A stretch of 64,000 bases of DNA from a virus. Taxonomy: Duplodnaviria; Caudoviricetes. Within the stretch, counting starts at the first letter, position 1; each line of letters starts with the position of its first letter. This document shows positions 1 through 64,000 of this stretch, piece after piece. Where the stretch lies: positions 1 to 64,000 of the IMG/VR virus record IMGVR_UViG_3300028805_002025. The stretch is one strand, 5' to 3'. The position numbers were made by a program, and so were the translations under genes. Below the pieces are notes generated by a model, which did no database searches, was not told where the DNA came from, and saw only the letters and a program-made list of their open reading frames with translations.

Positions 1-125
1 CCAATGAGGAACTTAGGACGAACTTTATCGTCGATTGGCTTTTCAACCACCGTTGCCTCTACTACCTTAGTGCCGGATTTATAGATAACTTTATCGCCCG
101 GCTTTGCATCTGCTACCTTTTTCAT
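1..125 (-). CDS. hypothetical protein, runs off the window edge
   Basis: ATG at 125-123, open frame MKKVADAKPGDKVIYKSG..., TATCTTTG promoter directly upstream. Confidence 0.45.
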   Translation of the reverse strand, partial: MKKVADAKPGDKVIYKSGTKVVEATVVEKPIDDKVRPKFLI

Positions 126-129
126 GGTG

Positions 130-165
130 CAAAGATATAGAAAAAATTTGTAATATACAAGTAAA
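130..165 (-). promoter_or_regulatory. Bacteroidetes sigma-A type promoter (-7 TAnnTTTG, -33 TTG), representative of ~25 copies
   Basis: + strand gtgcaaagatat recurs near 3902, 4236, 6821, 13582, 14444, 14819, 20454, 21168, 23537, 24066, 27624, 28462, 36181, 39253, 44926, 48532, 52497, 54893, 58570, 60907; usually followed ~20 nt later by (c)caaa, upstream of minus-strand units. Confidence 0.85.
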
Positions 166-180
166 TTAAGATTTTTTATA

Positions 181-217
181 AAAAAAAGCACCACAAACGC
201 TAGGCTTGTAGTGCTTT
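181..217 (-). terminator. intrinsic terminator
   Basis: AAGCACTACAAG...TTTGTGGTGCTT hairpin followed by a T run. Confidence 0.7.
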
Positions 218-223
218 ATATTG

Positions 224-526
224 TTAGTCTTCGGTAACAGTTCTAAGGCTGCTAAAGACATGATCGTGACCGTGAACAGCGATTGCTGTGGTCTTATTAT
301 CGAGATCCGGCTCGTTGAATTCAGAGTAGTCAATGTCAAGGGCATTGAGCCTCATCTTCCATTTACGAACATCAGCACTCAAGTAAATAAGGTACTGGTT
401 ATCCCAAGTCTGGCATGGGTGCTCAAGCAACCACTGTGCCACTGCGTGTCCACCTTGTACACATCCGTAAACTGGTCTCAAGCTTTTGTCCACCAGGACA
501 TACAGCTTATTCTTTTTCTTCTCCAT
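224..526 (-). CDS. peptidyl-tRNA hydrolase 2-like protein
   Basis: LYVLVD..L...GCVQGGHA and EPDL...TAIA motifs of the PTH2 family; likely start is MEKKKNK at 526. Confidence 0.65.
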   Translation of the reverse strand: MEKKKNKLYVLVDKSLRPVYGCVQGGHAVAQWLLEHPCQTWDNQYLIYLSADVRKWKMRLNALDIDYSEFNEPDLDNKTTAIAVHGHDHVFSSLRTVTED

Positions 527-830
527 CTGTCGTTGCAAATTGGTTATACTTGTTAATGACTGCATTTTTGAACGAAGGTGCTGCCACCTTGTCAGTCCAA
601 TCACCGCCAGACATACCATACCAACGACCACTAAAGAGCATCTTACGGCAACGAGTCTTAACTTCGTCCTCCAGGTAATTATCACGCTCTTCCCCGGTTA
701 GCCTGTGCTTGAAGATGTAGTACGCCACATAGTCAGCGTGATCCTTCTCACGATCTGACTTAATATACTCCTTAAACTTGAGGTATTGTTCCCTCGTCGT
801 AGTCTCACTTGTAAAAATTTTCTTTTCCAT
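507..830 (-). CDS. hypothetical protein
   Basis: 107-aa ORF overlapping the PTH2-like gene. Confidence 0.7.
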   Translation of the reverse strand: MEKKIFTSETTTREQYLKFKEYIKSDREKDHADYVAYYIFKHRLTGEERDNYLEDEVKTRCRKMLFSGRWYGMSGGDWTDKVAAPSFKNAVINKYNQFATTDGEEKE

Positions 831-895
831 TTTGATGTAATTTTAATTGTTTGTTATTGATTTGTTTTAACTCTCGACTCTCACTAATCTCCCAT

Positions 896-979
896 TCAAG
901 TTAAAATCACATCCGGACCACGAATCTGTCTCAGCTACCAGAACTGGTCAGATACCTACCAAAAACTGTTCTTTTTCAT
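896..979 (-). promoter_or_regulatory. putative leader ORF with two in-frame TAG codons and an IRGP motif
   Basis: reads MKKNSFW*VSDQFW*LRQIRGPDVILT*. Confidence 0.45.
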
Positions 980-1015
980 TGCTGTTTACTTTTTAAATTA
1001 TTATTACTAAAAATC

Positions 1016-1072
1016 GGAATCTGCTTGTCTTCGGCTATTTTCGGTGCTGAATATAAATTGCTGTAAGATTCC
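1016..1072 (-). ncRNA. ACAGCA-stem RNA 1
   Basis: GGAATCT-T-ACAGCAA...AGATTCC terminal stem. Confidence 0.65.
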
Positions 1073-1077
1073 TAGTG

Positions 1078-1150
1078 TAGCGAAAATGGGAGTTGAACCC
1101 ATTGTTGTCACCTTATGAGAGTGCCGTAAGAACCGTTCTACGCTTTCGCT
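1078..1150 (-). tRNA. tRNA-Met/Ile2 (CAT)
   Basis: cloverleaf, anticodon loop CTCATAA. Confidence 0.8.
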
Positions 1151-1159
1151 ATGTTGCAA

Positions 1160-1244
1160 GGGAACTACGATTTGTTGGAATCGAACCAACTGTTCTGTTT
1201 TCAAGACAAAATTACTACCCAAGAGAAACTTGCTGTGAGTTCCC
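1160..1244 (-). ncRNA. ACAGCA-stem RNA 2, with Ser(TGA)-like anticodon arm and T arm
   Basis: GGGAACT-C-ACAGCAA...TTTGT CTTGAAA ACAGA...GTTGG TTCGATT CCAAC...AGTTCCC. Confidence 0.7.
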
Positions 1245-1249
1245 ATAAG

Positions 1250-1322
1250 TGGAGCTGAAGAGAATCGAACTCTCCCACGAACCTTGCAAAGGTCCATCGC
1301 CAGCCTTGGAACATGCAACCCC
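1250..1322 (-). tRNA. tRNA-Ala (TGC)
   Basis: cloverleaf, loop TTTGCAA. Confidence 0.85.
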
Positions 1323-1375
1323 AAATTGTCAGTCAGAAGGAATCGAACCTTCATCATACATCCGTCATGTTGACC

Positions 1376-1702
1376 TTAAAGAATTTCGACGACTTTGCCG
1401 TAGATCTGATTCCTGGATACCCAGCCGTTCATATGTCCGTGATTGTTTCCTATCAGATACTCCTTGTCATTTCTGATCGCATGGATCAAATGCAGGTAGT
1501 GATGTCCTCTCACCTTACATAGAACAATGTCTTTCTTCTTTAGCGTCGTCTCGTCAGTTACAGGCTCACAGATCACTGGTTGCCTGGACTTCAAAATAGG
1601 TGTCATGGAATTACCAATCCCAGTCACCTTACACGTCTCACCTCCTCTGAGGTGATTGCAGGTTTCTTGATTCTCGAACCCGCTGTAACTAAAATCTCTC
1701 AT
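1376..1702 (-). CDS. S24/S26 peptidase-like protein
   Basis: GNSMTP motif followed by DIVLCK...H. Confidence 0.6.
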   Translation of the reverse strand: MRDFSYSGFENQETCNHLRGGETCKVTGIGNSMTPILKSRQPVICEPVTDETTLKKKDIVLCKVRGHHYLHLIHAIRNDKEYLIGNNHGHMNGWVSRNQIYGKVVEIL

Positions 1703-1872
1703 ATGTTATATAAATTAGGTTCGCTTACCTAAAGCAATCGAGACTCTTGCAAGTTACATAGTAGTATCTCCTCATTTCTGGGCGGGGAACTCACTTGTCC
1801 AAGGGATTTATTTTACCCGCTTACCTCCGATTCACACGTGCTCCGCTTTTCTACTATATAAGTCTCAATGTG

Positions 1873-2007
1873 CAGGGCCAGAAGGATTCGAACCTCCGTC
1901 GTTTATCATTTCCTGGATACGTGCTTTGAAGCGTCAACGCTTTCCGAAGTCAGCGTGTATAGTACCAGGTCGTAACAAATTGTTTTAGACCGCTAAACTA
2001 CAACCCT
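1873..2007 (-). ncRNA. tRNA body with a ~80-nt structured insert replacing the anticodon arm
   Basis: acceptor AGGGTTG/TGGCCCT, D arm and T arm intact; insert CCTGG...GCTGACTTCGGAAAGC...CCAGG. Confidence 0.6.
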
Positions 2008-2019
2008 ATAAAAATACAA

Positions 2020-2990
2020 AAAGGCTGAGAATTTGACCTTAATGTTGATGCCTTTATACAACGGTTGGACGTTGCTCTTCACACGCCACCTTACGATGGA
2101 CGTAGACACCATGCACGATAGTTTTGCGAAAACCACCAAACTCTTACTGATTTAAACCTTCCGGTACAGAATCATAACATTCAGTTCACCACCACGCTCT
2201 TGCGGACTCACAGGATGCCTCCTGTTAACGCAGATGACTACTTTTACTCGTTCATCGGATTCCTTGCAAGTCCCCGATGCCTCCATTTTGCAGGAGAGAT
2301 AAGTGCATTTTATCTGCTCAGTGTCGCACACTTTCGCTTTTAATCTTTATTTTAAAAGACGACAGGATTCGAACCTGTAACACTCGGCTTTTGAGGCCAA
2401 TGCTCTACCGTTGAGCTACACTTTCCCAACTAGTGGAAGACGAGGTGCGACCCTTAGCATCCGTGCCTTTTGAGCACAGCCCACTAAATCGCCTTCCTAT
2501 GCCAAGACCACCACAGTCCTGTAGCACTAATACCCATCCTCAGCCTTACGGTTCTTAACGCTTATAGGCTACGCCCTTTCACGTTAAGACGGATGTTTAT
2601 CTGAACCCAACCCGCCAACTGGTGACTATTGAATCGGGAACAACAAGATGATCTATTGTATCGCTACTCAACCAAAGCGGTTAACCTTGGTAGTACGTCG
2701 CACCGTTTTACCTACGGAACTCCGTACCGCATCCTGTTCTTTTCAGTGAAATACCCCGGTTTCCCGGAACATCTGAGTCGGGCTAGTTGACAATCTCCAA
2801 CTCATTTATCCCATCACTGGATTATCCTTATGGCTACGAAAGCTAGCCAGTCTCCTCGTTTTCAGCCGAAGCCTACAACGTGGGAGGTCTTTATGCCAAT
2901 CAGATACTTAGGAAGCCTCGTCACCGTAAGGGTATCTTTTAGTCAACGGACAACTCCCTATCCGTCTATCCCCTAGCCAGTGTGACTGAC
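2020..2990 (-). ncRNA. GOLLD-like large ncRNA with an embedded tRNA-like element
   Basis: ~970 nt without a long ORF, hairpin-rich, inside a tRNA array; CTCAAAAGG and 3' AATTCTCAGCC resemble GOLLD as I recall it; not model-verified. Confidence 0.55.
2354..2425 (-). tRNA. tRNA-like element (CAA loop, weak acceptor stem) inside the GOLLD-like RNA
   Basis: D, anticodon and T arms present; acceptor stem degenerate. Confidence 0.5.
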
Positions 2991-2996
2991 ATGTTG

Positions 2997-3111
2997 TTGA
3001 GAGTGCAGAATTTGCATCTGCGAAGCTTCCGAAGAAGCACATTACTCACGAAAGCAATGCCCAGTTGTCTACATCTGGTACGTGTACCAGTTCTCCTTTG
3101 GTAACTCTCAA
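2997..3111 (-). ncRNA. novel tRNA-shaped RNA, copy A
   Basis: 8-bp acceptor, AGGAGAA-hairpin-ATGTAGACAA D region, long variable arm, TGCAAAT T loop. Confidence 0.75.
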
Positions 3112-3272
3112 ATGTTCTTTTACGCTAAAGAATAACGTATCGATGGCACGATTTGTTTTTTTGTATACAAAGAGTCAATTGCCTCTAAGTAAACTCAATT
3201 CTGTAATTTTAGGAACATTGGCCACTGTTTCCCAAGCATTAACGTGCCCTTCAGCCTTACAGAATAATTTAG

Positions 3273-3384
3273 TTGAAGGAGGTGGATTTGCACACACCGA
3301 AGCTCCGAAGAGCACACTAAGCACGAACTTAGTGCCCATTTGTCTACATCGTCATTACTGACGTTCTCCTCTGGTATCCTTCAA
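3273..3384 (-). ncRNA. novel tRNA-shaped RNA, copy B
   Basis: same architecture with covarying stems. Confidence 0.75.
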
Positions 3385-3388
3385 ATGG

Positions 3389-3501
3389 TTGGAAGAGGCA
3401 GATTTGCACTGCCGAAGCCTCCTTAGAGGCACATTAAGCACGAACTTAATGCCGATTTGTCTACATCCGGATCTCTCCGGTTCTCCTCTCGTATCTTCCA
3501 A
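3389..3501 (-). ncRNA. novel tRNA-shaped RNA, copy C
   Basis: same architecture. Confidence 0.75.
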
Positions 3502-3505
3502 ATTG

Positions 3506-3619
3506 TTGAGAGAGTGGGATTTGCAAACCACGAAGCTACGTTAAGTAGCACAGTATTTACCATACTGCCCATTTGTCTACATCTATCATTGCTGATAGTT
3601 CTCCTCTGGTATCTCTCAA
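3506..3619 (-). ncRNA. novel tRNA-shaped RNA, copy D
   Basis: same architecture; anticodon-position loop GGTAA. Confidence 0.75.
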
Positions 3620-3624
3620 ATGTG

Positions 3625-3698
3625 TAGCGGCACACAGGAGTCGCACCTGGTGTTTTTTGCTTATGAGACAAACGTGTAAACTGTTTCACTCTGCCGCT
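3625..3698 (-). tRNA. tRNA-Met/Ile2 (CAT)
   Basis: TTTGT CTCATAA GCAAA arm. Confidence 0.75.
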
Positions 3699-3808
3699 AT
3701 GTTTAAAACATGTTGTTCGTCCGTATGAAGCTTCATCAACACTCTGCAATCGTTTCAGCAGTCATAGCTTAACAGTGGTACTTGTTATCAACATGTTTAT
3801 ATTTTTAA

Positions 3809-3882
3809 GGAAACGTGCTCCGAATGCGACTTTTTATACAACTTAAAATATTCAAGTAATTTGTATATTGCTGTCCGTTTCC
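3809..3882 (-). ncRNA. ACAGCA-stem RNA 3
   Basis: GGAAACG-G-ACAGCAA...CGTTTCC. Confidence 0.65.
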
Positions 3883-3957
3883 ACTAGTTTTATTTCTTAC
3901 GGTGCAAAGATATATATTTTTTTTCGTAATTCCAAATTTCTGAGGAACTTTTTTTTG

Positions 3958-4215
3958 TTAATCTTCGCTAATTACGCCTTTGACCTTTTTCAACTCGGCT
4001 AGCATTCCATTAAGTTTATCCCCATCGAAAGTGATGTCGTATGACTCCTCCTCGATAACCTGGAGATTGTCCCTCAAGATGCTAACCAGATCTGCCTTCA
4101 GTGCTGCATGATATTTCACACCGACGATCTTCTGAGCTTCTTTCTTGTCGTAACCCGCATCGACCAAGTTCTTATACAAGGTCTGTCTAAATTCACTATC
4201 TAATATCTTGTCCAT
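3958..4215 (-). CDS. hypothetical protein
   Basis: likely start MDKIL, just downstream of a host-type promoter. Confidence 0.65.
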   Translation of the reverse strand: MDKILDSEFRQTLYKNLVDAGYDKKEAQKIVGVKYHAALKADLVSILRDNLQVIEEESYDITFDGDKLNGMLAELKKVKGVISED

Positions 4216-4314
4216 TTTACTTGTTTTGTTTAACAGTGCAAAGATATATATTTTTTTTCGTATTTCCAAATTTCTAAGGAACTTTTTTTTCGAAAAAGTG
4301 AATTTTTTTTATCT

Positions 4315-4675
4315 TGGTGGACCTGGTGGGAGTCGAACCCACGTCCAAACTACCATCCCATAAGAGATTATACAAGCTTTTCAATTTTTGGCAAGAGGTT
4401 TTCTTCCTCAGAACGTTTTATATGTGTCGCCGTCACAGGGGGATGACTGGAAAGGTCATCTTGACCACCACCTCATTTTGAGAAAACGAGGAAAACAAAT
4501 TACCAGGATGTTCTGTTCCTAAGAGCCTGGCCTCTCGGCTTCGCTTACGCTGCTACAGCGTATGCATAAGCAGGAGAGAAATCTATCTCGCCGTTTATAT
4601 TTTTTCGCTATTTCTAGTGTATGCCCACTGCTTGTCTCTTACCAAACGCATAGCTGTCTATTCCGTTTCAAGCCC
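4315..4675 (-). ncRNA. ssrA: tmRNA
   Basis: acceptor GGGCTTG/CAGGTCC with G3.U70, T arm, ACCA end; tag frame GEIDFSPAYAYAVAA* at 4592-4545. Confidence 0.92.
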
Positions 4676-4737
4676 ATTTGTGTAAGATAAATATAATAAT
4701 GTATCAGAATATTCAAAGATCACTTCTTTTTTAAGTG

Positions 4738-4850
4738 TTGAAGGAGCTAGATTTGCACTAGCGAAGCTTCCGAAGAAGCACATCAAGCACGAACTTGATG
4801 CCGATTTGTCTACATCTGGATTGCTCCAGTTCTCCTCTCGTATCCTTCAA
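4738..4850 (-). ncRNA. novel tRNA-shaped RNA, copy E
   Basis: same architecture as copies A-D. Confidence 0.75.
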
Positions 4851-4851
4851 A

Positions 4852-4929
4852 TGGTGTTGGTGGAGGGACTTGAACCCCCGACCTCCTCGGTATCAGCGAG
4901 GTGCTGCTAACCAGCTGAGCTACACCAAC
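4852..4929 (-). tRNA. tRNA-Ile (GAT)
   Basis: loop CTGATAC, encoded CCA. Confidence 0.9.
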
Positions 4930-5038
4930 ATGTTATAGGATCGATTACCCTGTTTGCCGGATTAGGCTATCACCAGCGTTTCAGAAACTTAGGTCTGCGT
5001 TCTCACTCTTAAACTATCGCAGAGCAATCTCCTATTTT

Positions 5039-5602
5039 CTATGTATCATAAGCAGCAATGAACTGCCTCAGTATATCCTTCCTCTTCATAACGCCCGTTG
5101 GGATGCAACGCTTCAACGCTTCTTCGTCGTTGTTCATAATCATATGCCTCACCTTCGTGGCTGAGATATTGTCAGCAATTGTTCCCCTGGCATTCAGTTT
5201 AAAGGAAACAAAGTTCCTTGTGATGAATGGTGGAAACCAGAGCATGATAATCTCGAATCCATCTGAGTAATAGATGGTAAACTCCGGGGATCTGGTGATA
5301 CCGACAATCTTACTATAGAGGTAGAAACCCCAATCGTGAGAGTTGTCAGATTCATCCGTAAGATCATCAAGAGGACGAATGTCTATTCTTCCGGCATCGT
5401 CGCCGAACTTCTCGGTAACAGCCTCCATAGCCATTTCCAACCTCATATTGATGGGGATTGGATTCCTCTTGTTGAGTTTGTCTGCTGATCCTACCAGGAC
5501 GAGTACCTTGTCGTTCTCGTTGAGTGCCTGGTTAATCAACTCCAGATGCCCATTATGTATGGGCTGTAATCTTGCGATTATTACGCCTACTTTTTCTGCC
5601 AT
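5039..5602 (-). CDS. nicotinamide/nicotinate mononucleotide adenylyltransferase (NadM-like)
   Basis: RLQPIHNGH, GSA, NP and ISATKVR motifs; start MAEKVG. Confidence 0.8.
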   Translation of the reverse strand: MAEKVGVIIARLQPIHNGHLELINQALNENDKVLVLVGSADKLNKRNPIPINMRLEMAMEAVTEKFGDDAGRIDIRPLDDLTDESDNSHDWGFYLYSKIVGITRSPEFTIYYSDGFEIIMLWFPPFITRNFVSFKLNARGTIADNISATKVRHMIMNNDEEALKRCIPTGVMKRKDILRQFIAAYDT

Positions 5603-5627
5603 CTTACTTACTTCTTTTTTAAAAATC

Positions 5628-5692
5628 GGAAGCTGTTTTTTTGGATAAATGTTTACAAAAGTCATGTCCTATTACAATTGCTGTAAGCTTCC
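5628..5692 (-). ncRNA. ACAGCA-stem RNA 4
   Basis: GGAAGCT-T-ACAGCAA...AGCTTCC. Confidence 0.65.
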
Positions 5693-5722
5693 TGGTGTGG
5701 GATTCGAACCCACTGTTTCCAG

Positions 5723-5800
5723 TGTATGGTGATGGATTCGAACCATCGTGTAAATACTAGTTTGTAGGACTAGCCCCTTCAACCGCTTGGATAACCATAC
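5723..5800 (-). tRNA. tRNA-Val (TAC)
   Basis: CTAGT CCTACAA ACTAG arm. Confidence 0.8.
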
Positions 5801-5837
5801 ATGGTGCAAGATAGACCTTATAGAATAAATCATCTTG

Positions 5838-6730
5838 CGCTGAGAATTTTAATATGTTTTCTCAAACATCCCACGTTTACTGAACTTGTGGTTCTAAACT
5901 GACCGATTTCCAACAAACCGATGAAAGCTCCGTCTCTTCCGAAGTGCCATCTATGGATCTGTACAAGTCACGTGACCCTTCCGGATGTCTTTTGGACATT
6001 CCTGTGCAGATCTTTCTACGGTTTTCATCCTCCTTCCGAAGTCAGAGTCCTATATTACCCGTATTGTGGGCGTAGTAGGATTTGAACCTACACATTTGCT
6101 CTCCCAAGGAGGAAAGCCCATACCCTCGTATGCGTTACATAACACCCATTTAAAAACTAGGCATCTTCGAAGTGAGCTTATCTGGAATAACTCTATCGGT
6201 AACAGTACATGAGAAAGGCGTGTACAGGGTGTCTTAGCGTTTACCCAGCCAATCTACTTTCGGTGATACCGACTTATCTCTCTATCCATTGAAGGCGGGT
6301 GGAGTAAATCTTGCTACCACGCCAATAAGCAATGCCTAGCTAGTGCTTGCGGAGAGGATTTGAACCTTCTGTTTCAGTTCAGCTGTTGTCAGCCTCTATC
6401 TGCGTTTATACCTATTAAACTTCTCAAGCATTTGGGACCGTTTGTTATTGAAAGTGTGACTCGGCCTTTCAAGGAGACCCGAAGGTTTCTTATGACACGC
6501 TGCTCGTTGGTATCAATGATTCCTACTATTACGGTTCTCTCCTCCCACTTGTAACGTTGGCATGAACTTCCTGTCCACAAATTACTTTCTTTGAACTATT
6601 CTATCTCCCGCCGTATATCGCAGTTGCTTCTATTCCGGTAAAATGTGTCACCGACAGGCTCGATGCCAAGATGCCTTTGTTGGTTATTTCTTAAACCAGC
6701 CACTCACAGTGTCCACGATGGGATCTTTGT
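5838..6730 (-). ncRNA. cluster of unidentified structured RNAs and degenerate tRNA-like elements
   Basis: no convincing ORF; T arms at ~6067-6147 and ~6344-6430; stem-closed unit 6156-6339; repeated ACTTCGGAAG motif. Confidence 0.4.
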
Positions 6731-7378
6731 ATTTGTGACCAAACCAACCGATTGCTATGCAAACTATTGTCTCAATCATTGTCTTTAATTTTAATGTTAA
6801 ACTTCCGTTTCTGAATTACAGTGCAAAGATATATATTTTATTTCGTAATTCCAAATTTTTGAGGAACTTTTTTTGTTAAAAAGTGTTTACTCATCTTCCA
6901 ACTGTTTCATCATATCCCTTTTCAACGTTCTCCTCAACATTGTTTGACCAGCCTTTTTAATCACATGTCCGCAATGCCCAAGACTCTTATGCTTCTTGTT
7001 GCCAGAATGTGTGTTATGGTCTTTCGTTGGATAAGTAAACCCCTGCCTGTATGTCCAAGGCATAACCATATTAAGTAATTTCCATCCAGTCATATCTTCT
7101 GTTCAACTTTCTAATTAATTTCCTCACCATCCTTTTTCCTTCTCTGGTGATTGCCTTTGCTGTCTCCTCGTCGTAAGGTAAAAAATGCGTAATCATATTC
7201 TAAATACAAATTTTTTTAAATATAACATAGAGTCCGCTGTGCTTGAATCTGACACCGTAGATGTCCATCCACCAGGCAAGTCTCTTATGATACAACTCTA
7301 TTGCTTTTTTTCTCGGTTTGACGAAAATCGTCGTACAGACCTCAAAGAGTCTGTTTCTGATAAAAGACTTCGGAACTC

Positions 7379-7591
7379 TCATATTCTCTTATGTTTTACA
7401 ATGTTTTTAATTAAATAAATAGGCCAGAATAACCACAGCCCAAGCAGGAATAAACTGGTTACCCCTCTGTCCGGGATGTCATTATCGACAAGTTCATCAT
7501 ACTCTTTCTTATAGTCCTTAGCGAACCAGTAGAACGCTAGTACGAATCCGATCACGAAATAACTGACCCCAATAATAGTACTAATTTCCAT
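7379..7591 (-). CDS. small membrane protein
   Basis: two hydrophobic segments, FWP motif. Confidence 0.6.
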   Translation of the reverse strand: MEISTIIGVSYFVIGFVLAFYWFAKDYKKEYDELVDNDIPDRGVTSLFLLGLWLFWPIYLIKNIVKHKRI

Positions 7592-7610
7592 AACTCCTCT
7601 GTTTATTAGG

Positions 7611-7684
7611 CAGAGGTGGAGGGACTCGAACCCCCACTAATTCGGTTTTGGAGACCGACTGACTAACCGATTGCCGACACCTCT
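7611..7684 (-). tRNA. tRNA-Trp (CCA)
   Basis: loop CTCCAAA. Confidence 0.88.
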
Positions 7685-7691
7685 ATTACTG

Positions 7692-7779
7692 CTCGCCGGG
7701 TGCGATTCGAACACACGGTAACGTAAAACGCTACGGCAGTTTTGGAGACTGCTGGGTTAAACCACTCCCCCACCGACGA
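7692..7779 (-). tRNA. tRNA-Trp (CCA), long variable arm
   Basis: loop CTCCAAA plus variable-arm hairpin. Confidence 0.8.
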
Positions 7780-7788
7780 ATTTAAATA

Positions 7789-8490
7789 TTATGTTGCCCC
7801 TTCGTATTCAAACCCCTTGTCCTTTACATCTGATACGAACTGCTCGAAGTCACCCATATCGATAGCCAGATCACCAAGGGTACTTACCTTGTTCTTATTG
7901 TTGTTCTCATGTATAATCTGCTTGATTGGGCTACTTTCTTCCTCTGTATTAACATCAGCACAATAGTTTCTTGTTTTCGTATCAATTGCCTTGATGATGT
8001 TTGGGATTCTGAACTCACCGAACATTAGCTTTACCTCGTCAGCATAGTGCTGGGTGAAGAAGTCCTCAGTACAGGTAACGTACAGTGGCTGCTTTGACTG
8101 ACCCCTGCATACCTCTATGCAGTTTGGGATCTTTGTGTGGTATGGGTTTTTCGCTATGCCAATCACTGACAGGTGATGCTCGTATTTCTCTGCGATTGCC
8201 TCCTGTAGCCTCTTTCCAAGACCTGGGACTCTCTCACCCTCGTCGTTCACGACCCAGACGAATCCATCCACTACTATGCTAGATATTGCATCTACGTCTA
8301 TCTTCTCAAGGCACTGCATAATGCAAGGCAGTTCACGCTTATAAAGCTCACCTGGCTTGTACTCAGCATCTATTCCCTTCCTCCGGCTGCATACATAGTA
8401 TTTTACTTTCTCGGATGCCCAAGTTTCAAACACTCCTGCAACTGTATAGGAAAAACCATCGTAATAATATGTATCAAACGCTACTATCAT
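7789..8490 (-). CDS. endonuclease V-like protein
   Basis: AFDTYY, YKPGELYKRELP, VDG, IGIAK motifs. Confidence 0.8.
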   Translation of the reverse strand: MIVAFDTYYYDGFSYTVAGVFETWASEKVKYYVCSRRKGIDAEYKPGELYKRELPCIMQCLEKIDVDAISSIVVDGFVWVVNDEGERVPGLGKRLQEAIAEKYEHHLSVIGIAKNPYHTKIPNCIEVCRGQSKQPLYVTCTEDFFTQHYADEVKLMFGEFRIPNIIKAIDTKTRNYCADVNTEEESSPIKQIIHENNNKNKVSTLGDLAIDMGDFEQFVSDVKDKGFEYEGAT

Positions 8491-8963
8491 AACAGATAAC
8501 TTCTATCATATTTGTCCCACGATAAGGTGATCTTACACCTCTTTGTACACCAACGGCTAATTAAGCAACAACTATCACACGAGTAGTCTGAGTTGACCTC
8601 GAACCTAATAGCGAAGCCAGTATTTGTAAAGGAGTTGTTCACCTTCTCCTGTAGCATACCGACACATTTGTCCTTTACCTTTATGGCTCTTTTCCTAAGA
8701 GGCTTAGGTAAATAGAACTTAACTCTAGTGTTTCTGCCGTCCTCGGAGATAGCATTCTGAACTTTCTCCTTATAGACGGATCTGATGTAGTCAATGATGT
8801 CATTGGCGAGTGCTTCCACACTCTTCTCCATCCTGTCTTTCTCAGCCTTTGCTAGTTTTCTAGCGGTTTCAGCCGTGAAGTCATACATACTACTTTGTTG
8901 CATATCTGAATGGATATTTACAATGTTCACACCTAAATACTTCTCCGTTCTCGTCAATAGCAC
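8487..8963 (-). CDS. hypothetical protein
   Basis: 158-aa ORF; true start may be internal. Confidence 0.6.
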   Translation of the reverse strand: MLLTRTEKYLGVNIVNIHSDMQQSSMYDFTAETARKLAKAEKDRMEKSVEALANDIIDYIRSVYKEKVQNAISEDGRNTRVKFYLPKPLRKRAIKVKDKCVGMLQEKVNNSFTNTGFAIRFEVNSDYSCDSCCLISRWCTKRCKITLSWDKYDRSYLL

Positions 8964-9100
8964 GGGCGATGTTAATCTCCGTGTCCTGGTGACATTTTGG
9001 GCATTTTACTATCATATTTCAAACGTTTTTAGTTACTACTGCGCAAAGATACTGAAAATATTTCAAATATCAAAGGATTTGCTTATTCTTTTAACGTCTT

Positions 9101-9307
9101 TTAATCCTTTTCTCTAGTGAACCACCAGAACCCTACAGAGATCCAAGATCCAAGCGAATCTATCACGATCATAAGCAGGACATTGTAATCACTCGTAGCC
9201 GTATTCGGGTCGATCCTGTTCTTTAAGCACCACTTCTTGAACTCGTCTGTTATCAGAAACAGGGCTACCACAACTCCAACGACGTATATGTACCAAAACA
9301 CATTCAT
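9101..9307 (-). CDS. small membrane protein
   Basis: two hydrophobic segments. Confidence 0.55.
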   Translation of the reverse strand: MNVFWYIYVVGVVVALFLITDEFKKWCLKNRIDPNTATSDYNVLLMIVIDSLGSWISVGFWWFTREKD

Positions 9308-9330
9308 AACACTCTACTTTAATTAATATG

Positions 9331-9402
9331 AGGCTCTAATGAGAATCGGACTCATGCCTAAGCTTTACGAGGGCCTCGTTCTACCACTAAAACTATAGAG
9401 CC
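9331..9402 (-). tRNA. tRNA-Thr (CGT)
   Basis: loop CTCGTAA. Confidence 0.8.
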
Positions 9403-9407
9403 AAATC

Positions 9408-9492
9408 TGGAGCTGGGGACAGGATTCGAACCTGCGCTGTCTTTCGAACATGATTACAAATCAAGTGCCTTCAACCTCTCAGCCACCCCAGC
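9408..9492 (-). tRNA. tRNA-Thr (TGT), long variable arm
   Basis: loop TTTGTAA, variable-arm hairpin, encoded CCA. Confidence 0.8.
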
Positions 9493-9522
9493 ATTATTTA
9501 ATTCCATCCAGCTCATTTGATG

Positions 9523-9593
9523 AGGCTAAGCCCAGAATCGAACTGAGGCTGCATCTATACCACAGATGCGTTCTACCATTAAACTACAAAGCC
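9523..9593 (-). tRNA. tRNA-Thr (GGT)
   Basis: CATCT GTGGTAT AGATG arm. Confidence 0.75.
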
Positions 9594-9597
9594 ATTA

Positions 9598-10020
9598 TTA
9601 CTCATACGTCGTTTTCTCTCCTCCAAGCATTATATACTCGTCTTCAAGTTTATCATATTCACTCATAAGGTCATATAACTCATCCTTTCGTTTATCATAC
9701 TCCTTAGAACATTCTTCATGATGCGCTGGATGGTCACAACCAAATAATGCATCCCTCATTTTAAGTGCTGCATTTGCAATCTTAATCTTCATATCCGTGA
9801 GATTATGCTTAAATTCAGCAGCCTTATTGATTATCTCATGCTCTTTTACGCCTTGATATAGAATGTCACCAACTCTTATCGAATAAGAATTCTTTTCTTC
9901 ATCATATGATTCTATCTTACCAGTAAGGCGTTCAGTACCTTCGTACTGTAAATCAGTATTACAATAGTACTCCCATATCTCCCAATTGAAGTCTACTGTT
10001 TTCCCAATCTCGTATTTCAT
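9598..10020 (-). CDS. hypothetical protein
   Basis: likely start MKYEIG. Confidence 0.65.
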   Translation of the reverse strand: MKYEIGKTVDFNWEIWEYYCNTDLQYEGTERLTGKIESYDEEKNSYSIRVGDILYQGVKEHEIINKAAEFKHNLTDMKIKIANAALKMRDALFGCDHPAHHEECSKEYDKRKDELYDLMSEYDKLEDEYIMLGGEKTTYE

Positions 10021-10038
10021 AACATTCTCCTTTTTTTG

Positions 10039-10111
10039 AGCCTCCAGTCGGGGTCGAACCAACAACCTGCGGTTTACAAAACCGCTGCTCTGCCAATTGA
10101 GCTATGGAGGC
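10039..10111 (-). tRNA. tRNA-Thr (TGT)
   Basis: canonical cloverleaf. Confidence 0.92.
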
Positions 10112-10117
10112 ATATAA

Positions 10118-10245
10118 GGGTACACAATTCCGTCATTTCAACCCCTCCAGATTTGATTTATATTTGCGGAGGGGGTGGGAGTCGAACCCACGTTACACAA
10201 ATTAACCGTTTGTTGTATGTAATCTTATACTTGCTGTCTGTACCC
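10118..10245 (-). ncRNA. ACAGCA-stem RNA 5, permuted tRNA-like with GTT arm
   Basis: order: stem, ACAGCAA, ACAAA CGGTTAA TTTGT arm, T arm, CCCCTCC/GGAGGGG closed acceptor, stem. Confidence 0.75.
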
Positions 10246-10252
10246 ACAATTT

Positions 10253-10747
10253 TTATCTTCTCATTCTGTCTCCGAATACTCTCTCGTATTCGTCTTCAAC
10301 CATTTTTGACCAGTGCATAGCCTCTCCTTCTGGGGTTTCTTTGCAGCCCTTTTCCCATAACTTTTCGAGTCTATTCTCGCCAAGAGCCATGAGTTTACAG
10401 GCATATTCCGGTGTGATCTTGTGTACTCCGCAATGTTCACTTGAACAGCAGCTACCACCATAGTATTCACCTGCACAGGCGTATTTCCTGGTTGGATCTA
10501 GTGCGTAATGGGGATAGAAGATTTCGACGTTATCGTGGAAATAGTCGCCTTCCTTGTCGAAGCATATATCTATCTTCTGAACGATGCCTGGGAGCATATT
10601 ACAGGTCTCAACCCAATCTCCAACCTTATAGTCTACCTTAGACAGCATATCTTTCAGAATGTCGTCAATCTCCTTCTGTGTAAACCTCGACTTTTCTTTC
10701 TCTTCAAAGTCGAGTATTTCACAGAAACCCTTATCGCAATCATCCAT
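10253..10747 (-). CDS. hypothetical Cys-rich protein
   Basis: likely start MDDCDK. Confidence 0.65.
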   Translation of the reverse strand: MDDCDKGFCEILDFEEKEKSRFTQKEIDDILKDMLSKVDYKVGDWVETCNMLPGIVQKIDICFDKEGDYFHDNVEIFYPHYALDPTRKYACAGEYYGGSCCSSEHCGVHKITPEYACKLMALGENRLEKLWEKGCKETPEGEAMHWSKMVEDEYERVFGDRMRR

Positions 10748-10769
10748 TATCGTAACATTTAAAAATTCG

Positions 10770-10851
10770 TGCATCGTGTAGGACTCGAACCCACGTCGTG
10801 ATTACTCACACAGATTAAGAGTCTGTTGCATAACCTCTCTGCCAACGATGC
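10770..10851 (-). tRNA. tRNA-Lys (CTT), long variable arm
   Basis: loop CTCTTAA, variable arm GTGAGTAATCAC. Confidence 0.8.
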
Positions 10852-10862
10852 ATATGAAAATG

Positions 10863-10953
10863 TGCTTCCACAGGGAGTCGAACCCTGCTATTCGGTTTAA
10901 AAGACCGATGTAATCCGTCTGTCTCCAGGCACTTACCGATATACGATGGAAGC
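10863..10953 (-). tRNA. tRNA-Lys (TTT), expanded D loop
   Basis: loop CTTTTAA; roughly 18 extra nt in the D loop. Confidence 0.75.
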
Positions 10954-10957
10954 GTAT

Positions 10958-11033
10958 TGGTATGCCCAGAGGGACTCGAACCCTCGACCCCGTGATTAAA
11001 AGTCACGTGCTCTACCAACTGAGCTATGGGCAC
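10958..11033 (-). tRNA. tRNA-Lys (TTT)
   Basis: canonical, encoded CCA. Confidence 0.92.
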
Positions 11034-11057
11034 ATATTGCGATACAGAATATCTTTG

Positions 11058-11130
11058 TGCGCCTGGAGGGATTCGAACCCTCGACCCCATGTTTAAGAGA
11101 CACGTGCTCTACCAGCTAAGCTACAAGCGC
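11058..11130 (-). tRNA. tRNA-Lys (CTT)
   Basis: canonical. Confidence 0.92.
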
Positions 11131-11260
11131 ATTTGTTTGTATCCTTCCTATGACACTCATAGCTTCAACCTAGTTGACCATCCGTAGAGCGTCACTTTCG
11201 CTTTTTACGTTTATAAACCATTACAGTTCTCATATGCTTATTATTTTTTAAAATTTGTTT

Positions 11261-11506
11261 TTACTTTATCTCAATTAATGAATCGTTCTCATTTGCCTTT
11301 CTAATCCACCTCATAAGAAGCAGAGCTTTCTCAGTTGGTTTGAATGCGGCTGTCTCACCGACATCATGCTTGTCTGACAAGTCAATCTCAAGCTGGTACT
11401 TCGTACCGTCCACTGCCATGATGTGATAGACTGCTATACCACCAGACATAATGTACTGGAGCTGTGCTGTCCCCTTCACAAGAGGCTTAATATCGTTAAC
11501 TACCAT
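11261..11506 (-). CDS. hypothetical protein
   Basis: 81-aa ORF. Confidence 0.65.
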   Translation of the reverse strand: MVVNDIKPLVKGTAQLQYIMSGGIAVYHIMAVDGTKYQLEIDLSDKHDVGETAAFKPTEKALLLMRWIRKANENDSLIEIK

Positions 11507-11801
11507 ATCTCTTTTTTATTTCATTCAAAAATTTATCTCTATTGCTGACCTTAGCTGTCTTCTTACCCTTTTTCTCTTCAAGATACATACGTGTGTATAT
11601 TCCAACAAGTACCGCATTAATGACGGATAACACCAGGAACAAAATATATAATAACGTAACACCTGTTCCATAATCCTTTATGGCTAACATAGACATAAGA
11701 GAAAAATTGATAATTGAATTAAACAATTTACCCTTAATACTGTCAGTAAACATTGTAGCTATTGAAAAGCCAATAAGAATTAAAACCACTAATCCAAACA
11801 T
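11496..11801 (-). CDS. membrane protein
   Basis: three hydrophobic segments. Confidence 0.6.
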   Translation of the reverse strand: MFGLVVLILIGFSIATMFTDSIKGKLFNSIINFSLMSMLAIKDYGTGVTLLYILFLVLSVINAVLVGIYTRMYLEEKKGKKTAKVSNRDKFLNEIKKRYGS

Positions 11802-11825
11802 AACACTATTCTTTTAAAATTACTG

Positions 11826-11910
11826 CGGAGGGCAGTGGAGTCGAACCACACCCCTAGTGGAGCGAAACAACTTAGCAGGTTGCCCCTATCACCGTCAAGG
11901 CTTACCCTCC
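11826..11910 (-). tRNA. tRNA-Ser (GCT)
   Basis: loop CTGCTAA, long variable arm. Confidence 0.9.
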
Positions 11911-12405
11911 ATTTTTATAACGTTTATCTCTACTACTTTTACCCCTATTCAATGCCATATAGTTTTCTGTCATTGCATGACAGTTGGGACAAAGCAGCTT
12001 AAGGTTCTCGATTGAGTTATTACCGCTATCACCATCAATGTGATGAATTTGTAATATCGAATTACCAGTAGCTTTATTATATCCCTCAAATCCACATTCT
12101 TGACATTTATTGTTATACTTTTCTAATAAGTATTTTCTAATGCTGATTGGAAATGATACATTTGGGTTTATCTTATGTTCCCCTTTTAACCATTTTTCAA
12201 TATATAATGATATCCCATATTTTGAAGAGCAACTAGGAGAACAGAATTTAGCGTTTTTATACCCAATGAACTTCTTTCCACAAACCCCACAAACATGTTC
12301 ATATTTTGCGTGAGTTCCTTCAGAGGTACATTTCACTGAGCAATATTTTTGCTGTTTACCAGTCAGCTCTTTTCCGCATACTATACAATACTTTTTTTCC
12401 TCCAT
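11902..12405 (-). CDS. HNH homing endonuclease
   Basis: CxxC repeats; LQIHHIDG..NN..ENLKLLCPNCH; low GC; overlaps the 5' end of tRNA-Ser. Confidence 0.9.
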   Translation of the reverse strand: MEEKKYCIVCGKELTGKQQKYCSVKCTSEGTHAKYEHVCGVCGKKFIGYKNAKFCSPSCSSKYGISLYIEKWLKGEHKINPNVSFPISIRKYLLEKYNNKCQECGFEGYNKATGNSILQIHHIDGDSGNNSIENLKLLCPNCHAMTENYMALNRGKSSRDKRYKNGG

Positions 12406-12518
12406 TCAATAATAATTTATAAATTAGATACTTTACATTCCACCATCCCGTACAACTGTAATGCTTCGCCTTGATTGAATGATACTACGCATTCGTTGCC
12501 GACGGTTACTTCTCCAGG

Positions 12519-12800
12519 TTATTTCCCCTGGTATGTCCTTCTGTATCTTAGTTCTCTTACATTTCTGTAATGTATCTTAAACCTAGCATGATGTTGAACA
12601 AAGTTCTTACCATTCCACGTATGATACGTTCCACTAAATATGAAGTACTCACCCCTAATCTCCATTTCTATTTTATTAGGATGTAAATGGTGATACTCTT
12701 TTGGTTCTTTACCTTCGTAAGGTCTGAAGTACCCGACTTCAATTGGCTGATGTTCTCTTAACCATTCAAATTGCTTTCTAGTCATTTTATCAACCGCCAC
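12519..12800 (-). CDS. hypothetical protein
   Basis: 93-aa ORF. Confidence 0.55.
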   Translation of the reverse strand: MAVDKMTRKQFEWLREHQPIEVGYFRPYEGKEPKEYHHLHPNKIEMEIRGEYFIFSGTYHTWNGKNFVQHHARFKIHYRNVRELRYRRTYQGK

Positions 12801-12832
12801 CCTGTGATATTGTCGCCCCCAACAGGGAAGGG

Positions 12833-13237
12833 CTATCTTGCCTTTCTGACCATCGTCCTCTGTAGTTCTCCAGTCCTCACAAATCCGAATTTGCTATAGA
12901 ACTCTTGAAGCTGGTCTCCACTCATTGCCATATGTGCGCATGGGCATACCAGCAATACAAAGTTGTAGTCCTTATGTATTTCCAGAGCTTTCTGGATTAG
13001 GGCTGTTGCAATTCCATTGCCTGCATACTTCTCGTGTACCAGTACCAATTTCATTACCATCAACTTACCATTTCCGTTGCAGTACTCTGCAAATCGGTTG
13101 TAGTACTTAGAAGACCCATCTTGGATTACCAAAGACCCAAGACTATGACCGTCTTCTTTCCTCTTCGGAACAATACATTTTTGACTAAACCGTTCGTCAT
13201 TAACTACTACGATGTCGTAATCTATCATTATTCTCAA
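12833..13237 (-). CDS. GNAT acetyltransferase
   Basis: VHEKYAGNGIATALI and FYSKFGF motifs. Confidence 0.8.
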   Translation of the reverse strand: MRIMIDYDIVVVNDERFSQKCIVPKRKEDGHSLGSLVIQDGSSKYYNRFAEYCNGNGKLMVMKLVLVHEKYAGNGIATALIQKALEIHKDYNFVLLVCPCAHMAMSGDQLQEFYSKFGFVRTGELQRTMVRKAR

Positions 13238-13256
13238 TTATATGAGTTAAACAATG

Positions 13257-13348
13257 CGGAGGTGGAGGGATTCGAACCCCCACGCCAGCTCATCACCGAC
13301 CTACTTGTTTTCAAGACAAGCCTCTTCAGCCATTTTGAGTACACCTCC
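13257..13348 (-). tRNA. tRNA-Ser (TGA)
   Basis: loop CTTGAAA, long variable arm. Confidence 0.9.
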
Positions 13349-13502
13349 AATTTAGTGATTAAATGACTCGCTTCTCTGGCGCATATCATTCTGCAACTTT
13401 TTTACTTATCAAGCCCCAGCCATAGGCAGCGATACCTTTACTCCTCACAGTATTCATGACTACATATGATTCTTCAAGGGTTGCATTATTAATCACTTTT
13501 TG

Positions 13503-13575
13503 TGGAGAAGGAGGGACTCGAACCCTCTAATATAGCTTGCAAAGCTATCAGTTTAGCCAGTTAGCCTACAACCCC
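13503..13575 (-). tRNA. tRNA-Ala (TGC)
   Basis: loop TTTGCAA. Confidence 0.85.
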
Positions 13576-13636
13576 ATTATGGTGCAAAGATATATAAAAT
13601 ATCTGAGAAATCCAAATTTTCAAAGAACTTTTTTCG

Positions 13637-13709
13637 CTGGGGAGGTGGGGTTCGAACCCACGACCAATAGATTAACAGTCTACTGCGCTAACCACTGCGC
13701 TACTCCCCA
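13637..13709 (-). tRNA. tRNA-Asn (GTT)
   Basis: loop CTGTTAA. Confidence 0.9.
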
Positions 13710-13831
13710 GAATTACAAGTAAGTCTTAGTCGTGATAAAGGGCAATTTCATCCCTAACGCTGCTCTTAAGCCTTGCACTTCCATTTGATTGGAAGCATGT
13801 CTGTCTTCCATCATACCACTCTTACTTGTTG

Positions 13832-13907
13832 CGGGCACAGAAGGATTCGAACCTCCAACCCTCGGCTTAACAGGCCGTCGCTCTAACCATTAAAAAGCTA
13901 TGCGCCC
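13832..13907 (-). tRNA. tRNA-Asn (GTT)
   Basis: loop CTGTTAA. Confidence 0.9.
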
Positions 13908-13919
13908 ATATATTAACTT

Positions 13920-13997
13920 TGGCGGTGCATACGGGACTCGAACCCGTGAATCTCCTCCGTGACAGGGAGGCATCCTAACCTACTGAACGAATGCACC
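13920..13997 (-). tRNA. tRNA-Asp (GTC)
   Basis: loop CTGTCAC, encoded CCA. Confidence 0.92.
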
Positions 13998-14005
13998 AAA
14001 TTCTG

Positions 14006-14082
14006 TGGGGCGGGGCAGAATCGAACTGCCGCTAACGACCTGGATTTTCAGTCCAGCGCTCTACCTACTGAGCTACCGCCCC
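14006..14082 (-). tRNA. tRNA-Phe (GAA)
   Basis: loop CTGAAAA. Confidence 0.92.
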
Positions 14083-14087
14083 CTATG

Positions 14088-14420
14088 TCATACGAAAATG
14101 TAATCCATTAGCTTATCCCACCATGTTTCATCTTCGCCATTCTCTTCATAACCATCAAGCCATCCTGGTGTTATGTCTGGCTCTGGATAACTTACCAACC
14201 TATGTGTAAGTTCATTCACTCCTCTCTCTGCCTCCTCCTGGGTAAGAACCTCCTGGATGTCCTCCTCTATCACCTCGAAGTGAAGCAAGAAGTCCTCTGT
14301 CTCAACCCCTATCGAGTCTACTACGTACCAGTGTTCGTTTATCTCGTTGGCTGTGTATTCCTCACCAGTCCTAAACGTTGACCTGTTGGTCTGCAACTGC
14401 TCTGTACATATCACCTTCAT
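14088..14420 (-). CDS. acidic hypothetical protein
   Basis: 110-aa ORF after a host-type promoter. Confidence 0.65.
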   Translation of the reverse strand: MKVICTEQLQTNRSTFRTGEEYTANEINEHWYVVDSIGVETEDFLLHFEVIEEDIQEVLTQEEAERGVNELTHRLVSYPEPDITPGWLDGYEENGEDETWWDKLMDYIFV

Positions 14421-14507
14421 ATAAACCCGATTTTGATTTTATGGTGCAAAGATATACAAAATTTTTGAGAATTCCAAATTTCTGATTATCTTTTAACACA
14501 TATTTAC

Positions 14508-14551
14508 AAAAAAAAGCTGCTGAATACTTTTTTGGAGTTCTTCAACAGCTT
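14508..14551 (-). terminator. intrinsic terminator (attenuator of tRNA array A)
   Basis: AAGCTGTTGAA/TTCAGCAGCTT 11-bp stem plus T run. Confidence 0.8.
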
Positions 14552-14594
14552 GGGAAATATATATATATAGTGAAGTAAGTGACTTTTTTACATA

Positions 14595-14726
14595 TTATAT
14601 CTCAGTATAACCATACAGCTGTTGTCCTCCCCCTGCATCAAAATTAGACGCAACAGAATCACTCCATTTACTTGATGTAGCAAATGTAGCATTGGTCTTG
14701 ACAATATTATTAACTGTTGTAATCAT
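14595..14726 (-). CDS. leader peptide A (43 aa)
   Basis: MITTVNNIVKTNATFATSSKWSDSVASNFDAGGGQQLYGYTEI*; contains CAACAGCT, complementary to the terminator 5' arm. Confidence 0.7.
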   Translation of the reverse strand: MITTVNNIVKTNATFATSSKWSDSVASNFDAGGGQQLYGYTEI

Positions 14727-14854
14727 AATTTAAATGAGTTTAATTTTTCTATAATTATATACTAATTTTCAAAAAGTACCTATTGTACCAAAATTTTTTT
14801 TACTTTTTTCTATTTCTAGTGCAAAGATATATATTTTTTTCGACAATTCCAAAT

Positions 14855-15280
14855 TTATAGCAGATTATTTCCGCATTTTTTGCAATTTTCTTTCAGAGAA
14901 GCCACATAAGCCAGTGCATCAGCCTCGGTATCAAACGTCAAAACCCTACTACCATCCTTAACGTTGGTTTCAACATCCACACGTGCCTTAGTATGAAGTT
15001 CGCCATCAATGATAAGGTAATTATGACGTTTAGCATAATCGCTTATCTTGTAATAGTAGTAACCATCCCAACCAGTCTCTCTGATGATGTCTTCCTGGAC
15101 TACCTCCTTCACCTTCTTCCTAAACAAGGTGAACAAATTTCTCTTATACACCACATCACCCTTCTTACGGTACACCTTTATCCATGTAACTTTCTTGATG
15201 GGTGTGTATGTGATTCTAAGGATAGACCTGTAGAAGCCCTCACTATCCAGGGAGAACTGTTTATTAGTCTCGTAGTTCAT
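14855..15280 (-). CDS. hypothetical protein
   Basis: 141-aa ORF. Confidence 0.65.
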   Translation of the reverse strand: MNYETNKQFSLDSEGFYRSILRITYTPIKKVTWIKVYRKKGDVVYKRNLFTLFRKKVKEVVQEDIIRETGWDGYYYYKISDYAKRHNYLIIDGELHTKARVDVETNVKDGSRVLTFDTEADALAYVASLKENCKKCGNNLL

Positions 15281-15612
15281 AATGCCTCAGTTGCTGCCTG
15301 TAGTTCTTTCTGTTCAAAAGTAAGACCTTCTGGGTCTGATACTGTAGAGATATGCTCAATCTTCTTGTAGGTGATGTTATGATATTCCGAACGGTCAACA
15401 CCTCTGAAAGGTATCTTATCACCGTAGGTATAGCCATCGACATAACCACGATGCCATCTTCTGACACCATCCTTCTCAGTAATGAACTCCACGATGTCAC
15501 CATCAGCAGCCTCAAACTTCTTTGTAGTGAGGTTATAGAGTTTCTTATCCTTTACGATAATATCCTCTTCTTTGATACGGACTTCGTAGTCACCATTAAT
15601 TTTTACTACCAT
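15277..15612 (-). CDS. hypothetical protein
   Basis: 111-aa ORF coupled to the next gene by ATGA overlap. Confidence 0.65.
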   Translation of the reverse strand: MVVKINGDYEVRIKEEDIIVKDKKLYNLTTKKFEAADGDIVEFITEKDGVRRWHRGYVDGYTYGDKIPFRGVDRSEYHNITYKKIEHISTVSDPEGLTFEQKELQAATEAL

Positions 15613-15639
15613 ATTATTCTCCTTTTAACTTAAAATTTG

Positions 15640-15727
15640 TATAGGGGGTGGGATTCGAACCCACAACTACCTCTCGATAGACTGGTTTCGTAGACCAGGA
15701 CGGTCATCCATTACGTTTTACCCCTAC
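15640..15727 (-). tRNA. tRNA-Arg (ACG), long variable arm
   Basis: loop CTACGAA. Confidence 0.8.
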
Positions 15728-15736
15728 ATATTAAAA

Positions 15737-15877
15737 AGGGACGACCAGTTTAAAGTCCTGGCAGACTGTTAACTGATGCCTCACGCCCCTTGCGGGATTA
15801 ACGCTTCTTCAGTCCGTCTTCAGAATAATTAACAAAATGGAAATTTTACAAGAGAATTTACATTGCTGTACGTCCCT
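15737..15877 (-). ncRNA. ACAGCA-stem RNA 6, with a 3' pseudoknot
   Basis: AGGGACG-T-ACAGCAA...CTTGTAA loop...AGTC/GACT crossing CCAG/CTGG...CGTCCCT. Confidence 0.65.
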
Positions 15878-15973
15878 ATAAAGTATCCCTGCGTCGTGCT
15901 CGGAGTTTAACCTTGCGACGGTGTACTGTGTTTTATGTTCTCCCGTTCCAAATCGATTCCAACACAGGGAATG

Positions 15974-16062
15974 TGATGGTGAAGGGATTCGAACCCCCAA
16001 CTGTCTCTCGACAGAACAGTTTAGAAGACTGTGACGGTCATCCAGTTACGTTTTACACCACC
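15974..16062 (-). tRNA. tRNA-Arg (TCT), long variable arm
   Basis: loop CTTCTAA, variable arm CTGTCGAGAGACAG. Confidence 0.8.
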
Positions 16063-16063
16063 A

Positions 16064-16324
16064 TTATTCAAATATAACGTTGTTAGTCCACTCTCTGAAC
16101 AATAGGTATTGACCATGTGGCTTACCTAGTCTTGAGACGTGTACAATAGCCCTTTCCTCTTTACCAAAAGTTTCAAATTCTACCTTATCTACCTTATCAC
16201 CTGCTTTGGTATCAAGTAGTTGCAGAACCTTATACTCGAACTTCTGGTTGTCCCAGGTCTTGTAGACTATCTGCTTAACCTCACGGAGTGATTTCTGCCA
16301 CTCTCTCCAACGCTTCTTTATCAT
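16064..16324 (-). CDS. hypothetical protein
   Basis: likely start MIKKRW. Confidence 0.55.
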   Translation of the reverse strand: MIKKRWREWQKSLREVKQIVYKTWDNQKFEYKVLQLLDTKAGDKVDKVEFETFGKEERAIVHVSRLGKPHGQYLLFREWTNNVIFE

Positions 16325-16339
16325 ACTCTTATTAAGTGA

Positions 16340-16845
16340 TACACCCAGCAGGATTCGAACCTGCGACCTACTTGCTTTACCATATTGAAATTCTTGCAAG
16401 TAATACTCAAATAGACTCTCTCCACTGTGACATTTTGAAAGAATTACTGAATTAACGTCAATTGCAGCACGACTTCCCACGAATAACAAGACCACTGTTG
16501 ACTTGTCTAATTAATTCTCTACTATCTTTGTATAATTTCAACTTAGGCATTCTTATCCGATACATCGGAATAGAATGTGAGGGTATTCAATGTATTTCCC
16601 TCATATCTCCTATATATTTTCTACACATTTATGATACTTTTAATGTTGGCATCACAGAGGCAAACTTAATGCTTGTGAAGTTTCCTCGGACATTAATTTC
16701 TCAACTTAGTACGGTATTATCCTCTAGTGTTATTGTTTAACTAATCACACGCGGTTGTGATTCTGTGGACTAAAAAGTCTCTGCGAGAGGATTTCCACCG
16801 TTTTAGGGAGATTCTACATAGGGATTTTTCGCCTATGCATCCAAG
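16340..16845 (-). pseudogene. orphan tRNA 3' half with a decayed group I intron-like segment
   Basis: T arm and acceptor 3' strand only at ~16340-16375; upstream GTAGAATCTCCCTAAAACGGTGGAAATCC and GCAGAGACT resemble group I core pieces. Confidence 0.4.
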
Positions 16846-16889
16846 CACAATCACAGGTAATCTTACGAATAATCGTACATTTTACTTTG

Positions 16890-16963
16890 TACACCCGCTG
16901 GGACTCGAACCCAGGACCCACGGCTTAGAAGGCCGTTGCTCTAATCCACTGAGCTACGGGTGC
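16890..16963 (-). tRNA. tRNA-Arg (TCT)
   Basis: canonical. Confidence 0.92.
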
Positions 16964-16969
16964 ATCATC

Positions 16970-17248
16970 TTATTTAGGTACAAACATACTTGTTGCCTTA
17001 CAATGTGCTACCCTAGCATCTGTAACCTCAGACATTGGCTCTGCTAAACAAATGTTAATCCCATCGAAGAACTGACAATTATTGCAGAATACCTTCTGAT
17101 GTTTCAGTGTTGGGTCCTTCCTGTAGTCGTAGTCATCATGTAGGAATGGCTTATTCTGGTCAACCGTAATTGAATGTAAAGCCTCATACTTGAATAGAAC
17201 TGCTGTTATCAACAGGAGACTAACCAATATGATACAGACTATCCACAT
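16970..17248 (-). CDS. membrane-anchored Cys-rich protein
   Basis: N-terminal TM segment, CNNC. Confidence 0.55.
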   Translation of the reverse strand: MWIVCIILVSLLLITAVLFKYEALHSITVDQNKPFLHDDYDYRKDPTLKHQKVFCNNCQFFDGINICLAEPMSEVTDARVAHCKATSMFVPK

Positions 17249-17497
17249 AGTTTCTTATTTTAAGTCCTTAACTCGTTTAGACACCTCCTCGATTTCATCC
17301 AGGAAGTCCTTCTTATTCCTTTCCTCGCCTTTTGCTATGTTTTTAGCAGCTACTATAATCACTGCAAGCAGCACAAGGCACGTAACCAATATAGCTATTA
17401 AACGTACTAACATTTCATTATCATTTTAGTTTTACCCTGCAAAGATATACAAAATCTAATTAATAACCAAATTTTTTAAATCTTTTTAAGGAAAAAG

Positions 17498-17575
17498 TGC
17501 GCCTGGTGAGACTCGAACTCACAGAATAACCTACATCCTAAGTGTAGTGACTTTACCAGATTTGCCCACAGGCGC
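17498..17575 (-). tRNA. tRNA-Leu (TAG), short variable arm
   Basis: CTACA CTTAGGA TGTAG arm. Confidence 0.85.
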
Positions 17576-17586
17576 AAAAAAAAAAC

Positions 17587-17722
17587 AGGAAACAATGTTT
17601 GTCTAAAGCCGTGTTTACCACTTTCACCAATGAATCGCTTTATTAGAGCGACCCATGAGGGAGTCGAACCCCCATACCGTTTAGGTAGCATTATTTTAGC
17701 CCAATACTGCTGTTTGTTTCCT
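17587..17722 (-). ncRNA. ACAGCA-stem RNA 7, YrlA-type permuted tRNA mimic
   Basis: order: T arm, closed acceptor ATGGGTCGCT/AGCGATTCAT, D arm. Confidence 0.8.
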
Positions 17723-17807
17723 TGGAGTACTGAGGGTGGGACTCGAACCCACATACACCAATTACGTGGTTAATGTCAGTGTATAAGACTGCGACGATAC
17801 CTCAGTA
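17723..17807 (-). tRNA. D-armless tRNA with TAT anticodon (Ile-AUA-like)
   Basis: CAGT CTTATAC ACTG arm, T arm, extended acceptor, CCA; D arm replaced by ~8 nt. Confidence 0.6.
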
Positions 17808-18020
17808 TTAAACCTCAATGGAATCATCATTCCAGTATGGATAGTTAGACTTCTCTGACTCTGGTGTATCTGTGACTTCATAAAAAGCGCCACAGAAGGG
17901 ACATGTCATATTTGTTACCATTGCATCATCCTCATCACAATCAGCGACTCCTATGTCACTAAGCATAACATTTCCTCCTATTATGAGGTCATGACCACAA
18001 CGCATACATTTTAATTCCAT
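17808..18020 (-). CDS. small zinc-ribbon protein
   Basis: CMRC...CPFC; likely start MELKC. Confidence 0.65.
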   Translation of the reverse strand: MELKCMRCGHDLIIGGNVMLSDIGVADCDEDDAMVTNMTCPFCGAFYEVTDTPESEKSNYPYWNDDSIEV

Positions 18021-18057
18021 AATGATAATATTAAAAGTCGTATTTTTCAACTAAAAA

Positions 18058-18327
18058 ACTGAGTGTGCTGTTACGCCAAAGGAGTCCCGTGTGTCCTACC
18101 GAAACCTAGGTTCATAACCCCGCCATACTGCCAGTACCTACTCTCTAAGGGTGGACTTTTACCCAAATGTAGGCAGCAGGCCATTGAGTTTACAATGTCA
18201 TGTTGTTGATTACCCCTCACAGTCAATATCTCCCAGGCTACTTTCTAACTCCTGGTTGCTTAAGGCTCACAGGGAACTTTATGCCCACTCCTTAGAAGAT
18301 TGCTGCTCTCAAGCCAACTTCCTCAGT
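18058..18327 (-). ncRNA. 23S rRNA-mimic RNA (GTPase centre with a PTC-like insert)
   Basis: GAGGAAGTTGGCTTGAGAGCAGCAATCTTCTAAGGAG...GCGTAACAGCACACTCAG matches 23S H43/H44. Confidence 0.7.
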
Positions 18328-18338
18328 GTGTCTACTTG

Positions 18339-18412
18339 AGCGATTGCTGGGAATTGAACCCAGTACCCCTCGTCTGGACGACGAATGCTCTCCCGAATGA
18401 GCTACTAACCGC
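18339..18412 (-). tRNA. tRNA-Gly (TCC), atypical anticodon loop
   Basis: TCGT CGTCCAG ACGA arm. Confidence 0.7.
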
Positions 18413-18422
18413 AAAAAAAAAA

Positions 18423-18568
18423 GGAAACGGTTGTTGTTTATTTTTAGTGCTCTAAACCAGCTGAGCTACCGCCACATGTAGTTTGAAAAAGTGTGGCGGG
18501 CAGGATTCGAACCTACGACCCCTAGCTTGGATTGCTTTTCTAAACGATAACACTTGCTGTACGTTTCC
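18423..18568 (-). ncRNA. ACAGCA-stem RNA 8, YrlA-type permuted tRNA mimic
   Basis: order: T arm, CCGCCACA/TGTGGCGG closed acceptor, D arm. Confidence 0.8.
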
Positions 18569-18574
18569 ACATTG

Positions 18575-18646
18575 AGCGGGTAATGGGAATCGAACCCACA
18601 TCAGAAGATTGGAAATCTCCTACACTAACCGTTGTGCTATACCCGC
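18575..18646 (-). tRNA. tRNA-Gly (TCC)
   Basis: loop TTTCCAA. Confidence 0.88.
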
Positions 18647-18652
18647 ATGGTG

Positions 18653-18733
18653 AGCGAATGAAGGGAGTCGAACCCTCGTCCCCTGCTTGGAAGGCAGGTA
18701 TAATACGCTGACGCACCGTTATACGACACTCGC
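18653..18733 (-). tRNA. tRNA-Gly (TCC), enlarged D loop
   Basis: loop CTTCCAA. Confidence 0.82.
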
Positions 18734-18920
18734 ATGAAGTGGGTTGTAACCGTTACCACTATACCTACACATACGTTTAGGCAGCTAGTTTGGAAGGGCG
18801 TGGCTTCCAGGGACTACCGACGTTACGTTGAGCCTCAAATCTCTTTTGATGTCACTGGTGACGGATTCGAACCGCCACGCTAAGCCTAGGACATAGCACC
18901 AATCCAGTGAAGTGTTTTTG

Positions 18921-19001
18921 AGTGAATGAAGGGAGTCGAACCCTCGTCTCCTGCATGGCAAGCAGGTATAATGCGCAAATGCTCCGTTATACGACACTCG
19001 C
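18921..19001 (-). tRNA. tRNA-Gly (GCC), enlarged D loop
   Basis: loop TTGCCAT; near-duplicate of the 18653 gene. Confidence 0.82.
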
Positions 19002-19090
19002 AAATATGAGGGTTTCTATCAACCCTCTAAGTCATCCGTGAACTATTATTTCCCCTAGTTACAGTCGCATTCACGGTTACTCGACTCGTG

Positions 19091-19162
19091 AGCGGGTAAA
19101 GGGATTCGAACCCTCGACCTTCTGCATGGCAAGCAGACGCACTACCCCTGTGCTATACCCGC
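19091..19162 (-). tRNA. tRNA-Gly (GCC)
   Basis: canonical. Confidence 0.9.
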
Positions 19163-19375
19163 AAGAATGAACTAGCTTTATGACAGTTACTCCAGGACTG
19201 GAGGATGTGCTGTCTGGTTTGGTACTAGTTCTGAGCTGTTTACCTTTTGCAGCAACCGTTTATCTAATCATCTGGTTAAAAGGAGAATGTAGACAGATTT
19301 GATGACTGATAAACCTGCGGTTTTTTTTGCGTGTACCGCCAAAGCATAGACTAAATTCTCCTAATGTTACACTCT

Positions 19376-20401
19376 TTACTGGAGCGTCTTAACAATTGCA
19401 GCGCGACCAGTAACTGGATTTACGCCCTGTCCTTCCCAACTGTTAACCTTAACGCCACGATTTGTGAGGTAATCAGCAACGACTGCTGCTCTCTTCTCGG
19501 ACAACTGCTTGTTAAAATCATCTGTGCCCTCTGGTGAAGCTGTTCCAATCACGTCAACGATGGCATCATTGCCAATCTGATTGAGGATGTTCTTAGCCTC
19601 TAGTGAGAGTTCAGCCTTGCCCTGCTCAAACTGGACAATCCAAGCACTGTTGTCAATTACAGTGACTGTGTTGTCAACAATCTTTACCACAGTTGGTTTA
19701 CCGTCAATACAGGTCTTAAGGTCTTTCTCCAACTGAGCGTTCTCGCTGTTGAGACGGTCAATCTCACTAATCATTGCCCCAACATCCCAAGTCTTGAAAC
19801 TGTGAGTTCCATTGGAGTTCTTGAAGTGATAGATATAACTACCCATCAAGGCAATCAGCGCGTTGTTGTGGTTGAACTGAATGTGACCATTGTTTCTAAG
19901 ACCCCAGTACACTGCTGGACTGAATACCAATGAATGTGCTCTCTTCTTACCAATATTGAATGTGAAATCAATACCAGTCTTTGCGACTACATCATTGCCA
20001 CCGTTGTTAAGGACGTGCTTTAGACCCAAACCTACGATTGCAGATGTCTCGAACACACGAGGCTTTCCGTTGTAGCCAAGGAACATGTTCTGGATGTTCA
20101 AACTACCATTCAAACCAAGGTTGATAGCCTTGAACGCTGTCTTAGCATCAGCGAAATGATTGTCAGCAAGGCTTGTGGTTGCCTCGAACTGTAAGCCAAG
20201 AACTGGAGTGATACCCTTTGTAGCAACAAGACCCAAGGTCGTGTTAACAGGGAATGCTGAGTTAAGGTCAAGTGGTGTGGTTACACCAGCCGTTGCTCCC
20301 AATCCAATGTTGTCAAGAGCGTTACTGTTCTCAGTCGCAATCTGTGCTTGCGCACATACTACAGCACTAAAGAGTGCCAACATTAAAATTACTTTCTTCA
20401 T
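19376..20401 (-). CDS. OmpA-family outer membrane protein
   Basis: signal peptide, beta-barrel region, coiled coil, OmpA_C motif GTASPEG..FNKQLSEKRA..V..YL. Confidence 0.9.
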   Translation of the reverse strand: MKKVILMLALFSAVVCAQAQIATENSNALDNIGLGATAGVTTPLDLNSAFPVNTTLGLVATKGITPVLGLQFEATTSLADNHFADAKTAFKAINLGLNGSLNIQNMFLGYNGKPRVFETSAIVGLGLKHVLNNGGNDVVAKTGIDFTFNIGKKRAHSLVFSPAVYWGLRNNGHIQFNHNNALIALMGSYIYHFKNSNGTHSFKTWDVGAMISEIDRLNSENAQLEKDLKTCIDGKPTVVKIVDNTVTVIDNSAWIVQFEQGKAELSLEAKNILNQIGNDAIVDVIGTASPEGTDDFNKQLSEKRAAVVADYLTNRGVKVNSWEGQGVNPVTGRAAIVKTLQ

Positions 20402-20498
20402 TTTTTTCTGTTTAAAACTTTTATTAAAAAATTATTACTTCAAGGTATAACTAGTGCAAAGATATAAAAATTTTTTCAAAAAACCAAATTTTTTCCAA

Positions 20499-20813
20499 TT
20501 AAAATGGCAAATCATCCAACTTTTTAGCTTTCTTAATCGTCCATTTATATTGAAATACGTCTGGTTTCCCGACAACCTTTTCTCTCTTGAAACCAGGTAT
20601 CCTCGTTGTATAACCTTTCCTCTCAAGCGTTCTCACTACTAGTTCAAACGCATCGTAACAATATGGGTGCTCTGAAGTATCAATACGTAACGTCAGAGTT
20701 GTGTCCTCATCCAACCCAGCCTCCTCTATGTTAACAAGCAACCTCTTGATGAAGAAGAAGCAATATGCTGGGAAGTTGACATCATCCTTTGTTATCTTCT
20801 TATACTCTCCCAT
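20499..20813 (-). CDS. hypothetical protein
   Basis: 104 aa, ends in DDLPF (SSB-like tail). Confidence 0.65.
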   Translation of the reverse strand: MGEYKKITKDDVNFPAYCFFFIKRLLVNIEEAGLDEDTTLTLRIDTSEHPYCYDAFELVVRTLERKGYTTRIPGFKREKVVGKPDVFQYKWTIKKAKKLDDLPF

Positions 20814-20833
20814 TAGTTTAATTTTAAATGTCG

Positions 20834-20906
20834 TCGGGGCGACACGGCTCGAACGTGCGACCTCAGCATCCCAAATGCCGTGCTCTACCTACTGAGCTAC
20901 ACCCCG
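20834..20906 (-). tRNA. tRNA-Pro (TGG)
   Basis: loop TTTGGGA. Confidence 0.9.
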
Positions 20907-20938
20907 ATTTGCCCATTTAAGGTATGGGCTACCATAAC

Positions 20939-21082
20939 AGGAAACCTTTGTTGTTTACTAAAAGCTCTACCAACTAAGCTACCCCGCCATTTTCTGTGTG
21001 CCTAGTGGCGGGGGTGGGACTCGAACCCACGACCTCTCGCTTATGATGCAAAATGAAACTAAATCATTGCTGCAAGTTTCCT
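20939..21082 (-). ncRNA. ACAGCA-stem RNA 9, permuted tRNA mimic with a CAT loop
   Basis: GCAGCAA variant; TTTGC ATCATAA GCGAG arm, T arm, CCCCGCCA/TGGCGGGG, D arm. Confidence 0.8.
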
Positions 21083-21084
21083 TG

Positions 21085-21157
21085 TCGGGAAAACTGGACT
21101 CGAACCAGCGACCACAGCATCCCAAATGCCGCATTCTACCTACTGAACTACTCCCCG
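21085..21157 (-). tRNA. tRNA-Pro (TGG)
   Basis: loop TTTGGGA. Confidence 0.9.
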
Positions 21158-21330
21158 ATTAATTACTGTGCAAAGATATATATTTTTTTTCACAATTCCA
21201 AATTTTTCGTAACTTTTTTAAGCATTATTCAGCATGCCACCGACACTGCATTATCATTAGGGCACGGTGAAATATGCCGATTGCTCCTATACTACGCCCT
21301 TTAGCCATCATATAGTCCTCTTAAACGCTT

Positions 21331-21411
21331 TGGGTGTTTGACAGGATTCGAACCTGCGGTGATAAACATGTGCCACAAACATGCGCCTTCAGCCACTCGG
21401 CCACAAACACC
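21331..21411 (-). tRNA. tRNA-His (GTG)
   Basis: loop TTGTGGC. Confidence 0.85.
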
Positions 21412-21419
21412 ATATTCTT

Positions 21420-21497
21420 TGGGTGAAAGGTGGGGACTCGAACCCACAGCCTCCTGGTTCACAGCCAGGCACTCTAACCAACTGAGCTACAATCACC
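21420..21497 (-). tRNA. tRNA-His (GTG)
   Basis: loop CTGTGAA. Confidence 0.9.
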
Positions 21498-21505
21498 ATG
21501 TAAAC

Positions 21506-21621
21506 AGGAATCGTTTCAACTAAGATGAGGCAGGATTCGAACCTACGTCTCCTGGTAAAATCCAGGGCTTTAGTCCACTAAGCTACTCGCCTGGAGTCTC
21601 TTAATCTGCTGTTAGATTCCT
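21506..21621 (-). ncRNA. ACAGCA-stem RNA 10, with a nested non-permuted tRNA-like body
   Basis: D arm, CCTGG ATTTTA CCAGG arm and T arm inside the AGGAATC/GATTCCT stem. Confidence 0.75.
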
Positions 21622-21623
21622 TG

Positions 21624-21704
21624 TCTGGAGGGTTGGATTCAAACCAACGAACTCTGCTATCTCATCACGGCTACTTTGCAGAACTATGTTGCCGTTTCCT
21701 CCAG
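21624..21704 (-). ncRNA. D-armless tRNA-like RNA
   Basis: CTGGAGG/CCTCCAG acceptor, T arm, no canonical anticodon loop. Confidence 0.55.
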
Positions 21705-21710
21705 GATTTG

Positions 21711-21784
21711 TCTAGGTAGAGGGACTCGAACCCCCACTTCCTACGCTCCAAACGTAGAGGCTTAACCAATTAGCTGACACCTAG
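21711..21784 (-). tRNA. tRNA-Pro (TGG)
   Basis: loop TTTGGAG. Confidence 0.85.
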
Positions 21785-21793
21785 ATATTTTTG

Positions 21794-21887
21794 TCGGAGG
21801 GGAGGGATTCGAACCCCCCTACTGCAAGACCAGTACGACAATTTGTTAAAGCAGGGCAGATTTACAGTCTGCTGCCGTTACCCTCCG
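21794..21887 (-). tRNA. D-armless tRNA with Tyr (GTA) anticodon and C1:G72
   Basis: GCAGA CTGTAAA TCTGC arm; D arm replaced by TAACGGCA; ~36-nt variable region. Confidence 0.65.
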
Positions 21888-21893
21888 ATTGAC

Positions 21894-21958
21894 GGGAACT
21901 CTTTTTAAACGGATTTTGAAGTTGCAGTTCAATGTTTAAACACTTGCTGTTAGTTCCC
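21894..21958 (-). ncRNA. ACAGCA-stem RNA 11, displaying a Cys (GCA) anticodon stem-loop
   Basis: TTGAA CTGCAAC TTCAA inside GGGAACT/AGTTCCC. Confidence 0.75.
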
Positions 21959-22094
21959 TTATTTTTTCGTTTAATTCTTCTATCTCTGATTCGACATATC
22001 CAAGATTCCTACTGAACCATTCTTTTCTACCATTGAGGTAATCTATTCTCTCCTTAAGCAATTTAATGCTACTTTCAACACTCATCATATTATA

Positions 22095-22535
22095 TTATTT
22101 AAATTTCCCAAGCCGTATTGCATCAACCAGATATGTGTACACTCCGTACCAATCGGTCTCAGCATCGAATCCAAACTTATCGTCTATACCGACATTAAAG
22201 TAAGTCTTCTCGTCAAAGCATGACAGGTCATTGTTCTTGGTCTCTGGATTAATGTTGATGTAGTCGAACTTGATATGGTTCTCCTCGAACACCTTACCAT
22301 ACACCTCCTCAATTGTCTCCCTGTAGGATGAAGACCATAGTATGAGGCTGATGTTACTGGCGTAACTCATGAGTTCCAATGCTTCCTTCGCAAAGGGATA
22401 CCACTTGTGTTCCTCCTTGTTATGGTAACAAGCCTTGAAGATTGTATCATGGATGTCAACCAGTACATATATCTTCTCCCAATTGCGTTGGCGCATTCTC
22501 TCAAATGCCCTATCGAAACTTTTTCTTATATCCAT
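22095..22535 (-). CDS. HAD-superfamily hydrolase-like protein
   Basis: VLVDIHDTI, LWSS, IDDK motifs; start MDIRKS. Confidence 0.65.
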   Translation of the reverse strand: MDIRKSFDRAFERMRQRNWEKIYVLVDIHDTIFKACYHNKEEHKWYPFAKEALELMSYASNISLILWSSSYRETIEEVYGKVFEENHIKFDYININPETKNNDLSCFDEKTYFNVGIDDKFGFDAETDWYGVYTYLVDAIRLGKFK

Positions 22536-22538
22536 AGC

Positions 22539-22609
22539 CACACTAAGATGGACTCGAACCACCTACCACAGAACGCTGGTTCTGCATGCTACCGTTACAC
22601 CACAGGTGA
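22539..22609 (-). pseudogene. degenerate tRNA
   Basis: D and T arms present; 6-nt anticodon loop; poor acceptor stem. Confidence 0.5.
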
Positions 22610-22615
22610 AATATC

Positions 22616-22703
22616 GTTGGGTGAGCAGGATTCGAACCTGCGGTGGATGTAACACCACAATAGCTTCAGAGACTACCGCCTTAAACCACTCGGCCATCGC
22701 CCA
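22616..22703 (-). tRNA. tRNA-Gln (CTG), long variable arm
   Basis: loop CTCTGAA, U1:A72. Confidence 0.8.
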
Positions 22704-22815
22704 ATAAAAATTTTAACCTCAACTTACCCTCTACCTAAGAATAGGAAGGGGATTCGAACCCCTTTGTTGCATTTACCACAATCTCGGTCAGCGAGGTGGA
22801 GTCGAACCACCATTC

Positions 22816-22887
22816 GTTGGGGTACTCGGATTCGAACCAAGAATGACAGGACCAGAATCTGTAGTGTTACCATTACACCATACCCCA
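22816..22887 (-). tRNA. tRNA-Gln (CTG)
   Basis: loop TTCTGGT. Confidence 0.9.
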
Positions 22888-22987
22888 AAGTAAATAGAGA
22901 CGTGCGCAATGTAGACATGGATTCATCCTTTCGGCAATCCCTAGTACGGCAATTATCCGTAAATCCACCGTCTCTACTTATAATAAA

Positions 22988-23051
22988 GGGAACATTTTTT
23001 TTGTTTTCCTAAATACACATTCTAGTAACTTAATACTTGCTGTATGTTCCC
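22988..23051 (-). ncRNA. ACAGCA-stem RNA 12
   Basis: GGGAACA-T-ACAGCAA...TGTTCCC. Confidence 0.65.
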
Positions 23052-23057
23052 ACTCTG

Positions 23058-23128
23058 TAGCCCAGCTAGGAATCGAACCTAGTTTCTCTGTGTGAAAGGC
23101 AGTGCTCCTACCAATAGAGGACAGGGCC
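23058..23128 (-). tRNA. tRNA-Glu (TTC)
   Basis: loop CTTTCAC. Confidence 0.8.
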
Positions 23129-23226
23129 AAGTTTGTCCACTACGAACTACGAGAGCGTGTCTCATGGACTATGACGGTCAACCGAAGTCTTATTAAGTAT
23201 CACGTGCTACACCGTCAAGACTTTTG

Positions 23227-23299
23227 TAGTCCCAGGGGGACTCGAACCCCCATTATCTGCGTGAGAGGCAGGCCTCCTAACCTGTTAGAGGATGGGACC
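23227..23299 (-). tRNA. tRNA-Glu (CTC)
   Basis: loop CTCTCAC. Confidence 0.88.
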
Positions 23300-23446
23300 A
23301 AATAAAGATGCTGTGTTGGAGGCGTGAATCTCTCGCCCACTTTAGCCCAAACGAGGCGTGGAAAACACGACTGCTTGGAAGGGTACGACTTTCCACATTT
23401 AATCTACTTCAGTGCATTTCGAACTACACCTTTTCGAACATCTTTG

Positions 23447-23517
23447 TAGCGCATAGGGGAATCGAACCCCTGTTCTCACATCGAAAGTGTGGTGTCCTAC
23501 CACTAGACGAATGCGCC
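23447..23517 (-). tRNA. tRNA-Glu (TTC)
   Basis: loop CTTTCGA. Confidence 0.9.
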
Positions 23518-23736
23518 ATCCTTTTAAAGTTTCACAGTGCAAAGATATACAAATTTTTTAAAATCCCATTTCTTCTTTGGTGGGTTCTTCTAAACCACCT
23601 CTTCTAATACCTTCTGCTAGAATTTTCAAAATTTTCCTATCTTTTTCTTTTGGGAATCTTTTCTCAGCAATTCTATAACATTTTCTTTTTTTCATATTGA
23701 ATACTCTAGAATTCTTGCATTATTACCTCTATAGTC

Positions 23737-24045
23737 TTATTTCTCCTTCTTATCGAAGCCATCCAGAATCTCTTGAGCCAGACTTATCATTTCATCCAAT
23801 GACTTATGAAGCTCAGTAGGTTCATAGCAACGAGGCTCTACATAATCCTCGTCTGTACTGCACTTGTGGCTGTTATCCTTCCACCACTTCTTAAAGTAGC
23901 GTGGGTGAACATCACAGTGGTGAGGAATCTCCTTGTACACTGGAACTGAAAGCATTCCACCACACTCCAGCTTTCTTCCGACTACCTTGGTCTCCTTCCG
24001 TCTGTAGTTCTTACAGTCTAAACAACTATTCTTGCACATAAACAA
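23737..24045 (-). CDS. Cys-rich hypothetical protein
   Basis: 102-aa ORF. Confidence 0.6.
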   Translation of the reverse strand: MFMCKNSCLDCKNYRRKETKVVGRKLECGGMLSVPVYKEIPHHCDVHPRYFKKWWKDNSHKCSTDEDYVEPRCYEPTELHKSLDEMISLAQEILDGFDKKEK

Positions 24046-24128
24046 GTCATTTTAAAGTTTCACGGTGCAAAGATATAGAAAATTTTCGAGAATTCCAAAT
24101 TTTGAACCAATTTTTTTCATTTTTTAAC

Positions 24129-24162
24129 AAAAAAGGCAGATAATCATAGTAGATTACCTGCC
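24129..24162 (-). terminator. intrinsic terminator (attenuator of tRNA array B)
   Basis: GGCAGGTAATC/GATTATCTGCC stem plus T6. Confidence 0.85.
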
Positions 24163-24221
24163 CAAAAATAAAAGCCTATGTTTAACTAAAATCCTTTTCA
24201 CTGGAATTTCCAACTAATCTA

Positions 24222-24320
24222 CTACACAAAAATACACGCACGACGGCCTTCGCCTGGATACTGCTCATACCCATGCTGTCTAGGCTCTTCTATTCCGTGT
24301 AGTATAATTGATAAGTTCAT
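24222..24320 (-). CDS. leader peptide B (32 aa)
   Basis: MNLSIILHGIEEPRQHGYEQYPGEGRRACIFV* followed by a second TAG; TAGTAGATTA is complementary to the terminator's TAATCTACTA. Confidence 0.7.
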   Translation of the reverse strand: MNLSIILHGIEEPRQHGYEQYPGEGRRACIFV

Positions 24321-24339
24321 AATTGAAATATTCGTTTAT

Positions 24340-24347
24340 TATAAATA
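24340..24347 (-). promoter_or_regulatory. putative phage-specific promoter motif TATTTAT(A), representative copy
   Basis: on the coding strand upstream of genes on both strands: ~4689, 33906, 56281, 57211, 58914 (-); ~28497, 36373, 39317, 52545 (+). Confidence 0.55.
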
Positions 24348-24389
24348 TAATGATATTCTTAAAAAAAACAAGTCTTTTCCGTAATTTTT

Positions 24390-24836
24390 TTATTCTGCTG
24401 GATGACGTGCTTCCCACTCGGCTTGCCAAGTAGCCTCAATCTCTGGAGTAACCTCCTGGTAGATGTCAGTACCGTAGGCTTTACCAAGAATCTCGCAAGA
24501 CCAACCGAATACGGTAGTACCTGTGCTTCCAATCTTGTACCATGTCCTTCCATCATGTCCACAGTTTGCAATCTCCCATACCTGGTGTACCATATAGTAA
24601 TCACCCTGCTCACTGGTCATCTTGCAGAATACTGCATCACCCCTTGAAGGAGGAGTATCAGCCCGTCTTAATGGTACAATCTTGCAATACTCCATGTGGT
24701 TGATAAGTGGTCTCATGGAATCTCCAGCCTCCCAGTGGTAGACTGTCTCACCATGTCTAAGTGCCTCAGCGATTTCCTCGCTGTCCTGGACTACCCTTAT
24801 TCCATCGATAGTCTCTGGTTCATTTACTATTCTCAT
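24390..24836 (-). CDS. S24/S26 peptidase-like protein
   Basis: GDSMRP...RGDAVFCK...H; related to the 1376-1702 ORF. Confidence 0.55.
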   Translation of the reverse strand: MRIVNEPETIDGIRVVQDSEEIAEALRHGETVYHWEAGDSMRPLINHMEYCKIVPLRRADTPPSRGDAVFCKMTSEQGDYYMVHQVWEIANCGHDGRTWYKIGSTGTTVFGWSCEILGKAYGTDIYQEVTPEIEATWQAEWEARHPAE

Positions 24837-24839
24837 GTT

Positions 24840-26246
24840 TTATCTTTCGTCTAAAAAATCTACTAAACTACCCCTTCTGTATGGGTTTATATTAGCAACT
24901 CTAAGAAGTGCTTCGTCAATGGTAATCAACTGAGCATCAACAGCCTTGAAATAGTTATCAAGGTCATCGATATACTTCTCAATACCAACGATTGGTTCGA
25001 GTTCCATATTGAAACGAGGTATCTTAACATCCGATGGCTGGTTGATTTTGAATTTCTTCATCCTCTCGATAGCCAACTCTTCGAGTCTCCTCTTCTCAGC
25101 CTCTGCCTTTTCAGCCTCTTCAATTTGACGCTTTCTAGCCTCCTCTTCCTGTCTGATTCTCTCAGCCTCTGCCTCAGCTTTCTTGCGCTTAATCTCCTCG
25201 TATTCCTCTACGGTTAAACCACCAAGCTCATCCCATGTGATAGTGAAGAACTCGTTAGGGTTAACGCCATCAAGGTACTTAGGGTCAACACCATAGCAAT
25301 TATCAAAAGAGCCATAGTCTACATCATGCTTTTTCAACTGAATGTAGATGAATACCTCGTCCTCAGAAGAAATGAAGTTACCATGAGTAAACAGCTTGGT
25401 CGATGGATGAACTATGCAGGCATCCAGAGGCTTGTGGTCTGGCACAACGACACCGTTACCGTATACGATAGGTTCGTTGCTCTCAACCATGATAGACCTC
25501 TCAAACTGCTCTTCCTTAATCAGCTTACCGCTAGGAGACAGTACGTAACCGTCTGAGTAGTCACTGAATCCTTCTAGCTTAAGAACTATATGCCTTATGG
25601 TGTTGTCTACATCACTTCTAGGTGTGGTAGCAAGGTTGTGTTCGTCAAAGTCGATTACATCCTTTACATGCACCCAGGACATCGTTTTTGGGAAGAGCTG
25701 TAGACCAGCCTCATACTCAATACCGATGTGCTCACAGTCATTCTTAGACAGGGTGTAGATATTACCGACCTCTCCAGAAATCTGCTTCACAATCAATGAG
25801 TCAACCTTTACACCACCGTATTCGTCATGGATACCGATAAGCTTATATATCTTCTCAGAACCAGCGAAACCATCACATCCAGGAGTAGTAAGGGCATACT
25901 TCTCACCAACGATGAACCTAGGCATTGAGTCATAATTATCCTCAGCCTCTACAATTCCCATTTCGGTGAAATCGATAGCCTTGAAGAGGTTATTAGGCAT
26001 AGTGAATCTCTTCTCTACCTTTTTCTCCTCTCTCTTAGGATACCCGTATCTTATTTGTGGTACAATAAACTGTGTTGACTTACTTCTATAGTTCATATCT
26101 TCTGTGTAAACCAGTTGACTAACTGGGATTTTGATTTGACAATCTCTCGAAAACTGTAAAACTACGTTACCCTCGGAGTCAGTGACTGCTGAGTGGAGTA
26201 TGGTCTCCTTGGGCAACGTGAAGTTCATATTTTTTATCTTAGCCAT
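24840..26246 (-). CDS. hypothetical protein with a C-terminal coiled coil
   Basis: 468 aa, coupled to the telA-like gene. Confidence 0.8.
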   Translation of the reverse strand: MAKIKNMNFTLPKETILHSAVTDSEGNVVLQFSRDCQIKIPVSQLVYTEDMNYRSKSTQFIVPQIRYGYPKREEKKVEKRFTMPNNLFKAIDFTEMGIVEAEDNYDSMPRFIVGEKYALTTPGCDGFAGSEKIYKLIGIHDEYGGVKVDSLIVKQISGEVGNIYTLSKNDCEHIGIEYEAGLQLFPKTMSWVHVKDVIDFDEHNLATTPRSDVDNTIRHIVLKLEGFSDYSDGYVLSPSGKLIKEEQFERSIMVESNEPIVYGNGVVVPDHKPLDACIVHPSTKLFTHGNFISSEDEVFIYIQLKKHDVDYGSFDNCYGVDPKYLDGVNPNEFFTITWDELGGLTVEEYEEIKRKKAEAEAERIRQEEEARKRQIEEAEKAEAEKRRLEELAIERMKKFKINQPSDVKIPRFNMELEPIVGIEKYIDDLDNYFKAVDAQLITIDEALLRVANINPYRRGSLVDFLDER

Positions 26247-27588
26247 TATCTAACGAGAGCAAGTTTTGACCACGCTTGCCCTGGAGTTCTCTGGCTACAA
26301 TCTTCTGGGTTGAATCGGCAATGCCAATAGCCTTCATTGACATTTCCTTCTCCAACTTGACAAGCTCTGCCTCGGCAGCAGCACGTTTCTGAGCACCCTC
26401 CTGCTGAGCCTTCTGAACGCCCTCTACTGTAGCAAGCAGCTCCTGTGTGGTCTTACGAAGGGTCTCAATGTCAAGCACTGAACGCTGAGCCTGCTTAGCG
26501 ACCTCAATAGCTTGGGTCTTCATCATTTCAGCATTCTTCTTGAACATTTCATTGGTAGCCTCAGTCACCTTGTTACTAATCTCGATACTCTGCTTCTGGT
26601 TGTACAGAGCCACAGCAAGTGACATCTGGTTCTTCCACAGAGGGATAGTCATGGTAATCTGCTGCTCGGTGTTCTGAGCGTCCATCTGGTTGGTACGCTG
26701 GATAATACGAATCTGAGTCAGCGACTGCTTGAATGCGTAGCGCAACATAATAAGGTCTGTGATACGCTTGTCGAGAGCATTCTTATACTCCTCGATGTCG
26801 CTAATCTGATAGTCCTCGAACTCGGCTGCATTAGCCTTCATGTTCTCCAGAACCTGCTCCAGCTCCTGTGACTTCATCTTACCAGCGATGATAAGGTCTT
26901 CCAACTGGTCTACGTAGTCACAGTTATTCTGGAACTGCTTCTCCAAGTTGTTATTGTCACGGATAGCAATCTGACGAGTTGCCTCCAGCTTCTTCACGAT
27001 ACCGTCGATATTCTTCTGAATGGTGTTGTACTTAGCCTTCACCTGCTCAACGGAAATAACAAGTCTCTTGAGACCAGGAATTTTGCGGAGGAATTTCTTG
27101 ACAGCACCAGGTGCTTCAAGGTCATCGATATCAACCTCATGAAGCTCACCAAGCAGGTTAGCAATAAGGTCAGCCGACTCCAGGCTGTTCTCACGACTGA
27201 ATGACTGTGTGAGGAAGTCGCTGGAATAGGTATCCATTGCATGCTGCAAGTCAGAACCATAGGTAGAGATACTGGTCAAATCCTTCTCATTGAGGGATGA
27301 TGCAATATCCTTGTAGTACGCAAGGCTCTGAGGAGAGAGGTTCGCAATATTCACCTCACCGTTCTCATTGATGCGCTTCTGAGGGACGGATGGAGTGCCA
27401 CCCTTCAACTCAGCCTCAGCCTCTGCTGCAATCTCATCAGCAGCCTTTCTGGTTCTTTCAACCTTTGGTTTTGGGGCTGGTGTGGTAGTTCTCCTAGCTC
27501 TTCTTGTTCTTGTGGTTGTTGTGGTGGTTGCACCCTCCACTACCTCAGCATCAACAACTGTGGTTTGCTTTTTACTTCTTGTTGCCAT
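26239..27588 (-). CDS. telA: toxic anion/tellurite resistance protein TelA
   Basis: helical protein with QIRIIQ..N...IPLWKNQ motif. Confidence 0.85.
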   Translation of the reverse strand: MATRSKKQTTVVDAEVVEGATTTTTTRTRRARRTTTPAPKPKVERTRKAADEIAAEAEAELKGGTPSVPQKRINENGEVNIANLSPQSLAYYKDIASSLNEKDLTSISTYGSDLQHAMDTYSSDFLTQSFSRENSLESADLIANLLGELHEVDIDDLEAPGAVKKFLRKIPGLKRLVISVEQVKAKYNTIQKNIDGIVKKLEATRQIAIRDNNNLEKQFQNNCDYVDQLEDLIIAGKMKSQELEQVLENMKANAAEFEDYQISDIEEYKNALDKRITDLIMLRYAFKQSLTQIRIIQRTNQMDAQNTEQQITMTIPLWKNQMSLAVALYNQKQSIEISNKVTEATNEMFKKNAEMMKTQAIEVAKQAQRSVLDIETLRKTTQELLATVEGVQKAQQEGAQKRAAAEAELVKLEKEMSMKAIGIADSTQKIVARELQGKRGQNLLSLDNG

Positions 27589-27719
27589 TATTCTATTAAT
27601 TTAAAGTTATAATACTCAATTTGGTGCAAAGATATATTTTTTTTATGTGAATTCAAAATTTCCCGTGTTAAAAAAAGTAAATCAACAAAAAACTACCCAT
27701 GCTGTGGGTAGTTAATTGT

Positions 27720-28160
27720 TTAGAATGGGAGGTCATCTGCTGCGTCGCTTGCTGCTCCTGCGGCTGCTACTGCTGCTTGTTCGTCCTGCTTCTTCAGCTT
27801 TCCGAAGTCAGCTCCAGTCGTTGTTGCGGCTTCGCTTACCTGTGTTGTTCCAGAACCACTTGATACGAAATCAACTCTGTCTGCAAACACATCGTGTGAG
27901 ATAGCACTCTCTCCAGCCTTAGTCTTATAAATAGAAGTGCGAAGCACACCACGAACATCTACGTGACTACCCTTCTTCAAATGCTCCTGCATCTTGATGG
28001 CTCTGTCACTCGTCCACATTACATTTACCCACGTGGTGGTTCTCTCACCACCGTTAAAATCGTCAGTTGCTACCCTAAAGGATACCATCTTCTTTCCGTT
28101 CTTGGTTTCTCTGATTTCCGAATCAGCACCAAGCCTTCCTATCAGTTCTACATTCAACAT
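27720..28160 (-). CDS. ssb: single-stranded DNA-binding protein
   Basis: LIGRLGAD OB fold, DDLPF tail. Confidence 0.95.
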   Translation of the reverse strand: MLNVELIGRLGADSEIRETKNGKKMVSFRVATDDFNGGERTTTWVNVMWTSDRAIKMQEHLKKGSHVDVRGVLRTSIYKTKAGESAISHDVFADRVDFVSSGSGTTQVSEAATTTGADFGKLKKQDEQAAVAAAGAASDAADDLPF

Positions 28161-28187
28161 AATGAATAAAGTTAAGTTAAAAATAAA

Positions 28188-28445
28188 TTAGATATATAAA
28201 ATTAAATCTTTATCATTTTGAGTCAGAGACCAGCCCTGCTTCTTGAGGTCTTCAAGGTCTTCCACTGGCATATTTGAAGCAAGCAACTCATTGACATCTA
28301 TTGAGTAATAGTAGTCAAGAGTACCCCTGTCCATTTCCAACGATGGGTTGACATACACCTGTATGTTATACAACTCAGCAGCTGATATCTGATACTTGGT
28401 AGTATTGTTATCTCCAAGTGCATTCTTTAACTCTCCTAAAGTCAT
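28188..28445 (-). CDS. hypothetical protein
   Basis: 85-aa ORF. Confidence 0.6.
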   Translation of the reverse strand: MTLGELKNALGDNNTTKYQISAAELYNIQVYVNPSLEMDRGTLDYYYSIDVNELLASNMPVEDLEDLKKQGWSLTQNDKDLILYI

Positions 28446-28515
28446 ATTTTCTAATTTTACAGTGCAAAGATATATTAAAAATTTGAAAAAAACAAATATT
28501 TATAGAAAAAAAATT

Positions 28516-29022
28516 ATGAAACCAAGTAAATTTGTTACAGTTAAGGGTAAAAAAGCATGGTTAATGCTCCCTGGATTCAGTTGTTTTACCTGGAAGGGTT
28601 ATGCTTATTGCAAGTCACAGAAGGAGGCTGACAAGATTAACGCAACCGACAAAATTGACAGCCAGATGGAATCACACGAGACTATCCACATCAGACAAGC
28701 AGAGTCAATGAAAGATTCATGGTTCAGATTCTACACCAGATATGTCTGGGAATGGCTTCGTAACTTCTCTCTCATATTCGTTAACTTCTATGCCCCATAC
28801 AAGTTTATGGAAATTGAAATCGAGGCTTACCTAAACCAGGATGACTGGGACTACTGCATGCAAGGAACTAGATATCAGTGGTTTAAACTTGAGAAGTGTC
28901 TTACACTTAAGGAAAAACGTACTATGGCTAAGGAATATTATAAGAATAAAACCTATTACACAGCATTCCTTCGTAAAAAACTGAAAAAGATTGGATGTCT
29001 ATATGAAAAAAATGAGGACTAG
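28516..29022 (+). CDS. HExxH-containing hypothetical protein
   Basis: HETIH...EIEAY zincin-like motif; start MKPSK. Confidence 0.65.
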   Translation: MKPSKFVTVKGKKAWLMLPGFSCFTWKGYAYCKSQKEADKINATDKIDSQMESHETIHIRQAESMKDSWFRFYTRYVWEWLRNFSLIFVNFYAPYKFMEIEIEAYLNQDDWDYCMQGTRYQWFKLEKCLTLKEKRTMAKEYYKNKTYYTAFLRKKLKKIGCLYEKNED

Positions 29023-29044
29023 TCTCCTAGTCCTCATTTTTTTA

Positions 29045-30409
29045 TTAGAAGAATTTAATCTTATCCTCCTGTGCCTTGATGTTCATCTTTGGCTTCATAA
29101 AGAACTCAATGTTGACTGTTGGCTCAATGAGCTTCACTATCTCCTCCATTGGCTTGTAAGCGTCTGGAGCTTCGTCAAGGGTCTTCTCGTCGGCAGTGGT
29201 GGTGTAAATCCCAGCATCAGCCATCTGCTTCTTGAAAGCCTCTGCATCAAGTGTGTCGAAAGCCTTTGAACGGGACATAATACGTCCAGCACCATGAGGA
29301 GCTGTGTAGTTCCAGTCCTCGTTCGACTTACCTGTGCAGATTGAGATACCATCCCTCATATTGAATGGGATAATCACTCTCTCACCCTCGTAGGCACGGA
29401 TAGAACCCTTACGAATCATCATGTTTGGCTTTCCAGTCAGAGCCTTGAAGTCGTAGTCGATATAGTTGTGTGTGGTAGTGATGAAGTCAACTGGCTTTCC
29501 ACCGTCAGACATCTTCCTATATATATCCACAACCTGCTCGTTGATGACCTCGTGGTTCAGCTGCGCATAGACCTGGGCGATAAGCACATCAACCAAGTAG
29601 CCCATAAGGTGCTCACCAGAGAGGTAGCCTGGAATCCTATGGGAAAGGTACTCCTCCCTTGCAGCCTTCAGCTCCTCCTTTATCTTGGACTTGTCGGTAT
29701 TCTTAGCCTTGACGTTGTTCTCAAGCATCTTCATTTCCTCCTTGGAAACGGTCATACTCTTGGCAATCTTATTCCAGTAGTTGAACACAGCCAGACCCAG
29801 CTTACGTGACCCACAGTGTACGCATACGCAGTACTTACCCAACTCCTCGTTGACATCGTACTCCAGGAAGTGGTTACCACCCCCAACGCTACCGATAGAC
29901 TTCAAGAACACGCCATAGTCAATACGAACTCTGGTACACCACTTCTCCAAGTCCATCTCACTGTTGAAACGGATTGCGTAGTCAGCGAACTGAGGATACA
30001 ATGCGCACAGTCTATCCATAGCAGCATTCACTGCCTTAGTGATACGCTTCCACTCAATCTTAGACTTGTCGTTGATTGAGAAGCCGAAAGGTATCTCCTT
30101 ACGAATCTTGTGCTCGAACTCCTTCATGTTCTCATCCAGAATTGGCTTGTCAAAGAAGGTGGCTGATATGGTACAGCCTATGTCACAGCCAACGTGCTCT
30201 GGGTTAACATGGTCTTTCTCGATGTCAACAGGGCATGAGAAACCAACAACGATACCCTTACCATCATGGCAGTCTGGCATAATACGTATCTTTCTGTCCT
30301 TGAATGCGATACAATCCGCAATCCTGTATATTGTTGAGAATGCCGACTCCTCAACATTGTCTGTAAAGACCTTTACATCCTTACAATACTGTCCTTTAAT
30401 CTCTAACAT
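29045..30409 (-). CDS. rtcB: RNA ligase RtcB
   Basis: MPDCH, VGCDIGC, GGGNHF, HCGSR, HN, HGAGR, DEAPDAYK motifs. Confidence 0.95.
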   Translation of the reverse strand: MLEIKGQYCKDVKVFTDNVEESAFSTIYRIADCIAFKDRKIRIMPDCHDGKGIVVGFSCPVDIEKDHVNPEHVGCDIGCTISATFFDKPILDENMKEFEHKIRKEIPFGFSINDKSKIEWKRITKAVNAAMDRLCALYPQFADYAIRFNSEMDLEKWCTRVRIDYGVFLKSIGSVGGGNHFLEYDVNEELGKYCVCVHCGSRKLGLAVFNYWNKIAKSMTVSKEEMKMLENNVKAKNTDKSKIKEELKAAREEYLSHRIPGYLSGEHLMGYLVDVLIAQVYAQLNHEVINEQVVDIYRKMSDGGKPVDFITTTHNYIDYDFKALTGKPNMMIRKGSIRAYEGERVIIPFNMRDGISICTGKSNEDWNYTAPHGAGRIMSRSKAFDTLDAEAFKKQMADAGIYTTTADEKTLDEAPDAYKPMEEIVKLIEPTVNIEFFMKPKMNIKAQEDKIKFF

Positions 30410-30412
30410 AAT

Positions 30413-30952
30413 TTATTCCTCCGTTTTTTCTTCGTTTTGGTTAATATAAAGCATAATCTGCTTGAGCTGACCAGGCGTGAAACTATCCATTGGAAGACCA
30501 AGGATTGTCTTGCCCTTTGTGTTAGCCTTCTTCTTGTACTCTTCCATTTTCTGGAACTCCTTCATCATCTTGTCGATAGCTTTCTTTTCAGTAAGCTTCT
30601 CCTCAAGACCAGTTACGTCAATTCTGTTAGCACCGACCTCACTAAAGATGCTTGACAAATAGAAGAATGAACGCACAATCTCCTTCGCTTTCTCATAGTC
30701 AACAACTGATATCTGACCGCCATTATGGGCATGCAGTATATAGTTGTCACCAGTATTGAAAGAGGGTACAATAATCGATAAGTATGCGTCATTATGTACA
30801 CCAACATGGTCTGATATTCTCAGAACCTTTCCCTGTATTGTGTAATACCTTGACTTCAAACCAGCGGAAAACTCACACTTCCCATATTTCTTAATAAGGG
30901 AGTCAACGTAACGCTCTATTTTGTCCTTTGGACGAATGTATACTTTTGCCAT
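30413..30952 (-). CDS. hypothetical protein
   Basis: 179 aa, LRISDH motif. Confidence 0.7.
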   Translation of the reverse strand: MAKVYIRPKDKIERYVDSLIKKYGKCEFSAGLKSRYYTIQGKVLRISDHVGVHNDAYLSIIVPSFNTGDNYILHAHNGGQISVVDYEKAKEIVRSFFYLSSIFSEVGANRIDVTGLEEKLTEKKAIDKMMKEFQKMEEYKKKANTKGKTILGLPMDSFTPGQLKQIMLYINQNEEKTEE

Positions 30953-30955
30953 AAT

Positions 30956-31468
30956 TTACCCAAGACACGTTATTTTATTACCAATAAGGTTTTTTCTGTA
31001 AGTCTCAGCATCCTCTTTGCTTGAGAACATATTGTCAACAAGACTTCTCCAGTGGTCGGCTACCCTATCCTTACCATGATATGTCATCTGGACAATACCT
31101 CTTGAGTCGATGAAGTAGTACAACTCAGCTACATGGAAATCAGTAGCCTTAAGACGCTCACTCCTACTCCTGTCATTTGCAGACGTTACGGTATATTTGT
31201 TGAACTTCACTGAGAAATCAGTAATAACATACAGTCCACCAGGGAACTTTGAAGGAAGCTTGCCTGGATTAGGCACTACCAGAGTACCATTTGGGAACTT
31301 TCTAAGGCCAAGCTCCTCCTTGAGGATGCTCTCATCAAGCTTGAGATATGGTGGCAGAATCTTGCCAGATATTTCAAGAGAAAACACACCATTCTCAAGG
31401 GCTACAATGTCACCCTTCTTGATTCCGAACTCTGGGATGTTAATCTTAAAAGAAAAATAAGCCTTCAT
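30956..31468 (-). CDS. hypothetical protein
   Basis: 170-aa ORF. Confidence 0.7.
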   Translation of the reverse strand: MKAYFSFKINIPEFGIKKGDIVALENGVFSLEISGKILPPYLKLDESILKEELGLRKFPNGTLVVPNPGKLPSKFPGGLYVITDFSVKFNKYTVTSANDRSRSERLKATDFHVAELYYFIDSRGIVQMTYHGKDRVADHWRSLVDNMFSSKEDAETYRKNLIGNKITCLG

Positions 31469-31500
31469 ATTCTAATATAAATTAGTCATTAATAATCTTG

Positions 31501-32034
31501 TTACTTTATCGCATTGTTGAGTACCTTGCTCACCTGTCCACGTCTGAATCTCTCAACTCCAGCGTTGTAGTTATCCTTCTTGCACTCCTCAACGAAGTTG
31601 TCGAACTCCTCAATCGTCATGGAGTGTGGCAGGTATCTCTTAACCTTTTCAGCGTTGTCGAACGCTATGGTTGTTGGGCAAATAATAACCCTGTAGTCAA
31701 GGTTCTCCGTTATTAGTATATAGAACTGAGCGTTGAAGTGGTAATCTCTCATGGGTATTCCATAAGCTTCCAATGGTTTCAAAAACTCAAGCTTGTTAGA
31801 TTTGACCAGTTCATGAATTGCATCATCTATATCCTGTAAGTGGGACATTGAAGCATTAAACTTGGTTGTATACTTCCTAACACCCTCTTTGCTTTTCTTG
31901 AGTCCATTCAACATATTTTTCTTCATTTCACTCTCAGCCTCTCGTACACCAATATAGTACGGTAGTACGATTACCAGCAGAAAGATGAGAAAACCAATTC
32001 CAAATACTACTAAAATCTCATTCATTGTAACCAT
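31501..32034 (-). CDS. membrane-anchored hypothetical protein
   Basis: N-terminal TM segment. Confidence 0.7.
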   Translation of the reverse strand: MVTMNEILVVFGIGFLIFLLVIVLPYYIGVREAESEMKKNMLNGLKKSKEGVRKYTTKFNASMSHLQDIDDAIHELVKSNKLEFLKPLEAYGIPMRDYHFNAQFYILITENLDYRVIICPTTIAFDNAEKVKRYLPHSMTIEEFDNFVEECKKDNYNAGVERFRRGQVSKVLNNAIK

Positions 32035-32132
32035 GACCTTATCTTTTTATTTTTCTGCTTGCAAAATTAGACAAAAAATCTGAGATTACCAAATATAATC
32101 CCAGATTTTTAATTTCTTTAACGTTATAGGTG

Positions 32133-33074
32133 TTACATCACCTTGCCGTTCTTCTCAGTAATCAGACCTCGGAAGATGTCGATGATGAACGGACGCTGCT
32201 TGCGCTTGAACTCCGACTTGATGGAACGCTCGATGACCATTTCAACAGTAGCCTTTCCGTGCTTATTGCACAGGTCTTTAAACACTCCGTAGTCATAGTC
32301 CTTGGCAACCACCATAGTCTTAATTCGTGGGTCAAGACCAACCCATGCACATAGAATCTCGTCCACGTCATCGTAGGTCTTTCCTGGGGCAATCTGAGCA
32401 AGGTCTCCACCTTCTTTCACACCGTTACCATCGGTAGGCATAAGTGCAATGGATGCCTCAAGTGCCTTGGAATCCTTAAACACGTTCTTCTTCATCCACT
32501 TAGCTAGACCGTACACCTCGTGCTTCCACAAACCACCGATTGGGTTGAAATCACCATCATCACCATGAATTGTCCAAAAGCCCAGGAAGTGCTCTGTGAG
32601 GTTGTCAGTGTCCACCACCAGACCACGTGTCCTTGATGCAATGTCATACAGGGTGAGCATACGCAGACGTGCCTTAATGTTACCCTTTGAGATAGGAGTG
32701 TCTGGAATTGTAGAAATGGTATTCTTGCAGAATTCACTCATAACTTCAAATGGCTTCTGGAGGTTAATCTCGTCAAAGGTGGTACAGAACTCATTACCAG
32801 CCAGTGATGCAGCACTAATCTCGTCTTCCTTATTAGTTGAGCAAGGTAGACTGAATCCAGCAAGAACAGGTGCTTCACCACCCATGAACTTTGCCTGGTA
32901 TCTTACCAGTGCTCTGTTGCACAATGCTGCGGTTACTGTGGAATCAATACCACCACTGATGCCCAATACAAGGCACTTAATGTTATTATCTGATACGTAC
33001 TGAACGATACCGTCTACGATGTTGTCAAACACCTTCTTGTAATTCAACGGTTCTGTTCTAAATGTCTCTACCAT
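32133..33074 (-). CDS. nadE: NH3-dependent NAD+ synthetase
   Basis: LGISGGIDS, GNIKARLRM, GFWTIHGD motifs. Confidence 0.92.
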   Translation of the reverse strand: MVETFRTEPLNYKKVFDNIVDGIVQYVSDNNIKCLVLGISGGIDSTVTAALCNRALVRYQAKFMGGEAPVLAGFSLPCSTNKEDEISAASLAGNEFCTTFDEINLQKPFEVMSEFCKNTISTIPDTPISKGNIKARLRMLTLYDIASRTRGLVVDTDNLTEHFLGFWTIHGDDGDFNPIGGLWKHEVYGLAKWMKKNVFKDSKALEASIALMPTDGNGVKEGGDLAQIAPGKTYDDVDEILCAWVGLDPRIKTMVVAKDYDYGVFKDLCNKHGKATVEMVIERSIKSEFKRKQRPFIIDIFRGLITEKNGKVM

Positions 33075-33075
33075 A

Positions 33076-33888
33076 TTATTTCAATATTTTTAATTTTTGT
33101 TTATCTCTATATTCTTTATTATACTTTCTTATCTCCTCTTTATGGGTTTCACGATACTTTTTTTTCTTAGCCTTAAGTTCTTCTTTATGAGTCTCACGAT
33201 AAGATTTTATTTCTTGCTTATGGGCTTCACGCCATTCCCTAAGTTTTTTACTTATCTCTTCCCTATTAGCTTCACGATACTTTTTTTTATATTCTTTTTT
33301 TTCTTCCTTATGGGTTTCATAATACTCTTTATATTTTTCTTTATGATTATCATTATATGTTTTAAAATAGTCTTTTCTTTTTTCTTTTATTTCTTCTTTA
33401 TGAGAATGATAATAAACTCTTTGCAAAGCTAATAACCATTCTTTATTCTCTTCATAATATTTTTTAGTTATATTGTTAAGATGCTCTTTGTGCTCCCTAT
33501 AGTAACGTCTAGATTTTTCGTTGAAATATTCTTTATTAGCTTCATAATATTCTTTCTTGCGTTTCTTTTTTTCTCCATCAGTCAGTAGTGGCTTTTTACC
33601 TAGTTCACCACCTTTAGTCTTATTAAGAACAAAATAAGGACTATTATTACGATATTCACTTATCCAGTATTTTTCACGTTCAGCACCTTCTTCAACAGTC
33701 AAATCATTCTCAATGATTATCATTTTAGGATGCTCAACATGATGTTCGCTGCTGAATTTATATGTTGTTTCAGTTGAAATATGTTTATGCCTATAATGCC
33801 TTGACTTTGGATTAATGGTTCTACCAACATAAATGGTATTTAGTTCCTCCCATAGATAAACGTAAATATTATCTTTTTTCTCACTCAT
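33076..33888 (-). CDS. GIY-YIG homing endonuclease with basic helical repeats
   Basis: YVY...IYVGRT, LNKTKGGE, YRETHKEE repeats, low GC. Confidence 0.8.
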   Translation of the reverse strand: MSEKKDNIYVYLWEELNTIYVGRTINPKSRHYRHKHISTETTYKFSSEHHVEHPKMIIIENDLTVEEGAEREKYWISEYRNNSPYFVLNKTKGGELGKKPLLTDGEKKKRKKEYYEANKEYFNEKSRRYYREHKEHLNNITKKYYEENKEWLLALQRVYYHSHKEEIKEKRKDYFKTYNDNHKEKYKEYYETHKEEKKEYKKKYREANREEISKKLREWREAHKQEIKSYRETHKEELKAKKKKYRETHKEEIRKYNKEYRDKQKLKILK

Positions 33889-33941
33889 AGTAATATCTGT
33901 TTACTATAAATATTACTACAAGTGAGAAAAAGTCGATTTTT

Positions 33942-35231
33942 TTAAGAATTTTTCACAACTACAAGTGTATAATCTTTCTTACCCTTCTGGAGAAGCAGGT
34001 ATTTTCCGTTGATAAGGCTGCTCATGTCAATTACTGTCTTCTCGTCATTTACCTTCTCCTTGTTAATGGAGAAACCGTTAGCCTTGATGAGCTTACGAGC
34101 CTCTGACTTAGAAGGCACTTTATCGTGCATAGTAGCCAGGTCGATTACGGTCACACCACTGGAAAGCTGTTCCTTTGGAATCTGGGCAGTAGCAACCTCT
34201 CCCTTTATGAACTTCCATCCGTTCTCGTCTACGTCTTTGATATCAATGCCACCGAACAGGAATGCGGTAGCCTGTTCAACACCATCCAAGGCATCCTTGC
34301 CGTGAATCATGTCAGTCATGTACTCAGCCAGTCTTCTCTGCAATAAACGCTTGCTTGGGTTCTCACGGTGCTTGCTGATAAGCTCGGCAATCTCGTCTAA
34401 TGGGATAAGTGTGAAGAGCTTGATGTAACGCTCTGAGTCCTCGTCAGACTGATTCAGCCAGAACTGGAAGAACTCGTATGGGCTTGTCTTCTCTGGGTCA
34501 AGCCAAATGTTACCCTTCTCTGACTTACCGAACTTCGTACCATCAGCCTTCGTCACCAACGGCCAAGTCAACATACAGGCATCATCCTTACCAAGCATCT
34601 TACGAATCAGCTCAATACCAGTAGTACCGTTTCCGAACTGGTCACTACCACCAATCTGAAGCTTACAATCGTAATTCTTATACAGCTCAACAAAGTCGTA
34701 ACCCTGGAGAAGCTGATAGGTAAACTCAGTGAATGACATACCACTACCCTCACGTTCCAGACGCTTTTTAACAGAGTCCTTTGCCATCATGTAGTTAACG
34801 GTGATACACTTACCAACCTCACGTGCGAAATCGATAAATGAGAAGTTCTTCATCCAGTTGTAGTTATTGACCAGGATAGCAGCCTTGGGGTCATCGTTAT
34901 CAAAGTGAAGCAGCTTGCTCACCTGCTTGCGGATACCCTCGATGTTGTGCTCAACGGTCTCAGCACTCAGAAGCTTACGCTCCTCTGACTTAAATGATGG
35001 GTCTCCGATAAATGCCGTAGCACCACCCAAAAGAACAATAGGCTTGTGACCGTAGGACTGGAGCAACTTAGCGGTTGTAAACGCCAGCAAATGCCCAAGG
35101 TGAAGACTGTCCGCTGTGGGGTCAGTACCTACATAGAATACGGTTGGTTTACTAAGCAACTCTTCGAGGTTGCCAGAGAGACTTGCAATCAGTCCTCTCT
35201 CTTTCAATTCTTTAAGTAATGGATTATTCAT
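33942..35231 (-). CDS. tyrS: tyrosyl-tRNA synthetase
   Basis: DPTADSLHLGH, QIGGSDQ, KFGKS motifs, C-terminal S4 domain. Confidence 0.96.
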   Translation of the reverse strand: MNNPLLKELKERGLIASLSGNLEELLSKPTVFYVGTDPTADSLHLGHLLAFTTAKLLQSYGHKPIVLLGGATAFIGDPSFKSEERKLLSAETVEHNIEGIRKQVSKLLHFDNDDPKAAILVNNYNWMKNFSFIDFAREVGKCITVNYMMAKDSVKKRLEREGSGMSFTEFTYQLLQGYDFVELYKNYDCKLQIGGSDQFGNGTTGIELIRKMLGKDDACMLTWPLVTKADGTKFGKSEKGNIWLDPEKTSPYEFFQFWLNQSDEDSERYIKLFTLIPLDEIAELISKHRENPSKRLLQRRLAEYMTDMIHGKDALDGVEQATAFLFGGIDIKDVDENGWKFIKGEVATAQIPKEQLSSGVTVIDLATMHDKVPSKSEARKLIKANGFSINKEKVNDEKTVIDMSSLINGKYLLLQKGKKDYTLVVVKNS

Positions 35232-35538
35232 AAAATATTATCTAATGTTACAAACTATCTGTGTAAACTAGCAGTCTCCTTTTACTGAGTACAGCATTGA
35301 CGATTGAAAGCCTCTGCGCCTCCGTAATGGTTTCCTTCCTGGCTTTTCTCTTCTGCCTGGAGTTAGGGTTTCCATGCTCCTTTCTTCTAGAGCTGCTATT
35401 ACCCTTGTTTTTATTCTTGCCTCGCTTGAAAAAATACATAATCAATATAACAATCAATCCAATAACTAAATTTCTATTAGTCATTACGGGTGCAAAGTTA
35501 TAAAAAAAATCTGAAATAACAAAATTGTTTAACAAGTT

Positions 35539-36165
35539 TTAACCTGGCTGCTTAGGAATTAAGATTCTATACAGGTTACAACCTATTAAATTACCTAAAA
35601 GCTCAGATGCCCATATTGCCATTACACTGCCACTCAATATAATATGACTCTTGGTAAATACGAACTCCTGGCTACACAGGAAATAGAATGCATCTGCAAT
35701 ACTATGGGTGAAACCACACATGATAAAGAGAGGTACACCGAATAGCAATGGGGTGAGGTGTTTCTTTCTGGCAAAGTTAACTGCCGTTGTCATGATGAAT
35801 CCGCAACAGATGGCTGCAAGGAAGCAGTTGAAACAACCTGCACTAAGCCTCTTCTGGACTATCTGAGTAGACGTTTCGATAAGCTCTGGTGATGTACTCC
35901 ATAGAAGCATTGACATAAACCCACAGCCAATGGCATTGCCGAATATGATTATCATCAGCTCCATCCATTCCTTCGGACTCTTTGGATTGAAGAATCCTGC
36001 TGTACCAGTATAGAGTTTCAATGCATAGTGAACAACTGTGAGTAGTCCGAATGAGAAGAGTACAGCACCCCACAGACCGCCTACCTTCATAAACGCAGTA
36101 CCACCCATAGCGATACAAATACCAGCCAGGGCTGATGAATTAAACAATCTTACAAATTCCTTCAT
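35539..36165 (-). CDS. formate/nitrite transporter family protein
   Basis: LYTG, GNAIG, FTHSIAD, GNLIG motifs. Confidence 0.85.
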   Translation of the reverse strand: MKEFVRLFNSSALAGICIAMGGTAFMKVGGLWGAVLFSFGLLTVVHYALKLYTGTAGFFNPKSPKEWMELMIIIFGNAIGCGFMSMLLWSTSPELIETSTQIVQKRLSAGCFNCFLAAICCGFIMTTAVNFARKKHLTPLLFGVPLFIMCGFTHSIADAFYFLCSQEFVFTKSHIILSGSVMAIWASELLGNLIGCNLYRILIPKQPG

Positions 36166-36395
36166 AATTAATATCTTTTCTGCAAAGATATAAAAAATAA
36201 ACGAATTATCAAAATTACTTAACTCTATTTAACAAAAATGACCATCAACTCTCATCAATGGTCATTTAATTTATGGTAGAAATTAATCTAACTATAGTCT
36301 CGATTTTTTAATATTTTTTTAATAAAAATACTTGTTTTAATTACCCAAATGTTATTTTTTATGTGAGAGAGATATTTATTATAAAGATTTTAATT

Positions 36396-37523
36396 ATGGA
36401 AAAGATTACAGTTGAATGCATTAAAAAACTAGTTGGTAATAAGTATGATGTCATTTCATATAATGGAAGTAAAAAACCAGTTATATTATCTTGCCCCATT
36501 CACAGAGAATTTAAACTTAGGTTAGACCACATTAAAGAACACTTAAATGGAGACTTGTGCCCATACTGTATAAAAGAAAAAGAAGTCCACGAAAAGTTTC
36601 TTGAATTTGTGCGCAAGGGAAATGATACGCATAATGGGAAATATGTTTATCACGAAGAATGCTTCACCAATATGTCCACCAAAACAATAATAACCTGTCC
36701 GATACATGGAGACTTTGAACAAATTGCGAATAATCACGTCTGGGCTAAACAAGGATGCCCAAAATGCGCTAATGAACGTAAATTAGGGAAATACAAGTAT
36801 ACTAGAGAAAAGATTATTGAAATGTGTAAAAAAACTCATGGCGACAAATATATCTATGACGATATTGTGTTCCAAGGGATGAAGAAAAAAATACTCAACA
36901 TAAAATGTCCTAAACATGGGTATTTTGACCAAATTGCATATGACCATATAAAAGGATTTGGATGTGAACAATGCAAATTTGAAAATCAAACTATGGCAAA
37001 GGACGAATTTATTTCAAGGGCAACTGAGCTACATAATGGATTTTATAAGTATAATTCTGAAAATATGATATATGTTAACAACAATATTAAAGTTCCAATA
37101 ATCTGCCCAATTCACGGTGAATTCTGGCAAAGACCAGCATATCACTTAATGGGCGGTGGGTGTCCACATTGTCAAAGCTCAAAGCTAGAGTCAGAACTAA
37201 TGGACTTCTTTAAAGATAACGGCATCAACTTCATACATAAGTTCCATACAGACTGGCTTGGTAAACAGGAAATAGATTTATATCTGCCCAATTACAATGT
37301 CGGTATAGAATGCCAAGGGTTGCAGCACTTTGAAGAAGTAAAACAGTTTAAGGGTAAAGATGGACTTAAAGAAAGGCTAGAAAGGGACAGACGGAAGTTA
37401 ATATTATGTGGTGAAAATAATCTTAAACTACTATACTATAGTAATTTAGGGATTGAATATCCTTATCAAGTATTTGAGGATAAAGAAGAATTATTAAAAG
37501 AAATAAGAGGGACTAATGGTTAA
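36396..37523 (+). CDS. putative homing endonuclease (CPxHG zinc repeats plus a C-terminal nuclease domain)
   Basis: CP(I/K)H repeats, DLYLP..VGIECQGLQH, low GC, opposite strand. Confidence 0.8.
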   Translation: MEKITVECIKKLVGNKYDVISYNGSKKPVILSCPIHREFKLRLDHIKEHLNGDLCPYCIKEKEVHEKFLEFVRKGNDTHNGKYVYHEECFTNMSTKTIITCPIHGDFEQIANNHVWAKQGCPKCANERKLGKYKYTREKIIEMCKKTHGDKYIYDDIVFQGMKKKILNIKCPKHGYFDQIAYDHIKGFGCEQCKFENQTMAKDEFISRATELHNGFYKYNSENMIYVNNNIKVPIICPIHGEFWQRPAYHLMGGGCPHCQSSKLESELMDFFKDNGINFIHKFHTDWLGKQEIDLYLPNYNVGIECQGLQHFEEVKQFKGKDGLKERLERDRRKLILCGENNLKLLYYSNLGIEYPYQVFEDKEELLKEIRGTNG

Positions 37524-37543
37524 TCCCTCTTATTTTATTGCTA

Positions 37544-39214
37544 CTACAACTTAATGTAATTGAGTATTTCCTGGCTAAGCGCACTCATTACTAGTTCCTC
37601 AGCTGTTGGTCTACGGACTTGTCCAGTCTTCTCGTCTTTTACCATATCGTCTCCGACAAGCATACTGATAATACTTCCGTCAAATCCACTAAAGAAATGA
37701 CATCCTGGGTCATGGGCATTACCTTCATAATCGGTATTGCCATATCTAGCGGCAACATCCCACCAAATAAAGGTCATATTATCGACAAACTCAGCTGGGA
37801 ATACCTGCTTAAGAGTGTTCTTTGAGTACTCGTAATTGGTTGGCTGGGTACGCTCACGTGACCAGTAGCTTCCAGCAGGATTAAACTGCATATCCGATAC
37901 CGTTATAATGGTGGTAGGCCAGTCCTCCAGAGGAATCTCTGGGTGCTGCTTACGAATCTTCACAATCTCCTCGACGATTGACTGGAAGTTAGTTCCACCA
38001 GCAGGTACGCCTGGAAGCTGTGCAACTCTGTCGCAGAAGCCCTCACCCTTGATATCATATGGGTATGAAGTGTTATCGAACATGATAATCTTGTTGTGGA
38101 ATGCACCAGTGTTCAGCTCACCGAAGAACAGTGCGAGTGAGTTAGCAACATCACTGCAAGTAACACCGTTCAAGCCACGAACCTGTGAACCCATAGAGCC
38201 ACTGGTGTCAAGTGCGCACCACACATTACCAGTAATCTTACCGTTCTTACGTGCGGTATCCACCAGACCCATGAACTGAGCGTCGATGGTGTGCTTAACC
38301 TCTGGAGAGATTCTTGAAACACCGTAACCCCTGTACAGGCCAGCCTCACGAGCCTTCTTAGCAAGCTCGAACACGTAGCCAGTGAACTTAGCCACAGGCT
38401 TACCCATAATCCACTGAGTGTACGCATCCTTCAAGTTGTGATTTGCAAGGAACTTGCTGGTCACAAGAAGGTTCAATGCACGACCTGGGATATGATTCCA
38501 GTTCAGCTCACCATAGTTACGTGAACAGATAAGCTTCTGGAAGTCATGTGCATTACCACTGGTCTTGAGCTTGTTGTACTCCTTATATGAAAGGTTCATA
38601 AAGGAAGCAAACTCCTTAGCCAGCTTGTTGGTGGTTTTAGTCCACTCAGTCTTGCACTTGCTCTCGCTCTTGATACGAGGCATATACTTCTTCACCAGGT
38701 CAACATGGGTATCACAAAGAAGACCCTGGGCGATGATTTCGAACATTGCCTCATGCTTCAATGTGTTAAGACCCTCATGGATGTCGTAGAACAACATTGT
38801 CCAGATGTCCTTCCATGAACCAACAACAGGGAGTGCCCATAGGTTGTTGTAGAAGGTTGCAGGGTGTTCCTTTGCAATCCAAAGGAAACGCTTGAATGAC
38901 TCATCACGAGCACCCTGTCCGTTCTGAACCTTGTCGGTCTCGTTCTCCTTATTGACCTTGACCTTACGTGTAACCATACGAAGGTAGAATGGGAAACGCA
39001 GAGCTGCCTCAGCATTCTCATCCCAGATTCTAGACTGGTCGGTGAAGACATCTGCCAGAGGACGACCTCTGAAGTTACCTGCCTTACCGAACTGGTCAAC
39101 TATCTGGCTACCAGTTGTCACGTTTGTCACTGCACCATTCTCTGTGAGAGTGGTTGCTCTGAAACCTACTGTTTCAACGAACTTGTTCGTCTGTGTTCTT
39201 GTCTTCGTGTTCAT
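37544..39214 (-). CDS. DUF2828-type TROVE/Ro60-like protein with a vWA domain
   Basis: TENGA, GQGARD, GSWKD, DTSGSM, GGTNF, SDMQF, SGFD motifs. Confidence 0.8.
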   Translation of the reverse strand: MNTKTRTQTNKFVETVGFRATTLTENGAVTNVTTGSQIVDQFGKAGNFRGRPLADVFTDQSRIWDENAEAALRFPFYLRMVTRKVKVNKENETDKVQNGQGARDESFKRFLWIAKEHPATFYNNLWALPVVGSWKDIWTMLFYDIHEGLNTLKHEAMFEIIAQGLLCDTHVDLVKKYMPRIKSESKCKTEWTKTTNKLAKEFASFMNLSYKEYNKLKTSGNAHDFQKLICSRNYGELNWNHIPGRALNLLVTSKFLANHNLKDAYTQWIMGKPVAKFTGYVFELAKKAREAGLYRGYGVSRISPEVKHTIDAQFMGLVDTARKNGKITGNVWCALDTSGSMGSQVRGLNGVTCSDVANSLALFFGELNTGAFHNKIIMFDNTSYPYDIKGEGFCDRVAQLPGVPAGGTNFQSIVEEIVKIRKQHPEIPLEDWPTTIITVSDMQFNPAGSYWSRERTQPTNYEYSKNTLKQVFPAEFVDNMTFIWWDVAARYGNTDYEGNAHDPGCHFFSGFDGSIISMLVGDDMVKDEKTGQVRRPTAEELVMSALSQEILNYIKL

Positions 39215-39356
39215 AATATATTTGACTTGTGTTTATCAATCTTTAATTCGTGGTGCAAAGATATATATTTTTTTTGAGATATCCAAATTTTTCGAGAACT
39301 TTTTTCGGAAAAAGTGTATTTATAGGTATATTATAACGTTTATTAACTAAATTGAT

Positions 39357-39857
39357 ATGGACTATATAGCACAAATTATACGTGAAGAGGTGGAGAAGGT
39401 TATGCTTGACGAAAGGGTATATAAAAACCCAGAGGAGGAAAAGCATTTCAAGAACATAAGAAGACTACAACTCAAATACAAGAACAAGGGATACAGTGAT
39501 AAGGAAGCCCATGACCTTGCGGTTAAGAAGTACAAGGAAAAGATGAAGAAGAAAAAGGAAGCTGAGTACAGAATGCGTAAGAAAAAGGGCGGTGGTAGCG
39601 AGAAGTATGACTTCAAGAGGTATAAGGAAATGAACAAAGACGTGTCTTATGGAGACTGGAGACAGCTTGCAGACCGTATTGACCAGGAGAAGACAGATAT
39701 CGCAGCAGTAGCAAGAGAAGTGTTCCCAGACCATACTGATGAAGGCGGTCAGTCACAGCTTAGGAAGATTCTTAACGGTGAAAGACCTATGACCAACAGA
39801 GTTGCACAGAAACTCATGGATATGATTTCAAGTGGACAGATTGCAGTTAAGGCATAA
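39357..39857 (+). CDS. hypothetical protein, possible C-terminal HTH
   Basis: SQLRKILNGERPMT. Confidence 0.65.
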   Translation: MDYIAQIIREEVEKVMLDERVYKNPEEEKHFKNIRRLQLKYKNKGYSDKEAHDLAVKKYKEKMKKKKEAEYRMRKKKGGGSEKYDFKRYKEMNKDVSYGDWRQLADRIDQEKTDIAAVAREVFPDHTDEGGQSQLRKILNGERPMTNRVAQKLMDMISSGQIAVKA

Positions 39858-39901
39858 ATATAAAAAATGGACTATTACAGATTGTAGTAGTCCATTTATT
39901 T

Positions 39902-40864
39902 TTAGAGTGGGGCAGAGAAAAGTCTTTCCTGGTACTCCTTCCTCAGCTTTGCGAGGATTGTTGTCTCCATCTGTCTGATTCTCTCAGACGTAAGACCAAC
40001 TTCCTCAGCAACCTCAGAGAGTTCGAACTCTCTCTTGATTCCATTGACCTCTATGAGACCGAAACGCATCTGGATGACCTTCTGCTCACGTGGTGTCAGC
40101 ACTTCAAGCAGAGAAGAAACAAGTGCCTTCTGGAACTCTTCCTCAGACTTTGCCTCGAACTCGTTCTCACTTGCACTGGCACGGTTATAGTCCATGATTT
40201 CAGAGTGTCCTGCCGCATTCTCGTCAGTAACCTGGTAATCGTCAACCATTGTAACCTGTATGTCAAGAAGGTCGCTCTTGTCCTTGATGCCTTTCTTGAG
40301 TTTCTGGTTGACAATCTCCTTAAGCTCCTCTGAGCTTGGCATTCTCTCATTCTCCTGCATGAAGTCGCTTGTAGCCTTCGCAACGATACTCCAGGTCTTG
40401 GAGTTGTTGGTCCTATGTACAATGGGCTTTGTATTGTGATGGTATTCCTCAATAGCCCTCTTCACATACCACATGGCGTAGCTTGCAAACTTGAAACCCT
40501 TTCTGTAGTCGAACTTGTCAAGTGCCTCAGACAGACCGATGTTAGCCTCATTCACATAATCCAGAAGCGTGTCTGTTGTAGCCCAGTTCTTGGCTGCTGC
40601 TACACACAGTCTCTGGTTTGAATTGATAATGAGGTTACGAACCTCTTCTATCTTACCTTCAAGATAGATGCAGAGTTCCTTGTCGTTGTCATGCTTTGCA
40701 AGGGCAAGGGTATCCTTGTAGCCTTGCAGTTCTTCAAACATTTTGGTTTCCTCCTCCTTGGTAGGAACATCGAACTTTCGTATGTCGTTGTAGAAACGCT
40801 TGGTGTTCTCACTACGACATACAAGACCCGTGTCCGTTTGCTTCAGATTGATAACTAATGGCAT
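39902..40864 (-). CDS. sigma-70 family RNA polymerase sigma factor
   Basis: region 2 NIGLSEALDKFD...FASYAMWY; region 4 LSEVAEEVGLTSERIRQ. Confidence 0.92.
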   Translation of the reverse strand: MPLVINLKQTDTGLVCRSENTKRFYNDIRKFDVPTKEEETKMFEELQGYKDTLALAKHDNDKELCIYLEGKIEEVRNLIINSNQRLCVAAAKNWATTDTLLDYVNEANIGLSEALDKFDYRKGFKFASYAMWYVKRAIEEYHHNTKPIVHRTNNSKTWSIVAKATSDFMQENERMPSSEELKEIVNQKLKKGIKDKSDLLDIQVTMVDDYQVTDENAAGHSEIMDYNRASASENEFEAKSEEEFQKALVSSLLEVLTPREQKVIQMRFGLIEVNGIKREFELSEVAEEVGLTSERIRQMETTILAKLRKEYQERLFSAPL

Positions 40865-40897
40865 TGTTAATAAATTTTTATCGTTTGTAACTATTGT

Positions 40898-41425
40898 TTA
40901 ATTTTTCTTCTTTAATATCACAGATGTCCTGTTGCCCTCATCACGTGGAACTGTCTCTGGAACAGCGACATCCTCCAGCATAACGATGAACTCCAGTAAG
41001 GATTTCTTATTTTCCTCTCGCCTGGATAATTCCCTACCCTTCATGGTAAGTACCACTCTAACTCTGCTACCTTCCTCAATAAATCTCCTTGCGTTATTTG
41101 CCTTTGTTTCGAGGTCATGTTTAGCAATACTAACGCTAAGTTGTATCTCTTTAAGAGGTTTCGCATTCTGTTTAGTCTTCTTTGCGATTTTCTTAAGCTC
41201 ATATAACATCTTTTCGTAGTTGCATATCTTGAGTATAGGTATCTCCAGTTTACCCTGTATCTCCACCAGGTCTAACTCCATACCCTCTGCAATTCTACGT
41301 GCCTCCATTATTGGCACAACTTTGGACTCAATACCATCACCGACAATTCTTACATTGCCAGAGAAGTGAATATCATCATTAACCCTAAACCTTTGGGCTA
41401 AGTCATTTTTCTTTGGTTTCACCAT
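40898..41425 (-). CDS. infC: translation initiation factor IF-3
   Basis: LDLVEI, KICNYEK, KEIQL...HDLETK, KGRE motifs. Confidence 0.92.
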   Translation of the reverse strand: MVKPKKNDLAQRFRVNDDIHFSGNVRIVGDGIESKVVPIMEARRIAEGMELDLVEIQGKLEIPILKICNYEKMLYELKKIAKKTKQNAKPLKEIQLSVSIAKHDLETKANNARRFIEEGSRVRVVLTMKGRELSRREENKKSLLEFIVMLEDVAVPETVPRDEGNRTSVILKKKN

Positions 41426-41705
41426 CTATTTGTTCTAGTCTCTTTATTTGCTCTTCTAATTCTTTTATTTCTTTTTCTTTCTCTTCCAACTGCCTTTTAT
41501 CGAAATCATAGACAATTTTCATACAGCTGAGTCTGCGCTCCAGTTCCTCCTTGGTGGGGGGTATCTTGGCTCGTTCCTCGGCTTTTCTTTCATTTTCTTC
41601 CATGATGCGGAGGAAACGTTCAGCATCCTCCCCTTCGAGAACTATTGGTCCTTTTCCAGAATCAGTAGCTAACGCACCTACTGGGTCATCTGGGTCGTAT
41701 TCCAT
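41403..41705 (-). CDS. hypothetical coiled-coil protein
   Basis: likely start MEYDP after a host-type promoter. Confidence 0.6.
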   Translation of the reverse strand: MEYDPDDPVGALATDSGKGPIVLEGEDAERFLRIMEENERKAEERAKIPPTKEELERRLSCMKIVYDFDKRQLEEKEKEIKELEEQIKRLEQIDGETKEK

Positions 41706-41770
41706 AGCAGTTTCTGGTGCAAAAGTAGACAAATTTTTTGACTTAGCCAAAAATTTCCTCTTAAAAAATC

Positions 41771-42139
41771 TTAATCTTCCACTTTTTGCCATAGCAAATC
41801 CCTGTCTAGTGCCTTATAGTGACCAGGAACAACGCCCTCAGTACACTTCTGATGAATAAGAGTCTCTATATAATACAGATTGTCTGACACATAGTGATAG
41901 GTGTCCAGCAGGTATTTCTCCACATCGTCTGGGTATGCAGCACCGTCTGGGTCTTCCTCAGTACCCTTTATCGCCTTATCCCTGTATCCAAGGACTGTAG
42001 CCACATCATCCAAGATGTGCGTCTGCAACGTCAGCATGACGTTTTTGTTGATGGCGATTATGTCGTCATCCTTGTCCTCGATGTTGAGGAACTTGACCAA
42101 TTTCAAGTGGTCTTCTGTTAAATGCAAATGTATTACCAT
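41771..42139 (-). CDS. hypothetical protein
   Basis: 122-aa ORF. Confidence 0.7.
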   Translation of the reverse strand: MVIHLHLTEDHLKLVKFLNIEDKDDDIIAINKNVMLTLQTHILDDVATVLGYRDKAIKGTEEDPDGAAYPDDVEKYLLDTYHYVSDNLYYIETLIHQKCTEGVVPGHYKALDRDLLWQKVED

Positions 42140-42142
42140 ATT

Positions 42143-42748
42143 CTAATATCTCCTATGTCCGTTTTTCTTAAATCTTTCGTCAGCTTCTTTCTTTCTCTTA
42201 GCCACCATTTCGTAGTAAGCTTTCCTATCCTTTTCCTTCACCTTGAGTTCCTTCACCCTAATTTCCTTCATTTCCTCTGCTCTACTCTTCTGATAGTAGT
42301 CATAAATAGTGAGGTCTACGTCTGTAATGGTATCCTCGAATATCTTAAGTATCCTGTTCCTATCCCCATTACCATCAAATCGGCTTTCACCAAGAAGGGT
42401 GCATGCTACATGCTTCCCCTTATATAAAACATTAATGAGTTTAAGGCATTTTTCAAGTGATTCGTATGACAAATAATCCTTTTGCAGGTCTGGTCTGAAA
42501 TTGTAGCCATTCGTTATGAAGCATAGACAGAAGGTAGGCTCTCCATCAGATGCACATTCAAGAACAGTACCAAGTTTCTCTGGGTCTCCATACTTGGACT
42601 CCAGATTCTTCTCGTATACATAAGGATAATTAAGCATTACTTTCAACTGTATGCCCTGCGACATGGTGCAGTAGGTATTAGTACCTATCAACACCACATC
42701 ATATTCCTTAACATGTCCAAAAATGTCTTCATCCTTGATTATCTTCAT
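42143..42748 (-). CDS. macrodomain-like protein
   Basis: N..CTMSQGI, KLGT, SYESLEKCL pattern. Confidence 0.6.
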   Translation of the reverse strand: MKIIKDEDIFGHVKEYDVVLIGTNTYCTMSQGIQLKVMLNYPYVYEKNLESKYGDPEKLGTVLECASDGEPTFCLCFITNGYNFRPDLQKDYLSYESLEKCLKLINVLYKGKHVACTLLGESRFDGNGDRNRILKIFEDTITDVDLTIYDYYQKSRAEEMKEIRVKELKVKEKDRKAYYEMVAKRKKEADERFKKNGHRRY

Positions 42749-43814
42749 CTGCTAATCTAAATCCCTTTACTATTGTATTATCACATTTAGCACCACATTC
42801 ACTCTTTTTAGGATAATCGGTATAACTTTCATCCCCGTCGTATTCCATTGGGTCAATTGGTACTGAGCAATCTTCTTCCGTCAATTGTTCCTCTGGCACT
42901 TTCTCTTTAACTTTAAAGCCAATTTGTTTAACCTCTTCCTCAGTAACTGTCACCTTACCATTTTTCTTGATGATATCATTAAGTCTATCAAAAAGCGCAA
43001 CTTCTGGAATCTGGTCTACATAGATACCCTGTATTACTTCCTTCAAGAAGTCAAAGGTGAAACCCTCTGTCTTTATGGTGTACCTCTCGATATCCTTCTT
43101 TACCTTCTCATCCTCAATGTCTATACCAGCATCCTTTAATTTCATTGTGATATAAGCCCTTCTTACATTCTCGTCTGGTTTCTTATACTCAATGACAAGG
43201 TTGAATCTGCTTGGTCTACAAGTAAACCTCTTCTCAAGTATCTGAGGGTAGTTTGTGGTTGCTATAGTGACAACGTTGTCAAACTGGGTATTGCCATCCA
43301 ATAACTGCAATAACATAGCAGTGTAGTGGTCATCCCTTGAAAGACGCTCGAAATCCTCTATAATGGTGACAATCTTCCTATTAGGCTCAATGTCCCTAAG
43401 CCTTTCCATACAGATATGGTAGGAACTGAGTGCCGATGTGTTGTCGATAAATATTACAACACCGTCATATTCATCTATCAGCTTGTGAGCCAATATGTTA
43501 ATCAACGATGTCTTACCATTACCTGGTAATGAATATAGAAGTATATTCCTTTTATATACATTACCAAACTGCCTATACCTTTCTTCTGAATCCCAGAACC
43601 TCTTAATGTCATTGAGTATATTCATCTGGATTTCATTAGGCAGTACATACAACTTAGGCATAATTATCTCCTTTTGTCTAAAGAACGCCTTTCCATGATA
43701 GGAATCAAATACAGGTTCATAGAACCCAGAAGGAAGAATGTCCCTTGTCTCGCCTATTGGCTGGAAGGTGTTGTCACTCTTCACGTAACGTGTGAAACTC
43801 TTTTCTCTTTCCAT
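42729..43814 (-). CDS. AAA+ ATPase
   Basis: PGNGKT, IIEDFE, ATTN, RPSRF motifs. Confidence 0.9.
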   Translation of the reverse strand: MEREKSFTRYVKSDNTFQPIGETRDILPSGFYEPVFDSYHGKAFFRQKEIIMPKLYVLPNEIQMNILNDIKRFWDSEERYRQFGNVYKRNILLYSLPGNGKTSLINILAHKLIDEYDGVVIFIDNTSALSSYHICMERLRDIEPNRKIVTIIEDFERLSRDDHYTAMLLQLLDGNTQFDNVVTIATTNYPQILEKRFTCRPSRFNLVIEYKKPDENVRRAYITMKLKDAGIDIEDEKVKKDIERYTIKTEGFTFDFLKEVIQGIYVDQIPEVALFDRLNDIIKKNGKVTVTEEEVKQIGFKVKEKVPEEQLTEEDCSVPIDPMEYDGDESYTDYPKKSECGAKCDNTIVKGFRLADEDNQG

Positions 43815-43825
43815 AAATTATATTG

Positions 43826-44902
43826 TTACTTAAAATTGTCCTTTTCACAAAGTTCTCCTAAAAGCTTTTTGTCGTTGTCGTCTAATTTCTTAGGCATTAC
43901 GAGTTTCACAACTCCAATCATATTACCCCTGGTATCTGAATTGAAAAGTGGCATACCATAGCCCTTGAATCTGAGCTGAGTACCATCTTCAGTACCCTGT
44001 GGTATCTTTGCCGTTATCGTCTTACCGTCTATGGTTTCAATTGTTGTCTCACCTCCAAGAATACCCTTCAGCACAGGTATATCAATAGTAAAATACAGGT
44101 CATCACCATTTCTTTCAAACTTCTCGTCTGGCTTCTGTACAACCCTAACAAGAAGGCTTCCTGGTGTACCATTTCCGTGAGGTGGGAAATTACCCAATCC
44201 TACAAACTGGAATATCTGTCCGTCAGCAGCACCTTTATTGATTTTAATTTCAACCTCTGTAGATGCCTGTACAACGCCATGACCGTTACACTTCTTACAT
44301 GGGTTCTCAATGACATAGCCCTTTCCACCACACTGAGGACAGGTGCTTGTCATTCTCATGTTGAATCCACCAAATCCACCAGACTGGAACACCGTACCAG
44401 TACCACCGCATGACTTACAGGTTCTCTTGCGACTATTGGATGTTAAGCCACTTCCACCACATTCGTCACACAGCTCAAAACGGTTGTATTTAATCTTCTT
44501 GGTAACACCATTGAACAACTCTTCGAGAGTAAGTGGGAAAGTAATCTGTATGTTAGTACCCACTACCTGCCTTGGTTTTCTTTCCTCACCAAAGTCGAAA
44601 TCACCAAAGCCACCGAAACCGCCAAAGTGTTTCATTATTTCATCGATGTTCATGCCACCGAAATCTGGACCACCGCTAGCATAGAAATCAAAGTTGGATG
44701 CTGGGTTGTCGTATTGCTTACGTTTCTCGTCATCACCAAGTACCTCATAGGCTTCTGCAACCTCCTTAAACTTTTCCTCGGCTTTCTTATCGCCCTGGTT
44801 ACGGTCTGGATGATACTTGATACTGAGCTTTCTGAAAGCTTTCTTGATATCGTCCTTTGATGCGTCCTTGGATACCCCAAGAATCTTATAGTAATCTTTC
44901 AT
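43826..44902 (-). CDS. dnaJ: chaperone DnaJ
   Basis: J domain HPD, G/F region, four CxxCxGxG. Confidence 0.96.
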
Positions 44903-44942
44903 TATTAAAAAAAGTTATAATTCTTATGCAAAGATATATATT

Positions 44943-45377
44943 TTATTTGAGATAACCAAATTTTTCATCAATTATTTCAAATTTATTTTGTAGAACCAGA
45001 TTAAATTTATTCCTGCTCTCCCTAGAAATAATCTCGTAGAAATCAACTTCTGGTATTTGTTTTCCATTGAGTTCAAAGAATGAACTGCATTTCAAATCCG
45101 CTGGATTTGGCAGTTCTTCCATCTTGCAAAGGAACAAGTGAATATCCTTTTTCTTGTTATGATGGTAAACGCCAATGTCAACCAGATTTTCCTCATGGAG
45201 AATATATCCAGTTTCCTCACGCAATTCACGAATGGCTGCGTCGATATCAGTCTCTCCCTCGTCAACCTCACCCTTTGGAAAATCAAATCCATAGTCCTTT
45301 GGCTTACCAGTTCCGTGACAACCAAGGATATTTCCATCGTTGTCAATCATCACTACTGCTGCTGTTACTTTCTTCAT
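44943..45377 (-). CDS. NUDIX hydrolase
   Basis: GEVDEGETDIDAAIRELREETG. Confidence 0.92.
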   Translation of the reverse strand: MKKVTAAVVMIDNDGNILGCHGTGKPKDYGFDFPKGEVDEGETDIDAAIRELREETGYILHEENLVDIGVYHHNKKKDIHLFLCKMEELPNPADLKCSSFFELNGKQIPEVDFYEIISRESRNKFNLVLQNKFEIIDEKFGYLK

Positions 45378-45467
45378 ACTCTATTAACGTCAAAAATCTG
45401 AGGAAGTTGTTGGGTAACTCCCTCAGACAAATACGAAATTATGTTTACAAACCTTGCCAAGTCATAA

Positions 45468-45638
45468 CTATGCTGTCTGTGCTGTGAACACTGAGTGACA
45501 ATGAGGACACGTTGCCTCTACATGCCCGTGACCTCCAGAACGATGCGGAGGAGTAGTTACGTCCTCGTAAAAACTACCCCCGCAATGTGGACAATGGACA
45601 TAGAAATGCCCAATGTAGAGATTGCTCTTGTACTTCAT
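45468..45638 (-). CDS. 56-aa zinc-ribbon protein missing from the ORF track
   Basis: [19 protein letters not shown]...TCPHCHSVFTAQTA*; TAATG overlap with the dnaK stop. Confidence 0.65.
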   Translation of the reverse strand: MKYKSNLYIGHFYVHCPHCGGSFYEDVTTPPHRSGGHGHVEATCPHCHSVFTAQTA

Positions 45639-47542
45639 TAGCTGACCTCCTCGAACTCAGCATCCTGTACCTCTGGTTGCTCAGAAGCTGGCTCTGATGC
45701 AGCTGCCTCCTCAGTTGCCTGTGAAGTCTGTTGGGTCTGCTGCGAAGCATAGATTCTCTGGGAGATTCCATTCCACGTGTCGTTGATGGTCTTCTCCAGT
45801 TCTCCAATCTTGTTGGCATCCTTAGCTGCCACAGCGTCTTTAAGGCTGCTTACAAGCCCATCAAGCTTCGATTTCTCGTCAGTGGTAAGATTACCCTTCT
45901 GCTCCTCGATAAGCTTCTCCTGGGCAAAAATAAGCTGGTCGCCCTTGTTGATGGCATCAGCCACCTCACGCTCCTTCTTGTCAGCCTCAGCATTAGCCTC
46001 AGCCTCAGCCTTCATGCGCTCGATTTCCTCCTTGCTAAGACCAGAGGAAGCCTCGATACGGATAGCCTGCTCCTTGCCTGTAGCCTTGTCCTTTGCAGTA
46101 ACCTTAAGGATACCGTTGGCATCAATATCGAATGATACCTCAATCTGAGGAATACCACGCTTTGCTGGCATGATACCAGTAAGATTGAACTTACCGATGC
46201 TCTTGTTCTGAGCTGCCATAGGACGCTCACCCTGGAGCACGTGGATTGTCACCTCAGTCTGGTTGTCTGCTGCGGTAGAGAACACCTCGCTCTTCTTGCA
46301 TGGAATTGTGGTATTAGCATCAATCAGCTTGGTCATCACACCACCAAGGGTCTCAATACCCAGTGTCAATGGGGTAACGTCAAGCAGCACAATGTCGCCT
46401 ACTCCACCTTCCTTGTTGAGCACAGCACCCTGTACGCAAGCACCAAGTGATACTGCCTCGTCTGGGTTCACTGCCTTAGATGGCTCACGTCCGAAGACAT
46501 CCTTCACAATCTGCTGCAATGCAGGGATACGTGTAGAACCACCCACAAGGATAACCTCGTCAATGTCAGCTGCTGTCAACTTAGCATCCTCCAGTGCCTT
46601 CTTACAAGGCTCGATGTGACGCTTAAGCAGAGAATCACACAACTGCTCGAACTTAGCACGGCTAAGGGTCTTATCCATGTGCTTAGGCTGTCCGTTCACA
46701 GGCATGATATAAGGAAGGTTGATGTCTGTGCTGTTAGATGAAGACAGCTCAATCTTAGCCTTCTCAGCAGCCTCCTTAAGACGCTGCATTGCCATTGGGT
46801 CAGTAGTAAGGTCTGCACCCTCGTCGTTCTTGAACTCCTGTACCAGCCAGTCGATAATAGCCTGGTCGAAGTCATCACCACCAAGGTGGGTATCACCATT
46901 GGTAGAAAGCACCTCGAACACACCGCCACCGAACTCCAAGATGGAGATATCGAATGTACCACCACCAGCATCGAATACAGCAATCTTCATGTCCTTGTCA
47001 GCCTTGTCGATACCGTAGGCAAGGGCAGCAGCCGTAGGCTCGTTCACAATACGCTTAACCTCCAGACCAGCAATCTGTCCAGCCTCCTTGGTGGCTTGAC
47101 GCTGTGAGTCAGAGAAGTAGGCAGGTACTGTGATGACAGCCTCTGTAACCTCCTGTCCAAGGTAATCCTCAGCGGTCTTCTTCATCTTCTGGAGAATCAT
47201 TGCTGAAATCTCCTGTGGCGTATACTTACGTCCATCGATGTCAACACGAGGATAACCACCCTCGTTCACAACATTGAAAGGAACACGGTCAATCTCCTTC
47301 TTACACTGCTCATAGGTCTCACCCATGAAACGCTTGATTGAGTAGACAGTGTTCTTAGGATTGGTAACAGCCTGTCTCTTAGCTGGCTCACCAATCTTAC
47401 GTTCACCATTCTCAGCGAAACCCACAACTGATGGGGTTGTACGCTTACCTTCACTGTTTACAATAACAGTTGGTTCATTTCCTTCATACACCGAAACACA
47501 TGAGTTTGATGTTCCAAGGTCAATTCCAATAATTTTTCCCAT
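45638..47542 (-). CDS. dnaK: chaperone DnaK
   Basis: GIDLGT, TVPAYF, GGGTFD, full-length Hsp70. Confidence 0.97.
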
Positions 47543-47566
47543 TTCTTTAAAACTTTTATATCAATG

Positions 47567-47812
47567 TTATTTTATTTTCGTCCACCTTTCGTCGAGAGTA
47601 CCATCTGAATATTTGCTGAATGGAATTGATGACTTAACCTTGGCATTTGGGTTGCCATACTCAATCCTCAAACCCTTTCCTGCGGTTGTAAACCTAGGGG
47701 ATTCCTCATCAACCACTCTGTCACCGCAATACCAGGTAAGCTTCAGCGTACCATCGTCGTATATGATTAAGAGGTATTTTGCGCCCTGCATGACACACTC
47801 ACCCTCGTACAT
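47567..47812 (-). CDS. hypothetical protein
   Basis: short ORF upstream of dnaK. Confidence 0.5.
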   Translation of the reverse strand: MYEGECVMQGAKYLLIIYDDGTLKLTWYCGDRVVDEESPRFTTAGKGLRIEYGNPNAKVKSSIPFSKYSDGTLDERWTKIK

Positions 47813-47832
47813 TTCTCTTACACTCTTATCCA

Positions 47833-47849
47833 TGCAAAAACTATGCCAA
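47833..47849 (-). promoter_or_regulatory. sigma-54 (-24/-12) promoter upstream of dnaK
   Basis: TTGGCATAGTTTTTGCA, with GG-N10-GC spacing. Confidence 0.75.
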
Positions 47850-47874
47850 ACTCTATATTATAACAATTTTTTTT

Positions 47875-48210
47875 TCAATATCCTACTGGTAACGCTGGGG
47901 CAACTTCCTTACCATCTACAATGAATGATTCAAACATTAGTCCCATGTTGTCTATATAGTCTTGCCTATGGAATGTCTTACCATCATAGTAGATAAAGTA
48001 ACACTTAGTAGTCTCACCCCAAGGATTTTGTCTTATCACCCTGTAGAGGATACCGTCACAAACATTCTTCTCATACAGTTCCTTGGCTTTGTTGCGTATT
48101 TCGCTCATTGACCAAGAACCACCGATGAATGAGAATATGTATGGGCTTTCACCTCTATGGTCTTTCGCTACCTTGCCTTCTACTTTCCAATAGTTGATAT
48201 AAGCACTCAT
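47875..48210 (-). CDS. hypothetical protein
   Basis: 111-aa ORF. Confidence 0.6.
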   Translation of the reverse strand: MSAYINYWKVEGKVAKDHRGESPYIFSFIGGSWSMSEIRNKAKELYEKNVCDGILYRVIRQNPWGETTKCYFIYYDGKTFHRQDYIDNMGLMFESFIVDGKEVAPALPVGY

Positions 48211-48325
48211 ATTAATCTCGTGAGATTATCTTTCTAATGCGGTAACGTGACACACCTTCCATTAATGCTGCCAACGCAATCACCGCTGTTCCAATTAATA
48301 TAATCTTATTCATATTTCTTTTATA

Positions 48326-48517
48326 TTACCACCAGAATATTCCTCCCCAAATGAGGATAAGTAAAACAGTCACTACAGTCAACGCCAGGTATTTGATAGC
48401 ATCATATAGTCCAGCAAAAAAGTCTTTTTCCTCTTCCACAAACAGTTTGAACAGGAAATAAGCCAGAGCTATAATCAGCACTATACCTACAATGTTATAC
48501 CACGCAATCGTAATCAT
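48326..48517 (-). CDS. small membrane protein
   Basis: two TM segments, ends WGGIFWW. Confidence 0.65.
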   Translation of the reverse strand: MITIAWYNIVGIVLIIALAYFLFKLFVEEEKDFFAGLYDAIKYLALTVVTVLLILIWGGIFWW

Positions 48518-48610
48518 GTTGTTTTAATTTTGGTGCAAAGATATAAAAAAAGACTGAGATAACCAAATATCTCAGCCCTTTTTAATTTTTTTTAACTATT
48601 CTCCAGCTTA

Positions 48611-49027
48611 TTATTCTGGAAGGTAGTCGTCAATGTTCTCTGTCATGTAGTTCAACTTAACAAATAACTCGGCCATAATTGCATCGTCAGTAAGCATGGT
48701 GACACTGTTTGTCTCAAGGACACCAAGGTTATCGCCAGCAGCGATTCTAGCCTTTGCCACTTCAATACCCTTCTCCTCGTCAAATTCATCCAATGGGTGA
48801 CAAATTGACGCACCGATTGTCAGCTTTCTCTTGAAGAACTTTCGAGCATATTTCAGCTCGCCATTAACGAATGAACCAGGCTTAACTTCAACTGGAATTG
48901 GGTCGTTGAACTCCTTCTTCTCAGTTCCCTGCTCCAACTTTCCTACCACCGTAACTACGTGGTTCTTTCCATCCAGACCCTGTGCATTTCCGTAAAGATG
49001 GAAAAATCTAGTTTTTAATCTACTCAT
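48611..49027 (-). CDS. hypothetical phage protein
   Basis: SICHPLDEFDEEKG motif. Confidence 0.7.
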   Translation of the reverse strand: MSRLKTRFFHLYGNAQGLDGKNHVVTVVGKLEQGTEKKEFNDPIPVEVKPGSFVNGELKYARKFFKRKLTIGASICHPLDEFDEEKGIEVAKARIAAGDNLGVLETNSVTMLTDDAIMAELFVKLNYMTENIDDYLPE

Positions 49028-49044
49028 AACTATATAGTTTTAAA

Positions 49045-49374
49045 TCAATTATTTTTCATTTCTGCTTCATACACTTTATCCCTTCTCTCAATCTCATCAA
49101 ATGGAGATACACCAGGATTAAGTGTAGTTATTTTATCAAATCCGTTTGCCTCTGTAATTAAAGATTCCTTCTCTGGAACACACCCATCGTATCTCTCACC
49201 ATACGACCCTGTAATTTTACCTGTTGCTGGGTCTATATCACCCCAATCAGCAGCACGTGGTGTTCCTATTACCTCAACAAAATACTTCTTTCCTGTGACC
49301 TTGGACGTTACTATAAACCTTCCTGTATGGTCACTATCCTTTAAAAATCTACTACTATCCATATTAGAATTCAT
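49045..49374 (-). CDS. hypothetical phage protein
   Basis: 109 aa, WGDIDPATGK. Confidence 0.7.
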   Translation of the reverse strand: MNSNMDSSRFLKDSDHTGRFIVTSKVTGKKYFVEVIGTPRAADWGDIDPATGKITGSYGERYDGCVPEKESLITEANGFDKITTLNPGVSPFDEIERRDKVYEAEMKNN

Positions 49375-49560
49375 TCTTTTGTATTGTTACCTTTCTTGTG
49401 TATTCCTTATCATCACAAATTTTTTTAAATAGGGAGTTCCACACTGGTGGAATAGGTCCTCCATTCAAATAGTACTGTCCTCTAAAGAATCTTATGTCAC
49501 TACCCTCTGGCAGTGTTCCATAGTTACATACGTAAGGTTTGATTAACACATATTTCTCAT

Positions 49561-50046
49561 TCATAGTCTAACTTTATTTAATGTGGCACTTATCTCTTCG
49601 AGAATCGGTGTCATTATTTCATCTACCTTATCCCAATCAACTGATGGTCTATTACAACCTTCTGCCATAATGACAGGTGTTCCTATGTTACGGTCATCAA
49701 TCGAGAAGACAGCCCAAGCCTTCGTAACCTCATTACCGTCCTTATCCTGCTGTGGGTTCTTCCTAATACCATACAGCTCTATGCCGTTTTCCATCAATAT
49801 CTTCAATGGTTCTTCTAGTATTCCGTCATGCCTCATGGTGTCAAGGATAAATCCTACGTTATAATCCTTAATCCAACGCTTCATAACCTTGAAAGCCTTG
49901 TAATTGATTTCCATAGTTCCATCCTTCCATGATGAACAACTTGTGATGGTGAAATCCCAGTCAACTGTAATAGGGATTATCCACCTTCCGTCCTTACTTC
50001 TCTCCCCGTAATAGAGGATTTCATCTATAATTCCCTCGTATTTCAT
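49561..50046 (-). CDS. HAD-like hydrolase
   Basis: VDWDFTI, TMR, IDDRN motifs. Confidence 0.7.
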   Translation of the reverse strand: MKYEGIIDEILYYGERSKDGRWIIPITVDWDFTITSCSSWKDGTMEINYKAFKVMKRWIKDYNVGFILDTMRHDGILEEPLKILMENGIELYGIRKNPQQDKDGNEVTKAWAVFSIDDRNIGTPVIMAEGCNRPSVDWDKVDEIMTPILEEISATLNKVRL

Positions 50047-50090
50047 AACTATTTAAAATATAATAAGAATAACAATAAAAACCAATATAA

Positions 50091-50705
50091 TTACAATCTC
50101 TTTTGATTATTTAATTTCCAAGCCTCACTAGTTCTCTGCCTGTTTATCTCCCTAACTGGTGTGTTAACAAGCTCTTCTGGATACTCCGTATCCTTCTTTT
50201 CATACATACCAAGTCCGTGTTTCTTCCAGTAGGCGTGGTTAAGCCTTGATAGAACACCATAATTATACATCGTTGTATAGTCGTTTCTGTCCTCATAGTC
50301 AAGAGGTATGTCATGTTCCCTACAGAACCTATATATGAACTCCGCGAACGCTCTAGACCTGCTCATTCCAGCCCTACAGTGTATAAATACCTTCTCTGGA
50401 TGCTTTTCTATCATTGATTCAATGAAATCCACTGCCTTCTCAGCCTGCTCCATAGTTATCGTCTTGAACAGATGACCATTGTATAACACATCGTCCCCTA
50501 TGTCGTCGAAATCGAGATTTAAGACGTTCTGGTGGTCTTTGAAGTAGTGCTTGGTGTCTCCTTCATCCAAGTAGTAATTAAGACATTCTGGAGTACCTAT
50601 GATGGATATGTAAAAGTTTCCTGTGTCCTCTACATTATTATCATTGATTCCAAGCTTCTTCATATTCTCATCAAACCAGTAATGAGACAATACTATTATT
50701 TTCAT
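50091..50705 (-). CDS. protein tyrosine/dual-specificity phosphatase-like protein
   Basis: HCRAGMSRS (CX5R), FDD. Confidence 0.85.
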   Translation of the reverse strand: MKIIVLSHYWFDENMKKLGINDNNVEDTGNFYISIIGTPECLNYYLDEGDTKHYFKDHQNVLNLDFDDIGDDVLYNGHLFKTITMEQAEKAVDFIESMIEKHPEKVFIHCRAGMSRSRAFAEFIYRFCREHDIPLDYEDRNDYTTMYNYGVLSRLNHAYWKKHGLGMYEKKDTEYPEELVNTPVREINRQRTSEAWKLNNQKRL

Positions 50706-50708
50706 TTC

Positions 50709-51149
50709 TTATCTATTTAATATTGTAGTTGTTATCCACCCATCATAGAAATTATAAGCATTGGTAGTCGTAGTGGTAGAATAATTGGAATTTATTGCAC
50801 TATTAGAAGCCGATGAACCAATGGAATACGTTCCATATAATCCATTTATTGTCCACGACCAATCATCCCAATCATCAACATCCCAATAAGGAGAATAATA
50901 CCCAATTTTCTTTTTCTTCGGTACATATCCTACTTTCTTTGGCTTCCCGAATGAACTCCTCTTTATTTTGCAATATTTATCCTTCAACTCGTAATATGCA
51001 ATATACAATGCATCAACTTCATTTTCTGTCTTCGTGTTAGCGTCATCTATTGCCAAATCCACAAGCCCTGGGCTTATAACCTTCTTAAGGTTTTCTAGGC
51101 GTTTCTCCATGACCTCCTTGCTCCATCGCTTCTCTATATAATCACTCAT
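50709..51149 (-). CDS. hypothetical protein
   Basis: 146-aa ORF. Confidence 0.55.
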   Translation of the reverse strand: MSDYIEKRWSKEVMEKRLENLKKVISPGLVDLAIDDANTKTENEVDALYIAYYELKDKYCKIKRSSFGKPKKVGYVPKKKKIGYYSPYWDVDDWDDWSWTINGLYGTYSIGSSASNSAINSNYSTTTTTNAYNFYDGWITTTILNR

Positions 51150-51297
51150 ACAAATTAGTACTTAAAATCCCACACTTGAAGCCCATTATCAAGCTTTCTT
51201 ATAACCTTTTTCACAAACCTGTAGAAATAGGTAGATGATATGAAGCTGGTAAGCAACACACCTATTACACTACCTAATACAATTTTCTTTGTTGTTG

Positions 51298-51597
51298 TCA
51301 TAAAACACTCCTTAATCTATTAACTAATTCATCATCAATATCTTTAAAAAAAATATAATTTTTATCAATATAAAATTCTTTAAATACGTTTGTATTTCTA
51401 TATCTGTAAGGAATAATGTAAATTACATTGATTCCATTATCCTTGCATTGCATATATTTCAGATTATCCCTATCCAGTCTTATTTTTAAATCATCTTCTC
51501 CTCCATATTTTTTTACTGGTACAAAATGCTGTCCTCCTTGACACTCTATTGCTGTTTTACCACATAAAAAATCCAATAAATATATACAAATAACCAA
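51298..51597 (-). pseudogene. truncated homing endonuclease nuclease domain
   Basis: LDF...AIECQGGQH resembles the C-terminus of the 36396 ORF; N-terminal domains absent. Confidence 0.55.
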
Positions 51598-51626
51598 AAA
51601 ATTACTATTGGTAACAGTTTTTTTGC

Positions 51627-52502
51627 TTAAAAAGCGTTTTTAAACCACTCTTCTTTATAAAGTAAATTAATCGGTATTAGTTCATAAGTACCGTCATCCT
51701 TTAGCCATATAACTCTAGCCGCTATCGGTGGAAGTCCTATTCCAGCCAAGCATAAACTATATAAATTTAACTGGAGTGTGTAGTAAGACAGAGGTTCTTC
51801 AAAATAATTGGAAAATGGAGGCAAAAGCATTTTTTCGTGTTCCCTACTAAAATCTTTTTTCAGTTCTTTATTAGTCTTCCAATCAAGCACAACTAACCCA
51901 CTTTTTGATTTGTCATCTGGATTATCATAATACATCAACAAATCAAAAGTACCACAAAAAGGTTTTTTTACTTCTGAAACCTCACTTTTATTCGAATATA
52001 CCTTAGTCTCAGCCAATACGAAGTGAAGGTTAGGGTTCAGTTCATTGTAGAACTTTAACACAGCCTCTTCCTTTGGTCTGGTAGGTATCAACCAGTTCTT
52101 CCCCTTCACATACTTTGGCTTACATGAATCTGGTAGAAACTCTGGGTGTCCGTTCTTTAACCATCCAAGACCTTCCCCATACTCGTGCGTTAGTGTACCA
52201 GACGTTGTTGCCACCAGGTTGGTGAATTTCCACTTGTCAAGCCAGTACTGGGCAGTCTCTCCGTGAGTCTCTGCGTATCTCTCTGCCTGTTCCTTCTCAT
52301 TGAATGGGTAGGCACAGAAATGGTGCGTTACCTCTGATACTGATGGTAGCTGGACTCCATCAAGGAAATACTTGTGTCCTTCCTCTATGAAGACCAGCCC
52401 ATCAAACTCCCTCAATATCTTATTCCTTATCTCTGTAACTTCCTTGGGTTCTCCCTTAACTTTTATTGTCTTTGAAGCCATTATATCACAAATTTTATGC
52501 AA
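51627..52502 (-). CDS. PD-(D/E)XK exonuclease-like protein
   Basis: GTLTH, GTFDLL, DWKT, YTLQLNLY motifs. Confidence 0.85.
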   Translation of the reverse strand: MHKICDIMASKTIKVKGEPKEVTEIRNKILREFDGLVFIEEGHKYFLDGVQLPSVSEVTHHFCAYPFNEKEQAERYAETHGETAQYWLDKWKFTNLVATTSGTLTHEYGEGLGWLKNGHPEFLPDSCKPKYVKGKNWLIPTRPKEEAVLKFYNELNPNLHFVLAETKVYSNKSEVSEVKKPFCGTFDLLMYYDNPDDKSKSGLVVLDWKTNKELKKDFSREHEKMLLPPFSNYFEEPLSYYTLQLNLYSLCLAGIGLPPIAARVIWLKDDGTYELIPINLLYKEEWFKNAF

Positions 52503-53166
52503 AGATATATAAAAAATATTAAAAAAACAAATTTTTATTAAAAAATATTTATTAATATGAAGATATTATATAAATCGATTATCGTATTAATATTAGCTAT
52601 ATTATTAGTATCTTGTAAAACAGCTAATACTGTTGTAGTAATGGATAATAATGTATACTACGACTATGATGCTGTGATTGCTAATGACCTGTATAACGAG
52701 TTATATAATAATGGAGTAATCAAGAATAAACCAATAGTGATAAAATAAAAATAGTAACCAAGGTGTGGTTACTATTTTTATTTTATTGATATACTTCCAA
52801 TATCTGTATTATTTCACTTCCCTATTTATAAGTAGGGTTATAATACATTGTTACTCTATAAGTACCTATAGCTACTATTTCCTCTGAATAGTGAGGATGA
52901 AGTTCTCCTCCAGAGCTTCTATCTACATTATACATTCTCACTTTAGCACGTGTTGCACAATTACCTCCATCTCTTATTTGCACGCTAGTATACATCAGTA
53001 TCAATGTCGGCAATACTATCAACCTTACGACCTTTCTTCTTGGTGCTTACTGGTTGTGTTGGTTTTTCGCCCTGTTTTACAATATAGATAAAAGAATCAT
53101 GCTCCATAATATAAATATTTTTTTATAAATACTTGTGTTTTCATATTTTTTCATTATATTTTATAC

Positions 53167-53637
53167 ATGGGACATGTTTATTTAATAGGCGCACGTGACC
53201 TACCAGGTAGATACAAGATAGGGTCTACCAGGGGTAAGAACGTTAACAAGAGACTGAAGCAGCTCCAGACTGGAAGCTCCTCAGAACTATACATAAAAGA
53301 ATCATATGAAACAGAGCATCCTTTCAAACTTGAAAAAATGCTCCACAATCACTTTGAATCATCAAACCTTATAGGGGAATGGTTCGAGCTGCCCGAAGCC
53401 GATACAAGGGACTTTAGGAGGCTCTGCGAGGACAAATCGAAGGTGATTGAGTCACTAAAAGACAATCCGTTCTATTTTAATGCAAGAATTGTACCCATGA
53501 AGATTGATTTTGAGAAGAAAAACAGCAACGGCAGGGTGTATAGCCAGGAAATGATGAAATCACTGATTGAAGACTTTAATACAAGATTAAGGGAATTTGG
53601 TGATGTGTTAGGAGAGCTTAATCATCCTGTGGAATAA
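53167..53637 (+). CDS. T5orf172/GIY-YIG domain fused to a prohead-protease-like N-terminal fragment
   Basis: VYLI...YKIGST...RLKQLQTG...GEWF; tail KNSNGRVY...LGELNHP. Confidence 0.75.
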   Translation: MGHVYLIGARDLPGRYKIGSTRGKNVNKRLKQLQTGSSSELYIKESYETEHPFKLEKMLHNHFESSNLIGEWFELPEADTRDFRRLCEDKSKVIESLKDNPFYFNARIVPMKIDFEKKNSNGRVYSQEMMKSLIEDFNTRLREFGDVLGELNHPVE

Positions 53638-53774
53638 AAAAAGGAGAAACTTAGTCGGTTTCTCCTTTATTTATAAGCTTCTCATAGAACTTGTCTATGG
53701 CATACTTTAATTCTCTTTCCGTATCACGGGACGATATGAATGGTAGCGTTCTCATCATGTCGGCTACCACCTCG

Positions 53775-54182
53775 TCACGTATCCTGTTCTTTTCTTGCTC
53801 GTCTTGCATTCCTCATTTCCTCCATCTTCTCCTTCAAGAGCTTCTTCTGTAGCTCCTCAGCTATCACATCACCATGACAAGGCTCTGGTTTACAGAAGCA
53901 TGCAAGCCAGATGTCCTCACCGTTCTTGTAATGCTCGTATATCTCGTCGAATACCTTGGTAAGCTCTGTATCCTTACCATAAGCTTTCTCAAAATATATC
54001 CTGTAGGCATTAATGGCTTCCTCACGTGTCTTGAATGATAGCTTCGCCAGATTACTTCTCTTGCCGTTGTGGGTGAATGGATTTCCAAGAGGATTACCAT
54101 GCTTAGACCTACCTATGTACCAGTTATTATCTTCTGAGGTGTGGTCTTCTTGGTGAAGATTGTAAACGTGTATTTGTCCCAT
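53775..54182 (-). CDS. DUF4326-like protein
   Basis: YIGR, LGNPF, LACFCKPEPCHGDVI. Confidence 0.8.
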   Translation of the reverse strand: MGQIHVYNLHQEDHTSEDNNWYIGRSKHGNPLGNPFTHNGKRSNLAKLSFKTREEAINAYRIYFEKAYGKDTELTKVFDEIYEHYKNGEDIWLACFCKPEPCHGDVIAEELQKKLLKEKMEEMRNARRARKEQDT

Positions 54183-54660
54183 TCTTCTTATCCTTTAGTA
54201 CAAACTGATTATCTTCTCCTTTTTTAAAACAACTGCAAGCTTTCTTATTGCTTTTATCCCAATCGACCCTATATTCAAGAAAGTGATGCCAACGGTCAAC
54301 GTAGTATTTGACATACACACCAGTACCCTTTTTATTCATTACTCCCATCCACCAGTGCCTCCAGTATCTTTCATCAAAATCCTCTTCGTCCTTGTATCTG
54401 TCATAGAGCATTTGCCACCTTGGGTTTGAGTTTCTTCTCTTCACAAGGTTTGGTGCTAATATGAATAACCTAGTTACAAAGCATCTAAGCTGTCTGTTAT
54501 TCCTGGACAGATACCCTTCAACAAAGTCCTTCTTGAAGAGGGGTCTTGTTTTGAAGTATCTGTTTCCTGGATTATGTGATATGATTTCCCTAAAGAACAG
54601 ATACTCACCCAAGGTACAATTCTCCCGTAGGAACTGCAAGAATAGTTGGGTGGCTGTCAT
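54127..54660 (-). CDS. hypothetical protein
   Basis: 177-aa ORF. Confidence 0.6.
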   Translation of the reverse strand: MTATQLFLQFLRENCTLGEYLFFREIISHNPGNRYFKTRPLFKKDFVEGYLSRNNRQLRCFVTRLFILAPNLVKRRNSNPRWQMLYDRYKDEEDFDERYWRHWWMGVMNKKGTGVYVKYYVDRWHHFLEYRVDWDKSNKKACSCFKKGEDNQFVLKDKKNGTNTRLQSSPRRPHLRR

Positions 54661-55391
54661 GGTTAAATCATTTCATTGATAGCCTTCAGAACCTTGTTTA
54701 TCTCCTTTGGATTCTTCTTTGCCATCTTGTTGAACACCTCAATAGCCGTAGCCCTATCAATCTCATTGCTCTTGAAAGCCTCAGCAGCATTCAAGATAGC
54801 GTCAACCTGCTCCATAGGCATGTTTAACGCTGATGCCATTGTCTTCTTTACAAAAATATTCATAACAGTCTTATTTAAAATTTGTCTCTATAGTGCAAAG
54901 ATATATATTTTTCTTGAGAAATACAAGAAATTACCTAATAAATTTGTCTTTCACACTGTCAAGACCCTCATAAATCTCCCTAACGTCGTCTCTGGAAAGG
55001 GTGATTTCATCGATGTAATGACCATATACATCATACATGGCTAAAATAAACTCCATAGTATCGTCATTGTATTTCAGCTCAACCTTTTCGTTACTTATTA
55101 TATTACTCATATCCTTTAGTTTCTGAATAAATATAATGCCATTTCAAAAAGTTATTTTTCAATCCCAGAACCACAACTCGTAGTTATTCATCTTCTGATG
55201 GCTAAGTCTTTCTCCATCAAACTCTTTGAACCATTTCTTATTCCTGTAGTACCACTTGAATTTTTTATGCCTTCTCCCGAAAACATGAGGACTGGTTTTC
55301 CTCCATGACTGAACCGAATATGAAGGACGCTTGGTCTTATTGCGCATATTCTTCCAGAACCTCTTAGGTGTGTTAAATTTCTTACCTTTGC

Positions 55392-56264
55392 TCATCTTTT
55401 TTTCATTAAACTATTCCTTCTTTGGTTATACGTCATACCATATCTGTCATTAACCTCATATGCTTCCATTTCACCTTTATTAGAATAGTAGTCTTTTTCC
55501 AACTCTTCAAATCCAGGATATTTTTTCAATCTATCTTGTGCGTCTTTAATATATTCATCAATAGTATCTCCGTTTTGAACCCACAACGCAATGTCTACTA
55601 GAGAATTCCTTTCTGGAGAGTCCTTATCATATGATTTAGACATATTGTAGATTTCTTTCCAATCAAGCCCCCTAACTTTTTCTGCTAACTCCATACTTGT
55701 CTCTATTTCTTTTTTAATTTTTTCATATGTCAAAAGATTAGGGGCTGGTGCTCCACCTTCCCAATTCTCATACCATTGAATTACATGTTGTATTTCGTGC
55801 TGAATTGTTGAATTACACTGGCGTTTTAAAAAATCTAACGGTAAAGCTGTCTTATTTTCCCACCATATCAAAGAAGGAGGTATTTGAATAAAATCAGGTC
55901 CTGTTTGTGCAAAATTACCACCATCCCCATATGCTAATAATATTCGTGTATTTCTAAGGTTGGGATACCACTTGTACAAATCGTCATCATCCCACAAATC
56001 AGATAACACTCGTATACTAGAGCTAGGAACTTGTTTGACAGTACCATCAACACCTTCATATTTCCAGTTTCCATCATACCCTATCTCCCAGCCTGTGGTT
56101 TGTTTTATTTTAAGAGGGTCTTCATTTTTTTCCATCATGGTCTTAGCGTTCTGTAATGCCAGCATTTCTGGTGACTCCTCACCTAGGTTAGCAAGACCAC
56201 GCTCCCCTCTAAACGATTCTGAAAACAATCTTTTGAATTTAGATTCTGTAAGTTTAATAATCAT
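55392..56264 (-). CDS. LPD23-like/zincin metallopeptidase-like protein
   Basis: TGWEIGYDGNWKYE, HEIQH, GEMEA motifs. Confidence 0.65.
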   Translation of the reverse strand: MIIKLTESKFKRLFSESFRGERGLANLGEESPEMLALQNAKTMMEKNEDPLKIKQTTGWEIGYDGNWKYEGVDGTVKQVPSSSIRVLSDLWDDDDLYKWYPNLRNTRILLAYGDGGNFAQTGPDFIQIPPSLIWWENKTALPLDFLKRQCNSTIQHEIQHVIQWYENWEGGAPAPNLLTYEKIKKEIETSMELAEKVRGLDWKEIYNMSKSYDKDSPERNSLVDIALWVQNGDTIDEYIKDAQDRLKKYPGFEELEKDYYSNKGEMEAYEVNDRYGMTYNQRRNSLMKKR

Positions 56265-56289
56265 ATAGAAACGTTTTCTATATAAATAG

Positions 56290-56327
56290 TTGGGACAGTG
56301 GGATTCGAACCCACAATGACAGCTCCA
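56290..56327 (-). pseudogene. 3' half of a split tRNA-Gln
   Basis: T arm plus TGTCCCA acceptor strand. Confidence 0.75.
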
Positions 56328-57194
56328 TTAGTGCCTTTTTAAATATTCTGGATTTCCGTTATTAAATTTCCATTTTATTTTTTCATTAAAAATCTCTCTT
56401 ACATAATTTCTCATTTCAACGGAATAAGTTGGTAAACTATATTTTTCACACCATTTCACAACGGCTTTATCACTAACACCATATTTTCTCCCAACGCCAG
56501 TAAAAGAACCAATTTTTCTAAAATCATTCAATAGCTGTTCTTTTGAAATTATTTTATTAGATTTTGGCTGCTTATTAACTATTTTCATTTTTTTCAATTT
56601 ACGTCCACAATAGTTATCTGTTAAAGTGTGACAATTAGGGCATAATAATTGTAAATTTTCAAGCCTATTATCAGTTCTATCACCATTAATATGATGTAGC
56701 TGTAATGGGATAGGTTTGCCATACCATTCTGATAAGCCACATTCTGGATTTTCGCACTTATGTTCTTTTATTCCTTCATTTAACAACCTTTCTCTTAATC
56801 TTGGTATAGAAATTGTTGAACCTTTAACTAGATACTCTTCTATTGAAATCTTTTTTTTAATACAACCTGGTTTATATGGTTCATATTCATTAAAATGTGA
56901 TATATCAATTTTATTTTCTTCTAAAATTTTCCTTATTTGTTTATAATATTCATTTGTTCCTTTTTTACCTAATATATGTAGTATTTGGTTAATATTGGTA
57001 CATTTTTTAGCAAGTTCGCATACCATATCTACATATTTTTGGTGCGATGATTTTTTTTCATCGTATTCATCAAGATTAATCTTATTGCAGTAGCAAGCGT
57101 TTGATTTGGTAATCAAAAGTTCTTTAGCTATTTCTCCAAAGCTTTTACCAGCTTTTCTTAATTTCTGTACTTGTACTATTATTTCTCTATCCAT
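56328..57194 (-). CDS. HNH homing endonuclease with HTH regions
   Basis: LQLHHINGDRTDNRLENLQLLCPNCH; low GC. Confidence 0.9.
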   Translation of the reverse strand: MDREIIVQVQKLRKAGKSFGEIAKELLITKSNACYCNKINLDEYDEKKSSHQKYVDMVCELAKKCTNINQILHILGKKGTNEYYKQIRKILEENKIDISHFNEYEPYKPGCIKKKISIEEYLVKGSTISIPRLRERLLNEGIKEHKCENPECGLSEWYGKPIPLQLHHINGDRTDNRLENLQLLCPNCHTLTDNYCGRKLKKMKIVNKQPKSNKIISKEQLLNDFRKIGSFTGVGRKYGVSDKAVVKWCEKYSLPTYSVEMRNYVREIFNEKIKWKFNNGNPEYLKRH

Positions 57195-57262
57195 AGTATA
57201 ATCGTTTTTATATAAATATCTAAATCCTCCAAAAAAAATACGATTATACCACATTTATTTTG

Positions 57263-57334
57263 TAGGGAACAATTGAGTTGAACAATTACCTGTCGAGTCA
57301 AAGTCGCTTGTGCAGACCGCTACACCAGTTCCCC
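57263..57334 (-). tRNA. tRNA-Gln (TTG)
   Basis: loop CTTTGAC. Confidence 0.8.
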
Positions 57335-57338
57335 ATAT

Positions 57339-57363
57339 TGTGTTACCATTACACCATGTCCCA
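57339..57363 (-). pseudogene. 5' half of a split tRNA-Gln
   Basis: TGGGACA TG GTGT AATGGTA ACAC. Confidence 0.75.
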
Positions 57364-57368
57364 GTATG

Positions 57369-57440
57369 TAGGGGTGGAATGAGTCGAACATTCACCTGTT
57401 GAGTCAAAGTCACTTGTGCAGACCGCTACACCACACCCCC
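57369..57440 (-). tRNA. tRNA-Gln (TTG)
   Basis: loop CTTTGAC. Confidence 0.82.
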
Positions 57441-57560
57441 AGATACGAAAATAGGGTATTCGGATTCCTGTTACAGACCGTAATACCCTGGTGTGCCTTA
57501 CGTTCAAGGCACTAAGCAATAAGTCATTTGACAATGAAGTCAAATACCAATCGACAAAAG

Positions 57561-57655
57561 TACCCCTGGAGGCTCTCGAAACCTCACTCCTACCGTTTAT
57601 CACTTCGGAACACAGATTCTCAACCGTGCGCGTCTTCCCTTTCCACCACAGGGGT
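57561..57655 (-). tRNA. tRNA-Leu (GAG), atypical
   Basis: loop TTGAGAA, long variable arm. Confidence 0.7.
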
Positions 57656-57697
57656 ATATATTGTGGGTATTACGTTCAAGTAACACCCTGTTGTTGC

Positions 57698-57958
57698 TTA
57701 AATACCATCATACATTCCTAATATTTTCTTTATTTTATCTCTTCTTTCTTTGCTCTTAGCTTCTTTATCATCAAACGTCTTAACCCATTCATTACCTTGA
57801 CTGGTAAGCTCCCAGGTCTCGCCATCAATGCTGATACATGATAGCCCACTCAACCTTCCGACACCACTCTCCCCAATTATGGCAGTAAGTTCATCAATGT
57901 CTCCACTACCATTGGTTATAATGGGATGTTGTATCATCTGTTTAAAAGTCAGCTCCAT
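57698..57958 (-). CDS. hypothetical protein
   Basis: likely start MELTFK. Confidence 0.6.
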   Translation of the reverse strand: MELTFKQMIQHPIITNGSGDIDELTAIIGESGVGRLSGLSCISIDGETWELTSQGNEWVKTFDDKEAKSKERRDKIKKILGMYDGI

Positions 57959-57962
57959 AATG

Positions 57963-58045
57963 TACCTCCAGTGAGACTCGAACTCACACGTTTCATAACA
58001 GGGGCCTCTCGAACCCCCCTGTCTACCCGATTCCAGCATAGAGGT
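57963..58045 (-). tRNA. tRNA-Leu (GAG)
   Basis: loop TCGAGAG. Confidence 0.8.
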
Positions 58046-58056
58046 ATGTAAATATG

Positions 58057-58144
58057 TACCCTCGGTGGGACTCGAACCCACACACTACTGTTATTTCGCA
58101 CCAGATTCTTAGTCTGGCATGTCTACCAATTCCATCACAAGGGC
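58057..58144 (-). tRNA. tRNA-Leu (AAG)
   Basis: CCAGA CTAAGAA TCTGG arm. Confidence 0.85.
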
Positions 58145-58276
58145 ATGATGTATCACCTGCTGTGTGAGCCAACGCCCGTACCCGTTGACACTCCGACCCT
58201 GCTCACATCACACATACAGACTGTACTCAAAAGAAGTGCAACATTGGACTTACCTTCTCGGTCTTACAGGTGAATG

Positions 58277-58358
58277 TATCCCTGGTGGGGGTCGAACCCA
58301 CATGTCCTCTCGAACATACGGTCTGAACGTACTGCGTCTACCATTGCGCCACAGAGAT
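58277..58358 (-). tRNA. tRNA-Leu (CAG)
   Basis: loop TTCAGAC. Confidence 0.82.
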
Positions 58359-58364
58359 ATGTTG

Positions 58365-58448
58365 TAGCTCTAGAGGGACTCGAACCCTCACGCCATCGCT
58401 GACACTTGATTTTGAGTCAAGCCTGTCTACCAATTCCAGCATAAAGCC
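58365..58448 (-). tRNA. tRNA-Leu (CAA)
   Basis: loop CTCAAAA. Confidence 0.9.
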
Positions 58449-58531
58449 ATATTAGATTTCGTGACCTACACGAGACCGCTAGTCTCCGTCCTACCACACA
58501 CCATCGCCTCGGCTACTTACATTATGATAAC

Positions 58532-58572
58532 AAAAAAACACCGTGAAACAGTCACTTAACTGAATCACGGTG
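58532..58572 (-). terminator. intrinsic terminator upstream of array C
   Basis: CACCGTGA/TCACGGTG stem plus T7. Confidence 0.75.
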
Positions 58573-58618
58573 CAAAGATATGGATTTTTTTTTAAAAAAC
58601 CAAATTTTTTGTAATTTT

Positions 58619-58750
58619 TTAACGGATAATTCTTTTTTCCGTTCTTAGCCCTCTCACTCCATTTGATGTTGGCCTTGGCTTGTTGATAGCCTCATTTGTT
58701 GGCTTTGGAGCTGCTTGAGCTGCTTGATTCTTTTTACATCCGCATGCCAT
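58619..58750 (-). CDS. 43-aa CxC basic peptide
   Basis: MACGCKKNQAAQAAPKP...RIIR*. Confidence 0.6.
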   Translation of the reverse strand: MACGCKKNQAAQAAPKPTNEAINKPRPTSNGVRGLRTEKRIIR

Positions 58751-59041
58751 AGTTAGTTTAATATTTTAATAACGTTATTATTTTCCTACAGACATGATTG
58801 CATCGTGATATCATGGGTGGAAACTCTGTTCCATCCTTACCTAGCGAGTCGTTGCAATCGTAGCTGACCTGCTGATATCATTATGCTATCACTAATATTC
58901 CTCATATCTGTATTATAAATATAACAATTTATTAAAAATATCAAATAGAAACCCTAAAAAATTATCTTTTTTTCCATTCGATATACAAATTGTAGAACAG
59001 GAAGTATGCCACAAGACTTAAAAAGTCCACAAACAGCATTA

Positions 59042-59470
59042 CTAAGAATTTAACCCTAAATATGCTAAAATAGGTAGAACATTTTTTCTAACTTCTTCTA
59101 TTTCATCTTTAGTGTATTTACTATCTTTACCACTTATAATGTAGTTTGCTTCTTCAAAAGCTGTCCTTGGGGCAGAGTATTTAGTATAACGAGAAGCCTC
59201 CCAATCTATCACAGCAGCAAGCCAATCAACCTTATTCAATCCATAGTGTCTTCCAGAGAAGATATGGTGCTTGTTGTGATACTTATGCCACTTCTGGACT
59301 TTCTTGTAATCACCCCAGATAAGCTTCAGCCAAGGCTTCTCTATATCATGAAGTAAGTACTTTGGCTTCCATACACCAAGCTTCCATGCAACCCAGTTAT
59401 AAGCGAGCCAGTGCCAAAACCAATAATCGAAATTACTTCTCTCTTCCTTTGAAAATTTCTTAAATGTCAT
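59042..59470 (-). CDS. HD-like hypothetical protein
   Basis: HDIEK, HKYHNKHH, VIDW. Confidence 0.65.
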   Translation of the reverse strand: MTFKKFSKEERSNFDYWFWHWLAYNWVAWKLGVWKPKYLLHDIEKPWLKLIWGDYKKVQKWHKYHNKHHIFSGRHYGLNKVDWLAAVIDWEASRYTKYSAPRTAFEEANYIISGKDSKYTKDEIEEVRKNVLPILAYLGLNS

Positions 59471-59792
59471 TTGTTTCGTAATCTAAGTCAATCAATTCGT
59501 TATCAACCTTTTCAACACCGTTTCCGTCAAATTCAAGTGCCCTGTCAATCCTGTCTATCATGCCATTATATGCTTGCAATTTGGTAGGAGCACAAGCAAC
59601 AAGGTAATAAGTGGAATGTCCATCTGATACATTTGGTATATATCCATCTGTCTCATTACCAACATCATAGTTATCAGACTTTTCATTCCCATAATATGTG
59701 TAATTCCACCATCCCTGTAAGGTGTCGCCTGTCATGGGTTTGACTACGAGTTCAAACTCCTTGTCATTTATCTTGATTCTCTTGGGTATCAT
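59460..59792 (-). CDS. hypothetical protein
   Basis: 110-aa ORF. Confidence 0.6.
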   Translation of the reverse strand: MIPKRIKINDKEFELVVKPMTGDTLQGWWNYTYYGNEKSDNYDVGNETDGYIPNVSDGHSTYYLVACAPTKLQAYNGMIDRIDRALEFDGNGVEKVDNELIDLDYETNDI

Positions 59793-60090
59793 ATCCTGGT
59801 ATTTTATTATCCCTGTTCTTACCTACGTGGTATCCGTCACAGAAGAGACACTTGTAGAATGAGAAGTGTACACCACGCTTCTTGGTCATATTCTCAGCAG
59901 CTTTCTGTGCTGACTTCACACTATTGTACATTACTTTAGGTTGACCAGTATGCTGATTAATGTGTGAGTTGATAGAAAACGCACCCCACGCATTACCAGT
60001 GATGAAGAAATTGGTAAACCACCTCTTCCTCTTAATTTGGTCAACTAACCAAATTCTCAAGTTCCTGTATTTAATTCTTGTTCCGAACAT
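59764..60090 (-). CDS. hypothetical protein
   Basis: YKCLFCDGYHVG zinc motif. Confidence 0.6.
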   Translation of the reverse strand: MFGTRIKYRNLRIWLVDQIKRKRWFTNFFITGNAWGAFSINSHINQHTGQPKVMYNSVKSAQKAAENMTKKRGVHFSFYKCLFCDGYHVGKNRDNKIPGYDTQENQDK

Positions 60091-60746
60091 AACGGTTCTC
60101 CAAATTCTTTTTCAAAGCGTTCTTTGCTTTTTTCATATAATTCAGTATACCACTTGACAGTAGTACCATCTGGTAACTTGCAGTTTTCCTTCATTTTCAA
60201 GAGACTTTCTCTTTCACTAGCTTTACGCTTTTCTTTCTCAGCCTCTTCGTCAACACCGACATATTCACATACTTTCCTTGCAATGTATTCGATGTTGTTG
60301 GTTGTAAATAGCGGTATACCATATCTCTTGCAGACAACCCTAACATTGCCGTATCTGTAGAACGTCTTTGGACAGAACACAATAAGCTTATTGGCTCTTG
60401 CGAAGAGTCCAATCTCCATGAGTGATATTGGTGACTTGGAGTCAGCCAAGATGTTCATTACAATCAAGTCGGCTTTCTCCAAGTGGTCTAACTCCCAGTT
60501 AATTTGAATGTCAATCTCACGATAGTTGTCACTGGAAGGCCAATCCTCACGACGTGGATTATATATATGAACTGGTTTGACCAGCTCAATGTTGGACACA
60601 GCGGAAATCAGCTCCTGTTGCCAGTCAGCTGACCCCCCGTTGTCAATTGTACCACCAAGGAATATGTTGAATGGAACTTTACCATCCTCGTTATATTCCA
60701 TGTCATCAATCTTTAATGGTGGTGTGTAGATATCAACTTTGCTCAT
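60057..60746 (-). CDS. nucleoside 2-deoxyribosyltransferase-like protein
   Basis: FLGGTI, NPRR, QINWE, SPISLMEIG. Confidence 0.8.
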   Translation of the reverse strand: MSKVDIYTPPLKIDDMEYNEDGKVPFNIFLGGTIDNGGSADWQQELISAVSNIELVKPVHIYNPRREDWPSSDNYREIDIQINWELDHLEKADLIVMNILADSKSPISLMEIGLFARANKLIVFCPKTFYRYGNVRVVCKRYGIPLFTTNNIEYIARKVCEYVGVDEEAEKEKRKASERESLLKMKENCKLPDGTTVKWYTELYEKSKERFEKEFGEPLCSEQELNTGT

Positions 60747-60945
60747 CCTTTACCTCCTCTATCTTTTCTCGGTAGAATACAAACGTCTTGAGTCTCCCAG
60801 ACCCAGTAACGTGACACAGAATCCATCCCAAATCCCCCAGGTTGTTGAGGTCATTCAATGTCATGTGTTCTGCATTCTTTATCTTATATTCGTACTTCTT
60901 CATACCGTGCAAAGATATAATTTTTTTATTTAATTTACAAGTAAT

Positions 60946-61626
60946 TTACTCTTTTTTTTCTTTTATTAACACTTTATCAGCAATACCAAGGTCAACAGCC
61001 TCCTGTCCTATGAACCAGTTGTTCCTGTCACAGAGTGCTTCCATTTCCTCTAACGATTTTCCAGTGTTATCTGCAAGTATCTTATACACGTCATTCTTGC
61101 ACCTTCTCGTCTGTTCAAGCTCAATCTCAAGGTCTTTCAACACACCCTGTGCTCCGCTACTAACCTGGTGTATCATAACCCTACTGTGAGGTAATACGAA
61201 TCTCTTTCCTTTTACACCATTACTGAGTAGTACTGCACCCATTGATGCCGCCATACCAATACACAGTGTTGATACGTCACAACTAATATAGTTCATTGTG
61301 TCTATGAGTCCAAGCCCATCTATTACACTCCCACCCGCTGAGTTCACATAAAGACTAATATCTCTTTCATCAACGGATGCAAGATATAGCAATTGTGCGA
61401 CTGCTGTATTACAAGTATCATCGTTAACCGTACCCATGAAATACACAATCCTGTCATACATAAGTCTTGAGAACACGTCAAATGTAGCGACGTTCAGCTG
61501 TCTCTCCTCAAGGATATAAGGTGTCAGCAAGTTATTCTGTTTCTTAATCACATCATCCACAACAGATGCGGATGCCTTTGTCTTATCAATGGCGAAATGC
61601 CTAAAGTCCTTTGTTAAATTCTCCAT
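60946..61626 (-). CDS. clpP: Clp protease proteolytic subunit
   Basis: DVFSRL, YVNSAGG, GMAASMG, MIHQ. Confidence 0.95.
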   Translation of the reverse strand: MENLTKDFRHFAIDKTKASASVVDDVIKKQNNLLTPYILEERQLNVATFDVFSRLMYDRIVYFMGTVNDDTCNTAVAQLLYLASVDERDISLYVNSAGGSVIDGLGLIDTMNYISCDVSTLCIGMAASMGAVLLSNGVKGKRFVLPHSRVMIHQVSSGAQGVLKDLEIELEQTRRCKNDVYKILADNTGKSLEEMEALCDRNNWFIGQEAVDLGIADKVLIKEKKE

Positions 61627-61631
61627 ATCTT

Positions 61632-62162
61632 TTAAATTTTACCCATTTCTACTAATGCATTCAATATCAATCCACTTATGTGCTTCGCAGCACCCTCTAT
61701 TGGGAGAGTGGTATAGTCAATCCTATTGTCATCTAAGACCTTCTTGACAACCTTGTCAACCTCCCTGGATTCTTCCTCAGTCTGAACCCTTCCAGCCTCC
61801 TGGTACTCACTTCCCCTCTCAAGAAGGAAATTGTAGTTATCGAACTTGTCGAACTGCTCCATTATAAGCTGGTGGAATGACTGTGAGTTCTCCTTGTCAT
61901 ATACAATGGATATTGGCAGTGGTGAGTCACAGATGATGACATCTACCTTATCCTTCAACCTCCATATCCTGTGGAACTGCTTGCCGAAAATGTAAATCTG
62001 GTCATCCATAGTCCTAAAGGATTCCTCCCAAACCTTGTCCTTAGCAAACTCAAGTGCCATTTCGCAATTTACACCGTGAAGCTTAAGCTCTGCGAACACA
62101 CGAGCAGCTGTGGTGCTCTTTCCTACACCAGGTCCTGCAAACAAATTAATTACTATTGCCAT
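61632..62162 (-). CDS. NadR-like/AAA_28 P-loop kinase
   Basis: GPGVGKST, E.AK, ICDSP, GRVQT. Confidence 0.7.
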   Translation of the reverse strand: MAIVINLFAGPGVGKSTTAARVFAELKLHGVNCEMALEFAKDKVWEESFRTMDDQIYIFGKQFHRIWRLKDKVDVIICDSPLPISIVYDKENSQSFHQLIMEQFDKFDNYNFLLERGSEYQEAGRVQTEEESREVDKVVKKVLDDNRIDYTTLPIEGAAKHISGLILNALVEMGKI

Positions 62163-63055
62163 TACTTACCCCTTTCCTTTGGATATTCGTATACTTTATT
62201 TAATTCCAAGAATTTCTTCCTAAGCTGTTTTGTCTCTTTCTTATCTCTACCAAGAACAAATGCATACTTATGCTTCGATGGAAACTCTATCTTCTTGGCA
62301 TTCTTGAACATTTCCTTAGAGTAGTCCCTTAGTTTCTTCTCCACATCATCTGGTACATTTTCCCATAGCATACATTGGTCAGTGTTCCAGTTCTTCTGCC
62401 ACTCTATACCTAGGTCTTTGGCGTACCTCTTATAGAAGCTCCTAGCCCTAAACGCCCTGTCAGTAACAATCTTCTCTGGATTGTAAGGATTCACACATCT
62501 TACGTTAGTACCACTGCCCTGTCCTAGGTAGAAGAAATTGAGTCCTTGATAAATACTACCAACCTCCTTAGCTTGTGGGTCTGAATAGCAGGTAAACAGT
62601 CTGTATTGTGTATTATCAACCATCCACTTGATGCACCACATAAGGAACTTGCTACCAAGATTCATCGGACACCAGGATGCTGAAGCACCTCTAGCTATCA
62701 ATCTCTCTATCTCTCTTGTATCCTCACCAAGAAGTTTTGAGAAAGCATTTGGCATGCCCATAATGATTACACCTCCAAGTATCCCCTTATATCTTGCTGA
62801 AAACCAATGAGTAGGGAATGACCCAACAGTGCCAAGCCACTCGTATCTCTTTATGAACTCTGTGGCTTCCTCCTTTTCTTCTTTAGACTCTATGAATGTG
62901 AACTCGAAATCGTCAAGGCTTATACCAGCCACATATTCCTCAGTCCATCCATACTTGTCCATATCCTCCTGTAGGGTGTCAAGCCTTTTCTGGTACTGGT
63001 AACACCAGGGTTTATCATACTCTGCTATCTTATTGAGTAGTTTTATATCACTCAT
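62162..63055 (-). CDS. Mom-like (GNAT-fold) DNA modification protein
   Basis: YSDPQAKEVGSIYQGLNFFYLG resembles the Mom motif. Confidence 0.6.
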   Translation of the reverse strand: MSDIKLLNKIAEYDKPWCYQYQKRLDTLQEDMDKYGWTEEYVAGISLDDFEFTFIESKEEKEEATEFIKRYEWLGTVGSFPTHWFSARYKGILGGVIIMGMPNAFSKLLGEDTREIERLIARGASASWCPMNLGSKFLMWCIKWMVDNTQYRLFTCYSDPQAKEVGSIYQGLNFFYLGQGSGTNVRCVNPYNPEKIVTDRAFRARSFYKRYAKDLGIEWQKNWNTDQCMLWENVPDDVEKKLRDYSKEMFKNAKKIEFPSKHKYAFVLGRDKKETKQLRKKFLELNKVYEYPKERGK

Positions 63056-63103
63056 GATTTAAGATGTTAAAAGGGAGCTTTACCCAAGCCCCCTTGTTAT
63101 TAA

Positions 63104-63808
63104 TTAGGTGCTGCTAAGCTTGATACCAAGGTCTTTCTCATACTCAGCTGTGTTCTTTGTTGCCTCTTCATCAAGAGTTGCTGCGAATGCAAGCGTTGTG
63201 TCTGCCAACGATGCTCCTGTTGCTGCCATACTCCTATATGCGTTGGTTGCACAGTTGATAATGTTGTAATTGTTAGCGAACTTAGACCTTGAGCTGAATG
63301 TCTTGAACTTGAATCCAAGGGCATCAGCAGCCTTTGTAGTTGTGATATCAGTACCCATATAGATGAACTCCCATGAATACTTTTCAGTCTGCTCCTTAAT
63401 CTTAGCCTGTACCTGTGCCAAGGTGTACTCCTTTGAGGCATTCTCCATGCCATCAGTCATTACGACTACAAGGGTTTTACCAGGCATTTCAGCATTCACC
63501 CTGTCTTTCTCGTAAAGCCACTTTCCAACCTCATCGATTGCAGTACCGATACCGTCATTCATTGCAGTCATACCATCTGGAGAATAGTGGAACTCCTCAA
63601 TCTCATTGATGTCCTTTCCAAGATATACCTGCTTTACGTTCTCATTGAAGGTGTAGAGTGATACAGTCACCTTACCATCCTTATTTGCTTTCTGCTCCTC
63701 GATTGTCTTCTTGAAGCCTCCGATAACATCCTCCCTTGATGAGAACATGCTACCACTCTTGTCGATTACAAAGACAAGATTAATCCAATTAACATTGATG
63801 TTACCCAT
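63104..63808 (-). CDS. vWA domain protein
   Basis: DKSGSM, GMTAMND, MTDGMENAS. Confidence 0.88.
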   Translation of the reverse strand: MGNINVNWINLVFVIDKSGSMFSSREDVIGGFKKTIEEQKANKDGKVTVSLYTFNENVKQVYLGKDINEIEEFHYSPDGMTAMNDGIGTAIDEVGKWLYEKDRVNAEMPGKTLVVVMTDGMENASKEYTLAQVQAKIKEQTEKYSWEFIYMGTDITTTKAADALGFKFKTFSSRSKFANNYNIINCATNAYRSMAATGASLADTTLAFAATLDEEATKNTAEYEKDLGIKLSST

Positions 63809-64000
63809 TTAGTTTAAACTATTTAAATCCTTATTTTTGTCATACATTATTTTGACATTGCCGTTGCTGTCCACAGCAACATTTGCGTTGTCTATGAGGG
63901 CGAACGCTTTCTTCCTCTCCTCTGGACTTTCCATGAGCTTAGGATACTCCTTTAACAGCTCTCTCTTAGCCTTGAGTCTAAGTTTCTCGCTCTTCTTTCT

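What the first reader, a model, noticed from the sequence alone, without database searches (positions are those of the whole stretch)
1016..23051. Twelve ACAGCA-stem small RNAs carrying tRNA mimics: a candidate new Y-RNA class
Seen: 12 elements (1016, 1160, 3809, 5628, 10118, 15737, 17587, 18423, 20939, 21506, 21894, 22988) share a 7-8 bp covarying terminal stem starting (A/G)GG, followed by an unpaired RCAGCAR. The cargo varies: permuted tRNA bodies (T arm, loop-closed acceptor, D arm; 17587, 18423, 20939, and 10118 with a partial D arm), non-permuted bodies (1160, 21506), a lone anticodon stem-loop (21894) and a pseudoknot (15737). Established: bacterial YrlA RNAs have this permuted tRNA module on a Ro60/Rsr-binding stem, and rsr-yrl loci associate with rtcB. 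The stem here differs from the canonical Ro60 site. The window encodes a DUF2828-type TROVE/vWA-like protein (37544) and RtcB (29045). Inference: ACAGCA stems are the binding site of the DUF2828 protein, forming a modular RNP that displays tRNA decoys or recruits repair.
Basis: partly seen in the sequence, partly recalled or inferred. Interest (0 to 1): 0.9.

Follow-up and report, generated by a model that had tools for sequence, protein, structure and literature searches.

The report
Partner RNAs of phage Ro60-like protein
Twelve small RNA genes hidden among this giant phage's tRNA genes share one "handle" (a short clamp helix plus the letters ACAGCAA) that travels, in very different phages and some bacteria, with a ring-shaped Ro60-like protein also encoded here, so they are most likely that protein's partner RNAs: an apparently undescribed cousin of the Ro/Y-RNA particle that displays tRNA look-alikes.

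Summary
All 12 elements lie at the stated coordinates on the minus strand. Each has a perfect 7-9 bp closing helix, then 0-2 nt, then RCAGCAR. No other copy exists in the 241-kb record.

They belong to a large family. In phages whose DUF2828 proteins are only 33-50% identical to the window's, the same handle forms tandem arrays directly beside the DUF2828 gene, on its strand. A DNA pattern blind to the protein recovers arrays whose records carry DUF2828 in 26 of 27 cases. No other neighbouring gene is conserved.

The window's DUF2828 protein (37544-39214) models confidently as Ro60 (Z 24.7) with an intact MIDAS motif. Four cargos are covariation-supported permuted tRNAs, and others are anticodon-arm mimics.

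No Rfam family reaches threshold. The canonical Y-RNA GNCGAA site is absent from every handle. Short relatives score just below threshold on the Dictyostelium Class I RNA model, whose consensus holds the same ACAGCAA at the same offset.

Physical binding, expression and the decoy or repair function are untested. RtcB is linked only in this clade. I found no published description. This scan has already noted the same pairing on other DNA. Verdict: a real new variant of the Ro/Y-RNA system.

The parts
1016..1072 (-). Handle RNA e1016, 57 nt. Stem GGAAUCU/AGAUUCC, then U, then ACAGCAA. Short cargo of unclear fold. Starts 5 nt after the tRNA at 1078-1150.
   Evidence: model R1 25.7 bits
1160..1244 (-). 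Handle RNA e1160, 85 nt. Cargo has an anticodon-like hairpin (loop CUUGAAA) and a T arm but no D arm. Ends 9 nt before the tRNA at 1078-1150.
3809..3882 (-). Handle RNA e3809, 74 nt. Cargo is one long hairpin.
   Evidence: R1 21.9 bits
5628..5692 (-). Handle RNA e5628, 65 nt. Degenerate anticodon-arm-like cargo; orthologues carry the loops CUUUUAA and CUUGUAA. Position 7 of the stem changes compensatorily between orthologues (U-A here, A-U in G002).
   Evidence: R1 32.3 bits
10118..10245 (-). Handle RNA e10118, 128 nt. Permuted tRNA: anticodon-like arm, T arm, acceptor closed by a loop, remnant D arm. Ends 6 nt before tRNA-Thr 10038-10111.
   Evidence: YrlA 26.4 bits; 7 orthologues
15737..15877 (-). 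Handle RNA e15737, 141 nt. Stem AGGGACG/CGUCCCU. Complex cargo of unknown fold; the claimed pseudoknot was not verified. Ends 9 nt before tRNA-Arg 15639-15727.
17587..17722 (-). Handle RNA e17587, 136 nt, with a 9-bp stem. Permuted tRNA-like cargo: T arm, closed 9-bp acceptor, 3-bp D arm. Flanked by tRNAs at 5 nt and 11 nt.
   Evidence: z -3.99
18423..18568 (-). Handle RNA e18423, 146 nt. Complete permuted tRNA: anticodon-like arm with loop AAUCCAA (AUUCCAA in orthologues), T arm, closed acceptor, D arm. Lies between two tRNA-Gly(UCC) genes, at 5 and 10 nt.
   Evidence: YrlA 32.4 bits; covariation
20939..21082 (-). Handle RNA e20939, 144 nt, motif GCAGCAA. Complete permuted tRNA with loop AUCAUAA. 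Starts 1 nt after tRNA-Pro 21084-21157.
   Evidence: (YrlA 37 bits)
21506..21621 (-). Handle RNA e21506, 116 nt, motif ACAGCAG. The handle encloses a non-permuted tRNA-like body (21522-21592) with an abnormal 6-nt anticodon loop. Ends 9 nt before tRNA-His.
   Evidence: (tRNA 43.6 bits)
21894..21958 (-). Handle RNA e21894, 65 nt. Cargo is a lone anticodon-arm mimic: 5-bp stem with loop CUGCAAC.
   Evidence: R1 47.5 bits
22988..23051 (-). Handle RNA e22988, 64 nt, with an 8-bp stem. Cargo is a hairpin with the 7-nt loop AUGUGUA. Starts 5 nt after tRNA-Glu 23057-23128.
   Evidence: R1 36.6 bits
37544..39214 (-). Gene for the 556-aa DUF2828/DUF7788 protein, the proposed protein partner. It has a Ro60-like ring plus a vWA domain with the MIDAS motif D336-x-S338-x-S340.
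29045..30409 (-). RtcB RNA ligase gene. This is context only: it is linked to DUF2828 in this huge-phage clade but not in the family at large.

Best explanation
The 12 elements are genes for small non-coding RNAs of a widespread family. The family is defined by a constant 'handle': the two RNA ends pair into a 7-9 bp clamp helix, and exactly 9 nt from the 5' end of the helix comes an invariant ACAGCAA. Opposite it, an A-rich stretch precedes the 3' strand of the helix. Between the two halves of the handle sits a freely exchangeable cargo. In this phage the genes are interleaved with tRNA genes on the same strand, and 10 of 12 lie within 11 nt of a tRNA. They are therefore most likely made as part of the tRNA operon transcripts and freed by the same cuts that free the tRNAs (inferred). 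The handle is most likely the docking site for the Ro60-shaped DUF2828 protein encoded at 37544-39214, as the conserved stem of a Y RNA docks on Ro60 (inferred from gene linkage and fold, not shown). The cargo projects from the ring and imitates tRNA parts. These include whole tRNAs permuted so that the acceptor end is closed by a loop, lone anticodon arms, and T arms. The particle could therefore bring tRNA-recognising proteins to the ring or soak them up; candidates are host anticodon nucleases, modification enzymes and repair enzymes (speculative). Shown here: the family, its structure, the fold of the protein and the genomic coupling. Inferred: binding, processing and function.
For: Structure. 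The 12 copies have 12 different stems that all pair. In 78 DUF2828 loci ACAGCAA occurs 202 times on the gene strand, and 109 of these are closable by at least 7 Watson-Crick pairs. On the other strand it occurs 33 times and none is closable; control heptamers close in 0-17% of cases. The handle helix covaries, with a score of 0.685 against 0.21 for shuffles and at most 0.21 for slid controls. The permuted tRNA body is 95% paired against at most 51% when slid, and 11 pairs change on both sides.

Coupling. Same-strand arrays lie next to the gene in phages with 33-50% identical proteins: 130 elements on the gene strand against 8 on the other. Genome-wide hits of model R1 cluster at the gene in small complete genomes. 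A protein-blind DNA pattern finds 27 arrays. Of these, 22 have DUF2828 inside the fetched locus, against 1 of 41 for pattern hits without closed elements (Fisher p = 4e-12), and 26 of 27 have it in the record. No other neighbouring gene is conserved. The same pairing occurs on bacterial contigs and in cultured phages.

Protein. The model has pLDDT 92. Ro60 is the best structural match over the full length, with Foldseek E = 3.6e-9 and Z = 24.7, while matches to vWA alone reach Z 11.5 at most. Ro60 is also the best PDB match by sequence profile. The MIDAS residues are invariant.

tRNA mimicry. YrlA sub-threshold matches fall on the T arm, acceptor and D arm. Anticodon-type loops (YUNNNRN) make up 48 of 126 seven-nt loops against 9.1 expected.
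Against: No experiment or structure prediction shows that the protein touches the RNA. In this window the RNAs lie 14.5-36.5 kb from the gene, not beside it, and no copy sits in the gene's leader. Linkage within the window's own clade is confounded by shared ancestry; the strong linkage comes from other phages. About 60% of family members have no detectable tRNA-like module, so 'tRNA display' cannot be the whole story. The handle does not resemble the canonical Ro60 site: GNCGAA is absent from all 12 handles, with one chance copy inside the e1016 cargo. One DUF2828 phage had no hit to model R1 (G028), and 35 of 78 loci have no element within 3 kb.
Confidence: 0.72

Rival explanations
1. The handle is a processing or punctuation signal. 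A host or phage endonuclease, not DUF2828, reads it to cut polycistronic tRNA and small-RNA transcripts. DUF2828 is linked only because it acts in the same tRNA-metabolism pathway.
For: In small phages the elements are packed head to tail with constant 4-5 nt linkers (consensus GAUA), which leaves no room for promoters. In the window, 10 of 12 abut tRNA genes within 11 nt (coordinates). A hammerhead-like ribozyme match lies next to one array (L056, 49 bits, below threshold).
Against: A processing signal would not need a variable, structured and often tRNA-like cargo kept by compensatory changes. It would also not need to follow one particular protein gene across phages that otherwise share no neighbouring genes. 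That protein has the fold of a known Y-RNA-binding ring.
Confidence: 0.14
2. The elements are cis-regulatory operators through which the DUF2828 protein controls its own mRNA or neighbouring ones, rather than free-standing partner RNAs.
For: In several phages one copy lies 2-7 nt upstream of the DUF2828 start codon (L025, L026, L033, L037, L043). G035, G017 and G029 show the same arrangement.
Against: In this window no copy lies near the gene. The copies sit between tRNA genes and not in front of coding genes. Arrays of 5-10 copies downstream of the gene do not fit an operator. This rival still implies protein-handle binding, so it would be a second use of the same interaction.
Confidence: 0.05
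3. The elements are decayed tRNA genes or a selfish short inverted-repeat element that has spread in tRNA arrays and has no function of its own.
For: They have terminal inverted repeats and variable content. Several cargos are tRNA-derived, and one holds a tRNA-like body with a defective 6-nt anticodon loop.
Against: The heptamer is invariant and the 9-nt offset constant in phages whose proteins are only about 33% identical. The stems differ in sequence yet keep pairing. Strand bias is strict, 130 against 8. The elements are coupled to one gene.
Confidence: 0.04
4. The elements are a new small self-cleaving ribozyme whose core is the handle, and they release themselves from array transcripts.
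For: They form tandem arrays with short constant linkers. Phage genomes are rich in small ribozymes (my own knowledge).
Against: Only 7 invariant nucleotides plus a helix are conserved, and the cargo is not conserved. No Rfam ribozyme family matches the elements. Nothing in the sequence points to a catalytic core.
Confidence: 0.02

Closest known systems
Ro60 (Rsr) with Y RNAs: bacterial and mycobacteriophage YrlA/YrlB (Rfam RF02553; Chen et al. 2014, PMC4201824) and Thermus phage phiLo Ro60 with Yrl1/Yrl2 (PMC12135203; PDB 9KOP, 9L5Y)
   Same: The protein is a ring plus a vWA domain with a MIDAS motif (Z 24.7 to Ro60). The small RNAs have ends that pair into a stem and a second module that mimics tRNA with a loop-closed acceptor. 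The RNA genes lie on the same strand as the protein gene and, in most phages, next to it. RtcB is nearby in this clade, as in the Salmonella rsr-yrlBA-rtcBA operon (PMC7790460).
   Different: The protein matches Pfam DUF2828/DUF7788 and not TROVE. The RNA handle is a clamp helix plus ACAGCAA, not the bulged GGUCCGA or GNCGAA helix. No element reaches the YrlA threshold; the best is 37 bits against 69. The permuted tRNAs keep an anticodon arm and are broken between the D arm and the anticodon arm, whereas YrlA runs its anticodon stem into the Ro-binding stem. There are many more copies per genome, 12 here, with very diverse cargos.
Class I RNAs of dictyostelid social amoebae (Rfam RF01414; Kjellin et al. 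2021, PMC7919456)
   Same: A short stem joins the 5' and 3' ends. The Rfam consensus has 9 nt, then ACAGCAA, then an A/U-rich variable part, an A-rich run, the 3' strand and CUG, which is the layout of the phage handle. Length is about 60 nt, like the short phage elements. Short phage relatives score 33.5-37.3 bits over the whole model.
   Different: All scores are below the 41.5-bit threshold, and the window's own short elements give no match at all. Only 7 of the 11 motif letters are shared. Class I RNAs are reported as unique to Dictyostelia, and their known direct binder is the RRM protein Rnp1A (PMC7919456). Whether Dictyostelium has a DUF2828 protein was not tested here. Phage cargos can be large tRNA mimics.
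Phage T4 stable RNAs species 1 and 2 (rnaC, rnaD) in the tRNA gene cluster (from my own knowledge, not checked here)
   Same: They are non-tRNA small RNAs encoded between phage tRNA genes and released by the tRNA-processing machinery. Their function is unknown.
   Different: No sequence comparison was made here. No ACAGCAA handle or Ro60-like partner is known for them.

Membership tests
YrlA / bacterial Y RNA (Rfam RF02553) | Covariance-model score at or above the gathering threshold of 69 bits | tested here: not met
   The best scores in the window are 37.0 (e20939), 32.4 (e18423), 31.4 and 26.4 bits. They cover mainly the tRNA-like part, model positions 24-84.
YrlA / bacterial Y RNA (Rfam RF02553) | tRNA-like module with a T arm, a loop-closed acceptor stem and a D arm | tested here: met
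   Present in e10118, e17587, e18423 and e20939. The T arm and acceptor are 100% paired, with 3 and 4 pairs changed on both sides across 9 orthologues and paralogues. It is absent from the other 8 elements.
YrlA / bacterial Y RNA (Rfam RF02553) | GNCGAA(N)G motif near the 5' end, the presumed Rsr-binding site (Chen et al. 2014) | tested here: not met
   No GNCGAA occurs in any of the 12 handles. One copy at position 37 of e1016 lies inside the cargo. The handle carries ACAGCAA instead.
YrlA / bacterial Y RNA (Rfam RF02553) | Encoded within about 4 kb of the Ro60 gene on the same strand | tested here: not met
   In the window the strand is the same but the distance is 14.5-36.5 kb. The feature is met for the DUF2828 gene in many other phages.
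Dictyostelid Class I RNA (Rfam RF01414) | Covariance-model score at or above 41.5 bits | tested here: not met
   e21894 and e22988 give no match at E <= 10. Relatives in small phages score 33.5-37.3 bits.
Dictyostelid Class I RNA (Rfam RF01414) | A short stem joining the 5' and 3' ends, with a conserved 11-nt motif next to the 5' strand | tested here: inconclusive
   The stem is present. ACAGCAA (7 of the 11 letters) sits at the same 9-nt offset as in the Rfam consensus. The first four letters of the motif are not conserved in phages.
Dictyostelid Class I RNA (Rfam RF01414) | Length of 42-65 nt and the upstream DUSE promoter | tested here: inconclusive
   Four of the 12 elements are 57-65 nt and the others 74-146 nt. 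The DUSE promoter is a eukaryotic element that cannot be expected in a phage, and I did not search for it.
Ro60 / TROVE protein family | Match to Pfam TROVE (PF05731) | tested here: not met
   There is no TROVE match anywhere in the 241-kb record. The protein matches only DUF2828 and DUF7788.
Ro60 / TROVE protein family | Fold consisting of a helical-repeat ring followed by a vWA domain with a MIDAS motif | tested here: met
   The model has pLDDT 92 and pTM 0.91. Against 1yvp_A, Z is 24.7 with 409 residues aligned at rmsd 3.8, covering residues 19-525. D336, S338 and S340 are invariant in 84 sequences. Ro60 is the best PDB match by sequence profile, E = 2.5e-4.
Ro60 / TROVE protein family | Binds Y RNA on the outer face of the ring | not testable with these tools
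   No protein-RNA prediction or experiment was available.
DUF2828 / DUF7788 (Pfam PF11443, PF25043) | Scores above the curated cut-offs | tested here: met
   DUF7788 scores 50.8 bits (cut-off 27.1) and DUF2828 39.6 bits (cut-off 29).

The most novel reading that the evidence does not exclude
The phage handle RNAs and the Class I RNAs of social amoebae are one ancient RNA family. Its conserved partner is the Ro60-shaped DUF2828 protein. On this reading the missing function of Class I RNAs and of DUF2828 proteins would be a second, Ro-like RNP system spanning viruses and cells. In phages the system would serve as a platform that presents tRNA and anticodon-arm decoys to host tRNA-cleaving defences.
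Probability: 0.2. Interest if true: 0.92.

Novelty: new variant of a known kind. Interest (0 to 1): 0.8.

Why it matters
Ro60 and its Y RNAs form a classic but still poorly understood RNA-protein particle, known from animals, about 5% of bacteria and a few phages. This finding points to a second, much more common phage version. A DUF2828 homologue matches in 577 GenBank phage records, including Felix O1-type, Listeria, Campylobacter, Staphylococcus, Enterococcus and Mycobacterium phages. In the four records I inspected, the small RNA genes beside it are not annotated.

It gives a testable function to a 'domain of unknown function' protein and to the unexplained spacers in phage tRNA arrays. 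It offers tractable laboratory systems for asking what a Ro-type ring does with tRNA look-alikes during infection. One candidate role is countering host nucleases that cut tRNA anticodon loops.

The shared signature with Dictyostelium Class I RNAs, published as unique to social amoebae, would make a long-standing question about those RNAs directly testable: do they bind a DUF2828 protein?

Tried and rejected
1. Rfam at gathering thresholds and at E <= 10 matches no family on the handles. Only tRNA, tmRNA, a GOLLD-like RNA and sub-threshold YrlA appear.

2. A megablast search of the array against GenBank phages found no relative, only one tRNA-sized hit.

3. The search for related loci with the single protein gave only 2 loci. 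The alignment A3 was needed.

4. A MAFFT alignment of 11 full elements (A2) misaligned the 3' ends and was dropped. A1 was not used for a model either.

5. Model R1 was built from short elements and does not find the long-cargo copies in the window. For those I relied on my own stem scan.

6. The marginal R1 hit at 957-998 (16.9 bits) has only a 5-bp A-U stem, so I do not count it. The other RCAGCAR sites in the array (283, 7157, 12349, 15291, 17200, 18300, 19483) have no closing stem and lie in reading frames. The site at 21869 lies inside a tRNA-Tyr-like gene.

7. There is no element in the leader of the window's DUF2828 gene.

8. The GGNNNNNN pattern of the window's clade misses the AG-type stems of distant phages, so the low counts for those genomes were misleading. 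One search corrected this.

9. The Protein Atlas search gave only viral DUF2828 clusters and no eukaryotic lead.

10. The supplements of Chen et al. 2014 are not held, and Avesson et al. 2011 has no PMC copy. [quoted passage not shown]

11. Full-text searches for DUF2828 and for the motif letters found no paper describing the RNA family.

12. Complex prediction was not used, because it cannot take RNA.

Full report
CONTEXT. The window is the first 64 kb of a 241,681-bp IMG/VR virus record estimated to be 75% complete. Its closest relatives lie on contigs of 400-430 kb. It is therefore a huge phage.

The first 23.6 kb hold a dense array of tRNA genes plus a tmRNA gene, all on the minus strand. 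Downstream on the same strand lie genes for RtcB, NAD synthase, TyrRS, a DUF2828/DUF7788 protein, a sigma factor and Hsp70.

THE OBSERVATION. Read on the minus strand, each of the 12 stated elements starts with (A)GG. Each forms a 7-9 bp helix with the other end of the element, and 11 of the 12 helices contain no G-U pair. After 0-2 unpaired nt comes ACAGCAA (9 elements), ACAGCAG (2) or GCAGCAA (1). The 12 stem sequences all differ. A strict scan of the whole 241-kb record finds these 12 and no others on either strand.

Ten of the 12 abut a tRNA gene on the same strand. The gap is 1-5 nt after the upstream tRNA or 6-11 nt before the downstream one (coordinates). This points to co-transcription with the tRNAs and release by the tRNA-processing cuts. 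That step is inferred.

A LARGE FAMILY. The same handle fills the tRNA arrays of related huge phages with strict strand bias: 11 against 0 and 14 against 0 copies in the two closest records, with none for the reversed control pattern. Ten to 20 copies occur on one strand in complete 400-kb genomes.

More telling are phages whose DUF2828 proteins are only 33-50% identical to the window's. Most of these have 60-190 kb genomes. In them, elements with the same layout form head-to-tail arrays directly beside the DUF2828 gene on its strand. Examples are ten copies in L086, six each in L075, L068 and L069, and five each in L062 and L085. Several loci also have a single copy 2-7 nt upstream of the start codon.

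The family consensus is as follows. A linker (often GAUA) is followed by A-G, 7 variable letters, ACAGCAA, an A/U-rich stretch and the cargo. Then come an A-rich run, 7 variable letters, C-U and the next linker.

A TEST THAT DOES NOT SELECT FOR STEMS. In 78 DUF2828 loci (554 kb), ACAGCAA occurs 202 times on the gene strand and 33 times on the other. Of these, 109 and 0 respectively are closable by at least 7 Watson-Crick pairs at the right offset. Heptamers of similar composition are closable in 0-17% of cases. On a MAFFT alignment of 48 short elements, every position of the 9-nt helix segment shows changes on both sides. The covariation score is 0.685, against 0.21 for shuffles and at most 0.21 for slid registers. 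One caveat applies: these 48 were picked by a stem criterion, so one search is the cleaner test.

COUPLING TO DUF2828. The evidence has five strands.
- Within 3 kb of the gene there are 130 closed elements on its strand and 8 on the other.
- A covariance model built from short elements (R1) was run over 30 whole genomes. Its hits fall next to the gene in the small complete genomes: all 4 hits in G034, both in G036, both in G043, all 4 in G045, all 5 in G052 and all 3 in G042.
- A DNA pattern that contains no protein information (the junction of two elements) was scanned over all viral contigs. Of 27 loci with at least 2 closed elements, 22 hold a DUF2828 gene inside the locus. Only 1 of 41 pattern hits without closed elements does so (Fisher p = 4e-12). 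Four of the remaining five have the gene elsewhere in the record, and the fifth is a 64%-complete fragment.
- No other protein family is conserved around the gene across these loci.
- The pairing also occurs on contigs of bacterial genome assemblies, including an 8-Mb Saprospiraceae chromosome.

It occurs in cultured phages as well. Escherichia phage skuden (Felixounavirus) has four unannotated elements in the tRNA array just after its 'vWFA protein' gene. Campylobacter phage CP30A has two just upstream, Listeria phage cka14 three upstream, and Mycobacterium phage Silverleaf two just downstream of its 'RNA-binding protein' gene. One of the Silverleaf elements has a permuted tRNA cargo. The skuden, Silverleaf and CP30A proteins match DUF2828/DUF7788; the cka14 protein was not put through Pfam.

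In the window's own clade the RNAs have moved into the tRNA arrays, 14.5-36.5 kb from the gene. No copy sits in the leader of the gene.

THE PROTEIN. AlphaFold2 on an 84-sequence alignment gives pLDDT 92 and pTM 0.91. The best solved structures are all Ro60: Xenopus, human, Deinococcus Rsr and Thermus phage phiLo. Foldseek gives E = 3.6e-9. VIA-align gives Z 24.7 with 409 residues aligned at rmsd 3.8, covering residues 19-525, whereas matches to the vWA domain alone stop at Z 11.5. A sequence profile also finds Ro60 as its best PDB match, in the vWA region (E = 2.5e-4). The MIDAS residues D336, S338 and S340 are invariant. Pfam TROVE does not match anywhere in the record. The protein is thus a Ro60 look-alike of a separate sequence family.

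THE CARGOS. Elements e18423 and e20939, with seven orthologues and paralogues from four other genomes, align to one pattern. The order is handle, a 3-5 bp anticodon-like arm with a 7-nt loop, a variable loop, the T arm, the 3' strand of the acceptor, a closing loop, the 5' strand of the acceptor, the D arm and the handle again. On this alignment 95% of cells pair, against at most 51% in slid registers, and 11 pairs change on both sides.

This is a whole tRNA broken between the D arm and the anticodon arm, with no free acceptor end. YrlA differs: its anticodon stem runs into the Ro-binding stem (consensus). Element e10118 and its seven orthologues have the same plan with a remnant D arm. Their anticodon-like loops differ between phages, for example CUGUCAA, CUUUUAA and CUGUUAA. 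Element e17587 has a T arm, a closed 9-bp acceptor and a 3-bp D arm. Element e21506 encloses an ordinary-order tRNA-like body whose anticodon loop has only 6 nt. Element e21894 carries a lone anticodon-arm mimic that is kept in orthologues by compensatory changes.

Across the family, 48 of 126 seven-nt hairpin loops that are not T loops fit the anticodon-loop pattern YUNNNRN, against 9.1 expected (p about 1e-22). About 60% of members show neither a T arm nor such a loop.

COMPARISON WITH KNOWN FAMILIES. No element reaches the YrlA threshold; the best score is 37 bits against 69. The matches cover the tRNA-like part only. The canonical binding motif GNCGAA (Chen et al. 2014) is absent from all 12 handles.

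Short elements of small phages score 33.5-37.3 bits over the entire Rfam model of Dictyostelium Class I RNAs, whose threshold is 41.5 bits. The consensus of that model has a 6-bp stem, 3 nt, ACAGCAA, an A/U-rich part, an A-rich run, the 3' strand and CUG. That is the phage layout, including the 9-nt offset. The window's own short elements give no such match. Kjellin et al. 2021 describe Class I RNAs as unique to Dictyostelia, with an RRM protein as the known direct binder. DUF2828 proteins are reported in plants and in mimivirus-like sequences. I could not test whether Dictyostelium has one.

RtcB. The ligase gene is present in only 6 of 27 complete or near-complete DUF2828 genomes, all from the window's clade. 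It is not a general partner of the system.

LITERATURE AND EARLIER NOTES. Full-text searches for DUF2828, for Ro60 with phage and Y RNA, and for the motif letters found no description of this RNA family. Iyer et al. 2021 mention only that some jumbo phages have a ROT/TROVE protein with a tRNA-like partner.

This scan has noted the same pairing many times on other DNA. I treated those notes as leads. The Class I match came from my own Rfam search, which I sent in the same turn as the first look-up of the notes. The Felix O1-type lead came from the notes, and I checked it on phage skuden.

VERDICT. The reading 'a new Y-RNA-like class partnered with the Ro60-like DUF2828 protein' is well supported by fold and by gene linkage. 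Binding, expression and the decoy or repair function remain to be shown.

Noticed in passing
window 2022-2497 (-): A GOLLD-like large RNA scores 69.4 bits over the full Rfam model (E = 2.5e-16), below the 150-bit threshold. tRNA-Leu(CAA) at 2353-2426 lies inside it, as is typical of phage GOLLD RNAs.
   Followed up: no
window 4315-4675 (-): A phage-encoded tmRNA (78 bits) with the tag peptide GEIDFSPAYAYAVAA.
   Followed up: no
window 21795-21887 (-): A probable class II tRNA-Tyr with anticodon loop CUGUAAA, a long variable arm and a 7-bp acceptor. ARAGORN and Rfam tRNA both miss it; the only hit is tRNA-Sec at 25 bits. The phage also encodes a TyrRS at 33942-35231.
   Followed up: partly
window 1873-2007 (-): The Rfam tRNA model matches end to end over 135 nt (34.4 bits). 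This may be a tRNA gene with an insertion or intron of about 60 nt.
   Followed up: no
window 24840-47542 (-): A block of translation and stress genes unusual for a phage: TelA, RtcB, NAD synthase, TyrRS, a sigma-70-type factor, IF3 and DnaJ (both by synteny with L003) and Hsp70/DnaK.
   Followed up: partly
window 57262-58448 (-): A second tRNA cluster with Gln x2, Leu x4 and one odd 96-nt tRNA-like gene with a 4-letter anticodon call. It contains no handle RNAs.
   Followed up: no
L056 2829-2916 (+): A match to the RAGATH-1 hammerhead ribozyme (49 bits against a 56.3 threshold) lies just upstream of the handle RNA in the leader of a DUF2828 gene. It may play a role in processing.
   Followed up: no
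L276 6355-6585 (Escherichia phage skuden, MN850585.1): The annotated 'hypothetical protein' skuden_68 lies on the opposite strand over handle RNA 6362-6486. It is probably a false gene call over an RNA gene.
   Followed up: no
L277 4489-4669 (Mycobacterium phage Silverleaf, NC_055790.1): The protein that phage annotators call 'RNA-binding' or 'Ro-like' is of the DUF2828/DUF7788 type. Its two downstream RNAs carry the (G/A)CAGCAA handle and not the canonical Y-RNA site. Some mycobacteriophage 'Ro' loci may therefore belong to this system rather than to classical Ro/YrlA.
   Followed up: partly

Follow-up and report, generated by a model that had tools for sequence, protein, structure and literature searches.

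A probable leader-peptide attenuator with a restricted codon alphabet at the junction of two tRNA arrays in a giant rumen phage

It is not settled in the field how phages regulate their tRNA genes, nor why the large ones have an almost complete set of them. The junction of two tRNA arrays, B and A, in the genome of a giant rumen phage raises the question of what a very small ORF is doing there, placed directly before a terminator and followed by the tRNA genes of array A. The window analyzed was a stretch of 64,000 nucleotides, i.e., positions 1 to 64,000 of the IMG/VR record IMGVR_UViG_3300028805_002025, which is 241,681 bp long and 75%-complete. The phage is uncultured, and the leader family to which the ORF belongs is carried by ~410-kb Bacteroidota-type phages. 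We consider it likely that the locus acts at the array junction as a ribosome-mediated (leader-peptide) transcription attenuator. The phage probably lets transcription continue into the tRNA block when the leader codons are decoded slowly.

On the minus strand of positions 1-26000, three strong hairpin-plus-T6 sites were found and no others, i.e., 24134, just upstream of array B, 14515, between B and A, and 187, the end of A. These terminators delimit two units, array B and array A. The features of the junction are listed in Table 1.

Table 1. Features of the array B/array A junction
Feature	Position	Strand	Basis
Host-type promoter upstream of leader (Bacteroidota sigma-A-like, TTTG..N..TAnnTTTG)	14822..14853	-	Motif match
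Conserved 5' element (CTTTTTGA..N..TATAATTATAG AAAAA)	14744..14776	-	Alignment of 30 homologues
Leader ORF, sensor part, ATG + codons 2-31	14634..14726	-	11-amino-acid alphabet
Leader ORF, tail, codons 32-43 + TAA	14595..14633	-	Unrestricted alphabet; RNA predicted as antiterminator 5' strand
Near-invariant 3'UTR block (CACUUACUUCACUAUAUA..UUUCCC)	14552..14581	-	Alignment, 30 homologues
Intrinsic terminator, 11-bp stem, 16-nt loop, U8	14508..14551	-	Folding and compensatory pair
Second host-type promoter, directly past terminator	14447..14478	-	Motif match; conserved
110-aa ORF between switch and first tRNA	14088..14420	-	ORF call
Array A, tRNA-Phe to tRNA-CAU and tmRNA, ending at strong terminator	185..14082	-	ARAGORN, Rfam, by eye

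An earlier note on this DNA, made from the sequence alone, had placed an 11-bp intrinsic terminator between the ORF and array A, and it was confirmed at 14551-14508. The 5' arm (14551-14541) and the 3' arm (14524-14514) enclose a 16-nt loop, T8 runs to 14508, and the hairpin has an energy of -14.5 kcal/mol. In the consensus of the homologues, a compensatory A-U to U-A change was found in 8/30 and a G-C to G-U change in 9/30. A stock terminator scanner was blind to the hairpin solely because of its loop limit of 8.

By ARAGORN and Rfam, array A was found to encode tRNAs for Phe, Asp, Asn (two), Ala (one), Ser (two), Lys (three), Thr (four), Trp (two), Val, and Ile, plus a tmRNA (4675-4315). Two CAU-anticodon tRNAs (1078-1150 and 3626-3698) and a fourth Lys tRNA (UUU, ~10852-10945) were recognized by Rfam or by eye. 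The tRNA-Phe gene lies at 14082-14005 and the closing terminator at 217-185. The tRNA list of the earlier note, with the same 11 amino acids as the start of the ORF, was thus largely recovered, except that Ala was counted once and not twice. The claim that the array holds no others stood apart from one distal gene, i.e., an extra 74-nt class-I tRNA at 2353-2426 with the anticodon CAA (nominally Leu), which is absent from the leader alphabet. Homology of this gene to the CUA-anticodon tRNAs found in relatives was considered and rejected, because the similarity was confined to the T arm. A tRNA-shaped gene with a large insert is located at 1873-2007. Rfam search of 1-25000 detected only tRNA and tmRNA, with no T-box and no His, Thr, Leu, or Trp leader at the gathering score.

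The leader ORF (14726-14595, minus strand) has 43 codons followed by TAA. Its residues 1-31 were drawn solely from M, I, T, V, N, K, A, F, S, W, and D, as had been read before, with all 11 represented, and the first residue outside this set is residue 32 (Gly). The 31/32-residue run is the longest of the record in that set (six frames, 241,681 bp). The runner-up runs have 25 residues overall and 23 within ORFs of at least 100 aa, and the next-best prefix among 1,253 small ORFs is 17. The 11-letter set makes up 61% of the residues in long ORFs of the record.

The idea that such a leader monitors decoding is testable by comparative genomics alone, because the peptide alphabet, an unusual evolutionary read-out, would be set by gene order and not by protein function. 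The lone 43-aa peptide is too short as a query, and the locus search was run with an alignment. The leader family comprised 105 distinct peptides and more than 50 loci, with 75 cluster representatives (36-76 aa), 43 metagenome loci, and 9 viral loci. Homologues in a large protein collection are named only 'hypothetical protein'. By blastn of 13900-15700 against public phage records, tRNA-level matches only were obtained, with no leader relative, and the 110-aa ORF used as a probe for relatives gave no matches.

The checks proposed in the earlier note, where computable, all favoured its reading. Conservation in relatives, one of these checks, was observed as an ORF in frame in more than 50 loci. 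Wherever the flanking DNA sufficed, the ORF was found to follow ...Leu(tag) Arg(tct) Arg(acg) and to precede tRNA-Phe, i.e., the junction is constant as Arg(acg), ORF-terminator, Phe. The ATG is invariant, the ORF lengths are 126, 129, 132, or 135 nt, so that indels occur in threes only, and the ORF closes with TAA, TGA, or TAG at a conserved position. Because of this invariant ATG, the multiple-of-three indels, and the conserved place of the stop, it is reasonable to consider that the leader ORF is translated. In the same comparison among relatives, identity is 67-83% for the leader and 40-55% for the adjacent 110-aa ORF. The latter has no Pfam or PHROG family and varies among relatives, with a replacement in L014 and almost nothing left of it in L034. 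There is almost no variation in the 3'UTR block and the terminator stem, and the ~75 nt from this block to the U-tract are near-invariant across 30 homologues whose remaining sequence differs by 20-50%.

The alphabet was compared with that of the neighbouring ORF in the same loci, and the sensor part was far more often in-set. In the sensor columns, 51 of the 53 variant amino-acid states fell inside the 11-letter set, the remaining two being Cys, versus 113/193 in comparable columns of the adjacent ORF (Fisher p = 1.6e-8). With all 105 peptides, 78/88 sensor variant states were inside the set (p = 2e-7). Among single-base nonsynonymous neighbours of the consensus codons, just 56% are inside. 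Rare H, R, L, P, or E sensor states were found in 1-2 cluster representatives each, and the locus L087 has Arg within the sensor. The alphabet takes D, N, K, F/W, and I/V and leaves out E, Q, R, Y, and L, respectively. No simple rule of base composition was found to account for the allowed codons: GAY, TTY, and AGY are used without GAR, TTR, and AGR, yet both AAY and AAR occur. No simple chemistry rule behind the allowed and excluded residues was found to fit.

The composition of the leader was also found to track the array content, another of these checks, and sensor Cys occurred almost only with a downstream tRNA-Cys. The sensor Cys codons occupy two different positions in two clades. Directly after tRNA-Phe, a tRNA-Cys was found in 9/10 loci with sensor Cys and downstream data and in 2/24 loci without sensor Cys (Fisher p = 1e-5, relatedness ignored). 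In loci with tRNA-Cys upstream, or with none found, Cys was present in the tail only. The exceptions are L090, with a Cys codon and no tRNA-Cys, and L040 and L084, with tRNA-Cys and no Cys codon. In the 75%-complete record itself, no tRNA-Cys and no tRNA-Tyr were detected by ARAGORN. An Rfam-only match at 18921-19001 was rejected as tRNA-Cys, because the anticodon loop reads GCC by eye.

The antiterminator pairing with the terminator 5' arm, which had been noticed in the sequence, was recovered as a perfect 8-bp complement, i.e., CAACAGCU (14624-14617) with AGCUGUUG (14550-14543). Codons 35-37 are complementary to the terminator 5' arm in 30/30 homologues. In addition, GGGG (14633-14630) pairs with CUCC of the terminator loop (14537-14534), and the antiterminator 5' strand in the tail further includes UGG (14613-14611) and the ORF end with the stop (14603-14589). 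A 6-bp core, RCRGCU:AGCUGU, is possible in 30/30 homologues and extends to 7-10 bp in folds. In this core, a nonsynonymous CAG to CGG change retains a G-U pair, and Leu is always CUN, never UUR. The 3'UTR block pairs with the ORF end in the nascent-RNA fold of the window. It forms the 3' strand of the antiterminator inner helices, of which GG:CC pairs were found in 29-30/30. When the nascent RNA lacking the 3' arm was folded, the 5' arm paired with the core in the minimum-energy fold of 30/30 homologues, and the fold of the window was -27.9 kcal/mol (z = -2.7).

The effect of ribosome position was computed by masking a footprint of -15 to +11 around the A site. The antiterminator was retained with the A site at codons 1 to 29-33 (~31) and lost at about codons 32-41. 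This boundary coincides with the end of the restricted alphabet, so the stall positions freeing the antiterminator end where the alphabet ends, as expected from the earlier reading. In five homologues with an equilibrium switch, the antiterminator was last present at codons 27-31. With the simple mask, the core was re-exposed once the A site reached the last sense codon or the stop codon. A clean switch from equilibrium ribosome-mask folding of the full RNA was not obtained, as complete-RNA folds mostly favour the terminator, which in 8/13 homologues tested was the minimum-energy fold wherever the ribosome was placed. Because equilibrium folding favours the terminator in most homologues tested, the switch would require kinetic control. 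In ribosome-free RNA, the antiterminator was predicted in 27/30 homologues, i.e., read-through is predicted. The trp/his-type geometry, which the earlier note had regarded as established, was therefore only partly retained. The dependence on ribosome position was reproduced by computation, but no conserved anti-antiterminator was found and read-through would be expected without a ribosome.

In the proposed mechanism, RNA polymerase would enter from the promoter of the leader or from array B and transcribe the 43-codon leader. The last 11 codons, the stop, and the 3'UTR would then pair with the 5' arm and loop of the terminator and form the antiterminator. A ribosome reaching the leader end would cover the antiterminator RNA, the hairpin would form, and transcription would stop before array A. 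A ribosome delayed within codons 1 to ~31 would leave the antiterminator intact, and the polymerase would proceed through the 13-kb array A. Read-through would yield Phe, Asp, Asn, Ala, Ser, Lys, Thr, Trp, Val, Ile, and Met-type tRNAs and the tmRNA. Because the ~31 codons encode only array-A amino acids, the gate would be opened only by slow decoding of array-A codons. The codons of other amino acids would be confined to positions where a stalled ribosome blocks the antiterminator. Cleavage by host anticodon nucleases and starvation, both named in the earlier note, would be possible triggers. Against this mechanism, the sensor conservation, with K20 and W21 invariant and D23 nearly so, exceeds the need of a pure codon counter, and a covarying helix joins codons 2-4 with codons 25-27.

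The Bacteroidota-type promoter motif had 23 matches in the window, 22 of them on the minus strand, versus 2.1 expected by chance. The promoter upstream of the leader has a counterpart in most relatives, and directly upstream it is missing in L012/L026 and L034. The host-type promoter that had been predicted downstream of the terminator (~14446-14478) was found at 14478-14447 (TTTG...TAnnTTTG), 30 nt past the terminator, and was kept in every relative read. At least five more host-type promoters lie inside array A. Array A is thus independent of read-through, because of the promoter directly past the terminator and the further ones inside. Since the post-terminator promoter is conserved in every relative, the switch could only modulate the read-through that comes from upstream, adding to array transcription without being its sole determinant. 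Of the properties of an attenuator, the match of codons to the supplied tRNAs, the terminator, and, by computation, an exclusive antiterminator were found, whereas the stretch between the terminator and the regulated genes is not promoter-free.

In the 5' element, the TTTT and ATAATTAT blocks are invariant in 30 homologues. The element resembles the motif TTATATTTATAATA, present upstream of leader B and at 58924-58911, and a motif related to the element is enriched (13 matches versus 1.3 expected). As a repeated phage promoter, it was rejected, since ATAATTATA occurs in such a context only once in the 241-kb record. The element may belong to the 5'UTR or be a second promoter, of phage type.

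A second leader ORF (24320-24222) precedes array B. It contains a 17-residue run in E, P, R, Q, H, G, and Y and is followed by the 24134 terminator. In the scan for complementary-alphabet runs, the run at 24290 was among the top matches. This ORF was checked for reading frame, composition, following terminator, and conservation in three relatives, in all of which it was conserved. The second leader shares with the array-A leader the same order of small ORF, terminator, promoter, and tRNA block, and the use of the amino acids of its block, whereas its sequence is unrelated and its alphabet is complementary. A third leader before array C (~58905-58837, Leu/Gln/Arg-rich) was rejected, because it is missing from three complete relatives and a protein gene ends there.

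Multivalent attenuators are known in enterobacteria, i.e., the ilvGMEDA leader with Ile/Leu/Val codons and the thr leader with Thr/Ile codons. As in the phage locus, these are short leaders with regulatory codons for several amino acids, in which the terminator competes with an antiterminator overlapping the 3' part of the leader and a stall leads to read-through. However, the ~31 codons of the phage sensor stand for 11-12 amino acids, and no single codon forms runs. The phage terminator precedes tRNA genes and a tmRNA and not biosynthetic enzymes, a separate promoter follows the terminator, and, with no anti-antiterminator found, read-through is predicted without translation. The phage leader has no sequence or Rfam relation to these leaders. 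In trpL, two adjacent Trp codons are used, and the 1:2 hairpin terminates transcription without translation. The distance from stop to terminator end is of the same order as the ~85 nt in the phage. In both trpL and the proposed phage switch, a ribosome at the leader end blocks the antiterminator, and the decision is, or would be, kinetic and coupled to transcription. Unlike in trpL, the antiterminator 5' strand of the phage lies inside the ORF (codons 33-43) and not after it.

The pheM leader attenuates pheST of E. coli, encoding phenylalanyl-tRNA synthetase, and senses one amino acid. It resembles the phage leader as an attenuator of a translation-apparatus gene, in which slow decoding raises decoding capacity, whereas the phage element is placed ahead of the tRNA genes themselves and would sense their whole set. 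T-box riboswitches also choose between terminator and antiterminator and report the state of a specific tRNA, as the phage switch would. However, T-boxes work without a ribosome or ORF, by direct binding of uncharged tRNA, and their targets are synthetase and amino-acid genes. Leader-peptide attenuation has been described for the biosynthesis of amino acids, for a synthetase operon, and for some resistance genes, and we know of no case for tRNA genes. In full-text literature searches, no publication was found on tRNA genes controlled by a leader peptide or by attenuation.

An alternative, which we regard as unlikely, is that the ORF monitors array-A decoding with an output other than read-through. 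The stability or processing of the array-B transcript, occlusion of the promoter 14478-14447, or recruitment of the phage tmRNA could be such outputs. The alphabet match and the Cys co-variation tie the ORF to the tRNA set and not to a given output. In addition, a strong promoter lies directly past the terminator, the terminator doubles as the 3' end of the array-B unit, and the tmRNA is located in unit A. However, the conserved alternative pairing hits exactly the terminator 5' arm, and the loss of pairing from codon 32 matches the alphabet boundary, which is predicted by read-through control and unneeded otherwise.

It is less probable still that the ORF simply encodes a small phage protein within a standard promoter-ORF-terminator cassette, so that the peptide would act as a protein and its N-terminal bias and location would be due to inherited sequence and synteny. 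The ORF has its own promoter and terminator, and terminator-then-promoter modules occur elsewhere in the genome, e.g., 24160-24068. In addition, residues 20, 21, and 23 of the sensor are invariant or nearly so, and leader identity across relatives is high. However, the variable columns take 6-7 different residues and still keep to the 11-letter set (51/53, versus 113/193 in the neighbouring ORF), the exclusions (E, Q, R, Y, and L, but not D, N, K, F, and I) are not physico-chemical, and Cys tracks the tRNA-Cys gene. The conserved C-terminal residues Q36, L37, and G39 are coded by paired nucleotides, i.e., CAGCU and GG, and so fall on the RNA pairing. The 43-aa product has no Pfam or PHROG family at E <= 0.01, and an ORF of complementary alphabet precedes array B.

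Least probable is the reading that the conserved 3' part, i.e., the 3'UTR block and hairpin, is a trans-acting small RNA whose trans function is the selected one: the ~75 near-invariant nucleotides, with a conserved single-stranded stretch ahead of the terminator hairpin, have the usual layout of 3'-derived small RNAs, and attenuator-derived small RNAs are documented (cf. rnTrpL of the Sinorhizobium trp attenuator, PMC6614838), but the conservation of the block is already accounted for by its two alternative pairing partners, the ORF alphabet is left unexplained, and such an RNA is compatible with the attenuator and not exclusive of it.

A leader that senses 11-12 amino acids and gates the matching tRNA block would mean that the virus monitors decoding speed and feeds this back on tRNA production. 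For giant phages of Bacteroidota-type hosts in general, we lean slightly toward the view that tRNA units are bounded by terminators and each gated by a leader in its own alphabet. The matching block would be topped up on demand, and leaders would follow tRNA genes that have moved, as for Cys. If this is true, the two complementary leaders together cover most of the code, and decoding would be monitored codon class by codon class, e.g., after cleavage or decay of host tRNAs. This would be relevant to how phages counter host defences that target tRNAs, and the leader would offer a compact, multiplexed natural sensor of translation capacity. It would also be a general, unpublished principle by which tRNA supply is controlled by translation itself.

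The tRNA region lies in the first 64 kb of an IMG/VR virus record of 241,681 bp with an estimated completeness of 75%, and ARAGORN called 44 tRNA/tmRNA genes in the window, to which Rfam added some further tRNA matches. The leader, arrays and terminators are all described on the minus strand. Terminators were searched on this strand in 1-26000 as hairpins of -9 kcal/mol or better abutting at least 6 T, and three sites plus a weak one at 24858 were found. Their positions split the region into two terminator-bounded units, i.e., array B upstream of the leader and array A downstream. The leader ORF and its terminator, placed between the arrays, are considered with moderate confidence to be a leader-peptide attenuator gating array A.

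Features of the tRNA region
Feature	Position	Strand	Detail
Leader ORF	14726-14595	-	43 codons
Leader terminator	5' arm 14551-14541, 3' arm 14524-14514	-	16-nt loop, U8; -14.5 kcal/mol fold
Scan site, leader's terminator	14515	-	between arrays B and A
Second promoter	14478-14447	-	consensus match; after terminator, before 110-aa ORF
110-aa ORF	between second promoter and tRNA-Phe	-	without any family
tRNA-Phe	starts 14082	-	first tRNA of array A
tRNA, anticodon CAA	2353-2426	-	nominally Leu; 74 nt, class-I shape, short variable arm
tRNA-shaped gene	1873-2007	-	Rfam tRNA, 34 bits; ~60-nt insert replaces normal anticodon loop; no anticodon assigned
Scan site	187	-	past last tRNA of array A
TTATATTTATAATA motif	24337-24350 and 58911-58924, plus 11 looser matches	-	strand is that of the two listed positions
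ORF before array B	24320-24222	-	32 codons; 17-residue run of only E,P,R,Q,H,G,Y, the array B amino acids
Terminator after this ORF	24128-24160	-	-18.3 kcal/mol; promoter next, then array B
Scan site	24134	-	just upstream of array B

The earlier note had claimed that the first 31 leader codons use only eleven amino acids. This was confirmed: residues 1-31 (the sensor part) contain only M, I, T, V, N, K, A, F, S, W and D, and all eleven are present, whereas residues of all kinds appear from codon 32 onward (the tail). The run is the longest confined to this set in any of the six frames across the entire record; the runner-up has 25 residues, the best inside ORFs of at least 100 aa has 23, and the next-best N-terminal run among 1,253 small ORFs has 17. 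In long ORFs, 61% of residues belong to the set. It equals the amino acids of the whole of array A, barring the distal CAA tRNA, which had no homologue past T-arm similarity among the tRNAs of four relatives. The tRNA list of the earlier note was largely right, except that one Ala gene was found instead of two, and the CAA tRNA and the insert-bearing gene are additional. At the far end of array A in three complete relatives (L017 in G002, L019 in G001, L021 in G004), a CUA-anticodon tRNA was observed, an amber reader named 'Pyl' by ARAGORN and a hint that these phages suppress or recode amber codons. No such tRNA turned up in the window. Two segments not called as tRNA (6343-6431, with a T-arm-like motif, and 16534-16634, minus strand) are 92-95% identical to relatives that are otherwise ~70% identical, and they are probably further structured RNAs of the arrays.

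Homologues were searched in relatives, i.e., ~410 kb phage contigs and metagenome contigs, and in a large protein collection. A six-homologue profile recovered 75 cluster representatives of 36-76 aa from the collection, all annotated just as 'hypothetical protein', and scans with DNA and with peptide patterns located 9 loci in viral sequences and 43 in metagenomes. The leader ORF is conserved at a fixed tRNA junction. Where flanking DNA suffices, Leu(tag), Arg(tct) and Arg(acg) precede the small ORF and its terminator; a promoter follows, in some loci together with another small ORF, and then come Phe and Asp. Among 41 distinct ORF sequences, the length is 126-135 nt, every indel is a multiple of three, the start codon is always ATG, and the stop, whether TAA, TGA or TAG, keeps its place. 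Identity to the window's version is 67-83% for the leader against 40-55% for the adjacent 110-aa ORF, and almost no variation is seen in the 3'UTR block or in the terminator stem.

The sensor columns are often highly variable, e.g., one with T, F, I, S, A, N and V and another with A, V, T, S, I, N and K. Nevertheless, 51 of 53 variant states in the loci fall inside the set and the other two are both Cys; for the 105 distinct peptides taken together the figure is 78/88, and each non-Cys outsider occurs in just one or two cluster representatives. In the neighbouring ORF of the same loci, restricted to columns in which the commonest residue is a set member, no more than 113 of 193 states are inside (Fisher p = 1.6e-8 for loci and 2e-7 for all peptides). 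Of the single-base nonsynonymous neighbours of consensus sensor codons, 56% are in the set. The sensor uses D, N and K while avoiding E, Q and R; it uses F and W while avoiding Y, and I, V and F while avoiding L. G, P and H are avoided as well. No base-composition or chemical rule giving this split was found in the sensor codons, and the position of the tRNA genes does account for it. These comparisons argue that the alphabet is kept by selection, beyond mere inheritance.

The Cys exceptions bear on whether leader composition tracks array content, a check which the earlier note proposed and which came out in favour. Two clades carry sensor Cys codons, each clade at its own column, and each codon is one base change away from Ser. 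Among loci with downstream sequence, tRNA-Cys directly follows tRNA-Phe in 9 of the 10 with a sensor Cys codon (L030, L041, L042, L051, L067, L069, L086, L088, L089) and in 2 of the 24 without (L040, L084). The Fisher p of 1e-5 overstates the weight because the loci are related, and the sound count is two independent gains. Lineages with Cys confined to the tail lack tRNA-Cys where array A begins, and one relative without sensor Cys carries tRNA-Cys in its upstream array, between two Gly genes. The sole counterexample, L090, is 97.8% identical to L042 through the leader and up to tRNA-Phe and diverges beyond (tRNA-Cys in L042; Asp Asp Phe in L090). The sequence pattern points to mosaic exchange or chimeric assembly at the tRNA genes, and L090 would be either a recent loss or a chimeric assembly.

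The terminator before array A was confirmed, and its hairpin covaries in the consensus fold of 30 homologues (compensatory A-U to U-A in 8, G-C to G-U in 9). The same fold contains a 6-bp helix inside the sensor part, between codons 2-4 and 25-27 (14720-14715 with 14654-14649), with two covarying pairs (C-G to U-A in 5 sequences; A-U, G-U and G-C). The proposed antiterminator pairing also stood: the terminator 5' arm can also pair within the ORF, RCRGCU (codons 35-37) with AGCUGU, in 30/30 homologues, and this core grows to 7-10 bp in folds. In nascent RNA, with the 3' arm omitted, the 5' arm pairs with the ORF core in the minimum-energy fold of 30/30 homologues. The antiterminator of the window has four stacked helices, i.e., GGGG with the terminator-loop CUCC, CAACAGCU with AGCUGUUG, UGG with CCC, and, for the end of the ORF with its stop codon, the AU-rich portion of the conserved 3'UTR (-27.9 kcal/mol, z = -2.7, 28% of the ensemble). 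Because the 5' arm is near-invariant, as expected of a two-partner strand, double compensatory changes are not visible there. The nonsynonymous change CAG to CGG (Q to R) keeps the pairing as G-U. The core Leu codon is CUA, CUU or CUG and never UUA or UUG, though these are 34% of genome Leu codons. For the conserved Gly codon, pairing of bases 1-2 with the CC in UUUCCC holds in 29-30 of the 30 homologues. As the Q36, L37 and G39 codons lie in paired RNA, the conservation of tail residues is explained by RNA pairing.

A trans-acting 3'-derived RNA would be compatible with the switch but leaves the ORF unexplained. A small protein of biased composition would leave unexplained the evolutionary confinement to the eleven-letter set, the Cys co-variation, and the coincidence of conserved residues with RNA pairs.

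Attenuation was modelled by folding nascent RNA per codon with a ribosome mask spanning -15 to +11 nt relative to the first A-site base. The antiterminator was kept with the A site at codon 1 to 29-33, varying by homologue, was absent at A sites ~32-41, and reappeared only once the A site reached the final sense codon and the stop. In each homologue the first boundary matches the end of the restricted alphabet to within two codons. Therefore, in this model, gate-opening stalls would be possible only on array-A codons, and codons of other amino acids would sit where a stalled ribosome leaves the gate shut. With full RNA at equilibrium, the terminator was favoured at every ribosome position in 8 of 13 homologues, and in the remaining 5 the antiterminator was last present at codons 27-31. 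Given the small energy difference between the two folds, the choice would need to be kinetic, as it is in known attenuators. The trp/his-type geometry given in the earlier note does not hold in full: unlike in the trp attenuator, no conserved anti-antiterminator was seen, and RNA without any ribosome was predicted to read through in 27/30 homologues.

The chief weakness of the attenuator reading lies in promoters. The Bacteroidota consensus TTTG..TAnnTTTG is matched 23 times in the window, 22 times on the minus strand, where chance would give 2.1 matches in all. The leader-independent host-type promoter that the earlier note gave as a caveat was found and is conserved 30 nt past the terminator, and additional promoters lie within array A. 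The switch would therefore modulate only the share of array-A transcription arriving from upstream. Speculatively, this share could be the major one if host-type promoters shut off later in infection. The 5' element of the leader is a variant of TTATATTTATAATA. This motif was matched 13 times at up to 2 mismatches against 1.3 expected, 12 times on the minus strand; in the instances read, relatives included, it stands ~10-30 nt ahead of a start codon. A second promoter class and a translation element are both possible roles.

The leader-like ORF before array B is conserved in three relatives (G002, G003, G005). Array C, a further tRNA block with Leu x4 and Gln x2, is preceded by a Leu/Gln/Arg-rich ORF of 22 codons (~58837-58905, minus strand) right after an exact TTATATTTATAATA copy. 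It is probably not a conserved leader, since three complete relatives have no counterpart and a protein gene ends there. An 8-bp hairpin, CACCGUGA...UCACGGUG followed by U7 (58520-58560, minus strand), was observed directly past the array C promoter and before the first tRNA-Leu, a terminator-like site within the array C 5' leader.

No Rfam family matches the element. In full-text literature searches, leader-peptide attenuation was found for amino-acid, synthetase and resistance genes and none for tRNA genes or phage tRNA arrays, in agreement with the earlier note. The attenuation mechanism is classical and already known. The novelty lies in the kind of genes regulated, in how many amino acids the sensor covers, and in its dependence on gene order.

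Follow-up and report, generated by a model that had tools for sequence, protein, structure and literature searches.

What is the 270-nt sequence that lies within the tRNA array of a large ruminant-gut phage and whose ends recall bacterial 23S rRNA? The window analyzed here comprises the initial 64 kb of a 241,681-bp IMG/VR virus record (CheckV completeness 75%), with 44 tRNA genes and a tmRNA gene on the minus strand. An earlier note, made from the sequence alone, had described positions 18058–18327 as a miniature 23S rRNA inside the tRNA array, with ends that follow the GTPase-associated centre (GAC) and an interior that more weakly resembles the peptidyl-transferase centre (PTC). Our analysis shows that this interval is, on the minus strand, the gene for a structured non-coding RNA with the same orientation as the tRNA array. 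The proposed coordinates proved exact: ACUGAG (18327–18322) pairs with CUCAGU (18063–18058), and for this reason 18058–18327 brackets a 270-nt, stem-closed element precisely. Its placement inside the array was likewise correct, the element being located 10 nt downstream of a tRNA-Gly gene. The 80-aa zinc-ribbon protein encoded downstream of the element matched no Pfam family above the cut-off. With its tRNAs, tmRNA and RtcB, the phage region holding the element is devoted to the translation apparatus.

Table. Features of the element and its surroundings (window coordinates; 'PTC' blocks are the strings that the earlier note had likened to the peptidyl-transferase centre, numbered 1 to 7).
Feature	Position	Strand	Remarks
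GAC-mimic RNA element	18058-18327	(-)	270 nt, stem-closed by P1
P1 5' strand ACUGAG	18322-18327	(-)	replaces tip of 23S H42; closes element
H43-like hairpin (E. coli 1057-1081)	18296-18320	(-)	loop UUGAGAGCA versus rRNA UUAGAAGCA
Junction CUAAGGAGU = 23S 1082-1090	18287-18295	(-)	C1082-G1086 tertiary pair, G1087, A1088
Insert domain, 206 nt, between 1090 and 1091	18081-18286	(-)	subfamily-specific conserved multi-helix fold
P11 + P11b	18214-18274	(-)	enclose P4 sub-domain
P4 hairpin CCAGG/CCUGG	18233-18255	(-)	conserved GAGUU..UAGC loop; 'PTC' block 2; 5/5 pairs change on both sides
P6 hairpin CAUUG/CAAUG	18182-18197	(-)	100% paired; 'PTC' block 3
P7 arm with P8 hairpin (18149-18164, loop AAAAGUCC)	18128-18179	(-)	'PTC' blocks 4, 5
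P9 hairpin	18108-18121	(-)	invariant loop GUUAUGAA; 100% paired; 'PTC' block 6
P10 hairpin UUUCG/CGGGA	18085-18104	(-)	loop GUAGGACACA; 100% paired; three pairs change on both sides
UUUG linker + H44-like hairpin GCGUAACAGCAC (E. coli 1091-1102)	18065-18080	(-)	A1095, A1096 kept; A at 1101
P1 3' strand CUCAGU	18058-18063	(-)	followed by run of six U
tRNA-Gly(UCC)	18338-18412	(-)	10 nt upstream of element, same strand
Small zinc-ribbon ORF	17808-18050	(-)	just downstream of element
RtcB RNA ligase	29075-30298		same window

The ends of the element are a copy of the GAC of 23S rRNA, which consists of the tip of H42, H43 and H44. Aligned by anchors to a complete E. coli 23S rRNA (L165:757-3660), the copy in the window is identical at 27 of 40 positions over 1051–1090 and at 13 of 18 over 1091–1108. 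The match of 37 of 49 over 1056–1104, together with more than 100 related loci that display covariation, confirms this part of the earlier description. Four of the mismatches to E. coli constitute the compensatory pairs 1058-1080 and 1082-1086, and the base of H43 is formed by A-U, A-U and G-C. The window copy differs from rRNA at G1067, A1068, G1069 and A1076, and its H43 differs at four positions from the 21-mer consensus of the family (GUUGGCUUnnnAGCAGCnAUC). Retained are all nucleotides that engage in tertiary contacts, namely U1060, A1070, G1071, C1072, C1082-G1086 and A1088 in the first half and G1091-C1100, C1092-G1099, A1095 and A1096 in the second. Both halves of the GAC are unique to the element within the whole 241.7-kb record, and no other LSU sequence was detected in that record at E ≤ 0.001.

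As a check on the resemblance, the earlier note had proposed a local search with the bacterial LSU rRNA covariance model. The result was graded: there was no match in a 700-nt stretch around the element (17800–18500), a weak one when the element was searched alone (13.2 bits, E 0.043; window 18271–18323, model 1095–1146), and a strong one in the relative L162 (47.9 bits, E 5.6e-12; model 1043–1196). The only local match in the element is thus 52 nt long, and continuity with the rest of LSU rRNA is absent. In the model alignment, the GAGU of the family corresponds to the bacterial LSU consensus at 1087–1090, which places the insert and the UUUG linker between 1090 and 1091. Rfam 15 yielded no match at the gathering score in 17800–18500 or 18040–18345 other than tRNA; at E ≤ 10 a sub-threshold LSU match appeared in addition to tRNA. 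A DUF805b match in the same search was at chance level (E 0.45–1) and was discarded.

The element belongs to a large family. At least 118 loci were obtained when IMG/VR was searched with GTTGGCTTNNNAGCAGCNATC; among those listed, two are true 23S rRNA genes (L096 and L112, the latter scoring 2214 bits), a few are chance matches, and about 100 share one architecture. This consists of P1, H43, the motif UYUAARGAGU, an insert stem, an insert whose length ranges from about 20 to more than 400 nt, the motif UUUGGCGUAAYAGCACAC and P1'. The element in the window fits this layout, its insert stem GGG...UCC being followed by UUUG and GCGUAACAGCAC. A tRNA gene is found within 1 kb of 71 of the 118 listed loci, and the nearest tRNA is always encoded on the same strand. 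Members that had escaped annotation occur in cultured phages, including Serratia BF, the Erwinia phages of the pEa_SNUABM series and Kaldavass, Xanthomonas XbC2 and XacN1, Pseudomonas pf16, UNO-G1W1, Milchi and Astolliot, Ralstonia RSP15, Aeromonas 4_4572, a Vibrio phage and Paenibacillus Pd_22F. A search of prokaryotic genomes (596 Gb) with TTTGGCGTAANAGCACA, for which about 280 chance matches are expected, listed 120 matches, about 100 of which are chance matches inside coding sequence. Only some 20–25 of the listed matches are true elements. Nearly all of these reside on MAG contigs, which are possibly binned phage DNA, and they therefore provide no evidence for a chromosomal home.

Covariation was counted in 79 family sequences at those positions that the search patterns had left free. 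The pair 1058-1080 is formed in all 79 (A-U 27, G-C 25, U-A 24), P1 (1051–1055/1104–1108) occurs with all four Watson-Crick types, and the insert stem has its first three pairs intact in 74 of 79 sequences, with 23 different triplets. Among 19 relatives of the window element, all six pairs of P1 change on both sides. The same behaviour extends to tertiary contacts. The 1082-1086 tertiary pair is C-G in 32, U-A in 27 and A-U in 9 sequences, and 1056·1103 is purine·A in every one of the 79, as in E. coli. In the E. coli GAC, H43 and H44 are joined by a C1072/C1092 pair with a C1072-G1099 hydrogen bond, by G1071/G1091-C1100 and by A1070-A1096 (PMC2952862). For the triple 1072·(1092-1099), members with U1072 were sought separately, and a single regular expression that allowed any 1092-1099 pair was applied to all raw loci. 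C1072 coincides with C1092-G1099 in 74 of 74 distinct elements and U1072 with U1092-A1099 in 10 of 10, with zero exceptions (Fisher p about 4e-13, a value that ignores shared ancestry). Covariation of helices and of tertiary contacts thus indicates that the family keeps the three-dimensional fold of the GAC in addition to its sequence, and a fold maintained in this way is not that of a decaying rRNA fragment. The earlier note had considered that homologues might decay without covariation; what they display is abundant compensatory change.

Inserts of some family members contain a second ribosomal motif. [quoted passage not shown] Some members of the family thus reproduce the factor-binding site in both its halves. 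No such hairpin exists in the insert of the window element. Elsewhere in the record, at position 77668 and outside the window, a 14-mer with two mismatches to the sarcin-ricin motif was noticed.

The claim that the interior of the element resembles domain V rested on seven short strings. They are indeed present, at element positions 50, 93, 142, 160, 189, 210 and 226, and collinear with their counterparts at 23S positions 2058, 2442, 2499, 2516, 2567, 2581 and 2603, but a meaningful match to domain V did not emerge. In a collinear chaining test, in which the insert was locally aligned with cheap long gaps and compared with dinucleotide shuffles, the score against domain V was z = 0.71, with 49 of 200 shuffles as good, and that against all of 23S was z = -0.09. 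Dozens of seven-mers and 9-of-11 matches are expected by chance in a comparison of 200 x 2900 nt. Collinear alignment of seven relatives gave no consistent domain V signal, and with the LSU model neither the window copy nor any of six relatives matched domain V. Conservation of blocks 1 to 7 in 13 more distant relatives was 0.70, 0.41, 0.74, 0.69, 0.43, 0.97 and 0.88, the value of 0.97 belonging to block 6, which lay in the search pattern.

The strings also occupy a different structural context. In 23S rRNA, H74 is built from block 1 (CCCCG) paired with block 2 (CCGGGG), and the strands of the PTC ring run between H73, H74, H89, H90 and H93. In the element, by contrast, block 2 (CCUGG) forms the 3' side of P4, a local hairpin, and CCCU of block 1 pairs with AGGG at 18214–18217. 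Blocks 3, 5 and 7 are largely situated on strands of the covarying helices P6, P7 and P10, and block 6 is mostly the hairpin loop of P9 and not one of the strands in a ring of several helices. The insert does not imitate the peptidyl-transferase centre, and the resemblance is at chance level. Of the 'miniature 23S' the GAC part therefore stands and the PTC part falls, on account of its chance score, low conservation and different pairing.

What the insert does represent is a separately conserved domain with some ten helices that covary and one contact between two loops. Three patterns derived from it retrieved about 20 distinct members of the subfamily to which the window element belongs, from viral and metagenome contigs; the source records include complete phage genomes of 327–412 kb. 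The proposed structure was scored on an alignment of 19 distinct sequences. Standard pairs occupy 92.2% of cells versus 32–47% when partners are slid by 1–3 columns, both-side changes affect 41 of 66 pairs versus 10–15 in the slid controls, and none of 500 shuffles reached the observed values. The structure was derived from the aligned sequences themselves and is for that reason somewhat favoured over its controls, though the covariation margin is still large. Folding of the single sequence was uninformative, the minimum free energy being no better than that of shuffles (z = 0.53), so that the structure came from comparison alone.

The junction closed by insert stem P3 gives rise to P11/P11b (around P4), P6, the P7 arm with P8, P9 and P10. 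In P11, CCCU (18271–18274) pairs with AGGG (18214–18217); the helix is 100% paired and occurs in the variants CCUU/AAGG, CCUC/GAGG, CCAU/AUGG and CCCC/GGGG. P11b (AGCC/GACU) is weaker, with 78% pairing. Three pairs of P6 are switched to AAACU/AGUUU in L135, L159 and L162, and the hairpin is missing in L155. Both sides change in six of seven pairs of P7b and in all four of P8. The middle pair of P9 is G-C in 14 and A-U in 5 sequences; the invariance of its loop is partly by construction because this loop is inside a search pattern. The loops of P10 (GGAC, 18093–18096) and P8 (GUCC, 18153–18156) contact each other with 98.7% pairing, and in L155 a U-A pair of this contact is replaced by C-G; neither loop is part of a search pattern. 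Long unpaired stretches of the insert (ACAACAUGA, CAGUAUGGCG and GGUAGGAC) are invariant. Three candidate pairings were rejected: a small P5 hairpin (GG-GUAA-UC), which overlaps the better-supported 3' strand of P11; an extension of P6 using C149, which conflicts with P7a; and a pairing of CCCUGUG with CACACGGG, which was replaced by P10, a helix that covaries.

Within this subfamily the insert and the GAC loops have fared differently. Most members, including the window copy, carry G in place of rRNA A1067. In L119, L124, L149 and L153 the H43 loop is shortened and H44 is replaced by a generic hairpin, while the insert is kept. Selection on the loops that contact factors and uL11 is thus relaxed in this lineage. 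The complete 409.5-kb genome of phage G001 harbours such a degenerate element and, separately, a fully canonical GAC element (L304), whose insert is a different one of about 275 nt. The insert thus seems to serve a function in its own right, one that can be divided from the GAC function between paralogues.

Evidence for transcripts comes from ruminant-gut metatranscriptomes, in which part of a 1.2-kb stretch was present in 16 runs; four of these, from four studies, were mapped (X1 to X4). Contig depth was 337 on the element versus 5–9 on the flanking ORF in X1 (sheep), 24–55 versus 3–7 in X3 (bovine) and 39 versus 2–3 in X4 (bovine). The element thus reaches 10–40 times the depth of the neighbouring ORF, as judged by contig depths, which are a crude measure, DNA carry-over into RNA libraries being possible. 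X2 provides no depth contrast because a single 1420-nt contig, from a relative with 90–95% identity, covers the element together with its flanks. Stretches left uncovered in some runs and relative depths between tRNA regions were set aside, since contigs of tRNAs may stem from other organisms. In X1 a contig of 267 nt from a relative similar to L143 spans just the P1-bounded element. Assembled contigs carry no strand, exact ends or true abundance; their pattern fits a stable RNA that is cut out of the array transcript. Two other contigs, from X4, deserve mention. One, of depth 3, joins 18028 to 18331 and represents a relative with the ORF and tRNA-Gly and without the element. In the other (321 nt, depth 39) the 3' end of the element is joined to its 5' end via 23 nt, and the contig ends overlap by about 28 nt. 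Such an arrangement is what a 291-nt cycle in the assembly graph would give, and its source could be tandem genes, a circular RNA or an artefact.

Comparison with known RNAs helps to define what is unusual about the element. It has the same helices and junction as the 23S GAC (E. coli 1051–1108), the 58-nt domain that binds uL11 and thiostrepton, and this domain is near-identical to the family consensus, has the same non-canonical 1056·1103 purine·A and makes the same 1082-1086 and 1072·(1092-1099) tertiary contacts (PMC2952862). Unlike the 23S GAC, the phage element is free-standing, outside a 2.9-kb rRNA, and has its own closing stem; its junction is four-way instead of three-way, and position 1101 is A instead of U. 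The autoregulatory leaders of L10(L12)4 and L1 are short, partial mimics of rRNA sites in the 5' UTR of the r-protein genes that they regulate, and are likewise off-ribosome RNAs copying a protein-binding site of rRNA. The phage element differs from them in comprising a full domain with tertiary fold and a large extra domain, in being situated in a phage tRNA array, and in having no r-protein gene beside it. The large, ornate RNAs GOLLD and ROOL are also phage-borne, structured and often near tRNAs (PMC12286853). The element is much smaller than these RNAs and has no Rfam match to either. Neither GOLLD nor ROOL is known to copy an rRNA domain, and mimics of protein-binding sites of rRNA have so far been known as short cis-acting leaders of r-protein operons. 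We found no description of a phage family of GAC mimics in the searchable full-text literature, and Rfam 15 contains no family for such an RNA.

Which function could such an RNA serve? The proposal of the earlier note, that it is a ribosome decoy, is plausible in light of the sequence comparisons. We lean slightly towards the view that the RNA is a GAC look-alike that would bind, off the ribosome, some partner recognizing this site. P1 stands in for the tip of H42, and H43, the 1082–1090 junction and H44 retain sequence and tertiary contacts of the rRNA. Acting in trans, the RNA might offer this look-alike to free uL11, a translational GTPase, a RelA-type factor, or a toxin, enzyme or antibiotic directed at H43/H44, and the partner would be titrated or diverted during infection; in the subfamily of the window, the insert domain may add a second function. 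Several such interactions are documented for the ribosome itself: Tre23 ADP-ribosylates H44 at 1095–1098, thiopeptides bind to H43/H44, and the sarcin-ricin loop is the target of VapC toxins and of ricin (PMC8661411); the N-terminus of L11 is required for activation of RelA on the ribosome, and the elbow of the tRNA is in contact with the L11 stalk (PMC4974054). The phage record revealed no homologues of uL11 (both domains were sought), bL12 or RelA/SpoT, an absence that is not proven because the record is 75% complete; any protein partner of the RNA is therefore probably provided by the host. Phage tRNA arrays are thought to offset defences that target tRNAs. It is tempting to speculate on a counterpart for rRNA, in which the element would be an anti-defence decoy that soaks up weapons aimed at H43/H44 (ADP-ribosyltransferases of the Tre23 type, nucleases, thiopeptides) and inserts would act as second baits, the sarcin-ricin loop in some relatives and the kissing-loop domain in the window. 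The RNA would perhaps be circularized by the phage RtcB (compare the back-joined 291-nt contig). As it stands, we regard this specific form of the decoy as fairly unlikely.

The behaviour of the insert invites a reversal of roles, whereby the 206-nt domain is the working part, as a binding platform or a catalytic fold, and the GAC frame an inherited folding scaffold. Conservation and covariation throughout the insert, its long invariant unpaired stretches, its persistence in L119-type relatives with degenerate H43/H44 loops and the coexistence of a degenerate and a canonical element in G001, as if functions were divided between paralogues, all point in this direction. Yet across the family it is the GAC part that is constant and the insert that varies in length by hundreds of nucleotides, the window copy has kept every tertiary-contact nucleotide of the GAC, and searches with insert patterns never recovered the insert outside a GAC-like frame; we consider the reversal rather doubtful. 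A role in cis within the tRNA operon, be it as a processing or termination module or as a leader controlling the zinc-ribbon ORF, would agree with the U-run after P1, with the position 10 nt past tRNA-Gly and with the occurrence of the ORF within a few tens of nucleotides downstream in 13 related loci, including L119-type ones. Such a role is distinctly unlikely: most members of the family have tRNAs on their flanks and lack a downstream ORF, the ORF is missing from several subfamily clades, an RNA contig represents a relative with ORF and tRNA-Gly that lacks the element, the element exceeds the ORF in depth by the factor given above, and a processing signal needs no preserved GAC tertiary contacts.

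Very unlikely, in our judgement, is an effect on ribosome assembly or composition, for example by capturing uL11 and stalk proteins as they are made, which would leave ribosomes built during infection without them and blunt RelA-dependent stringent signalling. The requirement of RelA activation for the L11 N-terminus (PMC4974054) and the preservation of a uL11-binding RNA fold in the mimic speak for it, but the H43 loop is altered in the subfamily of the window, and the part of H42 that binds uL10 is not copied, because P1 is variable in sequence. Mimicry of the peptidyl-transferase centre in addition to the GAC, as the collinearity of seven short strings with domain V had suggested, is highly improbable in view of scores at chance level against both domain V and the whole of 23S, conservation of only 41–43% in blocks 2 and 5, block helices unlike those of domain V and the lack of a domain V match in seven elements. 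Finally, a captured host 23S rDNA fragment in decay or an assembly chimera would account for the high identity to rRNA in H43, junction and H44. Its probability is close to negligible: the element has its own covarying closing stem, an insert at a fixed position, compensatory changes and a covarying triple, it occurs in complete genomes and cultured isolates of phages, and the record holds no further LSU sequence.

Our analysis documents that a phage carries, as a separate gene, a complete copy of the GAC that preserves its tertiary fold, and that this arrangement recurs in many large phages from many habitats. The closest known kind of RNA is the r-protein mRNA leader that mimics rRNA; the phage version is trans-encoded, comprises the full domain and accommodates modular inserts. 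The window demonstrates that such an insert can be an elaborate, independently selected domain which outlives the GAC loops in some lineages, and it adds ruminant-gut transcript evidence for the family. If uL11, translation factors or GAC-directed toxins were bound by these RNAs, they would represent a new viral means to manipulate or shield host translation and, if true, this would extend the idea of the tRNA array as a counter-defence from tRNA to rRNA.

The element is followed directly by a small open reading frame with two CxxC pairs (see table), which probably starts at an internal ATG near position 18020 and which matched no Pfam family above the cut-off. The same arrangement is found in 13 related loci, where the product is 68–92% identical, including loci whose elements combine degenerate H43 and H44 loops with an insert of the window type (L119-type); in other clades the zinc-ribbon gene does not directly follow the element. 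A contig of low depth assembled from a metatranscriptome of the bovine ruminant gut (run X4) omits 302 nt (window 18028–18331). Its source is a close relative that possesses the zinc-ribbon gene and the tRNA-Gly gene while being devoid of the element, which thus behaves as a discrete module that is either present or absent.

Protein-coding features discussed in the text
Feature	Position in the window	Strand	Remarks
Zinc-ribbon ORF, 80 aa, two CxxC pairs	17808–18050	-	directly follows the element
RtcB-family RNA ligase gene	29075–30298	-	190 bits, E 3.7e-57; 455-aa open frame

Another X4 contig (321 nt, depth 39; window 18064–18331) runs from the 3' end of the element via 23 nt back to its 5' end. 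In the RNA sense, this join reads UCUGGUGAUUUGUCUA followed by AAUAGAC. Since the two ends of the contig moreover overlap by about 28 nt, a 291-nt cycle is implied. Its source would be a relative in which the element is repeated in tandem, an RNA that is circular, or an artefact arising at the palindrome TGTCTA-AA-TAGACA. The predicted RtcB-family ligase, encoded about 11 kb from the element, would be able to circularise an RNA. Its presence in a window with 44 tRNA genes and a tmRNA gene also fits a theme of RNA repair or translation protection.

The inserts of five long members (L014, L030, L092, L097 and L107; about 290–420 nt) contain stem-closed hairpins, AGUACGAGAGGAA(A/C), that closely resemble the sarcin-ricin loop. 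Outside the window, at position ~77668 (-) of the whole viral record, the 14-mer AATACGAGAGGAAC differs from the core of this loop by two mismatches.

Divergent members occur in genome contigs: in L196 the 3' strand of H43 is interrupted by an additional hairpin, and in L184 its 5' strand is changed. Strict search patterns overlook variants of this kind, so that our count is a lower bound and the true family is larger. The complete 409.5-kb phage G001 carries two members: the one in locus L304 (G001:155176–158196) has a canonical GTPase-associated centre and an insert about 275 nt long, whereas in L119 a degenerate centre is combined with the window-type insert. Two members, one of the C1072 and one of the U1072 type (E. 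coli numbering), lie about 1 kb apart on viral contig L068 (1115–1241 and ~2176–2370), and MAG contig L232 likewise harbours two copies. More than one copy per genome is not rare in this family.
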